This document shows, one piece after another, positions 1 through 64,000 of a DNA stretch of 64,000 nucleotides. The stretch's first letter is position 1. The number at the start of each line of letters is the position of its first letter. This DNA comes from Amoebophrya sp. A120. Its lineage: Eukaryota > Protista > Dinoflagellata. The notes under the pieces are model-generated. The model saw only the letters and a program-made list of their open reading frames with translations. It was not told where the DNA came from and made no database searches. The translations under genes and the position numbers were made by a program. Where the stretch lies: positions 3,222,437 through 3,286,436 of the forward strand of contig CAJINV010000006.1 in NCBI GenBank assembly GCA_905178155.1, given 5' to 3'.

Positions 1-3000
1 GGTTCCAAAGGAGTTGACGCGACCTGTCGTGCCAAGCCGCCACTCGGGGGCAACGAAATTTGCGTCAAGATGCTATGCAGTGCAACTAGGTCTCGGTCGG
101 ACGAGGGGTGGAAGAACTTAAGTGAGTATATTACTTGTCTGCAACTTCTCGAAAATCTGTGTTGCATAACCGACAAGAAGAGTGCAGCTTCGTTTGTCAT
201 GCACAAATGAGTTTCGCAATTTGCTTTTCCTTTTGCAGTACGCAATGTGCATCAGTACGAGAGACGGCCCTCTTCTTGAATGAAGCTTGTCATGCTTGTC
301 TGGTTGTAATTCAAATCTCTGCAACATCACGAGTTCTTTCCAGACCCAGACGTATTTGCAGTGGATAGGCCCTCAATGCTGTCGATTCAGTCAACCCATT
401 CGCCGCGATCCCTCCTCCGAATTTGAATGTCTATCCGCCAGAAAAGCACAGCCATACCTGAAAAAGAAACGAATTTGCGTTGCGGGGGGTTTTAGCTAAT
501 GCTCAGCATGACAAACTGAAACTTTTTTGGTTGTATGTAGTTCTAGAAGTAGTCCTAGACCTCATGACCCAGGAAGACTACGACTCGGTTCTGCATGACA
601 GAAAATAAATTTCTCTGTCTCTAGTGGTGTGGTCTGGTCTCCGCTTTCGCAGAGTGGCGCCAAGAATTTGCTAGCACCGCAACTTCATTTCCTTCCTGGT
701 ATAAGTATGGCTGTATTTTTTTGTCGGATAATCCTCTCGACCCAGTCAAGCGTTCTGTGCAAGGCGCTGTGGTGGGACAGGAAATGGGCCAGGATGCGCA
801 GGATGAGTTTCTGCAGTTGGCTGCCCTGGTATGCAATGCAAGTACACAACACGACACTTCTCCCCCGTAGTTCCCGAGATTGTATTGCAGACGAAGCACC
901 ATCGAGAGAAAAAAAATGGCTCTCCTCAGCAGGATTGGGTGACGAGATTTACAACAACAAGGCATATTAGGTCATCAAGACGGTAGTAGCCAATTTCGAT
1001 TCGCTCTGAGTACCAGCTGCTTCGTGTTTACGTACAGAAGCGGCACCCACAGCGAAGCAATTCCATTCATGTGTATGAAGACATCAAACTCACAGTGGTC
1101 ATCTTCTACGCGGTGGTGTAGTACTCAGTTGCATTGCATACCCGGATTCCACCCAATTGGTTAAAATCGCGGGGCAAAAGAGCGGACAAGAACTGTACTT
1201 CGACGACGCACTAAACCGGGTGCAGCACGCCGTAAACATTGGGTATCTGCAGCGGTTGCAGAACTACCTCTACGTGCCTCTTCGCGGATGGATCATTGCC
1301 GAGGGATTCTTACCGCCCAAACTGGTGCAAGTTCTCAACCTGGCAGTTGAGGGTGCCATGACGTACATCGCCGTGGTGGCCTACGGCAGTGTGTATCCAA
1401 TGCAAAAGTTGTATGACGCTCGTACTTCTAAATCTAGTACAATATCGTGATGACGCATGACAGATTTTCCTTCTATAGCTGATTCTGCATGACAAACTCC
1501 ATTCTCCCTTCTCACGATGAAATTTGTGGTGCAAAACGTTGCGTACGAGCGCGATTAAGGATGTTTTTGCAATGCATACCCTGCCTGCCATCGCGATTCC
1601 CCTGGCCATTTTTCGCGCTGCCGAGTTCTATTGCTCGAGCCAGGAGGAGGAAAAAGCGAGCACGGAGGAGGGAGAAGACGCTGCAGTCAAGAAGAGCGGC
1701 GGATTGAGCCGGAAGTCGTTCTGTAAACTGCTCAACACAGCCAAAAACAAGTTTCCGGGGACCACCCACGCAGTGTACGGCGTCATGAACGCGCTCAACT
1801 TTCTCCTAAGCATTGCAAAAGTAGCGTACTTCTAGTGGGAATTGCATTACAAATTTTATTATCAGAGCCAAAAATTGAATTTGTACATGCTGATTCAGCT
1901 AGTAAAGTAGATTTGTCATCATGCGGATGCGAGGCTGCAATTACTACGACTGCGATAGTACTTTTGCAGTGCATATCTCCTTACCGGCAGCAACCTCGTG
2001 GGCGCGGCCAAGGAATTTTTTCACTTTGCGCACGAAACTTTTCTCAACTGGGAAACGTATGGAAGTGTCAGAATCGAAATTGACAAAATCGAAAAATTTG
2101 CAATGCGTAAAATGTAGGGCACGCGTGGCCTGTGTTGGGGAGCAGGCAAATGTGACCGATTGCAGGCCTGTTTAGGGGAAGGTAATGCGCTGCCAGAGTA
2201 GCATGACAGAAGCAGTGTTCTTTGCCCAAACAGCATGACAGACTGGATTTTGGTTGCCCAGAAACTTGTCATGCGCCACTTGGAAACTGAGGCTCGAACT
2301 GGTTTCGACTTTATGCATCACAAATTATTTCGATTTTGCTGATTTCGATCCTGACGCTTCCATAAAACGGTGAGAAACGTTATCGGGGATGAGCGGGCGA
2401 TATCAAATGCACATATGTCTGGGTCTGGAAGCATGAAGCCTGTCATGCGAAATCTGGAGCACAAAAAAATCTGTGTTGCATGAACGCCAATATTAGAAAC
2501 CCAATTCTCACTAGGCAGAAGGCGCATTTCTCATGCGGAATAGGCATGAGGAAGGTCTCAAAAAATCTGTACTGCTTCTGCGTGCATTACAGACCATGAC
2601 GAGTGTGGTCCGCGAGATGCATGACAAATCTTGCAATTTTTCACCCCCAGACATCTTTGCATTCGATAGGCGAAACAAGCGGAAGCCGTGCTGGCTGCCG
2701 CGGCCGCTGCGAAAAGCGTTGCGTACTTGGAGGTGAAGCTCCTGCGCGCGTGCGGCTACGAGGTATTTCGATCGGGGGCGAAAAAGCTCGCTGGCGCACT
2801 GGCGGAGGAGTTTTCCTGGGGGGACTGTCTCGAGCTATCCACTGATGAATTTGTATATTTCACCTCACGTCCCCCTCCGCCCGCGATCCGTCTCTGTCAT
2901 TTGTAACGAACACACGGAGGACGAGAAAAACTGGTGCTCACCAGCATGATCTGAAAACGAAATTTGATAGACTAGACCTAGACCGTGCCGAGTTCCCATT

Positions 3001-3429
3001 TTCTTCCTTCAGAGGTTGATATTAGGTGAGCAACATCTATGCATGATGTGCATGTGCATCTTCTAGTACAATATTACGTTTACAGTACCGAGCCATTTGC
3101 TGTTTCTCGTGGGCGCTGTCATTCTCGACGGATGTGATAATATTTACACAGCATAACTGCGTTCCACCAAGGAAATCATCGACCCCGAAACTGGCGCGCT
3201 TGTCGACGCCAAGGGGCTACGTGCTCGTTTGAAGGGGCGGGGGAAGGAAATCCGCGAGAAATTCAAAGGGGGTTGCAAGCTGCTCGGCCACGGCATTCAC
3301 AAGCTATTTCACTGGAAGAGCCACGACGAAGAAGCGGCGGGCGCAGCAGCGGCGGAGGAAGTGGACGAGGGGCCGAATTTCGACATTCTGCAGCGCAATG
3401 CAAAGGAATCCATCAAACCGGCCTCATAA
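1..3429 (+). CDS. 3' part of an unknown Cys-rich/membrane protein, tandem paralogue of 4810..8472; split by 8 introner-type introns
   Basis: Spliced exons read ATCRAKPP..EICVK, NPFAAIP, EFLQLAALDS, YLYVPLRGW..LVQVLNLAVEGAMTYIAVVAYGSVPAIAIPLAIFR, GDERA..AKSVAY, DPETGAL, collinear with the downstream gene; stop at 3427-3429. Confidence 0.85.
74..367. mobile_element. Introner, degenerate family A
   Basis: tatgcagtgcaa...tttgcagtggata; TSD gatgc/ggccc; frame restored versus the paralogue. Confidence 0.65.
432..730. mobile_element. Introner
   Basis: TIR tatccgccagaaaagcacagccata; TSD atgtc/atcct. Confidence 0.75.
830..1140. mobile_element. Introner, B-like
   Basis: tatgcaatgcaa/ttgcattgcata; TSD cctgg/cccgg. 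Confidence 0.8.
1394..1578. mobile_element. Introner, family B
   Basis: TSD gtgtg/ccctg; restores GSVPAIAIP. Confidence 0.8.
1807..1975. mobile_element. Introner, family B
   Basis: TSD tctcc. Confidence 0.85.
2058..2364. mobile_element. Introner, family D
   Basis: TIR tatggaagtgtcag; TSD aaacg. Confidence 0.9.
2401..2668. mobile_element. Introner, family A
   Basis: TIR tatcaaatgc..atgtctggg; TSD ggcga. Confidence 0.9.
2836..3155. mobile_element. Highly degenerate introner
   Basis: tat...ata ends; TSD cgagc/actgc; restores LERSTKEIIDPETG. Confidence 0.6.
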
Positions 3430-4323
3430 TAGCGGCAGCGCCAGCGGAAGGAAGATGGAGGAATCATCTGAGGCTTGTTGACTGAAGTTGCCCGACAAGA
3501 ACGAGATGACCTTGAGGCATCGTTTAATTATTTTTGTCACTTCTACATCTACTACAGAAGCGAACTTCTCACAGTTTTTCTACTTGCAAAAAATTTTGTT
3601 TTATTTAGTTTCCGAGTTTCAAAAATTAAAATGTAAATGTTCCACTTTTTCTACGCAGTCTCCGATCGCATACCAGCCAAGTAAATCCTTCTCACACACA
3701 AAAGAACTACACATCACGCCAACTTCGTGAATTTGAACAATTTTCTGAATTTCCCCGTACGATGAACATCGAGAGACAAACATTAACATACAAAAAGAGT
3801 CTACAAATTAAGAGTTTAGGTAGGGTAGTATTTGCGTTTTCAGATTATGTACATACTTATGAGCAGTACTAGACAATAGAATTAAATCGAATTTCAATGA
3901 TCGCATGACACAGTGACTGGGGCTGCAGTGCGACGTGTGTATCTTTTCCAGCTCCCATCTTTGTACTTTTTGTTTTACATACAGACCATAAGATAGTACA
4001 AGTACAACAGTCCTGAGCTACCATGTCTTCATCCTTTTCTACCGTGAAGAAAAAAAGAGTAACAACTGCATCAATCAAACTACAAGGTGTGCATGATTGT
4101 ACTTATTTACCAAACGGCAGCGGAAGTGTAGAATTCATTGTGCGGGCACACTGTCCACGGACTCGGTCGCTCTCGCTCGAAAACACAAGCACAGCTGACG
4201 GGTGTAGGTACTTCTCTCTGTCCCACCTGTTTTGATCGTACTTACCTACTATTTCGGTTCTTGATGCCCCATAAATGATTTGTATCGGTAGGTGCGGCTA
4301 CTTGTCCTCCTAATTGCAAATAT

Positions 4324-4381
4324 CTTTCGGTTTTATTTCGACTTTCGGTTTTGTTTCGACTTTCGGTTTTCTTTCAACTTT
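4324..4381. repeat. 18-bp tandem repeat x3 (ctttcggttttNtttcRa)
   Basis: Directly visible in the intergenic region. Confidence 0.7.
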
Positions 4382-4809
4382 GGATTATTGTCTCTTCCGC
4401 GTAGTCGTTTCTGATTCTGGCACCAGGAAGATGTTGTGCTTTCTTAGCTGTATATACATGGACTATGCAGTTCAAGTACATGACCACGGAAAATGATTGA
4501 CCCGTAACCCGACGAGCCTTTTGCTTCCTTGATTTAATATCGCTTCTCGTTTTATTGCCATGAATTTGGATACAGGAACTACCACGAAATACTAGTCGTT
4601 TATTGCAGCCTACTTACTATACTTACATACTTACTTCAACTTGCTCCTGTAGGAACGATCCATCGACAAGATTTTTCATTTTCGTCTCGAACCGCAATCA
4701 CGTAAAGTCCTCACGACCCAACTTTTTATCAATCTTCCCTTGTTCACGCTGCTAGTACTAGCAGATCAAGAATAAACTTAAAACAAGTGTATCGACATCC
4801 GAATCGAGA

Positions 4810-7800
4810 ATGACAGACGGCAACCCCAACATCTCCAGCCAAGATTCGCCATCACCCCGTCGTGCTGGAGGCAGCCTCACCAAGCAAAAACTCTCCACCT
4901 CCCTTCAAGAAAGGCAAGAAGAAAGGAAGCGGCAAAAGCTCAAAAAGAAGATCACGCGGAAGAACGAGGCCGCGGCGGCTTTAGCAGCCTTTTCACGCTC
5001 CTCTTCGTGTTCGGAGGATGTTGCAGCTGCTCACAAGGAGGAAGGGGAGAAGCAGCCGGAACAACGAGAGCTGAATCATGACGAGGAGAACAAAACCAAA
5101 GCGGCAGACGAAAATCTTCGTACTACTGCCAGCACATCAGTCCATGATAAGTCTCGACGCCACTTGAACCCGCATAATTTACAATCAGATGATGTTGGGA
5201 ATAAAAGTGCCGCATACTGGACCGTTGGAATTAGCCTCATCATGCTGCCCTTTCTCCTCTACGCGGTGATACTGCTTTGCGTGGCGAAAGGGGGCCACGA
5301 CAATCAGGATGATCATGAAGGTGTCATCAAGAGCACTCCTGGCCAAGAACATCATGGTTTTCTTCGGGGTAGTACTTCATCGTCGCAAACTAGAGAGCGG
5401 AAGTTCCTGGCACCGACACCGAGCTTGCCTGAGGAACCACAGGACAGGTATGTCCTAAAGGATGAACAAAAACAAGCAAAAAGCGGTGTTGAAGATGGAG
5501 CAGAAGCAGGTACTGGAGGAGGGTCATCTGCTGAAGATTCATCTGAGGAACAAAGCATGTCTACCGTAGCTACAGCCCCAGTGGAAAATGTTTTGGAAAC
5601 CACCAGCAAGGAAAACGAGAACGACGGGCCAACACTCGTGAACAAACTCGCACCAGAATATGGAAGCGAAGTTCTTTCGGACGCGAAGATGAGCGCGGCG
5701 TTTTTAGAACAAGATCAACTCCAGCGACGAGCGACAGAAGTGGGAAAGATCGACGTGGTCCAAATCATGGAAAGACAAGGGGATGAAACTTTTGAACAAC
5801 CGACTCTTAATTCCTCGACCATTTTCCTCGGACAGCCTGCAGGAGGTGCTGAAAAGGTGATGAGTGCAGCTTTAGCCTCCACTTCGACCAGCTTCCTCGA
5901 CGTGGCGCGGCAAGAACAGCAACGCTCTTTCGCCAGTCAGTTGAGGTTGTATAAAGAGCAGAATTTGAAAGCCAAAGCCCCTTTGGCTGTGCTTTATCAG
6001 TGCAGGTACCCGGACGAACGGCAGGAAACCATTTTGGACAAAGCGGCGCGGGGAATTACTACACCCGCACATCAAGATGGTAGCATACCCGCGGGAACTA
6101 CCCTGGAACTGTACGACGTGCCGAAGCGGCAGTGCAGTATGCCGCAAAAAAAAACTAGTAGCGGTTTTTTCTGCTCGTGACCGTGGTAAAGGTAAACGAT
6201 GAATACTTTTTGACATGATAGAAAGATGTGTTTCCTAAGTTCAGCACATGAAGAAGTAGATCACAAAACGAAACAAAAGCGCCGCTACTACATTTTCCCA
6301 CTGGATTCCGCTGTCCGAGTGCACCAGAATCAACGATTGTTCCTCTTGGCTCGCGATAGTACCGATTCACAAAGTAAACGGGCAGAAAATTCCCTCCTGC
6401 CTGCTTGGAGGAAAGCACGCAAATCCGTTTGCACGACTTGATCAACTTCCGTTTCCAACCGATTATGGCCCAGACAAGTGGGAAATTTTCTGCGCAGTGC
6501 ACGTGCACTCGGGTAGTGAGCCAGGGCAAGGGGTCGTTTCCACCGCGCGTGCATCTCCTACACCTGTAGTCGCGCGGCCTTATGGGCAGCAGGACGCTGG
6601 CACTGGTTTCGGCATGTGGGATGCGTTCACCGCTGCCCTGGATTACATTTTTGACGACGACGAGCCGGGAGCGAAGGACGCGTTGGTTTACGCAGATGAT
6701 GACGACGAACTGGAGTTTGGTGATGCATCTGGTGACCATGGTCGTCTTGACCTCAGCGAGGACCCATTGCACGGCGCGGACTCCACGACCAAAAATCCGC
6801 TGGCAAAGGCCTTGCAGCGGCACGGCACCTGTGGCCGGCACTGGTGGTCGCATTCCCGGTGCCGGTGCATGCGATGGGAAGGACCAGGCGAAAAGCGCAA
6901 GCATGGGCATCATCTTGTCATGCACAAACCCGAAGAAAGCACCAACGGTTTTGCGTTGACTGCGGTGGTGGATGCGCAGTGCCCCCGGAGTGCAAAAATC
7001 AATTCCGTCTGTAGGTCTGACTTCGGATCCGGACAGTGCATCTTCGAATGCAGAACCCGGTATTGCCAGTGCGTTCAAGACAACGGAAACTTCGCTTTCC
7101 CGGAGGGAAACGCCGCCTGCACAAACCGCTGGGACGGGTTCTCGTGCGGCGTCGGAACAACTGCCGCAACGTGCCGGGCGAAGCCGCCCCGGTTCAATCC
7201 GGACGAATTGTGTGTGATGGCCATCGATGCCGCAGAAGCGATTAACCCCTTCGCGGTCGTGCCAGATGCGCAAGTTCCCATCCACCCTGAGACTCAGCTC
7301 CAGGCGCGCGCGATCGGAGGTTTGTATGGGGAAGTGAGCGAGAAGCAGTTTTTCGAATTGGCGACTTTGGATTCGAACGCGATGGTGGCCAAGGCCAGTG
7401 AGACCTTCCACACGCATAAAGACTTCTTAATCGATGCCCATGCGCATGCAAGCAAGTTCAGTTCTCTGGCCTACTCTCACCGCGTGCGCGAGTACATCTT
7501 CGTGCCCATCCGCGGGTGGCTGCAGGCCAGTCCGAAGGTGCCAAAACAACTGGTCCAGGTGCTGAACTTGGCAGTGGAGGGGGCTTTGACTTACATGGCT
7601 ATGGAATACAAATTCATTCTTACCGTACACGTACAAATAAATGCATGTACAAATTTCGCTCGTCACTTAGAATCTCCCACTTGTAAAAATGCTGGTTAAG
7701 CTTGAAGGGTTTTTTGTCATGCAGAAACAGGAGTTGGAGCATTATTTGTACGCAGTGTGCGGGACGAACTTTCTCCTGGATAATGGCAGTCGTGGCATAC

Positions 7801-8472
7801 GGGAGTGTGCCTGCCATCGCGATTCCGTTGGCGATCTACCGGTCTCTGGATTTTTACTGTACGGGCAAGGTGGCCGAAGCCGACATGTTTGAGGAAGAAG
7901 AGTTGGATATCGTTCAGAAACAGCAGAGACTTCATCTCTGCGGGCGGTTACTGGACGCCAAGGACAGGCACCCCAAAACGACCAAGGGTGTGCTTGCTTT
8001 GGTGCGGACGCTCGACCTAATCCTTACCGGCAGCAACCTCGGTGAGGCTGTGAAAGAACTGTTTAGCTTCGCAAAAGAAACGGCTTCCGCCTGGGAAGTA
8101 GTCAAAGCTGCTATCGGTGACGAGCGCGCCGCCGCCGCCGAGGCCTTTGTCGCCGCGGCCGCGGCCGTGAAGAGCCTGGCCTACGCGAAAACGCTTTTGA
8201 TGCGGCAGTGCATGGGGGATGCCTTTCAGGCGGGGGTGAAGAAGATTGCCGGGGTGGTTGCGCGGCATTGGTCGCTGGGCAACTGCCTGGAGCGAACCCG
8301 AAAGCGGATCAACCCGGAGACCGGAGCGCTCGAAGATGACGAGGGGTTTCGGAACCGCTGGCGGCAAAAGGCTCACGAATGGAAGGGGAAACTCAAGGCG
8401 GTCTGCCCCAGATTCCATCGGCACGGAAAAGAGCACGATGAACCCGCGGCCGTGGCAAAAACTCCGGTTTAG
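4810..8472 (+). CDS. Unknown ~1,037-aa protein with a predicted TM helix, Cys-rich region and hydrophobic C-terminal domain; exons ~4810-6136, 6498-7599, 7788-8472
   Basis: ORFs 4810..6180, 6497..7699 and 7702..8472 join in frame (3114 nt) after removing a GT-AG intron 6137..6497 and introner 7600..7782 plus one TSD; hydrophobic YWTVGISLIMLPFLLYAVILLCVA. Confidence 0.8.
7600..7782. mobile_element. Introner, degenerate B-like
   Basis: TSD atggc; restores TYMAVVAYGSV. Confidence 0.85.
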
Positions 8473-9814
8473 GCCCGCTAGGGGCCCCGTCGCGGGGACC
8501 ACGACGCCGTGGAAACTCTAGAAGTTGTTGGTGACGCGCGCGACCGGAGTTGTCGGACACCCCCGCGGCCCAGGGGACGTCGTCCGCGACATCCGTGAAG
8601 CTTTCAAGCTGACTGCAACTACACCTGCGAATTTTCACAACTCTGTCATGCGGTGGTTCGTGTCAGAATGCGTATGTGGTGGGTGGTTCATCTTGTCAGA
8701 ACTACAGAATTTTGGATGAAAAACGAAAATGAAAATTTTGCTTCGAGCTGTATGAAAAATTTTGCTTTCGAAAAAGTTGTACCTGCAGAGTTTGTTTTTT
8801 TATTTCACGAGAAGCTCGTGCCTCCCATGAATGTCAGTATGATATTTTTTTCCCCAGCTACTTTTTACTGCGCACTAAAGTTCACCATGCATTTGCGTGT
8901 GGCAAAGTGTACTTAATTTTGATTACATGAAGGACCAAATGAAAATCACGAAATAAAACATCAGGGAAAAGTAGAGCCTCTTCGCCGTGTTGCTTTCCCT
9001 CCGTACAGTATGAGCTTACAGATATGGGAACGATAAAAGACGATCAAGATAGTTGGCAGATAGGAAACATTTGTAGTTCCTGTTCCTCAACATATGACAA
9101 CCACACAACAGGAGCAATGGAAGTCGTTTTCTATGATCCAAACAAGTTCGTTTTGCAGTTGGAGCTTCCAGCAACTGCCTGGAGGTGTTTCCTGTTAGAT
9201 TGTTGGTCACGTCGACAACGATTCGGTGATGTTACTTTCCGTTTAGTTTTCGGTCACCTGGAAGTTAGTTGTAGCCTCGTACGTCGATTGATGTGCACAT
9301 CTTCGATAGTGCAACGAAGCCATTCGGTCTTGTTTCCCTTTCGGAGCTATGTTTCTTCGCTTGTGTAGTCATTTGTCGGTCAGCACTTCGTATCGCGAAG
9401 TCGTATCGTCCGTCCACCAAAGTCGTGGCCTCATAGAAGTAGAACTAGAAGATTTTGCAAGTTGTCGCGCCTCATCGTGCGTTGCGTCCGATAGCGATGT
9501 CTTTTTCGTCCGTGTAGTGTGAGGCCTTTGTTTTGTGTACGTATCATCGTTTCATCTTATTCACAACCGAAACCGCAGGAGGAAAGTCTCGATAACTGCT
9601 TTCCTAAGTATTTTCCCCCCATAAGTACTGTTTTGTAGAGTTTTACTTTTTATTTTAACCACAAGCACCACTTGAGACCATCAAAAAATTTTAGTACATT
9701 CGTATAAGTAGTTCAACTCAGAATCTCGCGTTTTCCCAAAGACTCTGACTTACATCGGGCATTTTCATTTCACATCGAGAACCTCCTCCCTTCACACGCA
9801 AACGCACCAGCACC

Positions 9815-12049
9815 ATGAAGAAGTTCGGCGCCGCCCAACTCCTCGCCACTCAGTGCGTCGTCCTGGTGTCGCATGAAGCTGCCCCTGTCGTCACAACCGT
9901 GCTGGCATTTAAGGCCGCGAAGACCGCCCGCTTGCCGTTGCGGAACCTCAACGGCCGCGACCTGCTGAACAAAAACATCAAGCGCGGGAAGAACCAACCT
10001 TCGAAATTGACCGCTGCGATTACCGACTTCGCCTCGGCGGTGTTTGACCGTGCGGCGGGACTGGCGACGGCTTTTTTGTACGGGACGAGAACGACCGACG
10101 AGCAGCAGGCCACTGCTGCAACTCACGAACGTCTGCAGGAAGGGGCTGCTCCTGATCTTTCTTACCACAAGGAGATCATCGGAACAAATAACGTTGCGCC
10201 GCACCACGGGATCAACATGTTGAAGAACGGCACGATGGCCGATGCTTTTACTTCATTCCCTCCTTCTGATGTTACGGAAGATGTTGAAATCGACGTTGTG
10301 CAAGAACAGCAAGTTGCACCACAGCAGGACAAGAACCATGTCGATGCGAAAATTGGCATGAAGACCTCCAAAAGTCCTGGGGTTCAGCAGCACAAACCGC
10401 GTGGTCGTCTTCCGGCCAAGAACAAGATCTTCGGAAAGATGAAAAAACACTTTCCGTTTCAGCTGCGGTTGAAGTGCAGCAAAGGGGCAGGTCGTGCTCC
10501 TGTGCGGAAAAACAAATTTCCGTTTGTTTTGCGGCTGAAGTGCAAGAAATCTTCTGTCCGGGGAGAGGTTCTTGTCCGGCGCCACAAGTTGCCCTTTGTG
10601 CCGCGTTTCAAGTGCAAGGTCTCGGCTGGTGTCGTGCGGCGCAACAAAATTCCATTTGTCTTGCGCTTGAAGTGCAAGTCTTCTGCAGGAACCGTGCGCC
10701 ACAACAAACTGCCGTTTATGCCGCGGCTGAAGAAGTGCAATGTCTCTGCGGGGGTCGTGCGCCACAACAAACTGCCGTTTGCGCTGCGGCAGAAATGCAA
10801 GGTCTCTGCGGGGGTGGTGCGCCACAACAAACTGCCGTTTGCGCCGCGGCAAAAATGCAGCAAGACAGCGGGAATGGTTCGTCGCAACAAGTTGCCATTT
10901 TCTCCGCGTCCGAAGTGCCCCAAAGCGGCGGGAATGGTTCGTCGCAACAAGTTGCCATTTCCTCCGCGTCCGAAGTGCCCCAAAGGGGCGGGAATGGTTC
11001 GTCGCAACAAGTTGCCCTTCGCTCCTCGCTTGAAATGCAGCAAGACAGCGGGAATGGTTCGTCGCAACAAGTTGCCCTTCGCTCCTCGCCTGAAATGCAG
11101 CAAGACAGCGGGAACGGTTCGTCGCAACAAGTTGCCTTTCGCACCCCGCCTGAAGTGCGGAAAAGCAGCGGGCATCGTCCGTCGCAACAAGTTGCCCTTC
11201 GCGCCGCGACTGAAGTGCGATGAAGCAGCGGGTATTGTCCGTCGCAACAAGTTGCCTTTCGCACCCCGCCCGAAGTGCGGAAAAGCAGCGGGCATCGTTC
11301 GTCGCAACAAGTTGCCTTTCGCACCCCGCCCGAAGTGCGGAAAAGCAGCGGGCATCGTCCGTCGCAACAAGTTGCCGTTCGCGCCGCGGCTGAAGTGCGG
11401 AAAGGCAGCGGGCATCGTCCGTCGCAACAAGTTGCCTTTCGCACCCCGCCTGCAGTGCGGACAAGCAGCGGGCATGGTCCGTCGCAACAGGTTGCCGTTC
11501 GCGCCGCGACTGAAGTGCAGGAAGTCTGCTGGTGGGATCGTACGCCACAACAAACTACCCTTCGCGCCCCGGTTTAAGTGCAAGAAGTCTGCTGGGATTG
11601 TTCGGAAGAACAAGCTGCCATTTGCGCAGCGGCTTACGTGCAAGAAGTCTGCTGGGATTGTTCGGAGGAGCAAGCTGCCATTTGCGCAGCGGCTTACATG
11701 CAAGAAGTCTGCTGGGATTGTTCGGAGGAGCAAGCTGCCTTTCGCGCCTCGACAGAAATGCAAGAAGTCCGCGGGTACCATTCGCCGAAACAAGTTGCCC
11801 TTCACGCCGCGCTTGCAGTGCCAGAAATCCGCCGGTGTCGTCCGCAGGAACAGGCTCCCTTTCTCCCCGCGCATCAAATGCAAGAAATCCGCTGGGGTCG
11901 TCCGCAAGAACAGGCTCCCTTTCTCCCCGCGCAACATCAAATGTAAGAAATCCGCCGGCATTGTCCGCAAGAACAGGCTGCCATTCGCTTCTCGGCCGAT
12001 TTGCCGCGAGGTGGCTGTAGCGGCTCGGGAGTCACGGATGGCGGCATGA
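9815..12049 (+). CDS. Intronless 744-aa highly basic protein with ~26 tandem 20-aa Cys-containing repeats (KCxKxAGxVRRNKLPFAPRL)
   Basis: Single long ORF; 60-bp unit repeats with many synonymous differences; hydrophobic N-terminal segment. Confidence 0.85.
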   Translation: MKKFGAAQLLATQCVVLVSHEAAPVVTTVLAFKAAKTARLPLRNLNGRDLLNKNIKRGKNQPSKLTAAITDFASAVFDRAAGLATAFLYGTRTTDEQQATAATHERLQEGAAPDLSYHKEIIGTNNVAPHHGINMLKNGTMADAFTSFPPSDVTEDVEIDVVQEQQVAPQQDKNHVDAKIGMKTSKSPGVQQHKPRGRLPAKNKIFGKMKKHFPFQLRLKCSKGAGRAPVRKNKFPFVLRLKCKKSSVRGEVLVRRHKLPFVPRFKCKVSAGVVRRNKIPFVLRLKCKSSAGTVRHNKLPFMPRLKKCNVSAGVVRHNKLPFALRQKCKVSAGVVRHNKLPFAPRQKCSKTAGMVRRNKLPFSPRPKCPKAAGMVRRNKLPFPPRPKCPKGAGMVRRNKLPFAPRLKCSKTAGMVRRNKLPFAPRLKCSKTAGTVRRNKLPFAPRLKCGKAAGIVRRNKLPFAPRLKCDEAAGIVRRNKLPFAPRPKCGKAAGIVRRNKLPFAPRPKCGKAAGIVRRNKLPFAPRLKCGKAAGIVRRNKLPFAPRLQCGQAAGMVRRNRLPFAPRLKCRKSAGGIVRHNKLPFAPRFKCKKSAGIVRKNKLPFAQRLTCKKSAGIVRRSKLPFAQRLTCKKSAGIVRRSKLPFAPRQKCKKSAGTIRRNKLPFTPRLQCQKSAGVVRRNRLPFSPRIKCKKSAGVVRKNRLPFSPRNIKCKKSAGIVRKNRLPFASRPICREVAVAARESRMAA
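10450..12005 (+). repeat. Coding tandem repeat, 60-bp unit, ~26 copies
   Basis: Visible 60-nt periodicity (gtcgcaacaagttgcc recurring in register). Confidence 0.95.
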
Positions 12050-13470
12050 GGAGGAAATTGCTGCAGCTGAGTCGTCGAAATGAAGTCAGTTAGAGTTTTT
12101 TACGAGGGACAATTTCAGGTTTTCACGTCGAGCAGAAGTAGCTATTACTCAATTTATTACTTTTGTAAAATCGAAATCCTGTATCCCAGGTTGGTTTTAT
12201 CGAAGGCCCGAAATCATTATTGAAACAAAGAAACAACACACAAAAAGAACCCTGTTATGCAGCTTTATCAATTTGATGCACAGTCAAAACCTCGAGAACT
12301 CCGTTTACGTTTTCATCCCCAGTTGTCTATAACCTTCCATACATATCGCTAAGAATTTGCTCTTCGCAGCACGACACGCCACAACTGACGGAGCCCCATT
12401 GAAGATTCAATGGAGGGTATCCCAATATCGAGCTCTTTCTACTAATATCCTTTCCCTATCTACATTTTGAAGACCCAATAAAGAAGCTCTTTCCACTGTG
12501 TATTCGACCTTTATTTTGTAGTTTTTCACGTTTTTTTTTACTTTCTTTCAGATGATTCAAACGCCCCAGTGCCAGTTTTCACAAATTACAGAAACCCTAG
12601 TTGCAAACGCAAGTTATTGTTGTCGCCCCACGACAGAATGTAGTTCCTTTCAGCGCTGAAGCCCAGTTAGCAGGAATAAATTTTCGAAAAATTGCACTAA
12701 GTGTGACTCACTTCCATCCGCAACACGCGACCGATATGAATTTCCATGTGAAAATCCGGCGGCGGAGGGTGCCAGGTGTGCGGACCAGCTCTGGGATTAG
12801 GGCTTGCTGGTGTAGGTGCTTTAAGTATGTCTACACGTCGGTCTTCAAGTAACGACACCAAGCTGAGAGCTAGCAGTAGATTGTGATTGAGAGCGAGCAA
12901 GAGAGCGGAAATCACATTCTGAGCGAAGAGAGATGCTCGAGCAATTGTACATAGATGTAGCTCAGGAAAAAAACGAGTATACAAGGTTTCCTTTTCCAAA
13001 ATTGAAAATTAGTGATGCATGAGACACAAAGAATGCCAATGGTGACGTCCGCCCGAATAAACCTGCATTTCTGTGGTTGCTGGAAATCCGTGGACTCCTC
13101 TTACCGTCGACGTCACGACACCGCTTGCGTGTGGTGCGCTAGCTTGTTTTGCAGCTTAGCAGAGCCACGACGGTGAAGTGGAGCGTGGTCCGAAGATGCA
13201 ATGTCGTGACGATGCTTGTAAAAAGTGGCTCCTCGTCTGATCAGTGCCCCACGGCCGCTGCACGAGAACGTGCACCTTCGAAGAAGTTGCTGCAGTGCCA
13301 GCTGCATCCTTCGCGGAAGAAGAAAATGGGGATCATGATCTCGGGTTTCAGAAGAAGGACTTCTACTTTTGGGCACCTCCACAGGTTGTAAAAATCTAGG
13401 ACAACCAACGGCTGGGCGTTGTAATCCTAAGCTAATCTACGAGGACAATCAACAGCTCTTCGCTTCAGTC

Positions 13471-16400
13471 ATGAGCGGCGCAGAATCTACGTCGCGGCCT
13501 GGGTCACCGGAAAATTTTCCCGGTGGTACCACGACAAATTCCACCACCGAAGTCATCGACGTGGCCGCCTTGGAAGATGAGCAAGATGCTGCACAGCCCG
13601 TCGTGCCAGACGAAGAAGCGGAGGATGATAAAGACCAACAGCGCCAAACCGTCGAGCAGGTCCTTCGGAAGTGGGAAAACGACGTGAAAAAGTACGAGTC
13701 CCGGTTTCAAGCTCTGGATATGCATAAAAAAAACTGCGTAAGTGTATACTCTGTAAATGCAGAACATGCAACAGAGCCACACCTGTCATGCCAGACAACC
13801 ATGAGGTCCTTTTGGCAACATGTGTGTTTTCCGCCCATACAAGCCAGTACGCATGACAGGTTTAATACTCAGTCATGTAGAGCAAATTTGTGATGCTGTC
13901 AGCCAAAGATGATAGTTACACTAGCACAGTTTTTTTCTCGCATACTGGAGGAACGGCGATCGGTAGAACGCAAGAAAAACGAAGAGCAGAAACAGCGGAT
14001 TCTCGAACTAGAACGGTTCATTGCGGAAAATTCGAACACTGCAAATGGAGATGCGGACAAAGTAGATGGCACGACACCAGCAGGAGGGGAGGAGAGAGCA
14101 AATGATTTCAAATTTGTTCCTCCCCCGCGCCGAAAAGCCGGAGAAAGGAGGCAATCGCAGCCGGCAGGTACATCTAGGATCTCAACCACTTTGCCTTCAA
14201 GTGGTGCTGGTGCAGCAGATGCTGACACAGCAACTACACTGAATTTCGAAGACGAGGAGGGCCGGCGCGCCGACCGGGAGAGCATGATTGGGATGATAGG
14301 GCCCCCTGCTGCGGCTGCGAATACTAGTGCCACCTCGTCCAGTAGAGCAGCGTCGAAAGAGAGTCAAGCTCAAGTAGTCGAATCCTCAAATAAAGACGAG
14401 AATGAAAAGAAAGCTGCTGGAGCGAACAAAATAGTAGAAGAAGACCAAGACCACGCTGCTTCGAAAGACAAAGAGATGAAAGATCAGCAGTTATTAATAT
14501 GGAAAAACGAACTCCTCCTCGATGAGAAGGACAAACAGCTGAAACAAACCGCGACTGAATTGGACAAAGTGAAGCAAGACCTCGCCAAAGCGAAACAGTC
14601 CAGCGAGAGTCTTCAAGAGAAACTCGACAATTTACAGACCTCCCACCAGCAGCAAATCAAGACCATCCACGAAACAAAACGACGAGAGTTCGACGAACGG
14701 CTGAAAAGAGTGGAGAAGAAAGTCTGCGCAGAGTTTGAAGCGAAGTTGGTGCTGCACGAAGAAAAGGAGAAATCGCTGGAGAACACTTTGAAAGCGAAAC
14801 AAGTGGAATTCGCGACAGTAGAGGAAGAATTGACACTGTATCAGCAAAAACAGCACCCGTCACAAGTTATCAAATGCAAATATGTCTGGGTCTGGAAGGG
14901 TTCGAATTTGTGATGCGAATCCTACATCGTGACAAAATCTGTCATGCAGGGCCAGCAAAAGGCCTCCCCGGCTCTTGTTACAGAAAGATGTGATAATTTG
15001 TCGTGCGGATTAGGCATTGGGATAGCTGCTCGAATAAATCTGTGATGCTAGGGCTTGCATGCCAGACGATCTGGGTCAGGCAAAAACTGCATGACAAGTG
15101 GTCTCGCAGCCTTCCAGACCCAGACATGTTTGCAGTCGATACAAGTCCAGGACGTGCAAGACTTTCAGTCGAAAATTTCCAACGCGACTCTGCACTTGGA
15201 ATCAGAAATCGAAGAATTGAAGAAGGAGAAATCAAGTCGGGATGAGAAGGAGCATATGCATTCTCGAAATTAAAGTGTCGCACTCTACTAGTATAAATCG
15301 CATGACAAGTTTGCTCCGCATGACACATGGAATTTGTAATGGAAATGGTGTTTTAGCTTACTTAGGAAGAAGATTTGTCATGCAAGTCTGCAACTACCAT
15401 CAGAGTACGACACTTTTGTCGAGTGCATAGAGCAGAAGGTTCTGTACGAATACCGGATGAAAATCATCGAATTAGAACAGGAAATATGCATTGCAAATAT
15501 GTCTGGGTCTGGAACAACTTGTGATGCTAACTTTGGAATCTGAAGAAATCTGTATTGCATGACCAGCAAGAGCGAGGACCACTCCAGTTTATGCTACTTA
15601 CGCGGGGAGGGCATTTGTCATGCGGAATAGGCATCGGGAAGCCTATTAAAAATTTGTGGTGCTAGGACATACATCACAGACGCTCATGGGTCATGCAGAA
15701 CATGCATGACAAACCTTGCGCTCGTGTCCAGACCCAGACACATTTGCAGTTGATAGGAAAACGCGAGGATAAATCACCTCGCGGAAGAGAATATCGTCCT
15801 GTGCAAAACAAGTATCGTACTAGTATAAAGCGCACGACAAATTTCCTCAGCATGAGAAACGAAAGATGTAACGCGGATTCGCCTTGACCTTGACCTTGAG
15901 ACGAAGATTTGTAATGCGTGACTGCGATTAGTACGAGGGCAATACAAGTTTTGCAATGCATAGCGAAGCAGTTTTTAGAAGAAGATTTGCGGAAAGAAGT
16001 GGAAGAACTCGCTTTGGAACTGGAAACGAAAAAGCAAAACGAGAAGGAACTGTTTTCCAAAACGGCGTATTTCGCGATCGACGAGAAGATCAAAGATTAC
16101 AAGAAGCAGATGGAGCTAGACAAAGAGGAGTTTGAGAAAAAACTCGCCGATGAGAACAGCGTATGGAACTGTCAGGATTGAAATTGACAAAGTTGAAAAA
16201 TTTGTGATGCGTAAAACCGATACCAGTTGGAAGCCCAAGTTCTAAGCTGCACATGACAAATCTCGACCTCATCTAAATCCAGTCTGTCATGCTGATTAGT
16301 GCAAGAAGGTATCCTTTGTCATGCTATTTCAGCAGCTCTATCCCAAACCCGAAACAGGCTTACAGTTACAATCGGCCTCACTTGCAACCCCTGCAAGACA

Positions 16401-19400
16401 GTCACTTCGTGCCTTGCATTTTATGCATCACAGATTATTTCAACTTTGTCGATTTCAACCCTGACAGACCCATACAGCGCGAAGAATTCTTTGTTGGAAC
16501 TGAAATGCAGCGAGTTGCAGCTCCAGAACGATAAATTACTATGTGAGAAGGAGATACTAACCGGGGAGGTGATGAACTTGCGGCTGTTGGTCGACGCAGA
16601 TTATCCTGTGCAACAGTATCGTACTCGTAGTAATCGCAGGGATGCATTACAAACCTACATCCCAAGGTGAAACAGCATAAGAAATTCAATTTCTCATGCT
16701 GAGCAAATTTGTAATGCGATTACTGCTAGTGCAATAGAATAGGATACTTTGCAATGCATACAAATCCAGGCAACGACAGTCCGATCCTGATGATCGGCTC
16801 CACTTCCGATCTTGACACGGCTGGTGGAGTGCCGCTTTTTCGGAGGTCGGTGGCAGAACTATTGCGAGGAAAAATCCCCCCTCCCCATATCGATAAGGCA
16901 CGCCTCAGAAAATTTGTCATGCTGATTTGTGACCACAAATCGCATCTGTGATGCAAGAAAGCAATGCCACAGGCTCCGCCCCATTATGCAGGTGGTTCGT
17001 AATGCTATTGGGCCTACGGCATGGACGTTCCCCATGCTAGGCGCCTAGGCCAAAACCTCTCGACTCCGGCACGATATAGGCCTGCAGTCCTTTACTGCAA
17101 GACAAAGGCTATTTGTGGCCACAAATTAGCATTACAAATTTCGTTTTTGATATGGGGAGGGGGGATTTTTGCTCATGATGAGAAACGGTCGACTCAGCCA
17201 TGAGTCCGGCGGGGAGTGATCGGTTTCTAGGTGGAGCAGAGGGGAACAACAAAACGCCGATTCATTTTCATGATCCAGGGGCAGCACGAATGACAGCCAC
17301 AGGAGCCCCAATGACCACAGGTTCGAAACTTGTTGACCTTGCAGGAGGCGTAGGTGCGGCTAGTAGCGATGACGAGGAGTTGATCGTTGACGAATCCACT
17401 GCCACTTCTGCCGGGGGTGGCGGACCTACACCGCAGAGCTTAGGAGCAACCACTACCGGAGCGGCAGCAGCTGATACAGTAGAACAGAACTACGCAGCAG
17501 AAGGACGAGAAACAAAAGACCGCGTCAAGGACCACGACGAGGATCATGATCTTCCCAGTACGATGAAGAACAATCTCTCAAAATCTTCCAAAGCGCCGTC
17601 CTCCCTCGACCGCAGCATCGCCGAATTAGGGTTGCAGGATTCGCCACTTGCTTCGCCAGAAGATGAAAGTTTGGAAAAAGCAAAAGGAAAAAGTGACCAC
17701 CAGGGTGCGTCCTCCTCGAGCGGGGCAAGTACTAGCAGTCCGAGTGGACCACGAGCGAAGGGACTGCTTCCACCCGATGAAAAGGAAAACGACTCGTCAA
17801 ATAAGTCAATAAAAAATGACAACGCAGCTTCTACGTGGTCAAGAACACCACCGCAGACGGTAACCGGAGGTCCACCAGATCCAGACAACGGGACAGGTGC
17901 ACCAGCAGGAGGAGCTTCTTCTATCGCAAAAACCCCTCTATTGGTGATTAACGACGAGCTGGATGCGTTGTTGAGCGGAAAAACCAACAACCTCTTGCAG
18001 CAAAACCCTCACTATCCTGTGCAAAAGTATCGTACTCGTATTGCATAATCATGCATTACAAATCTTTTTGTTGAGGTAGATCAGCATTAGAAATTTTATT
18101 TGTCATGCTGAGGAAATTTGTAATGCAGCATTGATACGAGTGCGATACATGTGCAAGTCATACCTACTCCCCGAACGCGGTGCTGATGCGGGAAGAGGAA
18201 GACGGAATTTCCCCGGCCAAGGAGCAAGACGGAAAAATAACTGCACAGGACCGAGATCAGTCGCATAACTCCAAGAACAGCAGCAAGAATAATTCATCCG
18301 GTAATGATGTCAGAACTAGAACAAGCAACAGCAAGTCGAAGTTGAAAGCATTGCGCGATCAGAGCAAATTCGCGTTTGAAGAGATGATGAAGCGGATGAC
18401 GGAGGTGATATGGCGTAGTTCTCAAGCGTTACATTCTCAGCTGCTGCATGGAGGTTTGTCATGCAAGATTACAATCAGAATCGGCACGATCAAGCTGCTT
18501 CGCATGACAAACTGCCGAGAGGCCAACCAGGCGGAAAATCTGTGCCAAATCTGTCATGCAACACGCACAAGGTCATCCCCCTCACTTTTATTGCCATTCA
18601 TTCTTGCGTCACAAATTCGTGTAACAGTTGAGAGCGTAACAGTTGAGAACGCCATAAGTGAGAGCGGAATCTGATCGGAAAGTTAAGGAAGCGCAGGACA
18701 AGTTGGAAGTGCAAACGAAAAGCTTGATGGGAAAGGTATGGAAGAATTATTTAAAATTTTTTGCTCTCACTTTATCAAAGTCGTTTCTATGCTGTGACTT
18801 TTTGGAAGTGGGTATTAACGAAATTGGCGAAAATTTCAATTTTGTTTTTATTCTCGAGAGTGTGCTGATTTTTACTTTCATTATCACGGGGATGCGTACC
18901 GTCCACCTTTTGCAGCCATCACGCAAAGATGCAATAATTGGTCACTTTTGTCAATGTTTCGGGTTGATTAAGATTTTATTGTTTGTGATTTGAAGTGTTT
19001 ATGAATGTTCATGAACGAGTGCAAAATTACAAGTTTCTAATACATAGTACTACAGCGAGTTGCTATCAAAAAAACAATTTTCTAATCGCAGGTGTCGCAC
19101 CTCGAGGAGCAGCGTGACGTGCTCCAAGTCCGGAACCAAACCGTGGAAGAAGAATTGAAGCAAATGATTATTTGAAGAAAAATCTGCCCTCCTCATATCG
19201 AAAAGGAAATTTGTGATGCTGATTTTTGGCCGCAGATCAGCTTTGTGTTGCGTACAAGGCAGACGGCACCCATGTGGCGCATTGTAGAGCTAGTCTGTCG
19301 CGCGTTTTCATCCCATATGTCGGACTAGTTTCTCATGCTCAGCGGCTATCCGGATGCGTAGTATCCAAAAGGGCTTAGAACAAAACGCCGACAAGCTCTT

Positions 19401-22400
19401 GCTGCAATACAAAGTTCATTTGTGTACACAAATCCAGCAACACAAATTGTCTTCTGAACATCATGGGGTGGGGGCTTTTTTCACTTTGATAATGATCGCG
19501 ACCAACACGACAAATTCGATCGAGTTGAAGAACCTCCAAAACCTCTTCAACGCCCAAAAACAAGAGGCGGACGAGTACAGGAGAAAGGCTGGGATAATGT
19601 CGTTAACCGCAACGTTGACAGCGTGTTCCTACCCGATTTGCCACAACGATACCATCAAACAAACCACCTTCCAAGAACTCCGGATTCAGTTGCTACAGAA
19701 AAAAATCGCTTCACTTCAAAACAAGAAACAGAGGGAAGAGGAGGATGACCAGAAGCAGGCGTTATTGTTCAAAGCCTGCAAAGCAGAGCTGAAGCAACTG
19801 GGATACGACATTTCTGGGAAATTACCCCTGGTGTTGTTGGACGAGGACGATGGTAGCAGCACGACAGCTTCCAGCCCGACAAACGCAAGCGGCTTGATGT
19901 CTGGCCAGACATTGTTCCCAGACGAGGAACCAGCAAGCGCTTCTAACGAAACTGTACGAACTGCAAAAGCATCGTACTAGTATAAATTGCAATACAAATG
20001 CAAATCAGCTCAGCATTACAAATTAAATTTGTAATGCGGATTTGCCTTAAGAAAGTCAAAGATTTGCAATGCATAAAAGCAATTAGTACGCGTACGATAC
20101 TTTTGCACAGGATAGACTGAAGACGAAGCTGACAAAGTCGGTGACGCGTCCAGATATCGACTGGACGACACGGGACTGGAGGCGGTCGAGGAAATGCTAA
20201 AATTTGACCAGATGGGAATAAATAGTAGAAGTGTCTTCATCTCTACTCTTGCGGACCCACCACCTCCTTCTCCCTCTGCACAACTAATGGACGATGACGA
20301 CACTGAAAAGGGCTTGAATTCTACTTCCAGCCCACGAGGAATAGATCATGCGTCCTCGTCTTCACAGCAAGTATCAAAGCCTTCCTTCCTCGACACCGTG
20401 CTCAAACTCGGCACCGACACCGCTGGGGATTGCAACTTTATCGCAACCGAGATTGCAGTATCAAATGTAAAAATGTCTGGGTCTGGAAACTTGTGATGCT
20501 AGGCGGCATATCATGAGGAAGCCACAGGTGCTGGCTCAGCATGAGAAGTTTCTGAGCTTCTCGGTGTTGCGTATTCTACATGACAAACTGCGTTTCTGCA
20601 TGACAGAAAAGTGGCGCTCTTGGGTAACGTGCATGACAGATTTGAGAGTCATGCCAGACACGCATGACAAACATGGACGCTTCCAGACGCAGACATTTTT
20701 ACATTTGATATGCAGAAACCCTATCCGCCATGAAAATCGGCGTGAGTGAGATTCCGACCATTCTCTTCCCTCTAGAGTACAAACGCTCGAATATCCTGTG
20801 TAAAAAAGTCCCCACCCCAGAGTTGTCATGCAGATTTGCGATTACAGGAAGATTTGTAATGCGCATCTCCATGACGAGAGCGACGCAGTTCCAATTGCGT
20901 TTTGGAATTTTGTAATGCTGTAAACAGGATAAGCAGATGGATTTGTGATGCGGTTGTCCTTGCTAACATGCACTACACCAAGGACGGACTGCAACTTGTC
21001 ATGCCTGGCTCCCAAAACTTCTGGATTTGTGTTGCTAAGTTTCCAACTTGACTATGGGTCGGGGACGTTTTTACATATGATATCGAAAAAGTTCCGGCTG
21101 TTTCAGAAAGGCATGTTGAAATCCGTCCTCTACTTGGAAAAATCCTCTTCGTTTTTGCTCGATTTAACGGTGTATGGATTGCAAATATGTCTGGGTCTGG
21201 AAGAATGAGCAACTTGTCATGCTCGGCGAGCATGATCCTCAAGCCTGTCATGTTGCACGTCACCCAAAAATAGCCTCATTTTTCTCTCATGCAAATAAAG
21301 TGCAGTTTCTCATGCAGAATACACAACACCAAGCACCTCAGAAACTTGTCATGCTAGAGCGCCAATTGGAATTGTGGCGTCCTCAAGATTCGCCAACCAG
21401 CATCACAAGTTTCCAGAGTCTGACATATTTGCAAGGCATACGGTGCGGATCGCGCGGTGCTTGGAGGAATATGACTTGCCCAAACGTTACAATCTCAACC
21501 GTTACAATAGAATCTGGACGAATTTGTGTTGCATGATGAGCATGACAGGCTCACACAGCGATCCACCTTTTGCAATACAAATTTCGTCAGAGTGTCGTGG
21601 GGTTTAGGGCTCCGGAACTTGTCATGCGCAATCCTATGAGACTTGGCTAGATCATGCCGTCTTGCATCACAGATTTCTATATTCTATTGTAACGTTTGAG
21701 ATTGTAACACCTGAGCGGGCTATAAGGAATCGGGGAAGTTTCTCGGGTTGCAGAAACTGTGCAGATTCGTGGAGGACTACTGCTACCGGTCCGTTTTTAC
21801 GTTCGGGAAAAGGGAAAGATCACGGTTTTCCGAATTCGCGAAGGAAGAATTTGCGCGGAAATACGAGGTATCAAATGCAAAAATGTCTGGATCTGGAAAC
21901 TTGTGTTGCTGATACTTGCATTGCAAACTTGCTGCTTGTACAGCATAACAGCATGAGAAATTGTTTCCCTCGGCATTCCTTGCGGATTCATTTTTCGTGT
22001 TTAGCATTACAAACTGCGCCATCCAGCATGACAAAAAACCTGGCCAATGGTATTCATGCATTACAGATCTTGTTGTCCTTGAAGTCCTGCATCACAAATC
22101 CAGACATATTTGCAATGCATACGAGGACGCACTCCAGTTGGCGGATGAGGAAGGGAACAACGCGTATGAGCTGAAGAAAAAGGTAAAGGAGCTGGTACCC
22201 TGTGTAAAAACGACGTCACCACGAGGACCCCATAGTCAAGTTGGAAAATCTGCAACATAAATCTGTGTACCGCTACCGCCCTTCTGTTTAGCATGACAAC
22301 TCTGGGGTCCTCGTGGGGACGTTTTTTCTTAGGATAGCTGGAGGAAAAGATTCAAGAGATGGCGCGCAAGGAAGTGGAACAACAGAAAAATCTTTCATCT

Positions 22401-25400
22401 GCAGTTTCAGCATCTTCAATGCCAGGGCCTACTTCGTCGCAACAAGATTTAGCCAGCACGAACCTCCCAAACACTTCGACAACGCCAGCAGGACCAGGTC
22501 CGCCGCGAAGTAGTAAAGGTGCTGGCGGTGGTCCTGGGAAAAATAAGGGCTCGACAACAACTCCGAAGCCATTCATGAGTTTGAAAGAGTTGCATGAGAA
22601 ACTGAACTATGAACTGCAAAAGTATCGTACTCGTATAAATGCATATACAAATTTCCTCAGCGTGAGAAATAAAATTTGTGATGCGGATTTACCATAAGCA
22701 AAAGACTCGTATAATGCATGATTGCAATACGAGTGCGATGCTTATGCTTTTGCGCTGGATATGAACCAAGTCGAAGCGGAGGCGGTGCAGGAAGCGAATT
22801 CGCCACAGTATTGTGAGGCAAACTCCCCCCTCCCCATATCAAAACGAAGCTTCTGATGCTGGATTTGCGTACAGAAATCCGATCTCTCTTGCAGAAACTG
22901 CTTCGCGGCATTTTCTGAGCCTGTTTCGGTATGCAGAAGGCTAGCAATTGCGCATGGCAAACAGGTTCGCAGTAGTCGAAAGCGCATGTCAGACTTGCTC
23001 TGGAGTGCGTCAAACGGCTCTTCTGGCCCTATACGCTTGACGAAGATGATTTGTGACCACACATCAGCAACACAAATTTCCGTTTTGATATGGGGAGGGG
23101 GGATTTTTCATTTTGATACACAGAAAGTTGAGCTGATAGGAGAAGGACAACTAGTATATCTGGAACAAGCAAATTCTGAGGCAACAGCCTCTACATCTGC
23201 ACTGCAAGACTCATCTGCACAACTGCAAGGTCCATCTGCACAACTGCAAGATCCATCTTCTGCAACAGCTCCGGTGAACACGAAAGGAGCGAAAGCAACA
23301 GTGGTCGTTCCAGGGATCAAAGGGAAAGGAAAGAAAGCCGCACCACCGCCGGTGCCTGGGTCTGTAGCGCCAGTTGCGACTTTTTCAGGTACCAAGGGGA
23401 ACGGAGATGATGATGTCGTTTCTGCTAATAGCAGCACGACAAGTGGCGCACCACCTGGCAAAGGGGGCAAGGCCGCTCTATGGCGTTCTCAAACGTTACA
23501 TTCTCAGCTGTTGCATGGATTTGTCATGCAAATTTGCTATCACCCTCCACACAATCAGGCTACTTAGCATGACAAACTCGCTGCAGTACGCTTAACAACA
23601 GGTACATCCGTTCCAAATTTGTAATGCCAAGCGTGCAAAAATCTTTCCGCTTGGACATTTACTATTCTTGCAACACAAATTTATGTAACGGTTGAGAATT
23701 ATATAACATTTGAGAAGGCCATACCCTCCTCCGCCAGTGCCAGGATCATCGTCGGGGCAAGCCGCATATGGATTGCAAATATGTCTGGGTCTGGAACGTT
23801 GCAACTTGTGATGCTGTGTTTGGATTCCAAAAAAAAATTGTATTGCATTACCAGCAACAGGTGTCCAGTTCTTGCTACGTGGAGGGGGCATTTCTCATGC
23901 GGAATAGGCATCAGGAATCCCTGCTCTAAAAGTCTGTGATGCAAGGTCGTGCATTACAGGCATTCTGGGTCATGCAAAATATGCATGACAAACCTGGCAA
24001 TCTTCCAGACCCAGACACTTTTACATTTGATACCGCAGTACCACCTGCACCTAAAGGAGCAGCACCGCCGGCGCCAGTTCTGGCAAAAGGGGCTCCTCCT
24101 CCGGTACCTGGCGGGAAAGTAGGCGGTGCGCTGCCAATACCTGGGGGGAAAGGAGCAGCACCCCCACCAATACCTGCAGGGACGAACAAAGGCGGAGCAG
24201 CACCCCCACCTCCCGCTCCCGGCAAAGGCGCAGCACCACCCGCAAAAGGCGGCGCTGGTGCGCCACCTCCTGCAAAAGGCGCCGCTGCACCACCAGGGAA
24301 AGGCGCAGCTGCACCACCCGGCGGTCTGAAAGGCGCCGCTGCACCGGGGAAAGGAGGAGTTAAAGCCGCCGCCGTATGGGCGGGTACTCAAACGTTACGT
24401 TGTTTGCTGTAATGCGTGACTTGTCAGGCAAAATTTAAATACCATCAGCATCCACACGACCAAGCTGCTAGTTCGCATGACAAATTCTTGAAGGCGGGCT
24501 AAAAAGAAAAACATCATGGCAAAAAAATATGCGCCGAAATTGTAAATGGAAGAGCTGCTCTAGTAGGTTTTCTCCCACCTTTTGCTTTTGCTATTCATTC
24601 TTGCGTGACAAATCCATGTAGCCAGGAACTGACAGGGTAACGCTTGAGAACCACTTCATACGCCGGTGGGAAAGGCAAGGGAAAGAATCAGCCGCAAATC
24701 GACATTCCGCTGCATGACGTCCCAGAACCACCGAAGGAGCACGTCGCGAAGGCCTTGCACTGGCAGAAACTAATCCCGAAGCAGTACGAGAACAGTATTT
24801 TCGCGAGGTTAACTTTACTGAAAGAGAACAAGAAGCCCCCGCCGCCAGGGGGGGATCAACTTCTACATCATCCGGAGGATATCATACAACCAGCAGGAAG
24901 AACACCCAGTAGCCCCTCCTCTGGGCCTATCGTGAAAAATAAAACCGCCGTCGCTGGTACTCCTCTCCCAAGCAGCAGCGCTCTTGCGTCCCCGCCACCC
25001 AGTTCGCAAAAACTGATGCTGAAGAGCAGTCACAATTTGACTACCGCTGCAGGAGGTGCTACCGCTTCGTCTTCTACGCGCCCCAACACGAATTTCGCGA
25101 AGGTTTTACAGAATCTTGGGAAAAACTGCCGCTTGCAGAAGATCCAACAACACTTCTTCCAAAAGCCAGTCGCGAAAACAACTGCCGGCGGCGGGAATAA
25201 AGACGGTGCTCCTGGTGGTGGTGGAGCTGCAGGTGGTAAAAAGGAAAAGAAGCTCACAACGTTATTAGAAGACGGCGGGAAGGCGCAAAACATTGAAATT
25301 GCGTTGAAATCAAGGAGTATCACCGCGGAACAGGTGCGGAAACGGCTATGCATTTGAAAAGCATCTTCGTGCGTAGGAGTAATTCTAATTGCATCACAGA

Positions 25401-28400
25401 TTCGGAGGTCGTAAAAAGGGATGAGAAGATAAAAATGCGTCATGCAGTATGATCAGGTAAGAAGGAAAAATCTGTCGTGCATGATTGCGATTAATACTAC
25501 GAGTCTACGATCATACTTTTCCAGTGGATAAAGGCTCGACGACTACGATTTGAAATCCATGAACTTCGAGTCTCTGCAAATCGTGATCAGCATGTACCCC
25601 ACCACAGAGGAGATTCAGCAGTTGAGGAGATACGACGAGCTACTCGCAGCGCAGGAGAAAGACGATCCGAACAACCCGCTGCCCCCCCTCCGCGGCGCGG
25701 AAGACTTTCTGATGGGAATTCTCAAGATCCAGCATTTCAAGCAGAAAACGGACTGCGTTTCCTACGTGGAGCTGTTTCCGAAGTCGTTTGAAGAAACGGA
25801 GAAGGAAGCAGGTTTGTTGGAAAGCTGCTCGGTGAAGATATTGAATTCGCAGGCACTGCAGGTGGTTTTCTTTCTCATTATGCAGATCGGGAATTTTTTG
25901 AACTACGGAACGGCCAAAGGGTCCGCTTTCGGCTTCTCGCTGGACACATTAGACAAATTCGGGCAAATATCCAAGGAAAAAACTGTGCAGGTGTAATTTT
26001 CTACTTAGAGGAATAGCATCACAAGTTTGATGCTCTGCATGACACAGAAAGCCTGTCATGCGTATCCAGTACCTGAAAACAGAACACGAAGGAAAGAGCC
26101 TCTGATGCAAATCCAGCATGACAAGTATAGCAGTTTTACACTTTCTGCATCACAGACTTACACTCACATAGCTTTTTTCTTGCATAGCAAACGGCCAGCT
26201 TTTCCGCGAAGGACTACACGCTAGCGCACGCGCTCTGTGTATCAAATGCAAATATGTCTGGGAGGTCTGGAATAGTGTGATGCTGTTTGTGCATGACACA
26301 GAAGGTCTAGCATGCAAGTCCTAGCAACACAGGTTTTGTGCAGGTTAGGCGATGCCTATATCCGCATGACAAGTTCCCTCCTTTGGTGGCAATAAGTGAG
26401 CAACTTTTAGTGCAGTCCATGCATGACAGATTTTTTTTCTGGTCTCAAATGTGCATCAGAAGTTTACACGTTTCCAGACCCAGACACTTTTGCATTTGAT
26501 ATTGTGAGGAACTGTGGAATGAGAGTAGGGATTCGCTGAAGCAGTTTTTAGAGGATTTGAAGGAGTGCGAAGTTGCCGGGAGAGTGGATTTCGCGGACTG
26601 TAAAAAGAGGGCGAAGGATTTAGAACAGCATATCCCACAGAAAAAAGCAGGCAGGGCAGATTTGTAATGCAAAAAAAAAGACACAAAAAAATCTATCATG
26701 GGCGGCCCCCTAGCATGCTGCTTCGAATATGGAATGCGGATTTTCTTGTGTATCTATTTTTGCATTACACCCTGCCTGCTTTTTTCTGTGTAATACAGCA
26801 GGTGGAATACGTGCGGAAAACGGTCGGCGTGAAGGTAAAAATCTGTATTGAATGCTACTTATGTGATTTTTTGCGATTGCGCATGATGCGCACGACAAAC
26901 TAGAAGATGGTTTTGGAGCCCAATTGATGCGAACGCGCACGCCAACCTAGACGACGTCTCTAGTACGTTCTTTCCAACTTCGATTTGTATTTCTGCAGCA
27001 AAACAGAAACATCCATGTCGATAATATCAGCTTCCGGACGAAGACGCAGCTGACGGCAGTACTACAGTTGCAGAAGGGAAACCAACCAGCACAACAGCGA
27101 CTATCACCCCGCTTTTCTACCCTGAGTAAAATAACCATCCCCACACCAGAGGCAAGATGGGAATTTTGCAACACAAACCTAGAACTTTTGGGGGTCACGC
27201 ATCACAAGTTGCAGTCCGTAGTGTAGTGCAGGTTCGCAAGGCCAGCTGCATCAGAAATCCATCGGCTCATCCTATTTACAGCATGACATACAAGAAAGTA
27301 CAAAAAACGACTAGGAACGTCTCTCCTGGCGATGCGCATTACAAATGTTTCTGTCATTGCAAACTGCATGACAACTATGGTGCGGGGACGTTTTTACTCA
27401 GGATATCTTCGGCTCCGCCTTCACAAAGGGGATGGAGGAATTTGTCATCAACGAAAAGAAAAGGGTATATGCATGGCAAATATGTCTGGGTCTGCAAATT
27501 TGTAATGCTAAAAATGTAATGCTAATATTGATATTCGCACTGCAATGCGCAGCCAAGCATGACAAATTTTTGGGCTGCTAGGTGTTGCGTATTCCGCATG
27601 ACAAACGTGAGTTCTTTCATGACAGGCAAGACGTCCTTTTCGTGCTCACGCATCACAGATTTGAGATGAGTCATGCCCGACAAGCATGACAATTTTGCAT
27701 TCATTCTTCTAGACCCAGACATATTTGCACTTGACAGGGTAACGAATTTGACCAAAAAGATCGAGAAGTTAGAAAAAAAGCAAACGGAGTTAGTTTCCTT
27801 TCTCGCAGCGCGAAATGGGACCGCATTACAGGACTGTTTTTCCTTATCCAAGGGAAAAAGATTGCCGGTGTAACTTGAACTGTTTTATTGGCGGAGCAGC
27901 ACTTTTACAAATCTGTCTGGCAGATAGTTGTACGGGGAAAGGAATAAGAAAGCAAAAACATAAACATGTTTGGATCGTAGACCTTGCAGTACAACATGAC
28001 CAGCATAACAGACGCAAAAATCGTTCTGCGTGGTGCCTGTTATCAGAAAGCTTTTATACTTGCAATTTTTTTTTGGCGGATTTTGCACCCTCGCGAAGTT
28101 CCGAAAGTTGATAGAGCAGTCCATGCGGCAGAATCAAGAATATCGTGAGGAAAAATATCCCTTCCCACTATCGAAAAGGAAATTTGCGATGCTGCATTTG
28201 CGTACACAAATCGGGTTGTATTGCTAGAAGAGCAAGGGACGCACTTGTGGCCTTGTTTGCAGGCAATTTGTCATGGTGTTTCCCACTTCCAGTCGCCCCC
28301 TGTCATGCTGAAGACGCAAGGCTTTCCCACGACGCCAGCCAGCACTACAGTCCGCCGCTTTTGCCTTCTAGCATGACAACACGACTTGTGGCCACGAATC

Positions 28401-29748
28401 ATCGACGCAAATTTCCAGTTTCTTGAGTAATTTGGGGAGGGGGGATTTATCCTTTTGATAAAGAAAGAATTTTGAAGGAAAGGAAACGGCAACAGATATC
28501 CTGAGTAAAAACGTCCCCACACCAGAGTTGTAATGCAGATTTGCAAAGACGGGAAGACTTGTAATGCGCATCCCCATGAGAGCCGTTTCCAATCGTGTTT
28601 TGGAATTTGTGATGCTGTGAACAGGATGAGCAGATGAATCTGTGATGCGGCTGCACTTGCTAACCTGCACGACACTGCAGAGCGCAACTTGTCATGCGTG
28701 ACTCACAAAACTCCTAGGCTTGTGTTGCAAAATCCCCATCCTGACTCTGGTGTGGGTACGTTTTTACTCAGGATAACAGAGAGAGGAGGATGCGAGGAAG
28801 CTATCCACAAAAAGAAAACTACACCCATCCCCATCCAATTTGTCGTATGGAAGTCATGCATTCAATCCAGTGTAGTTCTTTGTCATGCAGAATAAAAATG
28901 GATGGGGATCTTCATGGGTGTGGTTTTTTCCTGGATAGAAGCGGATAGCAGATAAATTGATGTCGGCGGTTGGGAAGGAAAAGGAGAAAGAAAAACAAGC
29001 GGAGACTACAGCACCCGTCGGGCCGAAAACTGTGGAAGAATTTTGCAATGTGGAGGGCAAGGCGAAAATATTAAACGGGCAAAACAATGATCCTGCTGGC
29101 ACCACGCCGGAAACAACAGGAGCTGGTGCGGAAAAGGAACAGAAGAAAAAAACAACTAGTACCAGCGGGGGCGCGCTGGATTTATGCGAGTTGAGTTTTG
29201 GCGCTTACCAAGGAGAGCCAGATACTGCTGCTGCTGCTGCTGGGAAGAAGCAACAACAAAAGAAGCCGCCAGATAAACCTGCTAGTTCAACAAGTTCTCC
29301 GGAAGGACCGAAAGCTACAGCGAGCGAGGACCAGGCAGCAGCTGCAACAATTGAAAGTAGTAAATCAGAAGCTGCAAGAACCACCTGCCCTGCAGAAGTG
29401 GGAGCGCAATCCCAATCGGAAGCAGTGAGTAATAATGAAGTAGACCCCGCCTCTACTACTTCTACCTCTCTGGACAAATCAAAATCTGCGCCTGCAGCCC
29501 CGGAAGTTGTAAAACTGAAGCCGACGAACCACCCCCACCCGAAGTCAAGAGAACCGCCAGACGGAGCACCGCCAGAGGATTCCCCCTCCCTAACGAAATC
29601 GCAGATCCGAAAAGCCAGCAGCACCATTGTGGTCGGCGGCGAGCGAAAACGGGTCAGTACGCTGTTGCGAACCAGCAGGACAAGCAACCAGTACAGCTCT
29701 TCTTCGTCGGAGGAGGAGAGGGAGGACGTGTCCTCGCCGGTCACGTAG
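13471..29748 (+). CDS. Formin (N-terminal coiled coils, Pro/Gly/Lys-rich FH1, FH2); 33 introner-type introns plus GT-AG introns 18736..19091 and 26834..27030
   Basis: FH1 poly-Pro (PPPVPGGK, PPPPAPGK); FH2 motifs KALHWQKL, KAQNIEIALK, LQVVFFLIMQIGNFLNYGTAKGSAFGFSLDTLDK, then after splicing GQTASFSAKDYTLAHAL and FTKGMEEF; start codon tentative. Confidence 0.9.
13719..13944. mobile_element. Introner, family E
   Basis: TSD ctgga. Confidence 0.88.
14868..15141. mobile_element. Introner, family A
   Basis: TSD caagt. Confidence 0.92.
15255..15429. mobile_element. Introner, family B
   Basis: TSD gagca. Confidence 0.88.
15485..15755. mobile_element. Introner, family A
   Basis: TSD ggaaa. Confidence 0.92.
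15792..15962. mobile_element. Introner, family B
   Basis: TSD gagaa/gcgaa. Confidence 0.85.
16162..16474. mobile_element. Introner, family D
   Basis: TSD cagcg. Confidence 0.92.
16602..16760. mobile_element. Introner, family B
   Basis: TSD cagat/caaat. Confidence 0.88.
16860..17180. mobile_element. Introner, family F
   Basis: TIR aaaatccccc-tccccatatc; TSD agaac/agaaa. Confidence 0.85.
18013..18162. mobile_element. Introner, family B
   Basis: TSD ctcac/cctac. Confidence 0.85.
18409..18656. mobile_element. Introner, family G
   Basis: TIR tatggcg..ttctcaa..cgttaca; TSD ggtga/agtga. Confidence 0.88.
19169..19491. mobile_element. Introner, family F
   Basis: TSD atgat. Confidence 0.85.
19955..20114. 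mobile_element. Introner, family B
   Basis: TSD aactg/gactg. Confidence 0.85.
20459..20710. mobile_element. Introner, family A
   Basis: Near-perfect TIR; TSD tgcag. Confidence 0.93.
20792..21082. mobile_element. Introner, family C
   Basis: TSD tcgaa. Confidence 0.9.
21173..21440. mobile_element. Introner, family A
   Basis: TSD cggtg. Confidence 0.9.
21470..21724. mobile_element. Introner, family G
   Basis: TSD aggaa. Confidence 0.85.
21869..22121. mobile_element. Introner, family A
   Basis: TSD cgagg. Confidence 0.9.
22196..22336. mobile_element. Introner, internally deleted family C
   Basis: TSD gctgg; 141 bp. Confidence 0.85.
22608..22761. mobile_element. Introner, family B
   Basis: TSD tgaac. 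Confidence 0.9.
22809..23118. mobile_element. Introner, family F
   Basis: TSD cacag. Confidence 0.9.
23479..23723. mobile_element. Introner, family G
   Basis: TSD cgctc/ccctc. Confidence 0.88.
23767..24032. mobile_element. Introner, family A
   Basis: TSD ccgca. Confidence 0.92.
24375..24660. mobile_element. Introner, family G (degenerate)
   Basis: TSD cgccg. Confidence 0.85.
25347..25530. mobile_element. Introner, family B
   Basis: TSD acggc/aaggc. Confidence 0.85.
25968..26186. mobile_element. Introner, family E
   Basis: TSD gcaaa. Confidence 0.88.
26240..26501. mobile_element. Introner, family A
   Basis: TSD ctgtg/ttgtg. Confidence 0.9.
26631..26795. mobile_element. Introner, E-like
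   Basis: TIR cacagaaaaaagcaggcaggg; TSD cagca. Confidence 0.9.
27118..27405. mobile_element. Introner, family C
   Basis: TSD ttttc/tcttc. Confidence 0.88.
27468..27736. mobile_element. Introner, family A
   Basis: TSD gggta. Confidence 0.88.
27845..28082. mobile_element. Introner, degenerate family E
   Basis: TSD ttcct/ttgca; FH2 frame restored. Confidence 0.7.
28141..28460. mobile_element. Introner, family F
   Basis: TSD aagaa. Confidence 0.88.
28497..28775. mobile_element. Introner, family C (young copy)
   Basis: TIR tatcctgagtaaaaacgt.cccacaccagagt; TSD acaga. Confidence 0.95.
28802..28937. mobile_element. Introner, short unique type
   Basis: TSD gaagc; TIR tatcca..aaaac.acacccat. Confidence 0.88.
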
Positions 29749-31391
29749 CAGTCGGCAATGCTGACTAAAGATAGTGCAGCCAAGTATAATTCAGCTTTTA
29801 ATGCTAGGTTTCGTTTTCAAAAGACCGTCAATAAATCTAACGAGTTGAATGATTATTTTCATCGTCATCCTTGCGGCAGCGCCAGCGGCACGGATGTTCT
29901 TGTTGTTTTTCATTGCACGATCGAAAGATCAAGGGTTTTCCACAATTTAAGTGAAATCTAACGAAACGGAAGCGACGCATTTCGGAGCTCGCTCTTCTTG
30001 AGAACAAAGGGCTGTAGTGCTCTGCAACCACAAACACCATTTTCAATATATTCGCGAATACAGCAATAGTGAGGTAACCTCGCTAAATTTGCAGCATTGC
30101 TCAACAGGAAGAACAAGATTTTTTGCATCAATTTCAACATCATGGCAAAGGCAATGCATTGCTGATCAAGCTGCTGTTTAACTACTGCTACACTGCTAGG
30201 CCCGCCTGGCATGAAAATCTTTGAGTTGTACTATCGTGCCTGTTGATGTTGAGGTCGACGGTCTGTTGTAGCTGCGCCTCAGGGAAGATGAAGGCGAGGA
30301 CCGACAACTTGCTCCTTCTTCCCAGTGTTCGAAGTGGAGGAAGTCGCAATGCGGGCGAGTGTTCGCCCGCACCTCCGCAGGTCGGCGCTGAGAATAATTT
30401 GAGTCAACCTGATTTCACGCTGTGTGCAGAAGTGAGGCTTTAATCAATATTCCTCAGCTGCTTCCAAAGAGATTGCAAATTGATGGCGGAGGATGGATCC
30501 ACCGAGCGTCGTCTAGTCGTGGTGTGGTGTGGTCTCGTCTGCTTTATTGGAGATGGTACTGACGAGGAGCACCCTGGAACAAGATTAAATTTTGTCCCGA
30601 AGCGTTTCACGTCCTGCATATGATGAAACGATAACGATCAGCAGTCACGCCAAAGCACACATGATAACCGTACTCGCAGATTGGTCTTGTATCGTAGGAA
30701 AGTTTCATTGCCTGGTAGCGACGATTTTTTTTCTAACGTGTGCAAAGGGCCGCGGTAAACCTGTGATTAATATCTTCAGTTGTAGGATGTCATTGTCATC
30801 AAGAACCAGCAACATCCGTAACCTCCCCTGCAGTTTTGGTTCTGGTAAGTGAGGGTTGCTAATACAGAAGAGATCTGTAAAAGCAAAATTTGAACAGGAA
30901 CTCAGACGCTCTTGAACTTTCCTGGGCTCCGCTTGTGTGGCGCTTCAGTAGAAAGAACTGAAAAACCAGATTTACAATAAAGAACACCATATTTTTGCTA
31001 TCAGCCTTAACAACCCAGAGAAACATACAGCAAGATGACTGCAGGAGCCTCGTGGACTTCTTTGTGACCAGGAGGTGCAGCGTCGGCAATAACATCGCGG
31101 CGACCGCAAGATGTGAGGCGAGTATTTTTGCAGCTACGTACTTATCTACGTGCAGCCGACGCGGCACGACCCCATCAGCCCCACCGCCGTTGTTCATCAT
31201 GTTGCCTTCTCGTCTCACTTACTTACTTTTCAACACGTTGTTTGCATCTAGATCTAGCCCAAGCCCGCTAGGCTAGTACAAGAACCGCTGAGGCCGCCGC
31301 TGCATCAGAAAGTAGAAAAAGCACGAGCACGACTACAAGAACTCCATCAGAACTTCTACGTCGGACCATCACCAGCACCACCACTACCATC

Positions 31392-34300
31392 ATGTTGGCC
31401 CGCACCACTTCGGCCGGAGATCCTAGTACCGCCAAGCCCTCTTCTTCCGATTTGAAAAGCCCGATTGTCTTCCGCGACCGCAACCTCACTTCCGTTCACT
31501 ACATTACGAATGACACGGTGAACCACTTCGTGCAAACCCAGGGGAAGCAGTTTTCGCTCTTCAAATTTGGCGACCCGGCTAGCGTGGAGTACTATGCGGA
31601 ACAATTGGTGGCGAAGATCAGGGAGAGGTATCGCAAGAAAAAACTGTTCCATTGTAAACCTGTAATGCAGAAAATGCATCACTGAAGTGTTTGTCTTGCT
31701 ACACATGCAAGACAAGTGATTTTTAGCGGTGTTTTCCCTTGGGATCCTCGCAGGGCAAGTTTTCCTTGTAATGTGTGGCGAACTTGTAATGCAAAACTTG
31801 CAAAATTCTTACAGTGAAGCAGTTTTTTCTTACGATAAGAGGTTTGGAAAGAGGATTGAGGCGATTTTGAAAGTAGATTCATCATCTTCACTTTCTTCTG
31901 GGAGTTCTTGTTGTAATGCTTCGCATCAAGAATTACCCGCAGGAGGAGCTGTTGTCTTCCCAGCTTCCGCAGGACGAACGCAGGAATTACAGGGTCTTTC
32001 CTACGCCTCTTCCGCCACGTCTGCGGCATCAGCATCCTCTGCGAGTAGCAGCTCAAATTCCTCGTGCGAGGAATTAGTAGATCAGGAAATGCCGGATGTT
32101 GCGGACAATTTTTGCCACCAGCAAGGTAGTCCTCAAAATTCGAAAGTGGTCTCCTTCCAAGCGGCCTTTGCGAATTCCATGCAGAAGAGTGAGTTTCAAC
32201 ATCCGGAACATATCCTGGCTAAAAACGTCCCCACACCAGAGTTGTAATGTAGATTTACAAAAACAGGAAGACTTGTAATGCGCATCCCCATGAGAGCCAT
32301 TTCCAGTCGTGTTTTGGAATTTGTGATGCGGTGAACAGGATGAGCAGATGAATCTGTGACGCGGCTGCACTTGCTAACCTGCACTACACTGCGGAGTGCA
32401 GCCTGTCATGCGTGACTCACAAAACTCCTAGGCTTGTGTTGCAAAATCCCCATCCTGACTCTGGTGTGGGGACGTTTTTCCTCAGGATAGAACAAACAAC
32501 AACTTCAACCCAGCAACTTCTTCTGCACAACAACAACGCCCCGCTAGACATCGACTCTCCTGTGCTGCTGAAAAAGCGCAAATCGACGGACAACAGCCTG
32601 CTGGAACCGCAGCACCGGGGCGAGGACATCAATCCTGTTGCCCATGTAGGTCCTCTTGGCACGGAGTTCTTGTCAGGAGCCAACGGCGAACAGGATCATA
32701 TGGCAGTGTCAGGATTGAAATCGACAAAGTTGCAATAGTTTGTGATGCATAAAACGGATACCATTTGGCGCCTAGGCCTAGTTTTCAAGTGGCGCATGAC
32801 AAATTTGGGTAGAGCCGAAATCCAGTTTGTAATGCTGTTTGGGTAGGGAAGACCCCTTTTGTCATGCTACTTTAGCAGCTCTATTGCTACCCCTCAACAG
32901 GCTTACAATCTGCCTCCCTTGCCTACCCTGCAAGACAGGCACTCTGTGGCTTGCATTTCATGCATCACAAACTATTTCAACCTTGACGATTTCAATCCTG
33001 ACACATCCATAGATCAAAACGGAGTCGCAGAAGGTGTTGTACCCCCACTGCATCTGGAAGGCGGACGAGCAGCAAATAATAATGCAAAAACGCTGAATTT
33101 CCAGCAAATACCCTCCAACAAACCTACCCCGACAAAGAAGAAGTCCGTCCGCTTTATGGATTGCAAAAATGTCTGGGTCTGGAAGAATGCAACTTGTCAT
33201 GCTGTCTTTGGATTCCAAAAAAATCTGCATTGCGTGACCAGCATCAGGAGTCCAGTTTGTGTTAAGTACGCGGAGAGGGCATTTCTCATGCGGAATAGGC
33301 ATCAGGAAGGCCTCTAAAAATAAATCTGTGATGCTAGATCGTGCATTCGATGCGTCACGGATCATAGAAAACATGCATCACAAATCCCGGCATCTTCCAG
33401 ACCCAGACATTTTTGCATTTGATACGCTTGCTGATCGAGCAGTTAGATTCTGCCGATTGGGACGACGGGACGCCGAAGGTCTCGGAGCGCTGTATACTCC
33501 TCGCCACGAAAACGGAGAACCACCAATCTCCTTCCCAGCTGGTAGATTTATCAGCTTCTCCTTGTTTGGACAGCAGTGTAAAAGTGAAAAAGAAGTTATG
33601 CAATGTAAATTTCCCGTACATGTACAAAATGCATGACAAATTTTGCTAACTTGCAGTGTACAACTTGTCATGCTAGACTAGGGTTGAAGGCAAATTTTGT
33701 CATGCAGAGACAGCATTTGTACATCGTGTACAGGAAATTTCCTGTGGATAGAAGTACCCGCGGACGCCGGCAAACGTGTTATCCTGTGCAAAAGTATCGT
33801 ACTCGTATTGCAATCATGCATTACAAATCTTGTTCTTAAGGCAAATCCGCATTACAAATTTCATTTCTCATGCTGAGAAAATTTGTAATCCATTTATACG
33901 AGTACGATACTTTTGCACAGGATACGTGTTGAAATTAGCCGATACGAAGTGTAACTTGATGGCAGGAGGTTGTTCAACTTCTTCGCGTATGCTGTGTAAA
34001 AATGTCCCCAACTACCCATAGTCAAGATGGGAATAAATCTGCAACACAAATCTCGAAGTTTTGGGATTTCTGAATGACAAGTTTCCATCTGCAGTGTAGT
34101 GCTGGTTAATAGCAAGGAAAGCCGCAGGACAAAGCCAGTTCCTCATCCTGTTTGCAGCATTACAAATTCCAAAACAGGATTGGAAATGCCTCACATGTGG
34201 ATGCGCATTGCAAATGTTTCTGTCATTGCGCATTTGCGTGACAACTCTGGGGTGGGGACGTTTTTGCTGAGGATATCGCGAGTTGCAACTTCTTCTGCTT

Positions 34301-37300
34301 CCACGTCTGGCTACGTCATGCCCGGGACGACGGATTATATAATGGCCGATGAAGATATGGAAGCGTCAGGATCGAAATCGTCAAAGTTGAAATGATCTGC
34401 AATGCAGAAAAGTGATACAAGCTGGAGCCCAGTTTGCAAGGTGCGCATGACAAATTTTGGGAGCATCGAAATCCAATTTGTCATGCTGTTTAAGCAGACA
34501 AGACTGCTTTTGTCATGCTCTTGTAGCAGCTCTATCTCACACCCCAAGCAGGCGTAGAATCGGCCGCAGTTGCCTGCTCTGCAAGACAGGCCCTTTGCGC
34601 CTAGCATTTTATGCATCACAAACTATTTCAACTTTGACGACTTCAATCCTGACACTCCCATAGAAGATGATGAGAACACACCCCGCCCGGCAGAGCATAA
34701 GATGAACCAGATGGGTCGTGACTTTTGTGAGAATAATAATACTCTGCAACCTCCGCTGCGTGCCATGAACTCCTCCTCTTCAATGCTGAACGACCACTAC
34801 AACACAGACAGCACGTCGTTGAGCAGCTCCTTCTTTCCGCCAGCACTGGCAGGAGCTTCTTCTGGTGCAACGTCTTCGGTAGTTCTTTCATCTGGGAGTC
34901 AGGTGTCTGCCAGCTTGAAACGGTCCTCAAGAACGGTTAACAAGCCATCACCTAGTTCAGATGACCAGCAGAAAACTGCAGGGTTGTATCCTGGGACGAG
35001 CAGCAGTGTCGATGGTAACGTGATGAAACAAGTTCCCCCACCGTTGTTAATGATCACTTCGTACACGAATAACGACATCACCAGCTTGACCAGCGGTGGA
35101 ATCGGTCTTGAGCCTGCAGTATCCCACGAAAAAACTGTTTCACTGTGATGGTTTTGCAAGATCCGCATCACAAGTTTTCTACACATGACACAGAAACTTT
35201 GCCATGCGTGCTTCCCAAGGGAAAACACGCTTAAAAACCCAAAGCCTTGCAGGTGTAGCAAGACAAATAGTTTATTTGTTCCATTCCCATTGTTCTATGC
35301 ATCATAATTTCACAGTGAAACACTTTTTTCTTGCGATATGCAGCTACGATGAACAGCACCAGCGATGTAGTAGAAGTCCTTGACAGCACGACAGGAATAG
35401 AACAACTACACAAGGAGAAAAAAGAGCAGAATAAAACAACGACCCCCGTCGCCCTCCCTCCGAAGAAAAAGCGGCCCAGGACACTGAAACGGGCATCAAC
35501 TGAGTTCTTCTGCGCAGATCCGAGCGCGGCGCTAGGGGCGGTAGGTGGCACGGCAACTGCATCGACGTCGTCAAGAATGCATCCCGGAGTTTCATGTGGG
35601 AGCAACGACATGCAGGTCATGGATACAGTGGTGGAGGAAACTGCAGACGAACAAGCTGCAATGCTGTTCTCCTCGTATCGCAAGAAAAAAGTGTTACAGT
35701 TACACATTGTGATGCAAGACTGGCAACACAGACAACCTTTCTCATGCAGGAAATGCTTGGGAACCTCGTTTCCTTCCTGTTTTCCCTTATGATTTGCGCA
35801 TTACAAGTTTTCTCTGCCACACAGAGAAAATTTGTGATGCAGAAACCGCAACAAAAGTGTAACTGGAGCACTTTTTTCGTACGATACCTCGTCAACAGCC
35901 TCTACTACCACAGCTGCTGCGTCCGCCTCATCTTCTGCCGCCTTTTCGAGTTCTTTTCAAGCATCAGATAGGACGATCGACGGAAGTTTCGGATTTCAGG
36001 AGGCCACAGGCCAGAGCGTTAGCTTCTCTTCGACTTACTGTAGTGCCGGAAATTTCTTACTGGCTCCTGCGGCCTCAGGTAGAATTATGATGTAATTTAT
36101 TTGTGTACTTAGTTGAAGATCGATGTTGACCCTACGTTCAACATCTTAAGGTGGTCCCTTTTTAGGCTCGTCGCGGCCCAGACGACACTCCATTATTACG
36201 GTTTCTGGATTTGAAGTCGACTCGAAATGTCGGCAATAAACCACCTGAATATTGAACCAGGCACGTCTACTGTAGAAGACCCACAGAGCATTACCTCCTC
36301 TTGGACCACATCACATGCGGCTTTTTTGCCCGCCACCGATCACGACGCAATGAGCGTGCACACGACCTACGAAATGCAAAAGTGTCTGGGTCTGGAAGGT
36401 TGGAACTTGTGATGCTAAATTTGGACTCTATAAAAAATCTGTACTGCATGACCAGCAAAAGGAGTCTAGTTTGTGTGATGCGGGGAGGGCATTTGTCATG
36501 CGGAGTAGGCACGATCAGGAAGCCCTCTAAAAATCTGTGATGCTAGGTCGCGCATTACAGACATCCTAGGCCGCTATGCAAAATGTGCATGACAAATCTC
36601 GCAATCTCCCAGACCCAGACATATTTGCATTTCACACGACCCAGCAGGACACGAATCTGGAGCCGACCCCAACTGCTAAAAATAATCCTCCCACCACGTC
36701 GGAGGTGCTGCCCGGGCGGTTCTTTCCAGATTTGGTGCACGACCTGGATGAAGTAGACGCATCGGATAAAAATGCGGCGAATGTTGGCGATGATCAACAA
36801 GAGGTGGAGGAACAAGATCAGCATGAGTTCACTTCCCCTGACCTCCTCGAAGCAGAACCGCCCGATGAGAAGATCGTCATTGTCGCCGTTTCCTCCGCAA
36901 CCAGCATCCCCAAGGCCTCCCAATTGCTCCTGGAGCAGGTTTATCAAATGCAAAAATGTCGGGGTCTCGAAACTTGTGATGCTGAATTGCGCATGATTGA
37001 AGCGCAGCTTCCAATGGCAGCCAAGCATGACAAGTTTTTGAGACGCCTGCTGATGCCTAGGACGCATTACAAATTGCGTTTTATTTGCATGACAAAGAAA
37101 TAAACTGCTCTACTTTTGCTGCTCATGCAACACAGGTTTTCCAGGAATGCAAGACACGCATTACAAGTTCCACTTTTCCAGACCCAGGCACTTTTGCATT
37201 TGATAAGGTTTGCAAAAAACTCAACCTGCCGGCCGGCTACATGCGGACCTTCAACGAGACGGAGCTGTTTCTCATGCAGAACCGGAGGAAAAACAGGATA

Positions 37301-39514
37301 TGAATTGCATCAAAATCATCGTACTAGTATGAATTGCATTACAAATTGACTTGAATTTGTAATGCGGATTAGCCTTGAGAAAAAGATTTGTAATGCATAA
37401 ACGCAATTAGTACAAGTGCGATGCTTGTTTTGCATTCCATACAGGAGGAGTTCGAGCAATTCGTCTTCGAGAAGTCGAAGCAGGAGTATGAGACAGCACA
37501 ACTCCCCCGCCTCCCCCTCTTTTGTAATGCAAAATTACTAAACTCACAACTTGCTCGTAAGCACTGTCAAGCATGACAAATTATTTTGGAACCTCAAATA
37601 GTACTACAAACAACTACCCGCAATCATGCAAATTTGTCATGCCAAAGCCTCTTTTCTGCTGTTGCTCGTGTTTCTGTTCATCATGCCATACAAATGAGGG
37701 GGAGTGGAACGAGTTCTTGTGCACTCTCATAAGGAGTGAGCATGGGCGAGTTGTCGCTTCTTCAGTCGTATCCTGTGCAAAGGTATCGTACTCGTATTGC
37801 AATCATGCATTCGCAAATTTTTTTCTTAGGGTAAATCCGCATATACAAATTTTATTTCTCATGCTGAGGAAATTTGTAATGCATTTATACGAGTGCGGTG
37901 CTTTTCGAGTGCATAAGTCGGCGGACCGCCACAGAACGACCCCACCACCCCCGTCCCCGGGACGATAGCGGCCGTTGGTGCTATCAAAAGGACAAATCCC
38001 CCGTCCCCATATCGAAAGCCATTTTGTGTTGCTGTATTTGAGTACACAGATCAAGTTTGTCTTGCATATAAAGGACTGCACGCAGATCGTCCGCCTAAGG
38101 GGGGGCCTCTTGTCGTAGGGACCTAGCATGGCAGACGTCTGCGCTATAGGCCTTGCAGCGTTACAAATCGCCTGCATATCGTGGCGGAGTCTCTGGGGTT
38201 GTCCTCTTGCAAGAGAGGCAGGGTCTGTGGTCACAAATCAGCATCGAAAAAATTTAGAGACATACCTTTTCAGTATGGGGAGGGGGGATTTTTCCGTTTG
38301 ATATGGGCGGGAGGATCTTCCTCCTCCTCCTCGAGCAAATCAAAATCCTGCCCAGTGGTTTACGCGAATTGCAACTCGTTGAAAGAGAGACTTCAATTGA
38401 TCGAGCAAATGCGATTAGAATACGACGACGATACGTGTCCGAAGATTGGACCCGGAACCGAATGCGTCATCTTCATTGACGACGTCCTTGCGTCGGGCGC
38501 AACCTACATGCGAACGCAAGAAGCGCTGATCATCCGGAGGGGATTAAAGCCGGAAAATCTACACGCGGCGGTGCTGGTGAATTTAGCTGTGGAGGAAGGC
38601 ACTGGGTCTGCGAATGGGGAAAATGCAGGGCATGACAAGCCATCTTCTTTCAACCTCGAAGGGAGCTTCAACCACTTGTCTTTGAACGTAGATTCGCCGA
38701 CGCACATTTTGGTGGAGATTCTAAAAAGGCAGACGGAGGGGAAGCCGGTATACTATTTTGACTTTGAGTTTCTTGAGCTCCCAGCGGTCCCGCATTGTTG
38801 TACACTGTTTTAAAAGATGCGACGAGTTTTAGTTTTTGACATGTTGACATATCGAAATATTAAACTCAGGTTTGGAAGATGCTGACATTCCTCCTAAACT
38901 CCCTTCCGGACAAGAACTACTCCATACCGACTGCAAACATGTCTGCGTCTGGAGGAATGCAACTTGTGATGCTGCATTTGGATTCCAAAAAGATCTGTAC
39001 TGCATGAGCAGCAAAGGGAATGTAATTTTTGCTACGCGGAGATGAGGGCATTTGTGTTGCGGAATAGGCATCAAGAAGCCCTCAAAATAAAGTCTGTGAC
39101 GCCAGGGCATGCATCACAGACATCGCGGCTCATGCAAAACGCGCATGACAAGTCTCAGAATCTTCCAGACAACCCAGACACATTTGCAGTTCATACGCCA
39201 AGCTCTGTGCGTATTTGAATAACCGAAATTCGCGCACCTCGACTAAAATCAAACACTGGCTAATCGACGCGACCATTGAATCTGGCTTGCAGAAGGTGTA
39301 TGAAAGCCGGTTTCACCTGCTCCGCGGGACCAATGATGAGGACCAATTTCTCGAAAACGTCAACAACGCGACCGGGGTAGCGGCAGCAGCCGTGGGGGAG
39401 AATTTTGAAATCGGGAAAAACGGCGGAAAGAAAAACCATGTCGGTTTGAAGTCAGGGAGCGGACGATTCGGAATTGGGAACAAACAGCTGAAGCGAACGA
39501 CGACGGTGGGATAA
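31392..39514 (+). CDS. Phosphoribosyltransferase-like protein (resembles PRTase ComF-like/PRTase_3 family) with very long low-complexity insertion; 17 introners; junction near 36078-36227 unresolved
   Basis: PRPP-loop motif VIFIDDVLASGAT (~38467-38505); FSLFKFGD near the N-terminus; KIVIVAVSSATSIPKASQLL; family call is from motif memory, not a search. Confidence 0.6.
31629..31837. mobile_element. Introner, family E
   Basis: TIR tatcg.aagaaaaaactg; TSD agagg. Confidence 0.92.
32211..32489. mobile_element. Introner, family C (young copy)
   Basis: TSD gaaca; near-identical to 28497..28775. Confidence 0.95.
32699..33011. mobile_element. Introner, family D
   Basis: TSD gatca. Confidence 0.92.
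33155..33424. mobile_element. Introner, family A
   Basis: TSD cgctt. Confidence 0.92.
33597..33750. mobile_element. Introner, short unique type
   Basis: TSD gaagt; TIR aaatttcc.gtaca. Confidence 0.88.
33780..33924. mobile_element. Introner, family B (young copy)
   Basis: Long perfect TIR tatcctgtgcaaaagtatcgtactcgtat; TSD cgtgt. Confidence 0.95.
33988..34275. mobile_element. Introner, family C
   Basis: TSD tcgcg. Confidence 0.9.
34356..34662. mobile_element. Introner, family D
   Basis: TSD gaaga. Confidence 0.92.
35120..35338. mobile_element. Introner, family E
   Basis: TSD tgcag. Confidence 0.9.
35676..35886. mobile_element. Introner, family E
   Basis: TSD cctcg. Confidence 0.9.
36368..36636. 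mobile_element. Introner, family A
   Basis: TSD cgacc. Confidence 0.9.
36942..37205. mobile_element. Introner, family A
   Basis: TSD aggtt. Confidence 0.9.
37299..37441. mobile_element. Introner, family B
   Basis: TSD cagga. Confidence 0.88.
37487..37731. mobile_element. Introner, family H
   Basis: TIR tatgag..gcacaactc; TSD aggag. Confidence 0.88.
37769..37915. mobile_element. Introner, family B
   Basis: TSD agtcg. Confidence 0.9.
37982..38303. mobile_element. Introner, family F
   Basis: TSD ggtgc/tgggc. Confidence 0.85.
38925..39195. mobile_element. Introner, family A
   Basis: TSD ctcca/cgcca. Confidence 0.88.
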
Positions 39515-41703
39515 AGCTAAAAACAGGGGATGGAAAAATTATAGACGAAGGAGGTGAAGAGCAAGTTGGTTTTCACGAATTTGTTGATGTACGAGTGGTT
39601 TTCATCTTCGGGCTGGAGGACAGCACACAAATCAGCATGGCGAGGAACAACATTCTACTGGCAGTAGAGATGTGCTGACTGTTCTTGTGATGGTGGTAGG
39701 TCCTTCTCTCGACGGTACTAGTTGTACTTCTACGTGGGTTTTTTGGCTGCAACGGCTACGGCCCGAAACGTGGACGATCACGATGGACGAGCGTGGTACA
39801 ACTGGAGGTTGAAAAATATCTACTTGCTGGGAGATGTTGTTGACGTCCACAACTTACAAGGGATGGCTTAGAAGTGTGGAACCTCCAGCACCGGGCTGCG
39901 TGATCCCGTAGGGCCGAGGGAGGAGGTTCTTTTTCGTGTGGAAGATGATCAGACTAGCAGTCAGACGCCGAGCAGAGGACCACAACAGGAGGTGTTTGTT
40001 TGGGGGTAATATTTTTCAGGTGTCCGGGAGGACGAGGGCGGGCAGAAGTCTTCAAGCTCCTTGCGCGGTGGTGGTCGTGCTGGGTCGTGCTAGAAGTTTG
40101 GCTGAATTTTATGAAAGGAAACTTTTTCAAGAATCATTGAAGAGATGAATTTCTACTTCGCGGCTATCGCTATCTTGTAATAGCAGGGGCTTTATATTAG
40201 CAGGACGAAGTGTACAACTCTTGTTCCGACTATTTGGATAATGTTGTTGTTTCGACGTACGAAGATATATAATTTGGGCTTAGACGATGACAAACTTAAT
40301 ACGACACTACTTGTTGTTCCACGGAAGAGCTGTTGGACGGGAGATGCTATTCCGGTCGACTTGAATGATTTTCAAACGAGTGAGAATTTATTTTCCTTCG
40401 TGTGCTGGAGTAGAGGATAAGATTGGTTGCACGACTTGTTGATATGGGCCTTTTTGTCTTAACGCTCTGAGCTGCTCCGACAGAGACGCAACGCAACGAC
40501 GCAACGCAGCTCTGGTGCTCTCTTCTCATGATGGTCGACGTATTGACAATCTTCCCGGCTAGGAAGGCTACTTACACGACAAGCTGTTTTTTCCCCGACG
40601 CCACTTACTACTTAATCGATACTTCTTCTATGCAGAATGGGTCTAGTATCTTCAATCGGAACCCGAACCTCGCTGAAATTCTTCTTGTTTTCCAAGTGAA
40701 TGATGATGAACTTTTAGTTTTACTAGTACAACCACTAGCGACTTTTTTTCATCCGCTTTAGTACCTGGCCACGTATGTAGATTTCTTTCTTTCTTTATTA
40801 CAACCCTCATGACGATCATGACGAAAACCATACTCTACAAAAGATGTTGAGAAAAGGGCTCGTTCTTGCTGTGTGTCCAAAAGTGATGTTAAAAAGCAGG
40901 CTCTAGTTCTTTTCTTCGACACGACATAAGGTCAGAATTGATCAAGAAACCTTTTTTCTCGCTGCAATATACAATTTTGCCTTGCATAATTCGCCTGAAG
41001 TAGAACAACCACGACTGGAGCAGTTGTATTCGTCCTCGAAGATGATGACCAGGGCTGCAGCGAGCTCGCAGAAACAAGAGATGCCCATCGTAGTTTTCAG
41101 AAGTATTTTAATTCTGAAGGAGCATTAGCAAGTGAGCTTTTACACCGACATTTTAGAGGTGACTGACGTCGCACCTCCAGATGTTCTCGTAGGCATGGTT
41201 GGCGTGGCACAACTATCACGACCACCGTGCTCCTCTTTCGTGTTTACAACGCAATTAAGCCACAACCACCGAGTTCAAAGGGAAGATACAAAAGTGGTGC
41301 GAACAAACAGCTTCATGATGAAAAGATCTAGTACTCGTAGTGGCCGCCAACGAGGAGCACACAAACCTGTCCAGATTTGATGAAGTAAGTAGCTTTATTT
41401 TAGTTTTTGTGATTAAAAGTGATAGTTCGTTGCACAAGAGAGCAGTGGTCCACCTCCTCCTTTCACATTTTCGCAGCGACAAACCAAAAGTGGAACAGTT
41501 TTACTAGAAATACTTCGTCCGAAAGTCAAAGTTAAAGCACAAACCGCAAAAGGCAGGAGCAAAAACGCGCTCGATATTCCCTACATTCACGTCGTCGATC
41601 ATTATGTCAATACTTTGTGACAATTTACAAAACACCTCTGATGTTATCTCGTGCGCTATAACAACTTCTTTTCGCAATTGTCTACTTCTTTGTCAACCAT
41701 TCT

Positions 41704-44700
41704 ATGATGAACCACCAGCCAGAAACTCCGACTAGAAATCAACAAAATCAGCGACCTCAGAAAGAAGAAGCGTTTGTTGATCTTCTTCAAACGAGAAGTA
41801 CAACAACAATAAACTACGGCGGTATCGATTTCAACCGTGAAGCACACGACCAGCGACCAGCTGTTTTTCACGACACTGACACTCGCATTCTTGGGCAGGT
41901 TGCTGAACCAAGAAGTAGATTTGAGCCTCTTTTTACTCCCTCGCCACCAAGAGGAAGAGAGAAGTCGGGGGATCACGATCCGCTCTTCACTACCTCTCCA
42001 CGTGTAGTAGAGTCATCGGAGGACGAACTCGAGTTACTAGCTGCACCCTCTTCCGAGCAGGGCGACCACCCAGAGCAAGTAGGGGACAACTACAAGAATC
42101 TGGATGTTGACGCAGGCACGGCCGAGCACGAGCTCCTTCCATTGGCTGCTCACCAGGACGGCGGCGGACAGGAGGACGATGTCGGATATTTTTCCGGAGA
42201 AGATGTTGAGTTGTTAAACCTCCATCCCGGTTGTTGTACAACAAGAACAAACAAGAGAAGCAACCTCGACAACCCAATCTCCCCGCCGGAGAAAAAGCGC
42301 ACGACTAGCAAGGAAGCCGACATCCCTTCAACCAACCTCCCGCAGCTTGACGTTGATATCAAATGCAAATATGTCTGGGTCTCGAAGGTGCAGGTGGCAA
42401 CTTGTCATGGTTAATCTGAAGCATGCAAAAATCTGTGTTGCATGAGTGCCAAAAGCTGTCCACTTTTGACCAAGATGGCCGGGAGTTTCTCATGCAGGAT
42501 AGGCATGGCAGAGACCTCGCAGAGTCTGTCATGCTGAGTCCCGCACTCCAGACCTCATGGGTCATGGAAAATCTGCATGACAAGCTTACACTTTTTCGAG
42601 ACCCAGATGACATTTTTTCACTTGATAGTTGAGGGTCATCCGCAATTCCCGGCGACTAGTCCGAGTTGTTTTCGTTTGGATCCGGCGAGAGCGGCGGAAT
42701 TAGGAGTGGAACAAAGAGAAGGAGTTGTTGGAGTAGCCGGGGATAGAAGAAGTTCTAGTTTTCTTGACGAACAGTCTTTAGCTTCACCTTCAGGTCCTCT
42801 TTCAGAGTCAGCATCCGCCGCGGGGGCGTCAGCGGCAGAACTAGAGGACGAGGAGTCAACATTTGCTGTTGGTCCACAAAACGAGTTACTACAGTTCCCG
42901 GTAGGGAACTCCAGTCCACCACAGGAATCAGGGGAATTTTCCCCTTTGTTTTCCGACGAAGAAGAACAAGAAGCTTCGCCTTCACCTTTAAATTCCTCCC
43001 CAGGTGGGGTAGAAGACGAGCAGTCCTCCCCTGAGGCAAAATCTCCCCCACCAAAACGGCGACGACTTGTCCTAGGGTCTGCGTCAGACGACGAGGAAGG
43101 CCAAGACCAGGAGGAACAAAGTAACGACTGGTGTGCTGCTTCCCAGTACATTCCACCTAGTAACTTTTTTGCTTCAAGAACAACATTATCCCGGCAGCAC
43201 GAACAGCGGCAGCAGCAGTTGTGCAGCTCCACCCGGCGCTCCCCCACTGTAGAAGACGTTTTTTCTGCGCTTGACGGGCGGGGAAGCAAGAGCAACAGCA
43301 AGACCGTTCTTGCAGCTCCTCCGGCTGGACTAGTACAAAAAGAGCCCGAAGCTTTAGATCATACCAACCGCAGTTTCCGTTTCCCGAAGCCTGAGCCGAG
43401 TGAGGAGCCTTCTCAACAAGGCGAAGGCGGCGCTGGACAACCGCGCGAAATAGTCAACGAGCATACAGGACTCCACCCTGTTGAGCAACAACCTGGGGAG
43501 ACCGAGGAGGAACACAAGGCGCGGCTGATAAGACTTTGCGAGGAAGATATGCACTGCAAAAGCATCGTACTAGTAGTAAATTGCATTACAGCATGAGAAA
43601 TAAAATTTGTCATGCGGATTTACCTTCAGAGAAAGATTTGTAATGCATGACTGCAATATTACGAGTGCGATACTTTTGCACAGGATAGAAGAGGAGGCGG
43701 AGCAGGAGAAGCATTTCCTGAGCAAAGCTGTAATCCACTGCTGGGACGGGCAGTTTGAGGGAAAAGATCAGTTTGGAAGGTTTCCGGTTGAAGACGACGA
43801 CGAGGAGGAGAGCCAGAGCGAGAGAGACGCAGCTGATCAAGAAGTAGGTGGATCTACTTCAGTCGAAGAGGAAGAAGTCGCTGACTCTTCTGCGGAGCCA
43901 GGAGTACTACATCATCATCATCAACAAGAACCTCAGCGTCGATCTCCCACTGTAGACGACGTTTTCCAGGCGCTTGATAACTTTCCGGTTGGAGAAGTTG
44001 GACCAGAGGAGCAGAAGTATCAACAACAGCGTGAATACGAAGATTACGTCGAAGGAGGAGCTAGCAGTGCGGAGGAAGCTGCGCACGATAGTTCGTTTGT
44101 AGAAGAAGAGCGATTTTTTCAGCAAGACGCCGGCGCCGCTTACGTCGACACCAGCGGGCTTTTACAGCTACAGGAAAGCGACCAGGAGAGTCGTGCAAGT
44201 AGTGAAGAGGAGGAACAAAGCAGCTTCGTCGGAGAAGTTCAAGTTGAACCAGCAGTAGGACGGGAAGAATCTTCACTAAAAGAACTTCCGCTCGAAGAAG
44301 TAGAGCCAGCCTCGGAAGAAGCTGCACCAGAAGCCGCACCAGAAAGAGCAGAACAGTACAACCACTTCTACGCCGAGAGCGAAGACAGTTGTTTTTTCAC
44401 AGACGACGAGATATCCCCTGCAAAAGTATCGCACTCGTAGTCTAGTGGTAATTATCGCAATTATGCCTGACATCAAATCTCTTTCTCAAAGTGAATCAGC
44501 ATGACAAAAACTTGCACCCGTCATGCTGACCAAATTTGTTTACGCGATCATTTATGCATGCTACTAAAACTAGTGCGATCCAGCTTTCGCAAAGTCCATA
44601 CGAGACAGACACACTAGGCGGGGAAAGCAGCGACCTAGAGGAGCTAGACGAGCAGAGTTACAAGTTACTCGAGGAACACGAACAGGAGAAGGCTTACCGT

Positions 44701-47700
44701 GAAGAACAGAAGCAGGCTGAAGTCTTAAAACAGGAGCAGGTCCGCGTCAGAAACCCACAGCTTATCGTTCAGGAGAACGAAGAACACGACCAAAATCAAC
44801 TCACACAGGAAGAACGCGACCTGTACTACTATCCGCATCAGATCCCGCCGAAACTCTACACAGGACGCAAAGTTCCGCGGTATCTGCTCACTGGTGCAAC
44901 TGCACCCAGTACTACAACTAGAGCTGCTGTTCCCACTTCTCCACGTCGCGGTTCGACGCAGCGTCGTGTAGTTGCTCAACAGCAGTTTTCATCTTCGGAC
45001 GAAGAGGACAATTTTGCCGACGGTGAGGATTCCCCCAGTTCCTACAACGGGGATCAATCGAATTTATGAATGTGCACAACTCCCCCTCCCCCTCATATGT
45101 ATTGCATGAACAGCAATGCAAGCGTCAGGGGTAATCCCCTTTTTGCAAGACAAATTTGAATCACAGGAGTGTGGTGCTATTTGGGCTGCCAGAACTTGTC
45201 ATGCAAACAGTGTCAAGATGAGCCAAGGCGTAAAAAACTAGGCACTTTGCATTACAAATGAGGGGGACGGGGAGTTGTGCACCCTCATAGAATTCCTCTT
45301 GCTTTCACCAGAACCACCCAAGGCACGGAGGCTATTTTGGGCCAGGATCATTTTTCGTCGAGAGTAGCGAACGACCGCTGCTCGTAGGGAAAAGAAAGAA
45401 CCGCAGCTCGGAGGACAACTCATTCGAAGAAGACTCGCAGTATTCCTCGCAACAAGAGAAAGGGCGAGGACCTGCTATCGTTACCAGTGAGGACGCTGAT
45501 AGTGAACAGGAGCCGTTAATCCACCGTGCCGACCGGGTATACGACGACAACAGTGAGGACGCGCTGAGCGACGAATTTATCACCATCTACAAAAAGCCAC
45601 CCCCACCCATCGAGGAGAAGGACATTATCAAGAGCAAGGGCCACTACTTGCGGTATTTGAAAGCCATTAAGCAGAAGAAGCAAGCCCGGAAGCAGCAGAG
45701 AAAGGTCTTGAAGTATCAAATGTAAAAATGTCTGGGTCTGGAATGTTGCAGGGTTTGTCATGGAGATTTTGCATAACCCAGGATGTCTGTAATGCACGAC
45801 CTAGCATCACAGATTTTTAGACGGCTTCCTGATGCCTATTCCGCATAACAAATGCCCTCCCCGCGTAGCACAAACTAGACTCCTCTTGCTGGTCATGCAA
45901 TACAGATTTGTTTAGAGTTCAAAGTTAGCATCACAAGTTCCAACCTTCCAGACCCAGACATTTTTACATTTGATATGAAGGAATCTGGGGCGATCGAGAA
46001 GGACCGGCAGCACGTGGAAGACCTATGCATTGCAAATGTGTCTGGGTCTGGAAGAGTACAAGTTATCATGCTAAATCTGAATCATGCGAAAATCTGTGTT
46101 GCATGATTACCATATAAAGCTGTCCACTTTCCTCGAGCAAGCCGCAAGGCAGTTTCTCATGCAGACAAGGCATGGCACAGATCATCTCACAGAACCTGTG
46201 ATGCCAGGGCATGCATCACAAACCTCATGTGTCATTGCAAACCGTGCATGACAAACGTAATGCACAACTTTTCCAGACCCAAATCGATGTTTGCACTTGA
46301 TAGGACCGACACCAGTACAAGTTAGAAAATTTCGTCCGGGGGTATTTCGACTGGCTGCGAAATATCGACTCGAGTGAGGAAGTAGGCACGGTAAAAGCAT
46401 CTTCGCGCTCGGAGTAATCGTAATTGCATTGTTTTACATGACAAAAGTACTTTCTCTACCTGAATCCGCATGAGAAATTTTATTTTTTCTTCAAAAAAAA
46501 TTGTGATGCCATTTCTACTAAGTGCGACTCTTTTGCCATGCATACCGCGAGGGCTACAAAGAAGAGCAGGAAGAGGAAGTCGGGGCTGTCGTTTCCGCCT
46601 ACGAAACTAGCGAGGAAGACGAGCGCGTCACCCGGCAGAAGGAAAAGGAGTTAGCGGCAAATCCGTTGTTGATCATATCAAATGCAAAAATGTCTGGGTC
46701 TGGAAGAGTGCATGTTTGTCATGCTTGTCTAGCATGACTCTCAAATCTGTCATGCACGTTACCCAAGAGCGCCATTTTTCTGTCATGCAGAAACGCAGTT
46801 TGTCATGCAGAAACTGAGGCAACACCTAGAAGCTCAGAAACTTGTCATGCTGAGCCAGCACTTGTGGCCTCCTCACGATACGCCACCCAGCATCACAAGT
46901 TTCCAGACCCAGACAGTTTTACATTTGATAAATCACCTACGAGGACACTTTGAGTGACAAACCTGTCCCACTAGCGGATTTGTACACCATCGACACAAGG
47001 CCTTTGCGGAGGTGGATTGAAGATCTCCACGAAGACGACTTGTGGGACCACGACATCGATCCGTTGGAGTTGCTGAAGGTCCGGAGACGCCGAGACTACG
47101 ACTTGCAGCTGCGGTTAGCCTTCGTGCAGGCGGAGACTTTTGCGATTTTAGATTTGGAAAACGACCCAAGTGACCGGATTGAACTCGCGATCTTACTCAT
47201 GGCGGGCCAAGTCGTTCCCCTCAACGAGGGGTGGAGCCGGATCCACAAGGAGGGGGTGTTGGTACTGGAAGAATTTCTGCAGGAGGGCACGATCAGACCC
47301 TCGGTGCAGCAGCAGGAGGGAAAGCCAAAGCGGATTTTCAGCAATGCGGACTACACGGAATTGTACACCTTGGTGTACAACATGTGTACGCAGCGGACAC
47401 CGAATAACTGGTAATATACCTAAACCTATGTCTTCTAGGATTTTTGATTTGAATAAGTAGTGCCTTTTTGTTGCGTTTTATCATGACATGAAGTAGTACA
47501 ACTTAGGCCATACATGCTATACTACAAATCTACACTTATCGTCAAAAATTATCAGGCAGCAGCAGTTGTATCAGAAGTACGGTGAGACCATGAATCAGTA
47601 CATCAGCAAGAGTATCAATTTGCAAACATGTTGTCTGGAAGATTGCGAGATTTGTCATGCTATTCTGGCATCATGATCATGCGCATGACCGTGAGCTCTG

Positions 47701-50700
47701 TAATATTGCGTGTCGTCCACTAAGAGGTCCTTTTGTCTGTCCTGCAAAGACGCAGTTTCTCATGCAGAACACGCAAGAAAACTGGGCGGCGGCGAACAAA
47801 TCTGTCATGCTTGGCGGTGCATTACAGTGTGCTTGCTCTTTACTGAATTGCATATATACACCTTTCCAAACCTCCCTCTTCCAGACAGACTTGCTGTGCA
47901 TAAAGAGGGTCATAAACGGCTTGGAAAAGCGAGTAGGGAAAGATTTGCTGCAGGCGCTATTGAAAGCATGGTCCAATCACCAATTGTACGTGAAGTGGAT
48001 GACGCGGTTCTTCACCTATCTAGACAGGTATACTATAGGAGAAAGAAATAAACATAAACTTCTAAGCTTGATGTTGATGTTTGTCATGCAAAACTAAAAG
48101 TAAACACTTCATCTGACATGCAAAAACCGCAACTTATCTATGAGTGCATTTTATCAATGACTCAGGTACTACGTGAAGCTGCAAGCAGTCCCTTCGCTTA
48201 CCGCCCGGGGTTACGCTATCTTTAACCAGTCCATCTTTCAAGCCGTATCGGGGGATACCCGGGAAGCGCTTTTGCAGGCGATTCGGTCCGACAGGGACGG
48301 GGAAGCAAACTTTTCCGACGGGGACATCGTGAAGGGGGTGGTTTCGATTTTCATCGAATTAGGGGCCTGTGTGGCCAGTGGACGAGATGCGGAGGTATAT
48401 AGTTTTTAGAGCATAGTACAACGACAACTATATAAATCAAGTTTGATATTTCACGAAGCCAAAGAACTTCAGTTCGCAGATTTGGTGTGGAAGTAGAACA
48501 CAAACTCCATCCTTGATGCCTGATTTTCCAACACAAATTATCTACGAACCTCATTAATATCAGCTCGTCGCCGGCGCTACGGGCACGATGCAGGGAACCT
48601 TCCCCTCGAACCACCCACAGCACGGATTGCAGATCTACGTGCAGGAATTTGAAAGCCACTTCCTGCCCGACAGCAAGGATTACTATGCGCGGCAAGCCGC
48701 CGGCTGGCTGGAAACCAATTCGTTTTCGGAGTACTTGCTCCAGGCGGACCAGTGCCTGTTGAAAGAAGCGGAGCGGGTATGCGAGGAAAAAACTGTTTCG
48801 CTGTAAACTTGTAATGCAGGAAATGTATCCCACATGTGTTTGTCTTGCTACACAGCCATGCAACACAGTGGATTTTTAGCTGTACTTTCCCTTAGGACCC
48901 TTGCATGGCAAATTTTCTCTGTCATGTAGAACATCAAACCTGTGATGCAAAACTTGCAAAATCCTTACCGTGAAACACTTTTTTCGTACGATAACGGGTG
49001 AAGATGTACCTGCACAGAACCACGGACCAGAAGCTGAAGCTGGTATAGTTTAAAAAAGATGCTTAGTGCTCTGAGCATTACAAATTACCTCAGCATGACA
49101 AATGGAATTTGTCATGCTGTTTTACCTTGGGATGGAGATTTGTAATGCATAAATGCAATCGCTACTTGTCCTACCCTATCAGGTCCTCCTCGAAGCGCTG
49201 CTGAACGAAGACACGCGGAAGATCCTTATGGATTGCAAAACTGTCTGGGTCTGGAAGATTGCAATTTGTCATGCTAAATCTGAATCATGCTAAGAAGCTG
49301 TCTTGCGTGATTACCGACAGCCGTTCTTTTTTACCAAGTTGAGAGGCAATTTATTTCTCATGCAGGATAGGCATGATAGAGATCTCACAGAGTTTGTCAT
49401 GCTAGGTGCTGCATTCTAAACCTTATGAGCCGTAGAAAACCTGCATGACAAACCTTGCATCCTTCCAGACCCAGACATATTTGCATTTGATAATCCTGTT
49501 AGACAAGCAAAACTCGATGGAATTCCTGCTCGAAAATGACAAACGGGAAGACTTGTCTCGCGCGCACAAACTTTTCGGCTATGTGGAGGGGGGCTTGCAA
49601 CCGTTAGCGGCCATCTTCAAGACACACATCATCTCCAAGGGGAATGCCATTGTCGATGACAGGTATTTTTATAGAAATAGACTGTGATGTGGATATTATT
49701 TGCATGACAAAAAGAAAAATAAAGCGACACTGTCGATGAAGTTAGTAAGGGCGTGCTGTAGTTTTTGTTTGGTTGCATAGCATGAGAAGCATGTACATAC
49801 CTTTTTCTCTTTCATTTTCTGCATTTTTACGAATTGCCACTTTTGTACTTCCTGGCCGGCACGATGCTCAGGTTAAAGGCCGTCGAGGAGGATCCGAATT
49901 TGAAGAAGTCCGACGGTCTCAACGACCCGCAATTCATCCAGAAAATGCTGGACCTGCACGACCATTACCGAGCGGTGGTTGTCGCGAGTTTCTCCTCCGA
50001 TTCGCTCTTCCAAAAGTCCTATCAAATGCAAATATGTCTTGGTCTGGAAGAATGCAAGGTTTGTCATGCTTGTCTGGCATGACTGAGGACCTTGTGATGC
50101 GTGTCCAAGACGAGAGCCTTTTGCCTGTCATGCAAAAACGCAGTTTGTCATGGGGAGAGCGCAACACTAAGTAGCGCAGATATTTCTCATGCAGCTTGGC
50201 TGTGCATTACAGAGCATTCACTATTCTCAACCGAGCATTACAAGTTTCCAGACCCAGACATTTTTGCATTTGATAAGTCCCTGAAGGAAGCTTTCGAGCA
50301 GTTCCTGAACCGGGATTTAGGGAAGCACAGCTGCGCAGCGTTAATGTCCCACTTCTGCAACCGGATTTTGAAGAAGGGTATCAAACGCAAATATGTCTGG
50401 GTCTGGAACAAAGCAACTTGTCATGCTAAATCTGAATCATGTAAAAATCTGTGTTGCATGATTACAAAAAGCTTTTCACTTTTGGCCTAATCGAGAGGCA
50501 GTTTCTCGTGCAGGATAGGCATGATAGAACTCTCACAGATGAATCTGTCATGCTATGTCCTACATACCAGACCTCGTGGGTCATTGGAGAACCTGCATCA
50601 CAAATCTGGCATTCTTCCAGACCCAGACATATTTGCATTTGAAGAAGGGCGGCACGCCGGAGCGGCTTTCGGATGAGGAGGTGAACATCATGATTGACAA

Positions 50701-53509
50701 GATATTCTCAGTAAAAACGTCCCCACCCCAGAGTTGTCATGCAAATCTGCATGCTAGAAAAGTTTCTCATGTGGAGCTTCATGAGAGACATGCTCTCGTC
50801 GTGTTTTGGAATTTGTGATGCTAGAATCAGCATGGTAAGCTAGATCTGTGATGCTTCCGAACTAGCTAAACAGGGTTACACTACGAGGACAGACTTGTCA
50901 TGCGAAACAGCCAAAGCTGGTTGATTTGTCTAGCAAACTTCCCATCTACTTGACTCTGGTGTGGGGACATTTTTACTCAGGATACAAGATCGTGGAGCTC
51001 TTCAACTTTTTAACCGAAAAGGATCTGTTCGCGGAGATTTACCGAAATCAACTTTCGAAGCGGTTGTTGGAGGATTCGTCCGCGTCGGACGAAGCCGAGA
51101 AGAACATGATCATGAAGCTGAAGCTGAAATGCGGGGCGCAGTTCACCTCCAAAATGGAGGGGATGTGCAACGACTTGAAGCTCGTATCCTGTGCAAAAGT
51201 ATCGTACTCGGAGTAATTCCAGTCATGCGTTTACAAATTTTGTTCCCAAGGTAGATCCGCATGACAGATTTTATTTCTCATGCTGAGGAAATTTGTAATG
51301 CATTTATACGACTAGTGCGATACTTTTGCAATGCATTGCTCGCAACAGACGACAACAACAAATTTGACACCTGGTGCACGGAGAACAACAAAAAACAACT
51401 TGGCGGAATGCAGGCCGGCGGGGCAACATCGAGCAGTTCCTCGTCAACTGCGAACAACAACGATGTCAACAAAATCACGATGGAATTCGGCGTCACGGTC
51501 CTCGCCACCGGCTACTGGCCCCAGTTCCCATCATATCGCAAAAAAAAAGTGTTAAGTACAGTTACACATTGTGTTGCAGGCCAAGCAAGACAGACAAGCT
51601 CTGTCATGTCGGATATGCATAGGAGCCTCGTTTCACAGGTTTTTTCCCGTAGGATTTCTGCATTACAAGTTTTCTCTCTCATGCAAAGAAATTTGTGTTG
51701 CTGAATTGACTACAAATGTGTGACTGTGCCAATTTTTTCGTGGGATACATCAACAGAAATTAAACTGCCCCGACAACTCTCTGTCGCACTGGACATCTTC
51801 ACGGAGTGGTATAACCAGAAAACGCAGCACCGGAAGCTATGCCAGAAAAAATTTGTGTAAGTGTAACTCTGTAATGCAGAACATGCTACAGAGTATACGC
51901 CTTGCATGCAAGACAGCCATGAAGTCCTCGCTTCATGTGTGTTACCCCTTACAAACCACGCATGACAGGTTTTCTCTGTCATGTACAGCAAATTTGTGAT
52001 TGTGATGCTGTCAGCCAAAGAAAGTTACACTAGCACAGTTTTTTCCCTGGATAGAAGCTGACCTGGATCCACTCGCAAGGCACGGCGATCGTGGCTGCGA
52101 AAATCGGGAAGAGGCACGATCTAGTTTGTTCCACGTTGCAAGCGGTAGTGTTGCTTTTGTTTTCCCCGAACAAGGGTGGAAGCGGGGAGGATAAGGACAA
52201 ACCGGTCGAGTTGAAGGTGGAGGATATCCAAAGGGAAATCTCGGCAAATGCAGACCAGCAAATTGAAGCGGTGCAAGTGAAGAAAATATTGGGTACTGGA
52301 AAAGTGTGTTTTCTTTTTCATACATTTTGACCTGTATTTTTTCCACGGTTAACGAGTTTGTCATGCTGCATGGAGATCATGATCATCTGCTCTTAATATC
52401 ATCTAGTACTGAGACTGACTTGTATTGCATGACAACAATCGCACCTCCAAATTAGACGACCAATTACAGGCACCCTCGCCTGCAGCAAGCATCAAGTTCT
52501 GGCCGTGAAGAGAAACGGGGAAATCGTGGACAAGCCAAAAATATGAAATGCAGAAGCATCGTACTCGTATAAATCGCATGACAAATTTCCTCAGCAAGAA
52601 AAATGAAATTTGTAATGCGGGTTTAACTTGAGAAAAAAACTTGTATTGCATGAATGCGATTAGTACGAGTACGATACTTTTCCCCAGGATAAAGAACAGT
52701 GTCCGCAGAGGATTTGTTCTGTGCGAATGTCAAGTTCTCTTGCCAGCACAGGAAGGTATAGATACTGCTCTTGGGTCGTACTCGTGATTTGTTTTTGTGT
52801 TGCATGTCTTTACAGCAAGGGCAAGTGCAAGAGCAACTACTGAAGAAAAAGATCATGACCATTTAAAGTTCAAGTTTCTCTAATATGCGTACGATCGTCC
52901 ATCGAGATTCATATCCAAATTTTTCTATCAGGTCAAACTCCCGTCCGTGGCGCAGGGCACGGGCAAAGACGGTGCGGAAGAGACGCACAAACAGGAGCGG
53001 ATTGAAGAGGACCGGTCGTTCTCGATCGACGCATATCCTGAGTAAAAGCGTCCCCACACCAGAGTTGTCATGCAGATGTGCAATCGCAGGAACATTTGTA
53101 ATGCGCAGATCCATGAGAGGAATTTCAATTTTCAGTCGTGCTTTGGATTTTGTAATGCTGTAAACGGGATTTGAGAGTGGTTTTCTCATGCGGCTTCTCT
53201 TGCCAATCAGACCTACACTGCAGAGGGAAACTTGTCATGCAGAGCTCCCAAAGCTTGGGGATTTGTGTTGCTAGATTCCCAACTTGACTATGTGGGGACG
53301 TTTTTGCTTAGGATAACGCAGCAATAGTGCGGATCATGAAGGCGCGGAGGCGGCAGACGCACCAGCAGCTGCAGGCGGAGGTGATTCAGCAACTCGCATT
53401 CTTCAAGCCGAATCCGAAACTGATCAAGCAACGGATTGAGCATTTGATAGAGCGGGAATTTTTGGAACGAGATGAAGACGAGTCGAATGTCTACAAGTAC
53501 TTGGCATAG
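41704..53509 (+). CDS. Cullin (CUL1-like; cullin homology from M at 47199), apparently in frame with a ~1,224-aa acidic disordered N-terminal extension; 19 introners plus 7 GT-AG introns
   Basis: Cullin motifs YTELYTLVYNMCTQR, WMTRFFTYLDRYYV, KSLKEAFEQFLN, EKDLFAEIYRNQLSKRLL, LKLKCGAQFTSKMEGMCND, VLATGYWP, neddylation site IDAAIVRIMKARR, IEHLIEREFLERD..YKYLA*; GT-AG introns 47411..47555, 48028..48165, 48395..48563, 49043..49182, 49663..49871, 52293..52469, 52756..52931. Confidence 0.92.
42357..42627. mobile_element. Introner, family A
   Basis: TSD gttga. Confidence 0.9.
43548..43687. mobile_element. Introner, family B
   Basis: TSD gaaga. Confidence 0.9.
44412..44600. mobile_element. Introner, family B
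   Basis: TSD cgaga. Confidence 0.88.
45065..45289. mobile_element. Introner, family H
   Basis: TIR tatga..gtgcacaactcccc; TSD gaatt. Confidence 0.9.
45714..45975. mobile_element. Introner, family A (young copy)
   Basis: Perfect ~30-bp TIR; TSD tgaag. Confidence 0.95.
46024..46302. mobile_element. Introner, family A
   Basis: TSD agacc/ggacc. Confidence 0.88.
46383..46544. mobile_element. Introner, degenerate family B
   Basis: TSD eroded (ggaag/ccgcg); a GT-AG pair at 46382..46551 also keeps frame. Confidence 0.7.
46676..46930. mobile_element. Introner, family A
   Basis: TSD gatca/aatca. Confidence 0.92.
47613..47902. mobile_element. Introner, degenerate family A
   Basis: TSD aagag. Confidence 0.85.
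48778..48993. mobile_element. Introner, family E
   Basis: TSD gcggg/acggg; restores EAERVKMYLH. Confidence 0.9.
49227..49492. mobile_element. Introner, family A
   Basis: TSD atcct. Confidence 0.92.
50020..50275. mobile_element. Introner, family A
   Basis: TSD agtcc; restores FQKSLKEAF. Confidence 0.93.
50379..50644. mobile_element. Introner, family A
   Basis: TSD aaggg; right terminus mutated (gaag). Confidence 0.88.
50703..50984. mobile_element. Introner, family C
   Basis: TSD caaga. Confidence 0.9.
51185..51337. mobile_element. Introner, family B
   Basis: TSD gctcg. Confidence 0.9.
51534..51747. mobile_element. Introner, family E
   Basis: TSD catca. Confidence 0.9.
51838..52053. mobile_element. 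Introner, family E
   Basis: TSD gaagc; restores HRKLTWIHSQG. Confidence 0.92.
52542..52691. mobile_element. Introner, family B
   Basis: TSD aaaaa/aagaa. Confidence 0.85.
53034..53315. mobile_element. Introner, family C
   Basis: TSD acgca; restores IDAAIVRIMK. Confidence 0.93.
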
Positions 53510-54299
53510 GAATCATGGTGCAGCGTCGGTGAGGAACAACTTCAGGTAGGAGATTTTACTGTCACGTCAGCGATTCGGAATCGGGTGAAGAGTGGATGAA
53601 ATTTTGAGGTGGGAGGTGAGGAGAGGTGATTTTATTTCGGATGGAGTGGCTTGAGGTTTACGCGTCTCCTCATCCTCTTGAAGATGTTTACCCTTTTTCT
53701 TTACACCAGCGTCGTTCTTGCATAGAGCAAGCAGGATGAACTTCTGTAACTCTACATAATCAACTTTCAAGCGAGACGACGTTGCTGTGTCTTCTTTTGA
53801 TCTACTCTATGTAGTTCCTCCTGTAGCGGAAAACTCTTACACGCAAGTATTGATTCTAATCTGGCACCGTTGAAAAGCTTTTGGTAATAAAAACGAACTT
53901 TGAGTTGCTAGAGCTAGAGGTAGAACTACTACAAAACAAGAACCCATTCAGTATCAGTACTTTTTTAACGAGGACACGACGCCAGTACGAAAGCAGCTCG
54001 ACTGCTAGTAGTGCAGTAGCTGTGTCGACGAAAAGACCCCATGAGTTTGTCGAGAAGTAGTATCATCTGGAATGCTCGATGAGGACTCGTTCTCAATTTG
54101 ACGAACTTTTTTACACGACTGGCGACATCAATTTTTTTTTGAAATGAACAAGAGGCAGCTCCTCGTACAGCTCGCAGGAAACGGCGTTGGCTGAGCTGTG
54201 CAATTAGTACTATCACCTTGTTCGTCTTTGTCATTCTTTTGGATGCTTTTCGGTTTCGTTTTCATGGTCGGCGATCGTTTTCGTTGTTGCTCGCAGCAG

Positions 54300-56160
54300 T
54301 ACGCCGCCGCGGGCCACTGGGAGGGTGGCGTCGCGCCTTGGCCAAGGCCTTGCGCCGAAGTTTCTGGGGCCCTATGTTGTGACGTCGCCCAGGCCCCTAG
54401 GTGTTGGCGTGCGTACTGATCGGGCTTTGCTCGGGCGCCGTGGCGGCCTGCCCGCCCACGCGCGTACGGATGGAACGGGCCAGAGCGGAGACGGCAGGAA
54501 GGACGCCGCGGGCATCTTTTGAAAACACGGCGCCCGCGCTACCGCCTGCCCCCTGTCATGGGTGCGCATGGGCCCAGCGTGTGAAGGCCCCCGGGGAAGG
54601 GCGTCGCGCCTCATTTCGCGCAACATGCATCCGCGCCGAGCAAGCTCCGCAAGCGTAGCCGAGGGCTTTGGGCGCCTTATGTGTTTGGCAAAAGGGCGGG
54701 CATGCGATTCGCACCCAGTGGACAAATCGCAACCAGCTGCGCACCGACCGGGAGATCATGTCTGGGCGCGTGGCCGCGCCGTCTGCAGTCTGCCCGATGC
54801 CGGGGCCGGCCATTGCGGTTTTTGTGGTGGGTTGCGCATATTGGGGCGCCCGTTTGTTCTTTTGGCGTTTGAGTGGAGGAGCCGCGTGCTGCTTACTGAA
54901 GAACGGAGATTCAAGATGGAAGCCTTTACTGCGGCCATTGCGAAAAGTGCCGCAGAACAAATTACGTGGCTGGAGCAAAAAGCTGCGCGCTTAAAAAATG
55001 AACTCTGCGAAGAAAGGAGCCGGCCCGGGCGGCCCAGTGGGACGACGGAACTGCCGCGGTTTTCGCCGCCGCGCTTCCCGAGTGTTTGTTAGTTTGTGGG
55101 CGCCCCACTGAATCAATTGCGGCGCCCGGGAAACGATAAGGCAGCCCGCGGCACGGGCCGCCACCGTGGAATCCGGGCGGCGCGCGTGGCGCCCGCTTCC
55201 TGCAGGCCACGGCATTGCTGGGGTGAGGAAGGGGGTTGGGCTTCATCCGGATAGCGACCCGGTTGGGGTCGTTGGGGTGGGCGCCCGCTTTCGGCCGCGC
55301 CTCATCCCGCAGGCAGGGAGGCGAGGCGCACGCCTCGGGGGACGTCTTCGATCGACGCGTTGCCCGGCCTCGGTAGCAGGGGCGCCGGGGCGGGGCTTGA
55401 TCTGTTCACCTTCTCGACCGACCCCAGCCACTTGAGACGTTGCCACTTCTTGCGACGAGAAAACAAATAGCCGGGCGCCCCCGGCCCGTAGTGTTTGCCT
55501 TTGAATATCCGCCCCGCGCCGCCCGCCCGGCGTGGCCCTTCGTTTTTATTCTTCATGGCCGCCCCCCGGTGTGTGCGCGCTTGTCTACTCGGCTGCCCCC
55601 TCCTGTTTGGGTAGCCCGGGCCGTCTGGCGCGTCCTGCGAGCGTGCGGGCGTTTGGCTTAGCTTCTCGGTTGCCGGCTGGGGCGGCCCTCCCTCGGCGGG
55701 CCCGCCCGCCCCCCCAGAATATGATCGGCGCGCGCGCGCAGGTTGTCTTCTCCTGGTGCGCCCGGCCGGCCGTGTGGTGGCGTGCGTCGGCGTGGGGGGT
55801 TCCCGCCGGGTCGCACGCTCGTTGGTTGGTTTAGCTCTCCCCGGTTGGCGCATAAGGGTGCTGGCTCCGCTTAATGTATGCCGCCACTCATTGGCCCACA
55901 GACACTCACAACATGGGATGTTGGACGCCTCCTGGGCGGCCGGCCTATCAATCCTCGAGCGGGGGATGTCCCGCAAAGATGACAGAAACTTTTTGGACAG
56001 AGCTCGCATGCCTTCGCCAGAGAGTCACGGACGCATGTCTGCCGACGTTCCTTGCAAAGGCCCGGCGCTGGGGTTGTTTGTTTTTTTATTGTGGCGCAGT
56101 GAGGTGTCTTCTTTTCATTCTCACGCAATCCTCTTTCACCCAAGAAAAAAGGTCCTCGTT
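54300..56160. other. GC-rich, compositionally distinct intergenic block (possible decayed mobile element)
   Basis: Abrupt rise in G/C runs relative to the flanks; no convincing ORF or terminal repeats. Confidence 0.4.
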
Positions 56161-56412
56161 TTAGTCGCTTTTGATTTGGTGCTGTGATTTTTTCATCTAC
56201 CTAACCCCCGCGACGCTCAAAAGGAGCAGTGAGTGTGAGTGCCAGAGCTGGCCCCGTTTCAGTTTCTATTTCCGATATGATCCTATTTTGTTTTTCAAAC
56301 AACGAACAAGAACACGATCCGCCTCCATCAATGAACTTTGTCGATGATTTGAAGTCAGCGATTTCTACTTTCGTACAGCAGAACATAAACAAGAAAGGGC
56401 GCGTCTATTACT

Positions 56413-59400
56413 ATGAATTCTCTCTCGTCTACTTCCTCCAAAGCCCCCTCCACATTCATCTCAAATAGAAAAGACAGTCTCGTCGGAGGACAAACGAATC
56501 TTCACGAAGATAACCAACATGTTGACCACTCGGACTCCTTTCGAGAAAACGGTCGCGAGCATGACGGAAGCACCACGGGGGCCGCCGGGGGGAATTATGC
56601 GTCCCATGGTGTGGCCCTTAACTCTTCATCTGTTCCCGTGGACGTCGCAGCCACCAGCTCATCCGACGAAGAAAAAGAAGATGCTGTTGCTGACGACGAC
56701 CTCCCACCAGAAGACTTCGATCCTGCACGAGGACCCGCTAGTACCTCCAGCGAGGAGAACAAGAGCCTCCAGATCCGCATCGTGCATTTGGATTCGACCG
56801 ACACGGCCCAGGGACCAGTCGTTCGCATCTTCGGCCCGGTATGGGAGCAGGATCTTGAGGAGACGCGAAAGGAAGACACTTTGCAGCAGCAGCAGCAGCC
56901 CGCCGCATTGCAGAAAAACGAAGAAAATATTAAAGAGGCGAGTGACAACAGACAAAATGGGTTTGATGTTCATTCAAGAAGGAAGAAAACGGTCGGCAAT
57001 ACTAAAAAGCATATCAAGAAGAAGAAAGACAAGTCCGGCTGCGTGTACATCCGAGATTTCCTACGAGACTGCACAGCTCGCCCTGCCTCTCATTCGTATT
57101 GCATGACCGGCAAAAATACAAGCGTCAGCAAGAGTGCAGGTTTTGCATGACAGATTTCCAGAGGAGGATGGCAGTGCTGTTTGGGCTGCCATAAATTGTC
57201 ACGTAAACAGCACCAAGAGGCAACGCAAAGCCTGGATTTGGTATTTTGCATGACAAATGGAAACGCGGGGGAGCAGGGGGAGTTGGGCACTCTGATACTT
57301 CCACCCGTTCGTCTACTTGAAAACATCTTTGTCCCCGCGGGAGCTGAAAAAGGATCTCCTTTCCCTACTCCACGAGCAGTTAGCGCTGCTGAAATGGCGA
57401 AGCAAGGTCGGGCATTTAATGGGCGGAGGCGGTGGGTGGAGCAATCGTAACTCTAACAATCCGCTGTCAAAATCTTCGTACCAGCAAAGCAACAAGTGTC
57501 AGCACCTCCCCGCCGGGTCCGTAGTCGCGGGGAGGAGGGATGATTTGTGGGTTCAGGGGAGACCGGATCTCGAGAGCATCTACGGGTATATTGACCGCGA
57601 GGCCCTTCTTGAGGAGGAGCAGGAGGAACAGCTTCTGCAGGAAAAGCTGTACCCTGTTCATGAGGCGTCTTCATCTTCCCGACTTCCCAAGCTCGTCTAC
57701 CAAGTTTTCACCAAATACATCATTTACATGAAGATTCTGATCGAGTCCCTCGGCCCGTACAGCAACCGGTTCCAACTTTTCGAGGCGCACATCCCGTACA
57801 ACTTGCATTTCCTGGAACAAACGAGGGTTGTCGGGATGGGCTGGATCAAAATCCAAAACGCACGAAGCAGGACGGAAAAGAACAAACTAAAAACCACGAC
57901 CTGTGACATTGAGGTGGAGCTGACGTGGAAACATTTGATGCAACAAAACGCGGGCTTGGACGTGGCAGACTCGGTGCTAGATCGGGAACACGTGAACGGA
58001 AATGGCAATCATAATTCGCAAGCCGGATCTTCTGGAGCAATATGCATTGCAAAATTATCGTACTAGTATAAACATAAACTGCGTGACAAATTATTTGCTC
58101 AAGAATAAACATGCGATTTGTACATGCTGTTCTTTTCCCCTAGAAAGTAGATCTGCCATGTATGGCTGCAATTAGTACGAGTACGATACTTTTGCAGTGG
58201 ATAAGCAAGCAACGGGGACAATTTGAATCCAAACGACACAATGATGTTGTTCCTACAGTCACAGAAATCCATCTCCGATGGAGATCTAGGTTTGAAAGAT
58301 AAGGAAAAACGGGGGGAAGGGAGGTTTGTCGAGCAAAACAACGCCAAAAGTAGTAGTTCAAAGCTGCTGGTGCCGCCCCCAGCGTCCGCCAACTCTGTGG
58401 CGAGCAACGGCAGTGGTTCTCACAGTGGCACGAACACGAGCAGCTATGTGAAACACATGGGGCCGCCATTGCGGGTTCTGTCTCTGCCGGAAGAGAAGCC
58501 GCATAGTACGCAAGAGGAAGACTATAAAGATTCTTCTTTCTTCCTAGACGACAGTCGGAATAACGGCGACCACAGTACTTCTAGAAATCACGACCGTTCT
58601 CATCGTCCTGCCGCAACCAACACATCCTATTCCTCCAACCAGCCCTTCAAACAGGACATTTTGAAAAAGCACTGGCTGGTAAAAGCGTTGAAGGGTTTGT
58701 GGATTGAAGAGGGTATCCGGTGCTACAACAACGGCCTCGACCCGCCGGAGCCGGGGTCGCCGATCATGCGAGAGTGCGAATCCGCCGCGAATTCGCCAAT
58801 TTTGGATCCGGAGCAGCAGCGCCAGTTAAAGGCGTGGCGGGAAATGTTTGATTTTTTTGTGTCGAGAAAGCATTTGAATAGAGAAGGGCACGACAAGAAA
58901 AACAAAACGGGACATGCGCGCGGCGGTCTAGGTCGTCGCCGAAGAAGTAGATCTAGTATCGACAGTGAGGAGAAGCTGTTTTTGGAAATGGAAATGAGCC
59001 GGGATTTGCTAGATGCCGATAGGAGCGCGCTGCACGAAGATGACAGTTCTTTTAACAACAACTCTTCGTCGCAATCTGGCGAAATGAACAGGAAGCGAGA
59101 AAGAAGCCACAGCAGCAATTTTTCCAGGATGTTGGATATCTCCGCTGTGGAGGACCCGGCTACAGCATCGTCGGAGAAGAGCAAGAGTGCCGGCAGCTCT
59201 TACGACGAAAAGAGGAACATCAAGTCACAGTCTGGCGGATCTTCACCTGCAGGCGGCGACAAGAACAAGCAGAGATCTAAAAGCGACAATGCCGCAGCCG
59301 CCAAGCCGGGAAGATCTAGATCTTCGATAGTACCCTCCGCTTTTCAACCTGTTTTCCCGCCGTCACAGGCGTTTGCTCAACGAGGCATCAACGCAGCAGA

Positions 59401-62400
59401 TTCATCAAAGCAAGCTTGTAAGCACGTGGATAAAAGTCAAGACGCAAGAGGACAACAAGACGCTGAAATGGCGAAGGAACAGCCTGCCGACCCGGAGTGG
59501 GTGCCTAGTCAGAAGAATAGTCAAGGTCGTGCAGCTCTGCCACAGGCAGCAAAATCGGTGCAACTACCTCCATCGCATTCGCAAGAGCGAGAGGCTCCAC
59601 CTCCAAGAACAAGTCAAGACGTGGACAAAAAGGAATCATCGCGGGGGTCGCAGAGGACGCAAAGTTTGCCGCCGTCCGACGACGTCGAGCAAGAGGGCGG
59701 TGGGCCGCGGAATGGTGCAGATACAGGAACAGGAGAATTGCTGGCAGCCGGCAGTATGGTCACAGCCACTGAGAGGAGGCACCAAGAAGAGGAAGATGAA
59801 GATGTTATCATGCGCGACGACGACCGACGCAATTCTTCTTCTCCTCCTCCTTCACCGAAGAACGCACGGCTATCATCGCCGATGAATCAGTTGAACGATA
59901 GTCAACATGCCGAAGAGAACTACCACCACAGCTACGAAGAGGAGGAAGAAGATGCCCGTTACGTTATCCTGAGTAAAAACGTCCCCATACCAGAGTCAGG
60001 ATGGGGATTTTGCAACACAAACCTAGGAGTTTTGGGAGTCACGCATGACAAGTTGCACTCCGCAGTGTAGTGCAGGCTATAGCAAGGGCAAACGCATCAG
60101 AAATCCATCTGCTCATCCTGTTCACAGCATCACAAATTCCAATACACGATTGGAAATGGCTCTCATCCTCATGGGGATGAGCATTACAAGTCTTCCTGTC
60201 TTTGCAAATCTGCATTACAACTCTGGCGTGGGGACGTTTTTACTCAGGATATACCTGGTCGGGCTAGATGGGAGACTCTACGACGATCCGGATGGGGAAC
60301 TGCAGAGAGAGATCAACATATCCTGTGTAAAAACGTACCCACACCAGAGTTGTAATGCAGATTTGCAAAGAGAGGAAGACTTGTAATGCGCATCCTCATG
60401 AGAGCCATTTCCAATCGTGTTTTGGAATTTGTGATGCTGTGAACAGGATGAGCAGATGAATCTGTGACGCGGCTGCACTTGCTGACCTGCACTACACTGC
60501 AGAGTGCAACTTGTCATGCGTGACTCACAAAACTCCTAGGTTTGTGTTGCAAAATCCCCATCCTGACTCTGGTGTGGGTATGTTTTTACATAGGATACAA
60601 CACCTCCATTATTCAACAGACGCAGGCAGAATTCGTGGCGCATAATTATTCGCAGCCTGACAACTACCACACTGCACGTAGAAGCACAACTGGCGGCGCG
60701 CGTCAACAACTGAGTGACGGAAATGAAGGGGATGTTGTGATGAGCAATGCTGACGATGACCTTGAATTGGGACCACCACCCCCTCCTGCCAGTCAGATTG
60801 TGAATCGGGACATGGATCACGACGATGATGACGAGGAACAAGAAGAGGGGGAGTCTCGTCCTTCTCCAGGTGGATTGTTGAATAGCGATGAATTATCCTC
60901 CTTCGACAGACGACCTATCAGCCCTGTAGAAGAACTAGGCGCAGCGCCACAGGTGGACATCGTCGCGGAACAGGTCGTCATCGATGCCTCCGTCATGCCG
61001 TCGCAGCAACTCGCCATGCCTGTCGCGGCTTCCCAAATGCTGGCCATATCTTCGCAATTATTGGCTTCGCAGGATCATGAACAAGAGCAAGACACCAGCT
61101 TCGCTTCGCAAGATGAGAATTCCATTCCTGCTATCCAACCTCCTGCCTTGGAAAATTATCAACAATTTGCTCGTGCGGAACTACAACATCCAATGACTGA
61201 GGATGATCCAAACGCCTTTCTGTCGTTTCTCCACGATCAGCAACACAACCTATTTCCTCAGAGGGGCGACGTGGACAGGAACACTGATGAAGACGGACAG
61301 GACGGGCATAGACATGCCGGGGAACAAGGAGCAGAAGATGAAGAAATCGACTCAGATGTCGAAGTGCATGACGACGACGATGATTTTTCCGACGCAGGTG
61401 ACCACATCGACGTGCAGGAGGAGCCGGAGATTCCGGAGGAAGAGGTGGTGCATCAAGGTGACGACGTTCTGGACGAGGATGTTGACATGGCATTACAAAG
61501 TGAAGACGAGGAGGAAATAGGTCAACTTGTGATGCAAGAAGACAGCATGGAGCTACAAAGCCACGACGATCTTGAGCTCCACGAACCGGACCCCATTGCC
61601 GGTTTTTCCGAAGTGGATGTTTTCCTGCAATCCGCACGTCCCGTGGACGCGATCGGATTGATGAAGCAGAAAAGAGGGAGAAACGGGAAAAACTACAACT
61701 TTCAGCAGCAGAGCCAGAGGTCAGGTGTTGGCGGATCATCATCTGCAGCTCCTTTGAAGAGCGCGGCACCACGAGGACCTGTAGTGGGTGGAAATGAAGA
61801 AGCTGGCCCGTATCATCTTCACGACGATGAAGCGATGTCACAACATCTTCCAGCGGGAACCGAGGAGGAAGACCAGATGATGATTGGAGGAGAAAAATTA
61901 CGACAGGAGCGTGAAGAATCTCCTTTGCAACGCACGCAATCTCTTGGGGAAATCACAACTTCTAGTGACGAGGAGGATCATCATGCGGGTCATGGTCGTG
62001 AACGTGAAGAGGCGGTGGCAGATGGAAGTGTAAATGTAAATGATGTTGACGCCGGCGTCGAAGGAGCAAAAATGAAGGAGGCAGCACGACCCAAAGCGAC
62101 GTCAGTATCACCTTCCGCCGATCGGGATCAGGAAGTTGACGGTCGTGCAGCGAAGGGAGGTGTCGGCCAGCAGACCAGTTGTGCTGTTTTCGCGTCACAG
62201 AAAAATGATGGTGATAGGAGTCCAGCAGCTGCAGTTCCTGAAGCAGCCTCAGGACTACAAGCTGCCGACCCGTCAGCACGGAAAAATACTTCTGCCGAGA
62301 GCCACGAACTTGAACAACCGAAGCACCGGCCCAGCAGTCAATCCTCCGGAGCCAGTTTGGAGATCTTGGGCGAAACCAAACCAGATAGCGTCGATGCTTT

Positions 62401-64000
62401 ATCCAGCAAGAAGCCCCCACTTCTACCCCCGCAGGTACAGCAGCAAGACGAAACGGTCGGGCAAGTCGACTCCGCCGGTAGGCTGATATCAAATACAAAT
62501 ATGTCTGGGTCTGGAAGAATGCAGGAGTTTGTCATGCAGATTAAGCATGACCCATGAGATCTGTGATGCATGCCCGAGCATCACAGGTTTTGAGCAGGTA
62601 CCCCAATGCCTAATCCGCATGACAAATCCCCTCTTTCAGTGACAAGAAGCGGGTCCTTTTGCTGGCGGTGCATGACAGATCTCGGCATGCTGTAGAATTC
62701 GCATCACAATTTCGAATCCTTCCAGACCCAGACACATTTGCAATGCATAACTGAAGGGCGCGATCAAAAAGGCGCCGGATAAGGTTTTCAAAAATTTGAA
62801 ATTCCTATGCACCGCAAAAGTATCGTACTAGTAGGAATCGCATCACAAATGTCCTCAGCATGAGAAATGAAATTTGTCATGCGGACGCAACGTGACAGAA
62901 AATTTTGTAATGCACAAATGCGATTACTCTTACTGCGCGATGCTCTTGCAATGCATAACTCCACGATTTTGGCAACGTGCTGATTATCGAGGCCTGCACC
63001 TTTGACAAAAAAGAACTGGCTATGATTTCCTGGCGGACGTTAGGCGGAAGTGTGGAAGCCGGGTGTATCTGTAATCGGAAATATGTGAGCCTGGATCTGT
63101 TTTTCAAAAGAGAAGAGGAGGCGGATTTTAGAAAAAGAAGCAGAGCTGGGGCAGAAGTACTCAAGAAGCGCGGAGATGGTCGGGGCACAGAAGGAGAAGA
63201 AGTAGAAGACGGCGCGAAAAAATTGCAGCTTCTACCCGGTCGTGGCCCGCCCAGCGGCCACGACGACAATTCCACCTCTCCAACTGAGCTGTTCCCCGGT
63301 TGCCACGAGGTCCCCATTCACCTTCCCTTCCGTACTGCCAAGCACGCGGGAGACGAAATTTGTCCCGCCGTGCTGCAGATGGCCGCGTCGCAGACGGCGA
63401 TGTTGTACGCATTTGAGCTGCTGGTGAAGTATCAACTGTAAAAATGTCTGGGTCTGGAAGAATTCATGTTTGTCATGCTTGTCTGGCATGACTCTTAAAT
63501 CTGTCATGGACGTTATCCAAGAGCTCCGTTTTTCTGTGAACCAGAAGCGCAGTTTGTCATGCAGAATAGGCAACACCTAGGAGCTCAGAAACTTGTCATG
63601 CTGAGCCAGCATTTGTAGCCTCATCACGAGACGCCACCCAGCATCACAAGTTCCCAGACCCAGACACTTTTACTTTTGATATGAAGCGGTTGGAGCCAAA
63701 TTTGCTTTTGAGCTACGACATCCCGGAGGGCCTGGGGCTGGTGATGTACCACGGGAGGAAGGAAAACATGCAGGTGAGACTGTCGAGAGTGCCCGCGGAG
63801 GAAAGAAGTTTCATCAATCCTTCTTTCGTTGCTGCTAGTGGTGGTGCTGTGGGACGACCAGGGACCGGAACAGGCGGTCCGAGGCCGGGGGGCGTGCAGC
63901 AGGTAGGCTTCAACCGAGGTGGTCAATTTTCAGGACTAGGACAACATCAAACTGCACCGATGCAGCAGTTGAACCAGTTTGCACAGCAGCTGCCTTACGG
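56413..64000 (+). CDS. REV3: 5' portion of a DNA polymerase zeta catalytic subunit (REV3-like), running off the window; 7 introners
   Basis: PVVRIFG..GCVYIRDFHPFVY, FQLFEAHIPYNLHFL..GMGWI, CDIEVEL, LKGLWIEE, a long disordered insert, then LVKRLEPNLLLSYDI..LSRVP, matching REV3 N-terminal and exonuclease-like motifs; start uncertain. Confidence 0.75.
57062..57297. mobile_element. Introner, family H
   Basis: TSD tttcc/cttcc. Confidence 0.85.
58041..58203. mobile_element. Introner, family B
   Basis: TSD agcaa. Confidence 0.9.
59965..60251. mobile_element. Introner, family C, inverted relative to 28497/32211/60319
   Basis: TSD tacgt/tacct; body is the reverse complement of the sibling copies. 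Confidence 0.93.
60319..60597. mobile_element. Introner, family C (young copy)
   Basis: TSD caaca. Confidence 0.95.
62487..62749. mobile_element. Introner, family A
   Basis: TSD gctga/actga. Confidence 0.9.
62806..62957. mobile_element. Introner, family B
   Basis: TSD attcc/actcc. Confidence 0.87.
63430..63681. mobile_element. Introner, family A
   Basis: TSD tgaag; restores LVKRLEPNLLLSY. Confidence 0.92.

Follow-up and report, generated by a model that had tools for sequence, protein, structure and literature searches.

We have analysed a 64,000-nt stretch of the genome of Amoebophrya sp. A120, a marine parasite (the window), in which a formin region, a cullin gene and further open reading frames are interrupted by short, hairpin-ended elements. 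The curated catalogue holds 83 elements of 136-323 nt each, totalling 19,712 nt or 31% of the window, with six entries being degenerate copies added by hand. The host sequences and element positions are as follows.

First gene, plus-strand open reading frame, seven elements: 74-367, 432-730, 830-1140, 1394-1578, 1807-1975, 2058-2364, 2401-2668
6260-8469, open reading frame, one element: 7600-7782
13339..29748, plus strand, formin region hosting an FH2 domain, 32 elements within 13719..28937: 13719-13944, 14868-15141, 15255-15429, 15485-15755, 15792-15962, 16162-16474, 16602-16760, 16860-17180, 18013-18162, 18409-18656, 19169-19491, 19955-20114, 20459-20710, 20792-21082, 21173-21440, 21470-21724, 21869-22121, 22196-22336, 22608-22761, 22809-23118, 23479-23723, 23767-24032, 24375-24660, 25347-25530, 25968-26186, 26240-26501, 26631-26795, 27118-27405, 27468-27736, 28141-28460, 28497-28775, 28802-28937
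31272-36092, open reading frame, ten elements: 31629-31837, 32211-32489, 32699-33011, 33155-33424, 33597-33750, 33780-33924, 33988-34275, 34356-34662, 35120-35338, 35676-35886
36215-38810, open reading frame, six elements: 36368-36636, 36942-37205, 37299-37441, 37487-37731, 37769-37915, 37982-38303
38864-39511, open reading frame, one element: 38925-39195
41704..53509, plus strand, gene for a 2060-aa protein, C-terminally a cullin, identical to Amoebophrya sp. A120 CAD7954020.1 (P0126), 19 elements: 42357-42627, 43548-43687, 44412-44600, 45065-45289, 45714-45975, 46024-46302, 46383-46544, 46676-46930, 47613-47902, 48778-48993, 49227-49492, 50020-50275, 50379-50644, 50703-50984, 51185-51337, 51534-51747, 51838-52053, 52542-52691, 53034-53315
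Same gene, plus strand, seven canonical GT-AG introns: 47411-47555, 48028-48165, 48395-48563, 49043-49182, 49663-49871, 52293-52469, 52756-52931
56389-64000, family-B-polymerase-like gene, seven elements: 57062-57297, 58041-58203, 59965-60251, 60319-60597, 62487-62749, 62806-62957, 63430-63681

Deletion of the elements leaves open frames of 345 codons across 1-2903 in the first gene, 674 in 6260-8469, 1098 (10 elements) and 1232 (17 elements) in the formin region, 792 in 31272-36092 and 1981 in the polymerase-like gene. The formin region is probably a single gene, with linking GT-AG introns predicted. Pfam confirmed both the cullin and the FH2 domain (exon 25538-25966, E=1.3e-22), as the initial annotation had named them; its 'REV3-like' gene is unconfirmed, resembling a family-B polymerase only weakly, because the Pfam score of 21.8 bits lies below the cut-off of 23 and the best PDB match is Pol delta at E=0.0035. 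All 83 elements lie inside coding frames, whose share of the window without elements is 74.6% (p ~3e-11). Retention would introduce a stop or frame shift in 77 of 78 tested elements, and removal is therefore needed.

A single grammar shared by the elements, as originally proposed, is supported by both an unbiased scan and the catalogue. Scanning for a direct repeat with a 12-nt inverted repeat gave 32 matches at a repeat length of 5, compared with 0-2 in five shuffles; TAT is the first triplet in 28 of them. Repeat lengths of 3, 4 and 6 also rose above their own shuffles (48, 56 and 8, respectively) with mixed first triplets, an excess that we attribute to the same elements being picked up in shifted registers. 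A search for TAT...ATA spans of 100-400 nt flanked by an exact 5-bp repeat gave 54, against 0-5 in 20 shuffles. The initial estimate of about 85 elements of 135-325 bp with TAT (rarely TAC, TAA or TAG)...ATA ends is confirmed, left ends being TAT in 75, TAC in 6, TAA in 1 and TAG in 1, and right ends being ATA in 78 of 83. Of the 5-bp duplications, 58 are perfect, 19 have a single mismatch and 6 have two to four, so that for the oldest copies the rule that each element is bounded by a 5-bp direct repeat is no more than approximate; elements 74, 432 and 1394 are mismatched at three of five positions.

Beneath these common ends, the end listing contains at least ten sub-terminal types of terminal inverted repeat (TIR) by a count made by eye, in keeping with the eight or more families claimed initially. 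A occupies left-end positions 11-13 in 64, 65 and 69 of 77 elements, a pattern of TAT, seven variable bases and an A-run. The far end pairs with at least 15 of the first 30 nt in 81 of 83 elements, the median z being -6.8. Families within the window reach 95% identity, and most have copies in both orientations. Interior sequence varies from family to family, and the ends can enclose up to ~1 kb of cargo. One internal motif is common to 427 of 436 elements; this motif (AAAYYTGTNATGC) is repeated at a spacing of ~10.5 nt, in step with the DNA helical repeat. Target-site composition is flat and T-poor.

The elements carry the hallmarks of MITEs (TIRs, a target-site duplication (TSD) of fixed length, short size and multiple copies) and are likely non-autonomous DNA transposons. 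No transposase family was detected among 77 ORFs of eight long copies (0.5 Mb covered), and passages of Farhat 2021 (PMC7789003) report that none was found in A120 and argue against transposase mobilisation. One transposase type behind all families, as suggested initially, is plausible as a candidate only. Spread may have involved an enzyme of cut-and-paste type, possibly integrase-like, whose staggered cuts lie 5 bp apart and which would bind the ends and the repeated internal motif.

These elements are the already published A120 introners of Farhat 2021 (PMC7789003) and not a separate class. As the initial annotation stated, non-canonical introners are known from Amoebophrya, and those described there share with the window elements the organism, inverted repeats, direct repeats, the TAT start with seven variable bases and an A-run, a length of ~240 nt, repeated copies with non-canonical splice sites and the lack of a splice consensus. 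That account gives direct repeats of 3-5 nt (a 5-bp example is in its Fig. S19) and variable splice sites, whereas we observe a uniform 5 and an exact product. The A120 families of Gozashti 2025 (PMC12130899; 40 of the 58 rows for A120 in Dataset S7 covered) are mostly 'TIR DNA, unknown', and family 38 is 'Ginger; 5-bp TSD, TA/TA Termini' and has ORFs similar to Copia/Gypsy sequences; part of the element grammar is thus in print, in the repeats of the former paper and the family 38 termini of the latter. Family 38 is ~810 nt long with ORFs, and none of that kind occurs in the window. Ginger2/Tdd transposons (Bao et al. 2010, PMC2836005) also have TIRs and a TSD of 4-5 bp, with a 5-bp duplication in TDD-4/5 and TGT...ACA ends one base away from those found here. 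They differ in their TGTNR ends (TGT occurs at 2 of 166 window ends), longer TIRs and RTATAY target preference; no counterpart of their integrase-like DDE transposase was detected among the 77 ORFs covered here. Micromonas and Aureococcus introners (PMC9860276; PMC7789003) are likewise MITE-like, with TSD and TIR and clustering in genes, and the spacing seen here would fit insertion into linker DNA, but they keep canonical splice motifs, which the window elements do not.

The product of removal is best defined in the cullin gene. Removal of the 19 elements with 5 nt each and of the seven GT-AG introns (donors GTAT in five, GTAA in one and GTAC in one) yields 2060 of 2060 residues of CAD7954020.1, with agreement at 26 of 26 junctions. 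Exact loss of element plus 5 nt, as claimed initially, is therefore supported at 19 of 19 element junctions, and the identity of the protein bears out the link to Amoebophrya. The A120 annotation from which CAD7954020.1 derives was built from transcript alignments (PMC7789003); as a transcript-guided model the match is one step away from reads and reflects the dominant product only. The product is also colinear with the cullin of A25 at 11 of 11 junctions (68% identity to this orthologue, no stop), and the motifs FQKS|LKEAF, HRK|LTWIHSQG and IDA|AIVRIMK cited in the initial annotation are restored exactly in a gap-free alignment. Against A25 cullin the +3, -3 and +6 variants score lower without exception, and against the profile 43 of 44 fall below the exact product.

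GT-AG at any register is present in three of 83 window elements and absent from 80, as had been noted for most junctions, compared with a chance expectation of 5.5%; 15 of 238 oriented elements from a related metagenome assembly have it, again at chance level. As GT-AG is at chance at every register, TA alone is shared with ordinary donors. The proposal of a machinery that ignores canonical signals thus stands with respect to GT-AG and requires refinement at the 5' end, where TA is kept much as in the genome's GTA donors; the tolerated 5' variants TAT, TAC and TAA parallel the donors GTAT, GTAC and GTAA.

Relative to the direction of transcription, the ends do not vary symmetrically: TA is retained at the 5' end and the third-last A at the 3' end. 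In the window, deviations at the 5' end number eight at position 3 and none at positions 1-2, while those at the 3' end number five at positions 1-2 and none at position 3 (Fisher p=0.0008). This pattern was recorded before the replication set of 238 oriented metagenome elements was examined, in which the corresponding counts were three (positions 1-2) and nine (position 3) at the 5' end and ten and two at the 3' end (p=0.012). As DNA excision would have no reason to track the direction of transcription, the polarity favours oriented removal at the RNA level. For variants of the last base from A to G, G-U wobble is a sufficient cause. No sign of selection for U2 pairing was seen beside the conserved A, TIR positions 4-7 being alike at both ends.

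The register of the cut within the duplication can be read at two informative junctions.

46383..46544, old element, duplication GGAAG/CCGCG: the published protein requires at least four left-copy bases
52542..52691, element, duplication AAAAA/AAGAA: K in the published protein and the A25 orthologue, so that at least three left-copy bases are kept

The cut accordingly falls after base 4-5 in the former and after base 3-5 in the latter. Among metagenome elements with clear flanking frames, 133 of 136 require a length that is 5 modulo 3. Three of the metagenome elements (L026, L053 and L061) have duplications mismatched at 3 of 5 positions yet still require +5 modulo 3, and repeat identity is therefore unnecessary. 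A gradient of mismatches by duplication position in the window (8, 6, 5, 1, 1) failed to replicate in the metagenome (19, 15, 8, 15, 9; p=0.17).

Two sites vacant in the window are occupied in the related metagenome assembly.

47031..47035, plus strand, empty target site GAAGA: at locus L102 an element begins right behind it, 189 nt of which are covered
49524..49528, plus strand, empty target site TCCTG: at locus L101 a 264-nt TAT...ATA element lies right behind it, its far duplication beyond the available sequence

These pairs probably represent insertion polymorphism, precise loss being the alternative. Elements 46676 and 49227 are present at the same sites in the second assembly, and L102 shows a possible excision footprint of +6 nt, which is inexact. 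The empty sites, end polarity, register of 4-5 and phased internal motif are additions to the published picture of A120 introners.

We give about an even chance to the reading that the 83 exonic elements, likely non-autonomous transposons, are likely excised exactly from pre-mRNA by a modified spliceosome for which the paired ends serve as a ruler replacing GT-AG. Their anatomy, exon-only placement, both orientations and the empty sites in the sister assembly are shown, as is the fact that removal of element plus 5 nt reproduces the published protein, itself transcript-guided. The end stem would bring the exon ends together; N|TAY, or the start of TAY itself, would take the 5' cut that ordinary donors of this genome take at G|TAY; the branch point might be the conserved third-last A; and distance would determine the 3' cut, leaving one copy's worth of the duplication. 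The best guess is a U1-less spliceosome, published work having recovered U2, U4, U5, U6 and 83 of 89 spliceosome proteins in A120 with U1 undetected; a review offers Fritillaria as a precedent, its non-canonical transposon introns being removed by the spliceosome. Against a branch-point role, the third-last A would sit awkwardly within the terminal stem of the predicted fold, and the restriction of the likeness to TA together with the lack of U2-pairing selection speaks against the spliceosome. Exon-only placement and tolerance of orientation are equally compatible with removal of the same transposons, just as exactly and from RNA, by a stem-recognising nuclease cutting at fixed offsets and an RtcB-type ligase, a precise form of SOS or euglenid-like splicing that we regard as distinctly less probable though a serious competitor. 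SOS splicing (Zhao et al. 2025, PMC12779559), which depends on AKAP17A, CAAP1 and RTCB, is triggered by paired terminal inverted repeats and removes transposons from exonic, not intronic, RNA with GU-AG rare, an RNA-level step that is predicted here; it is, however, an imprecise stop-gap that leaves indels. Removal here is seemingly exact, with one published dominant product at 19 of 19 junctions, and a single gene has to rely on it many times over. Euglenid non-conventional introns (PMC12501133; PMC11282704) resemble the window elements in having a stem that joins the two ends, a constant distance between stem and cut, TSD-like repeats and no GT-AG, and are released as circles according to a review, but the window elements have no conserved CAG/CTG signature at their ends and a far more recent and obvious transposon origin. 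The kept 5' TA, resembling local GTA donors, also argues against the nuclease-ligase route.

The remaining explanations are far less probable. Ciliate internal eliminated sequences are a precedent for DNA-level excision, and excision from DNA in an expressing life stage would suit TA-starting, transposon-like ends in an alveolate and the exact restoration of the target; the possible L102 footprint shows that it may occur. The inexactness of that footprint, the elements shared with the second assembly, end constraints that track transcription and the treatment of the elements in published work as RNA-seq-supported introns make it very unlikely. We find it equally hard to credit that the elements are removed imprecisely, or at cryptic GT-AG sites close by, with only the in-frame fraction translated: 43 of 77 elements have an in-frame GT...AG pair within ~15-20 nt of their ends, and frames stay equally open with a +3 product, but 34 of 77 lack such a pair, the alternative registers fare worse at 11 of 11 junctions with A25, CAD7954020.1 carries the exact product throughout and 19 to 32 sites per gene would leave little room for error. 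Self-splicing or self-cleaving RNA, to which the strong folding and near-universal motif might point, is no less improbable, given that both orientations work in most families, interiors vary by family, ~1 kb of cargo is tolerated and motif spacing follows the DNA helix. That the hosts are dead, transposon-riddled pseudogenes, as a window with 31% inserted DNA might suggest, is largely refuted already and barely credible, since frames of up to 1981 codons are intact after removal and the cullin is conserved without a stop and annotated as an identical protein.

The elements themselves are published, and passages of the literature on them leave their route out of RNA open, those of Gozashti 2025 (PMC12130899) not addressing removal. 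In the literature library searched, no paper joined 'SOS splicing' with dinoflagellates or Amoebophrya with RtcB; Amoebophrya and 'lariat' co-occur there in a review and a plant-mitochondria preprint. We give slightly under even probability to the reading that most A120 introns undergo exact structure-guided splicing, with any base at the cuts and in either orientation, which reads the end stem, 5' UA, one 3' A and 5 nt measured off the stem, whether by a U1-less spliceosome freed from GU-AG or by the first exact, essential nuclease-ligase splicing of SOS type. Polarity and register name concrete bases: 5' TA, the third-last A and a cut that follows base 4 or 5 of the duplication. Were transposons tolerated at any exonic 5-mer, the genome would illustrate how genes can be flooded with introns in the absence of a splice-site requirement.

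A scan of the window that made no assumption about end sequences gave a direct-repeat peak cleanly at 5 bp (32 matches versus 0–2 in shuffles), with TAT as the start of 28 of these 32 matches, and pairs combining an exact 5-bp repeat with TAT...ATA ends numbered 54, versus 0–5 in 20 shuffles. The initial annotation had reported about 85 such elements; they are real, and the count is revised to 83, of 136–323 nt and 19,712 nt in total, in a catalogue that combines profile and blast searches of the window with inspection by hand. The elements fold strongly (median z=−6.8 against 8 shuffles per element) and end to end, with 15 or more of the first 30 nt paired to the opposite end in 81 of the 83. 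At 70% identity over 60% of length, 24 clusters have window members, and at least 10 sub-terminal types were counted by eye in the window; the earlier proposal was at least 8 TIR families.

Every one of the 83 elements sits in a coding frame; such frames, as placed by a codon model trained on them, account for 74.6% of the window once the elements are subtracted. The + strand carries all long frames in the window. Once each element is taken out together with 5 nt, frames of 1232 codons (17 elements) and 1981 codons (7 elements) are open, while other removal lengths modulo 3 did not open the long frames there. In 77 of 78 cases an element left in place would disrupt the frame. The cullin part of the gene at 41704–53509, with 11 elements and 7 GT-AG introns, is 68% identical to the cullin of the Amoebophrya strain A25, and no gap against that protein falls at any of the 11 element junctions. 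Our model of this gene, made before the database record was looked at, equals the A120 protein CAD7954020.1 at 2060 of 2060 residues; the annotation pipeline behind this record was based on transcript alignments, according to Farhat 2021 (PMC7789003). This match identifies the organism as A120 and shows that, at all 19 of the 19 sites of the gene, the published dominant product has the claimed exact removal of the element plus 5 nt. Hidden canonical splicing, from G|TAT at the donor to ATA|G at the acceptor with 3 additional nt left behind, is frame-compatible; this product was rejected, as it fits the orthologues worse and is missing from CAD7954020.1. The REV3-like identity proposed for the polymerase gene could not be confirmed.

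The cullin forms the end of the 2060-aa frame, preceded in frame by ∼1220 residues of unrelated N-terminal sequence, the A25 cullin being 846 aa long. No Pfam match was found in the scanned exons of this N-terminal part, and the published model contains the same fusion, which could be real or could represent two genes run together. Further stretches of the window were observed as follows.
9749–12046: repetitive, element-free ORF of 766 codons, in a stretch where either strand has long open frames.
27790–28110: the formin frame is interrupted here; a lone TIR-like end lies at 27845, and no clear partner or splice sites were seen.
38127–38807, in the gene at 36215–38810: weak PRTase-like Pfam match, E=0.0075, below the cut-off.
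54150–56150: intergenic stretch of ∼63% GC, matching none of the fetched metagenome loci.

One TIR pattern retrieved 149 loci from a related metagenome assembly (541 kb, 476 kb after merging), and three TIR patterns gave 0 matches in viral contigs. These loci contain 353 elements, with duplications that are perfect in 279, have one mismatch in 59 and two mismatches in 15. The codon model, which in a control on window elements called 78 of 80 as + and 0 as −, oriented 238 of the 353, the 115 ambiguous elements being left out. Of the elements at L058:5329-5608 and L031:4475-4802, one is flanked by an 8-bp direct repeat and the other has a duplication shifted by 3 nt; removing 5 nt modulo 3 preserves the frame in both.

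Two metagenome loci, L101 and L102, are orthologous to the cullin locus of the window (630 nt of each compared) and share the window elements starting at 49227 (100%) and 46676 (96%). They carry extra elements directly after window positions 49524–49528 and 47031–47035, both sites being empty in the window; the comparison covers the near ends of these elements, their far duplications lying beyond the compared DNA. Filled versus empty sites of this kind are the signature of recent DNA insertion, precise loss in A120 being a possible alternative. At 46996–47000 the window has a single copy of the 5-mer CAAGG, and L102 has two copies separated by a T (+6 nt, in frame). This may be the footprint of a DNA excision, or the lineage of the window may have undergone a deletion. 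At element 46676, the left duplication copy (46671–46675) has a synonymous difference from L102 that the right copy does not, a pattern as expected if the first base of the left copy were exonic.

Sequence signals bear on how the elements would be removed. GT-AG occurs at chance at every register, that is, for every number of left-duplication bases kept before the cut (3/83 in the window and 15/238 in the metagenome versus 5.5% expected), in keeping with its reported lack at most junctions. The required length is 5 modulo 3 in 133 of 136 clear-frame cases. Among 22 pairs with poor duplications, 8 have clear frames, and 6 of these call for +5 modulo 3; the 2 exceptions are one off-by-one end call and one 1087-nt pair that is maybe two elements. 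Because the repeat is lost in 3 of those 6, the data, small in number, argue for a ruler that would set the removed length over repeat-guided joining. Both orientations are found in most families (A1, 18 versus 26; C, 13 versus 12), the exceptions being one single-orientation family (11 of 11 assigned) and another skewed 29 versus 13. The two ends are differently constrained along transcription, the 5′ TA and the third-last A at the 3′ end being kept and the third 5′ base and last two 3′ bases varying (p=0.0008 in the window, replicated at p=0.012 in the 238 oriented metagenome elements). In element 46383, mismatches between the duplication copies put the cut behind base 4 or 5, and in element 52542 behind base 3, 4 or 5; register 4 would give an intron start of N-TAY, matching the GTAT, GTAC and GTAA donors of the cullin gene. 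A clustering of duplication mismatches at positions 1–3, seen as a gradient in the window, was not replicated in the 238 oriented elements and was dropped.

Summed over the RNA routes, exact removal at the RNA level is highly probable. The stem-guided route, in which a spliceosome lacking U1 would take out the folded element, stands at about an even chance; U1 was undetected in A120 in Farhat 2021 (PMC7789003). Removal by a nuclease and an RtcB-type ligase, an SOS-like route, is a possible but less likely explanation.

Exons between neighbouring elements are seldom as short as 20 nt or less; their lengths pile up at 21–80 nt (1, 21, 32, 31 and 9 in successive 20-nt bins; 110 gaps), without 10.5-nt periodicity. 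Such spacing would be compatible with a lower limit on exon size combined with insertion next to an earlier copy, in linker DNA, a linker preference being described in PMC9860276. Of 436 elements, 427 contain the motif AAAYYTGTNATGC, which is found in either orientation, and its same-strand copies lie at approximate multiples of 10.5 nt (mean cosine 0.36 versus 0.02, null SD 0.13; one copy per cluster, 31 clusters), a merely suggestive pattern that points to a possible role in DNA binding, for instance at transposase sites or in the phasing of chromatin. Considered as a candidate mark of introns in general, it gave 11 matches in 5 of the 7 verified GT-AG introns and occurred in only 30 of 102 predicted canonical introns of the loci, where the predictor over-calls introns in intergenic DNA. 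Relics of old elements explain at least one such case. In the canonical GT-AG intron 49043–49182, 76 nt are ∼88% identical to the interior of element 16602–16760, with the inverted ends absent; the segment is probably what remains of an element that lay within an ordinary intron or became one.

Eight long copies of 457–1255 nt (L022, L043, L044, L061, L064, L066, L073 and L006) have normal ends and unrelated inserted cargo, one cargo segment being common to L044 and L006 at 70% identity. In a search for a transposase-encoding autonomous element, no Pfam transposase was found in these eight, and in Farhat 2021 none was found in A120 (PMC7789003). There, A120 inverted repeats begin with TAT, followed by seven variable bases and at least 3 A, with direct repeats of 3–5 nt and 29,850 copies. 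In Gozashti 2025 (PMC12130899), most A120 families, among 40 of 58 rows, are classed as unknown TIR DNA transposons, and family 38 is annotated '5-bp TSD, TA/TA Termini' and 'Ginger', while the text states that the termini do not match Ginger. Given these two descriptions, the elements of the window belong to a class already known, the A120 introners.

Follow-up and report, generated by a model that had tools for sequence, protein, structure and literature searches.

A short phased motif is shared by transposon-like introns with different ends in Amoebophrya sp. A120

In a 64-kb stretch of the Amoebophrya sp. A120 genome (64,000 nucleotides of contig CAJINV010000006.1, referred to here as the window), transposon-like introns with different ends share one short, phased word, which is shielded from change as the rest of each element drifts. 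The full motif, AAAYYTGTVWTGC, is putatively a binding site in double-stranded DNA for a single protein, either a transposase or a DNA-binding partner, that would mobilise all of the non-autonomous TIR introner families, a reading to which we give a probability of roughly 0.6.

Results

An octamer, TGTNATGC, had been described in an earlier note as common to the element families and scarce in exons and intergenic DNA. Both statements are borne out by counting: the window contains 251 exact matches on the two strands, as compared with 9.32 +/- 3.0 (maximum 18) in 100 dinucleotide shuffles of the window. The 84 TIR elements, which span 19,968 bp, hold 234 of these matches (11.7/kb), and the 42,327 bp of exons and intergenic DNA hold nine (0.21/kb); at least one exact copy is present in 79 of 83 curated elements. 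The remaining eight matches lie in nine GT-AG introns totalling about 1.7 kb (4.7/kb). Enrichment thus extends to some GT-AG introns; five of the nine have no exact copy. The N position is C, A or G, with T occurring in only 4 of 251 matches in the window and 31 of 1771 in other loci. The full motif is longer than the octamer, about 13 bp with the octamer as its core, and TGTNTTGC and TCTCATGC are frequent variants of it. The 17 matches between 14868 and 16760 are distributed 4+3+3+1+4+2 over six elements, and the five intervening exons are free of them. As had also been noted, short, internally deleted copies retain the motif (Table 1). Viral contigs yielded 4 and 4 motif loci, none with element ends, and these were taken as chance occurrences.

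The elements themselves have the traits of MITEs, namely TIRs, a TSD, a short non-coding interior and high copy number. Their ends read TAT...ATA (over 894 ends, T 0.98, A 0.99 and T 0.98, using end models trained on ends from the window), and A is found at positions 11-13 at frequencies of 0.86-0.93, an AAA that fits groups A-E and is missing in F, G and H. When ends were located without use of the TSD, a flush 5-bp duplication was perfect in 328 of 447 elements and agreed at 4/5 or better in 408 of 447, with no target preference for insertion. At least eight TIR groups, whose TIRs diverge beyond about nucleotide 15, carry the one motif. In contig set X5, summed depth reached about 1e5 in element-bearing bins versus about 30-40 in element-free bins, a figure that does not represent copy number.

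In RNA-type contigs, elements are removed precisely and one TSD copy is left behind. These contigs belong to four sets from one sample, sets and runs having been classed as RNA by program guess, and among 34 joints the 15 listed include 10 that are non-GT-AG. In the 2026 RNA read sets X7 and X8, 88 and 1 reads matched, nearly all of them partial matches to repeats, and these sets were uninformative. For 14868-16760, the evidence for removal is frame restoration, as none of the listed joints fall inside. The formin-like host gene has a Pfam FH2 match (E=9e-23), and an X1 contig across 17181-30231 has exactly the span predicted from element removal. The second host gene is presumably cullin-like, judging by its C-terminal sequence. 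Overall intron length has no frame bias (153/148/121 by length mod 3).

Table 1. Elements, introns and host genes discussed in the text (window positions).
Feature	Positions	Strand	Details
Host gene, formin-like, FH2 domain	13339..29748	+	2606 codons in one open frame once two GT-AG introns and 33 elements (each with 5 nt) are taken out
Group A (subfamily A1) TIR element	14868..15141		274 bp; TSD CAAGT; octamers 14909+, 14940+ (31 apart), 15041+, 15089-; frame open once element + 5 nt excised
Group B-like element	15255..15429		175 bp; TSD GAGCA; octamers 15300-, 15318-, 15376+
Group A1 element	15485..15755		271 bp; TSD GGAAA; octamers 15520+, 15616+, 15704-
Group B element	15792..15962		171 bp; TSD 4/5; octamer 15910+ plus degenerate copies
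Group F element	16162..16474		313 bp; TSD CAGCG; octamers 16203+, 16285+, 16317+ (32 apart), 16425-
Group B element, reverse orientation	16602..16760		159 bp; TSD 4/5; octamers 16644-, 16710+
Internally deleted element, C-type ends	22196..22336		one octamer, 22291-; removal fits X1 span exactly
Group C element, reverse orientation	27118..27405	-	motif on - strand only; within stretch whose removal the X1 contig supports
Group C element, forward orientation	28497..28775	+	motif on + strand only, at 32, 63, 111, 144, 193, 224; same formin-like gene, same X1 support
Short element	28802..28937		one octamer, 28881+; in stretch with exact X1 fit
Second host gene	47199..53510	+	836 codons open minus 18 introns; joints shown for 11/18
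GT-AG intron	49043..49182	+	four perfect octamers, group-B spacing (18, 17, 31); TIRs and TSD eroded; joint in contigs

The motif is usable in either orientation relative to transcription. Among 366 elements, orientation with respect to inferred transcription is 192:174, and the core deviates by 2.6% and 2.2% in the two senses. Group C carries its sites on a single strand only, its members are inserted 17:16 in the two orientations, and both orientations are removed within the formin-like gene. A one-stranded motif in elements that are spliced either way round argues for recognition of double-stranded DNA.

The arrangement of the sites is stricter than the spacing of roughly 20-40 nt proposed initially. 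While 60 of 154 consecutive gaps do lie within 20-39 nt, 53 of these 60 are within 30-39, and same-strand pairs in window elements peak sharply at 31-33 nt, with 81 pairs at this distance and none at 25-29. Pairs of this kind are present in seven of the eight TIR groups; counting each family consensus once leaves 13, a number never reached in 20,000 shuffles (null mean 1.35). Weak inverted half-sites lie at +15/16 from the motif, convergent pairs at 45-48 bp, and the first inward copy mostly 32-33 or 40-44 bp from the element end. Sites are spread through the whole element and are not confined to subterminal zones. The likeness of motif to TIR tip is weak: an outward copy scores at offset 3 in seven ends from the window, and family consensus ends mostly have no outward copy at the tip. 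Across families, spacers within the 31-33 pairs exceed shuffles in similarity (0.36 versus 0.27), so that part of the common layout may be inherited; short cross-family BLAST matches of 20-60 bp also occur in the interiors.

In all nine groups, leave-one-out identity is higher for the core (0.68-0.94) than for the non-motif interior (0.49-0.77); within the motif itself, identity drops at N, where it is 0.48. Deviation from the slot consensus is 0.9-3.8% at four core positions, as compared with 28% at N and 24% at other interior positions. Across 194 disjoint pairs, the core difference stays flat at 4.4-7.9% while that at other positions climbs from 9.7% to 31.7%. The core is thus conserved far above its neighbouring bases, with N free to vary, and the motif therefore does not decay at the rate of the flanking element sequence.

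Before lineage correction, older-looking copies exhibit 1.5-2.4-fold decay in conserved columns outside the core (TIR, TSD and others) versus 0.8-1.0-fold at the core; on a composite age index, context-matched controls rise about 2.3-fold and the core stands at 0.87-fold. When only TSD mismatch is used as the clock, the decay ratio of the core is 1.12, and with private changes only it is 1.02-1.33, with intervals overlapping those of other classes. The constraint on the core after insertion that was suggested by the age indices faded on lineage correction, and finds no support in the TSD-only clock or in private changes. Private change rates are 2.4% for the core, 2.4% for invariant TIR columns and 5.0% for TSD pair mismatch; a core rate of half the TSD mismatch is what would be expected if selection acts on mobility and copies then decay neutrally. 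Orthologous flanks between the window and other loci were absent among the 40 longest BLAST hits.

Neither a transposase nor an integrase-like transposase was matched by Pfam in 68 ORFs (56 of 60 long ORFs from loci and 12 window ORFs), and searches of the window and of 541 kb of loci yielded no autonomous element. Among long TIR-bounded candidates for such an element, 13 and 10 in overlapping sets, the six that were viewed carry inserts unique within the set; three further candidates proved to be chance pairings of separate elements. Farhat et al. report putative transposases in A25 only, not in A120 (PMC7789003), and Gozashti et al. describe one TIR family of A120, family 38, whose ORFs are integrase-like (PMC12130899).

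Discussion

Motif enrichment, conservation of the core over its flanks, the free N, the phasing, the 5-bp TSD and the strand symmetry together point to probable binding sites for a mobilising protein, for which the cooperative binding of Emigrant subterminal repeats by Lemi1 (PMC1636448) provides a precedent. A dimeric or oligomeric protein would occupy sites aligned along one side of the helix (31-33 bp make up about three turns), and once bound would assemble the element ends for cut-and-paste or copying. If new insertions were seeded only by copies with intact sites, the motif would survive even as divergence of the TIR interiors and spacers gives rise to families, and each copy would decay about neutrally after insertion. 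Splicing would depend on the terminal hairpin and ends, not on the motif. Several observations count against this reading: the lack of a transposase or autonomous element in the ORFs and loci scanned, the element-wide spread of the sites, their weak likeness to the TIR tips, the core that stays flat before lineage correction, the spacer likeness, and the GT-AG intron at 49043..49182 that retains four perfect sites despite eroded ends.

The latter intron, together with the other exact motifs in GT-AG introns, would also be expected were the sites read by a host double-stranded DNA-binding protein that marks segments for co-transcriptional removal, replacing a missing U1, or for chromatin packaging. 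U1 is reported as undetected in A25 and A120 (PMC7789003), and G at motif position 7 deviates in only 15 of 1638 cases. Such a role would place the motif under selection after insertion, and the uncorrected age indices did show a flat core; however, this support is lost with the TSD-only clock and with private changes. Furthermore, elements with one site (22196, 28802) and with none (22809) lie in the stretch where removal fits the X1 contig exactly, and the majority of GT-AG introns in the window lack exact copies. A host mark is therefore rather unlikely. It is improbable that the motif and its spacing are remnants, now functionless, of a tandem array of about 32 bp that every family received from an ancestor. 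The cross-family interior matches and the similarity of the spacers agree with such an origin, but neutral decay cannot yield a conserved core amid a diverging N and flanks unless the core is a strong mutational cold spot, and context-matched non-motif sites did mutate.

The earlier note had proposed a common protein-binding code that persists amid divergence, in the form of either transposase sites or a mark bound by an RNA- or DNA-binding factor. The persistence holds, and of these mechanisms transposase sites are favoured, while an RNA-binding mark is disfavoured because of the strand symmetry and the absence of covariation. Action in RNA, whether by binding a protein or by forming paired stems and so folding the intron, is very improbable. 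Predicted folds do pair core bases more than others (0.69-0.83 versus 0.56-0.66), but only 11% of core bases in group C pair with another core, this group, with its one-stranded sites, is inserted and removed in both orientations, and sense and antisense sites do not differ. Stem pairing between motifs was rejected, as N bases show no concordance at symmetric opposite-strand sites (A1, 0.31 versus 0.33 expected; B, 0.54 versus 0.56). A bolder proposal is that a host protein reads a phased double-stranded DNA code, both mobilising introns without an apparent transposase and flagging their removal in a U1-less spliceosome, such that introns would be defined by a DNA-level mark instead of RNA splice-site sequence; we regard this as distinctly unlikely.

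Farhat et al. left two questions about the tens of thousands of A120-type introners unanswered: what moves them when no transposase is detected, and what allows their splicing in the absence of GT-AG and U1 (PMC7789003). That one phased motif runs through families with different TIRs suggests that one common mobilising machinery is likely, as opposed to many unrelated origins. The motif also offers a concrete bait for finding the mobilising protein by pull-down or DAP-seq, and a TIR-independent signature for decayed introners, including those turned GT-AG introns.

Comparison with known systems

The window elements resemble the A120 introners as characterized in PMC7789003 and PMC12130899, with inverted repeats of TAT, seven variable bases and AAA, short direct repeats, non-canonical junctions and many families. 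Compared by description and length, the published A120 TIR families (about 150, 208-227, 252-261, 278, 305 and 320 bp) match the window groups. The published direct repeats are 3-5 nt, most commonly 4 nt (PMC7789003), whereas those in the window are a flush 5 bp. The same sources describe the ends, and in the parts searched mention no internal shared motif or phasing.

According to PMC1636448, the subterminal repeats of Emigrant/Lemi1, CACTA, hAT and Sleeping Beauty are likewise short motifs repeated inside the ends, in both orientations and conserved over their surroundings. The window motif shares these traits, including a set distance from the ends, but differs in being common to at least eight groups, element-wide, strictly phased at 31-33 bp and located in spliced introns, its binding being putative. 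TDD-4 and TDD-5 of the Ginger2/TDD group (PMC2836005) also have a 5-bp TSD; Ginger termini, however, are TGTNR rather than TAT, and the window elements differ in having no target preference and no integrase ORF among the 68 ORFs. The nonconventional introns of Euglena (PMC12501133) are similarly non-GT-AG with ends able to pair. Their code consists of a CDG/CH'G signature close to the ends, as opposed to an internal, multi-copy and strand-symmetric motif; in the window elements, 5% of ends have G at position 6, the exact cut being ambiguous within the TSD, and the window elements thus depart from the Euglena 5'-N3CDG signature.

Distribution and conservation of the octamer

The octamer, an 8-nt word with one variable position (N), occurs 251 times in the window, compared with 9.3 times in shuffled sequence. 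The 84 TIR-bounded elements contain 234 of these matches (11.7/kb) and nine GT-AG introns contain 8 (4.7/kb); the other 42 kb of the window has 9 (0.21/kb). The earlier note's claim that the octamer studs element interiors and is rare in exons and intergenic DNA is thus borne out. The exact word is present in 79 of the 83 elements curated by hand from scripted candidates; the 84th element, at 50379-50644, was added later. Within 14868-16760, all 17 matches fall in six elements of three groups, and the exons between these elements have none. A weight matrix lengthens the octamer to AAAYYTGTVWTGC, and its N position avoids T (4 of 251).

Conservation was assessed by setting sites in one copy and scoring them in the remaining copies. 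Identity of the core, the near-fixed bases of the octamer, exceeded that of the interior in all nine window groups (0.68-0.94 vs 0.49-0.77), and at N it dropped to 0.48. Among 392 clustered copies (422 with a TSD of at least 3/5, minus 30 unclustered), deviation from the slot consensus was 2.4% at the first T, 3.8% at the last T, 0.9% at G and 3.2% at C, as against 28% at N and 24% at other positions. Across 194 disjoint pairs, core difference stayed level at 4.4-7.9% while other positions climbed from 9.7 to 31.7%. The motif therefore does not decay like its flanks, and common ancestry alone, the explanation that the earlier note had set against a binding code, is insufficient. These elements are already known as introners; their internal code is real and functionally constrained.

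In element alignments from the window and the metagenome-contig loci, insertions relative to the family consensus favour threes, though the DNA is intronic (3 nt, 206; 6 nt, 65; 2 nt, 29; 4 nt, 33; counts of non-independent events). Those of 6 nt are mostly near-tandem duplications, and deletions show no preference for threes. The insertion lengths possibly reflect a genome-wide mutational bias.

Element ends and removal

Elements start with TAT, finish with ATA and carry 5-bp duplications (TSDs) on either side. TSD-blind end models detected 447: 69 in the window and 378 in 149 metagenome-contig loci, among the matches listed. These loci are the matches listed for a scan with an exact group-A end, a sampling that favours group A and young copies; the strain may also differ from that of the window. 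The TSD is perfect in 328 of the 447, among which no base preference was found. By position in transcript orientation, TSD mismatch runs from 7.1% at 1 to 3.6% at 5 (366 oriented elements). At TSDs with mismatched copies, the four displayed junction ends retain the first 1-3 bases of the upstream copy.

Excising each element plus five bases produces a single open frame of 2606 codons with an FH2 hit (35 introns), and in a second gene one of 836 codons (18 introns). An RNA-type contig over 17181-30231 falls 6639 nt short of the genomic length, exactly what the annotated elements and two GT-AG introns (356 and 196 nt) add up to. RNA-type contigs from four runs of one sample display 15 of 34 splice joints, none inside 14868-16760.

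Features of the window and of the metagenome-contig loci
Feature	Position	Observation
Intronless ORF	9749-12049	766 codons; basic repeats of about 19 residues; no Pfam match
GC-rich region	54000-56400	GC up to 68%; motif absent; three ORFs without Pfam matches
Duplicated gene segments	780-2700, 7560-8470	Element positions differ, giving empty-site controls (7600-7782, 1394-1578)
Element	1394-1578	TSD 2/5, yet excision of element + 5 nt agrees with paralogue
A1 element	50379-50644	Terminal ATA replaced by AAG; right end matches left flank over 12 nt; nonetheless removed as element + 5 nt
Group C elements	59965-60251, 60319-60597	Very similar, opposite orientation, 67 bp apart; suggests a local hop
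GT-AG introns	52293-52469, 52756-52931, 26835-27030, 48028-48165, 49663-49871	Exact or degenerate motif copies; some begin TIR-like
Swollen elements	L068 5792-6763, L077 6551-7698, L048 3862-4492, L047 571-1051, L070 8961-9456	Unique 200-900 bp inserts; ends and TSDs intact

Geometry and carrier of the signal

In family consensus maps, the first inward site usually lies 32-33 or 40-44 bp from the element end, same-strand pairs are 31-33 bp apart, and convergent pairs stand at 16 or 45-48 bp. With each family counted once, 13 pairs at 31-33 bp occur in seven of eight TIR groups (null mean 1.35). At the textbook 10.5 bp of DNA per turn, this spacing would correspond to three helical turns. A weak inverted copy often follows 15-16 bp past a site, suggesting a dyad repeated in register. 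Spacer likeness across families is modest (0.36 vs 0.27 shuffled), partly because the inverted half-site lies within spacers; together with short cross-family matches in element interiors, it makes some sharing of an inherited module possible.

All six group C sites lie on one strand, yet the group is inserted both ways (17:16), and both orientations occur in the gene matched by transcript length. A k-mer strand model oriented 366 of 410 copies (192:174), among which core decay did not differ between sense and antisense. No N-base concordance was found between symmetric opposite-strand sites. The likeliest substrate of recognition is therefore double-stranded DNA. In predicted folds the core is paired more often than the rest of the element, but complementary motif copies would give this anyway.

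Timing of selection

Whether selection acts after insertion is a question on which the results conflict. Motif-masked profiles found 459 copies, of which 28 (broken ends) and 21 (TSD mismatch above 2) were dropped, leaving 410 full-length copies. When TIR, TSD and conserved-column decay served as age indices, which mix age with lineage, decay outside the core was 1.5-2.4 times as high in older copies, and decay of the core 0.8-1.0 times. With TSD mismatch as sole clock, the ratios were 1.12 (core), 1.63 (TIR) and 1.27 (conserved interior columns), and with private changes only (375 copies) the core ratio was 1.02-1.33, with intervals overlapping controls. At 2.4%, private changes are as frequent in the core as in invariant TIR columns, and half as frequent as mismatches between paired TSD copies. 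This fits neutral decay after insertion if both TSD copies drift; with a constrained exon copy, it would instead mean mild protection of the core and the TIR alike. Conversely, the GT-AG intron 49043-49182 has eroded ends but keeps four perfect sites, a single case favouring host retention.

The motif-bearing GT-AG introns in the table are probably former introners that have become canonical with age. Of all nine GT-AG introns, six start with GTAT, possibly the G of a TSD followed by the TAT of an element.

Comparison with known systems

Neither the available text of the introner papers nor that of reviews PMC11282704 and PMC11453091 mentions the internal motif, although figures such as Farhat Figs S19-S25 might show it; two octamer spellings have no match in the accessible Farhat supplement text. 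The code is thus probably undescribed so far. The window elements fit the A120 introners by description in the available part of PMC7789003, which reports no transposase in A120, and by family length rather than sequence in that of PMC12130899. Neither long TIR-bounded candidates nor a Pfam scan of 68 ORFs from the window and loci revealed a transposase. As far as the accessible text of PMC2836005 describes them, TDD-4/5 share the 5-bp TSD; the termini speak against Ginger membership, being TGTNR in Ginger and TAT here. The Euglena intron code, as given in the available text of PMC12501133, differs from the motif.

By analogy, the phased sites are most likely the targets of one mobilising protein. 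Such a protein would bind the phased sites, and selection among source copies would preserve the word while families diverge. A model for this proposed binding is provided by Emigrant, whose subterminal repeats are bound by Lemi1 proteins according to the accessible portion of PMC1636448.

What the first reader, a model, noticed from the sequence alone, without database searches (positions are those of the whole stretch)
59965..60597. Near-identical introners work in both orientations; an inverted pair flanks a ~67-bp exon
Seen: 59965..60251 is the reverse complement of 60319..60597, 28497..28775 and 32211..32489 (the last three are all 279 bp). Family A shows the same: 36368 vs 45714, 14868 vs 62487, 20459 vs 46676/63430. 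All host genes are on +. Inference: removal cannot depend on strand-specific branch point or polypyrimidine signals, and is more likely driven by TIR hairpin structure or DNA-level recognition. The adjacent inverted pair could form a ~630-nt hairpin whose outer TIRs pair, so the machinery must avoid, or sometimes allow, skipping of exon 60252..60318.
Basis: partly seen in the sequence, partly recalled or inferred. Interest (0 to 1): 0.8.

Follow-up and report, generated by a model that had tools for sequence, protein, structure and literature searches.

The report
Reversible transposon introns in parasite genes
Small jumping-DNA elements in the genes of what is likely the marine parasite Amoebophrya are cut out of the RNA whichever way round they landed, likely because their mirror-image ends show the splicing machinery the same signal in both directions; the elements themselves are already described.

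Summary
Real, and a known class: Amoebophrya A120-type introners (TAT...ATA inverted ends, 5-bp target duplication, about 238 nt). The window holds 80. Removing element plus one duplication puts 78 of 80 inside + strand ORFs. Opposite-orientation copies are 78-91% identical, not near-identical. One spliced RNA contig, in 4 runs of one study, removes family-A copies of both orientations. A copy without duplication fixes the cut 0-1 nt before TA(T) and 4-5 nt after ATA. The 1/4 register lines up with this genome's GTAT donors and gives 102 of 197 phase-0 introns. No G-U excess in the stems (56 vs 68), and copies with out-of-register ends are cut exactly. Best reading: a relaxed spliceosome reads the element ends (0.55); a Euglena-like hairpin code is the rival (0.3). 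The exon is 62 nt, not 67; skipping would shift the frame of a family B DNA polymerase gene. No RNA joint was seen at this pair, so skipping is untested. No earlier scan note on these elements was found.

The parts
59965..60251 (-). Family-B introner, reverse orientation, 287 bp, TAT...ATA ends; duplication TACGT/TACCT (one mismatch); predicted intron 59964-60255 (292 nt)
   Evidence: RNA joint not seen
60256..60317 (+). 62-nt exon between the inverted pair (about 20 codons, not conserved in the one homolog); skipping gives a stop 14 codons later
60319..60597 (+). Family-B introner, forward orientation, 279 bp; duplication CAACA/CAACA; predicted intron 60318-60601 (284 nt)
   Evidence: one X1 contig starts at 60598 and has 19 unaligned letters before it (table 8): suggestive only
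56389..64000 (+). Host gene, family B DNA polymerase (REV3-like layout, recalled), 1981 aa open after removing 7 elements; runs off the window
41662..53506 (+). Cullin-domain gene, one 2074-aa ORF with 19 introners and 7 GT-AG introns; the RNA-tested gene
45714..45975 (-). Family-A introner, reverse orientation, removed in RNA (267 = 262+5)
   Evidence: joint 45708>45976
46024..46302 (+). Family-A introner, forward, removed in RNA (284 = 279+5); with 45714 it flanks a 43-nt exon that is kept
   Evidence: joint 46019>46304; 66.7% identical to the reversed 45714 copy
46382..46548 (+). Introner-like intron without target duplication (flanks GGAAG/CCGCG), ends GT..GC; fixes the cut to within 1 nt
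   Evidence: joint 46381>46549, both=1
44412..44600 (+). Introner with ends out of register with the inner stem, removed exactly (194 = 189+5)
47613..47902 (+). Introner whose last 16-18 nt are predicted not to pair with each other, removed exactly (295 = 290+5)
46676..46930 (+). Family-A introner, forward, removed in RNA (260 = 255+5); 91% identical to reversed 20459-20710
20459..20710 (-). Family-A introner, reverse, in the formin gene; supported by reading frame only
28497..28775 (+). Family-B introner, forward
32211..32489 (+). Family-B introner, forward
51185..51337 (+).
63430..63681 (+). Family-A introner in the host gene of the pair; removed in one low-depth contig (257 = 252+5, side 26 nt); homolog runs across the join

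Best explanation
These are non-autonomous inverted-repeat transposon copies with a 5-bp target duplication that are removed from the RNA in either orientation, likely by the cell's own relaxed spliceosome reading short motifs in the mirror-image ends. Shown: both orientations, exact removal of element plus one duplication, removal without any duplication in one case. Inferred: the intron starts one base before TAT (N-TAT, in register with this genome's G-TAT donors) and ends four bases after ATA, with no AG needed; the terminal stem may help to bring the ends together but does not set the cut. Inferred for the inverted pair: the first intron must be committed during transcription, within about 100-120 nt of its end, before the second copy can zip onto it; otherwise the 62-nt exon would be lost and the frame shifted.
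For: RNA: 10 element joints of exactly element+5 nt among the 15 joints shown, incl. family A reverse (45714) and forward (46024, 46676, 49227, 50020) in one contig; modelled length 44001-54112 equals the contig's 4910 nt with 17 elements and 7 GT-AG introns removed. Register: the copy without duplication allows only 1/4 or 0/5; 7 of 7 canonical donors are GTA(T/A/C), 5 of them GTAT, and 4 of 7 canonical acceptors have TA at -6/-5 like the element end; the 1/4 register gives phases 102/43/52 of 197, p 2e-7, in window and loci alike; all 9 main non-canonical site types listed for A120 have T at +2 (PMC7789003 Table S4). Against a need for exact pairing: G-U vs A-C mismatches 171 vs 192 in 215 oriented copies and 56 vs 68 for copy-specific changes; sense and antisense fold equally (p 0.50); two RNA-shown copies have 0 of 20 terminal pairs in register. 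Spliceosome nearly complete, U1 not found (PMC7789003).
Against: No lariat, snRNA or protein evidence ties these introns to the spliceosome. 67 of 76 copies fold a terminal stem. The 5'/3' asymmetry at end position 3 seen in the window (8 vs 0) did not replicate in the 139 outside copies (2 vs 3; pooled p 0.09). TAT/ATA conservation can come from transposition alone. Ends are not invariant: RNA-length-supported copies end in AAG (50379) and ATT (51185). The exact register rests on one copy; Table S4 calls may reflect aligner preference. The G-U test has modest power and mutation bias was not modelled. RNA comes from 2 samples of 1 study, contigs only, RNA status guessed by the tool; the RNA-shown opposite pairs are only 66-80% identical; no reverse family-B copy was seen spliced.
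Confidence: 0.55

Rival explanations
1. A Euglena-like hairpin code: the terminal inverted repeats pair in the RNA, and a separate or accessory machinery cuts at fixed short overhangs from a paired TAT/ATA motif.
For: 67 of 76 window copies have 8 or more of the 20 terminal pairs in the predicted fold. In Euglena a palindromic motif with unequal spacers and pairing potential is needed, shown by knock-ins (PMC12501133 sections 7, 10); a 1/4 overhang has the same shape. First and last intron bases are free (only 7 of 215 are GT-AG). U1 not found.
Against: No G-U excess. Copies 44412 and 47613 are cut exactly though their ends are out of register or predicted unpaired. The inverted pair 45714/46024 is predicted to pair outer end to outer end, yet its 43-nt exon is kept, though the energy gap there is small (8-17 kcal/mol). 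Long inverted ends are needed for transposition anyway. The cut register matches the canonical donors.
Confidence: 0.3
2. Hybrid with loose cutting: the spliceosome cuts at several nearby positions, the direct repeat hides the slippage, and the 1/4 register is only the commonest outcome.
For: PMC7789003 calls splice sites variable relative to the hairpin (Fig. 3 legend). 184 of 257 outside copies keep a perfect 5-nt duplication. Nine of the ten element joints shown are ambiguous by 4-6 nt.
Against: The copy without duplication gives one clean joint in all four runs. Three mismatched duplications all keep the left base at position 1; the homolog favours the left base at position 2 for 62806. 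No small indels listed at joints, though contigs drop rare variants.
Confidence: 0.1
3. DNA-level removal, like ciliate internal eliminated sequences, before transcription.
For: Orientation-free, TA-bounded, leaves one direct repeat; the host is likely an alveolate (resemblance recalled).
Against: The same contig lacks 7 GT-AG introns at once, as a messenger does. One copy has no direct repeat. RNA runs X8 and X10 hold reads in which an element end is still joined to a flank. No somatic genome is known for this group (own knowledge).
Confidence: 0.03

Closest known systems
Amoebophrya introner elements, A120 type (Farhat et al. 2021, PMC7789003)
   Same: Inverted ends TAT + 7 nt + AAA, 3-5 nt direct repeats at the exon border, many families, mean length about 240 nt (238 here), mixed with GT-AG introns in co-oriented genes.
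   Different: The passages read do not treat element orientation, call the splice site variable or unknown, and propose hairpins. Here: both orientations spliced in one RNA, a fixed 1/4 (or 0/5) register, a copy without repeat, phase-0 excess, no G-U signal.
MITE-type introners of Micromonas, Aureococcus, Symbiodinium (Huff 2016 as cited in PMC10228655; PMC9860276)
   Same: TIR + TSD DNA transposons that become introns; insertion in both orientations is reported; splice sites co-opted from the duplication.
   Different: Those carry or co-opt GT/GC and AG; here any first and last bases serve (7 of 215 are GT-AG), so nearly every insertion site seems usable.
Euglena nonconventional introns (PMC12501133)
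   Same: Palindromic terminal motif, unequal spacers to the cut, direct repeats, likely MITE origin.
   Different: Motif is CDG/CHG with 3 and 5-6 nt spacers and a purine first exon base; pairing shown to be needed. Here TAT/ATA, 1 and 4 nt, no base preference at the first exon position (p 0.64), pairing need not shown.
Fritillaria borealis non-canonical introns (bioRxiv 10.1101/2025.08.15.670264 abstract; PMC11282704 passages)
   Same: Transposon-derived introns removed by an altered U2 spliceosome.
   Different: Those keep preferred ends (AG-AC, AG-AT) and divergent U2AF; no such factor was examined here.

Membership tests
Amoebophrya A120-type introner | Terminal inverted repeat starting TAT, 7 loose bases, then three or more A | tested here: met
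   5' ends of 215 copies: T214 A212 T205 at 1-3; A181, A191, A198 at 11-13
Amoebophrya A120-type introner | 3-5 nt direct repeat overlapping the exon border | tested here: met
   5 nt; 184 of 257 outside copies perfect, 42 with one mismatch; +5 removal restores frames
Amoebophrya A120-type introner | Repeated families of introns with non-GT-AG ends, removed in RNA | tested here: met
Amoebophrya A120-type introner | Host is Amoebophrya and lacks U1 snRNA | not testable with these tools
   No genome held; no Rfam hit in the window; host inferred from element anatomy only
Non-autonomous TIR DNA transposon (MITE) | TIRs, fixed-length target duplication, no coding capacity, either orientation | tested here: met
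   136-323 bp; nearest relative same/opposite orientation 90/90
Non-autonomous TIR DNA transposon (MITE) | Autonomous partner or transposase with the same ends; empty target site in a relative | not tested
   No genome; the 168 outside loci do not overlap the window. Superfamily not assigned
Canonical U2 intron | GT...AG ends | tested here: not met
   7 of 215 at the 1/4 register; 46382-46548 ends GC
Canonical U2 intron | Branch-point word and pyrimidine tract before the 3' end | tested here: not met
   YTRAY 33 of 215 vs 84 shuffled; six pyrimidines 47 vs 25; only a short TTT run from the TIR, 181 vs 19
Canonical U2 intron | Removal by the spliceosome through a lariat | not testable with these tools
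   Contigs cannot show lariats
Euglena nonconventional intron | Signature N3-CDG ... CHG-N5-6 then purine | tested here: not met
   Ends are N-TAT ... ATA-N4; first exon base not biased
Euglena nonconventional intron | Terminal pairing required for removal | tested here: inconclusive
   Stem in 67 of 76 folds, but no G-U excess and two out-of-register copies cut exactly
Ciliate-type DNA elimination | Element absent from a somatic DNA copy | tested here: inconclusive
   No DNA run was laid; removal seen together with GT-AG introns in RNA-type contigs

The most novel reading that the evidence does not exclude
Amoebophrya has a spliceosome that has dropped the G and AG rule and reads the transposon end itself as a fixed code, N-TAT at the 5' side and TTT-N7-ATA plus four bases at the 3' side, so that any insertion at any site and in either direction is at once a clean intron; closely spaced inverted copies such as 59965/60319 are kept apart only by strict co-transcriptional order.
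Probability: 0.4. Interest if true: 0.72.

Novelty: already known. Interest (0 to 1): 0.43.

Why it matters
How Amoebophrya removes tens of thousands of non-GT-AG introns with no detectable U1 is an open question (PMC7789003). This window turns it into tests: a fixed cut register that matches the canonical donor, natural mutants that lack the direct repeat or the in-register stem and are still cut exactly, and an 89% inverted pair whose 62-nt exon separates 'hairpin decides' from 'first come, first spliced'. If the spliceosome reads the transposon end, it explains why these transposons can fill coding exons (80 copies, 30% of the window) without harm.

Tried and rejected
No whole genome was held, so no genome-wide count. 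No RNA holder listed as RNA on record; X1-X4 are guessed RNA. Raw-read runs X8-X10 cover only element ends, not the exons, so no junction reads. The host gene of the pair is thinly covered in X1-X4 and no joint at the pair was shown; 15 joints were not displayed, so absence says nothing. The gradient of duplication mismatches in the window (8,6,4,1,1) did not replicate in outside loci (12,6,6,10,5) and the position-1 excess is mostly synonymous third positions (13 of 18): dropped as evidence on the cut. The position-3 asymmetry did not replicate. A stop-codon test of which duplication copy is kept found no informative case. Strand counts of donor- and acceptor-like words were uninformative. 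A site weight matrix reproduces the phase bias but is circular. Orientation-specific subfamilies rejected: family B tree needs 4 changes vs 4.8 shuffled; the test did not print for families A and C. G at +5 is not preferred at the 5' end (87 vs 87). Viral contig scan and Rfam scan empty. Rows dropped: 118 of 257 outside copies had no confident strand; 18 of 215 had no confident frame or duplication.

Full report
Observation. A self-comparison of the window shows many 140-320 bp repeats on both strands. Element 59965-60251 is the reverse complement of 60319-60597, 28497-28775 and 32211-32489 at 89.2, 90.6 and 88.9% identity, and those three are 92.8-95.0% alike; the reverse copy has 8 extra bases. 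The family A pairs named are 78.1-91.4% identical. The pair is less alike than 60319 is to 28497, so it is likely two separate insertions, not a local inverted duplication (inference; tree).

Anatomy. Each copy starts TAT and ends ATA, has an inverted repeat of about 20-35 bp with an A run at positions 11-14, and is flanked by a 5-bp direct repeat. A finder gave 71 candidates (63 at score 31 or more, against 0 in two shuffles); one was dropped and ten added from relaxed search, RNA joints and inspection, for 80 copies, mean 238 bp, 19,013 bp. On cores trimmed of their ends, family A has 15 forward and 6 reverse copies, C 4 and 6, B 6 and 3, with no inconsistent edge. Removing element+5 nt puts 78 of 80 inside + strand ORFs of 200 aa or more; other lengths give 24-35. 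Hosts include a formin (FH2 hits on consecutive exons), a cullin (profile positions 301-582 in order over six exons; most single exons score below the Pfam cut-off) and a family B DNA polymerase. The one homolog found, P0001, has a Pfam DNA_pol_B domain and runs across the joins at 57062, 62487, 62806 and 63430. 'REV3-like' is my recalled reading of the long insert. The pair lies in that unconserved insert.

RNA. Runs X1-X4 (contigs, 2 samples, 1 study, RNA by the tool's guess) each hold one 5.4-7.0 kb contig over the cullin gene. Of 30 joints 15 were shown: 10 elements and 5 GT-AG introns. Family A is removed in reverse (45714) and forward (46024, 46676, 49227, 50020) orientation in the same contig. 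A model with 17 elements and 7 GT-AG introns gives 4910 nt for 44001-54112, the contig's own figure, and one 2074-aa ORF; this covers family C in both orientations (51185, 52542) by arithmetic. Two of the seven GT-AG introns were placed by me and checked only by that sum. In the same host gene one low-depth contig removes 63430.

Where the cut lies. The direct repeat hides the cut in most copies. Intron 46382-46548 has element ends but no repeat; its joint can shift by one base only, so the cut is 1 nt before TA(G) and 4 nt after ATA, or 0 and 5. In three copies whose repeats differ at position 1 the RNA keeps the left base. The 1/4 register aligns TAT with this gene's canonical donors (7 of 7 GTA-T/A/C, 5 GTAT) and the terminal TA with TA at -6/-5 in 4 of 7 acceptors. 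It also gives phases 102/43/52 of 197 (window 33/17/16, outside 69/26/36), the phase-0 excess usual for spliceosomal introns (own knowledge); its cause here is unexplained. Table S4 of PMC7789003 lists nine main non-canonical site types for A120, all with T second, which fits but may reflect the aligner.

Hairpin or linear signal. One scan of metagenome contigs gave 168 loci with the same families (up to 95% identity, no overlap with the window). The 78 long loci merge to 61 and hold 257 copies (0 in 15 shuffled loci vs 68); 139 could be given a strand, and AT skew agreed in 121 of 139. With 76 window copies that makes 215. If RNA pairing were selected, G-U should exceed A-C: it does not (171 vs 192; copy-specific 56 vs 68, p 0.32). 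Sense and antisense fold alike; 67 of 76 form a terminal stem. Copies 44412 and 47613 have no in-register terminal pairs and are cut exactly; four more window copies, three with 1-3 nt offsets and one with a decayed 3' end, give their longest frame at element+5. Against my reading: the asymmetry at position 3 (8 vs 0 in the window) failed in the outside set (2 vs 3), and two copies end AAG or ATT. No canonical branch word or long pyrimidine tract is enriched, but a TTT run from the inverted repeat sits at the same place in both orientations. Nearest relatives are in the same or opposite orientation 90 to 90, yet family A is biased 44:19 (p 0.002), B 8:8, C 13:17; its rarer orientation has more internal donor-like words (1.6 vs 1.0 per copy, not tested for significance).

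The inverted pair. The full transcript folds into one hairpin with 261 cross pairs, about 250 kcal/mol below the two separate folds. In prefix folds the first copy keeps its own stem up to 60345 and has switched to the second copy by 60370. Joining the outer ends removes 638 nt and gives a stop 14 codons on. So under either mechanism the first intron is predicted to be committed early. The weaker pair 45714/46024 keeps its 43-nt exon in all four contigs although its lowest fold pairs the outer ends; the gap is small, so this is a weak control. Among same-family pairs under 150 nt apart, 6 are direct and 2 inverted, and this is the only one over 85%: too few to show depletion.

What is known. 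PMC7789003 (abstract, sections 10, 11, 12, 16, passages, supplement legends and Table S4 rows; figures not seen) describes these elements for A120, with U1 not found and a hairpin model. Both-orientation insertion of introners is in print: a review passage citing Huff 2016 (PMC10228655; the original not seen) and a methods passage of PMC9860276. PMC12130899 and PMC11282704 were seen as passages; PMC12501133 as abstract, passages and sections 7 and 10; bioRxiv 10.1101/2025.08.15.670264 as abstract. Six searches turned up no paper on orientation, register or phase of Amoebophrya introners; subscription papers such as Roy 2023 are not in the library, and supplementary figures may show the register. 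Three look-ups of earlier scan notes found nothing on these elements.

Verdict. Observation largely right, class already known, inference incomplete. The added value is a testable splice code and natural mutants. Interest 0.43.

Noticed in passing
window and L001-L078: Introner insertions are 52% phase 0 (102 of 197) at the 1/4 register; a transposase cannot see the frame and base preference at the duplication explains only part.
   Followed up: partly
family A copies, window and loci: Orientation bias 44:19 relative to transcription, not seen in families B and C.
   Followed up: partly
window 49043-49182: A GT-AG intron with a family-C core and an end like TAT-N-AAA: possibly an old introner that has become canonical.
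   Followed up: partly
window 41662-53506: Cullin domain fused behind about 1,200 aa of acidic low-complexity sequence in one 2074-aa ORF, carried by one RNA contig.
   Followed up: partly
window 9749-12046: Intron-free 766-aa ORF made largely of about 20-aa basic, cysteine-bearing tandem repeats (60-bp period); no introner in it.
   Followed up: no
window 1521-2903 and 6260-8469: Two paralogous predicted proteins share a C-terminal stretch but carry introners at different places.
   Followed up: no
window 54300-56100: GC-rich (59-68%) intergenic stretch with no introner and no Rfam hit.
   Followed up: no
window 59965-60597: Family-B copies carry four spaced copies of a 9-nt internal motif, all pointing one way; similar motifs occur in other families and may be transposase sites.
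   Followed up: no
window 33780-33924 and 26631-26795: Short copies that are nearly palindromic over their whole length (70-72% self-complementary).
   Followed up: no
L039 930-1252 and L052 637-964 (merged, strand-turned coordinates): Two more copies without a target duplication whose removal keeps a long frame: good sites to fix the cut with reads.
   Followed up: partly
window 16602-16740: A family-C copy with a decayed 3' end lies between ORFs, where splicing may not be needed.
   Followed up: no
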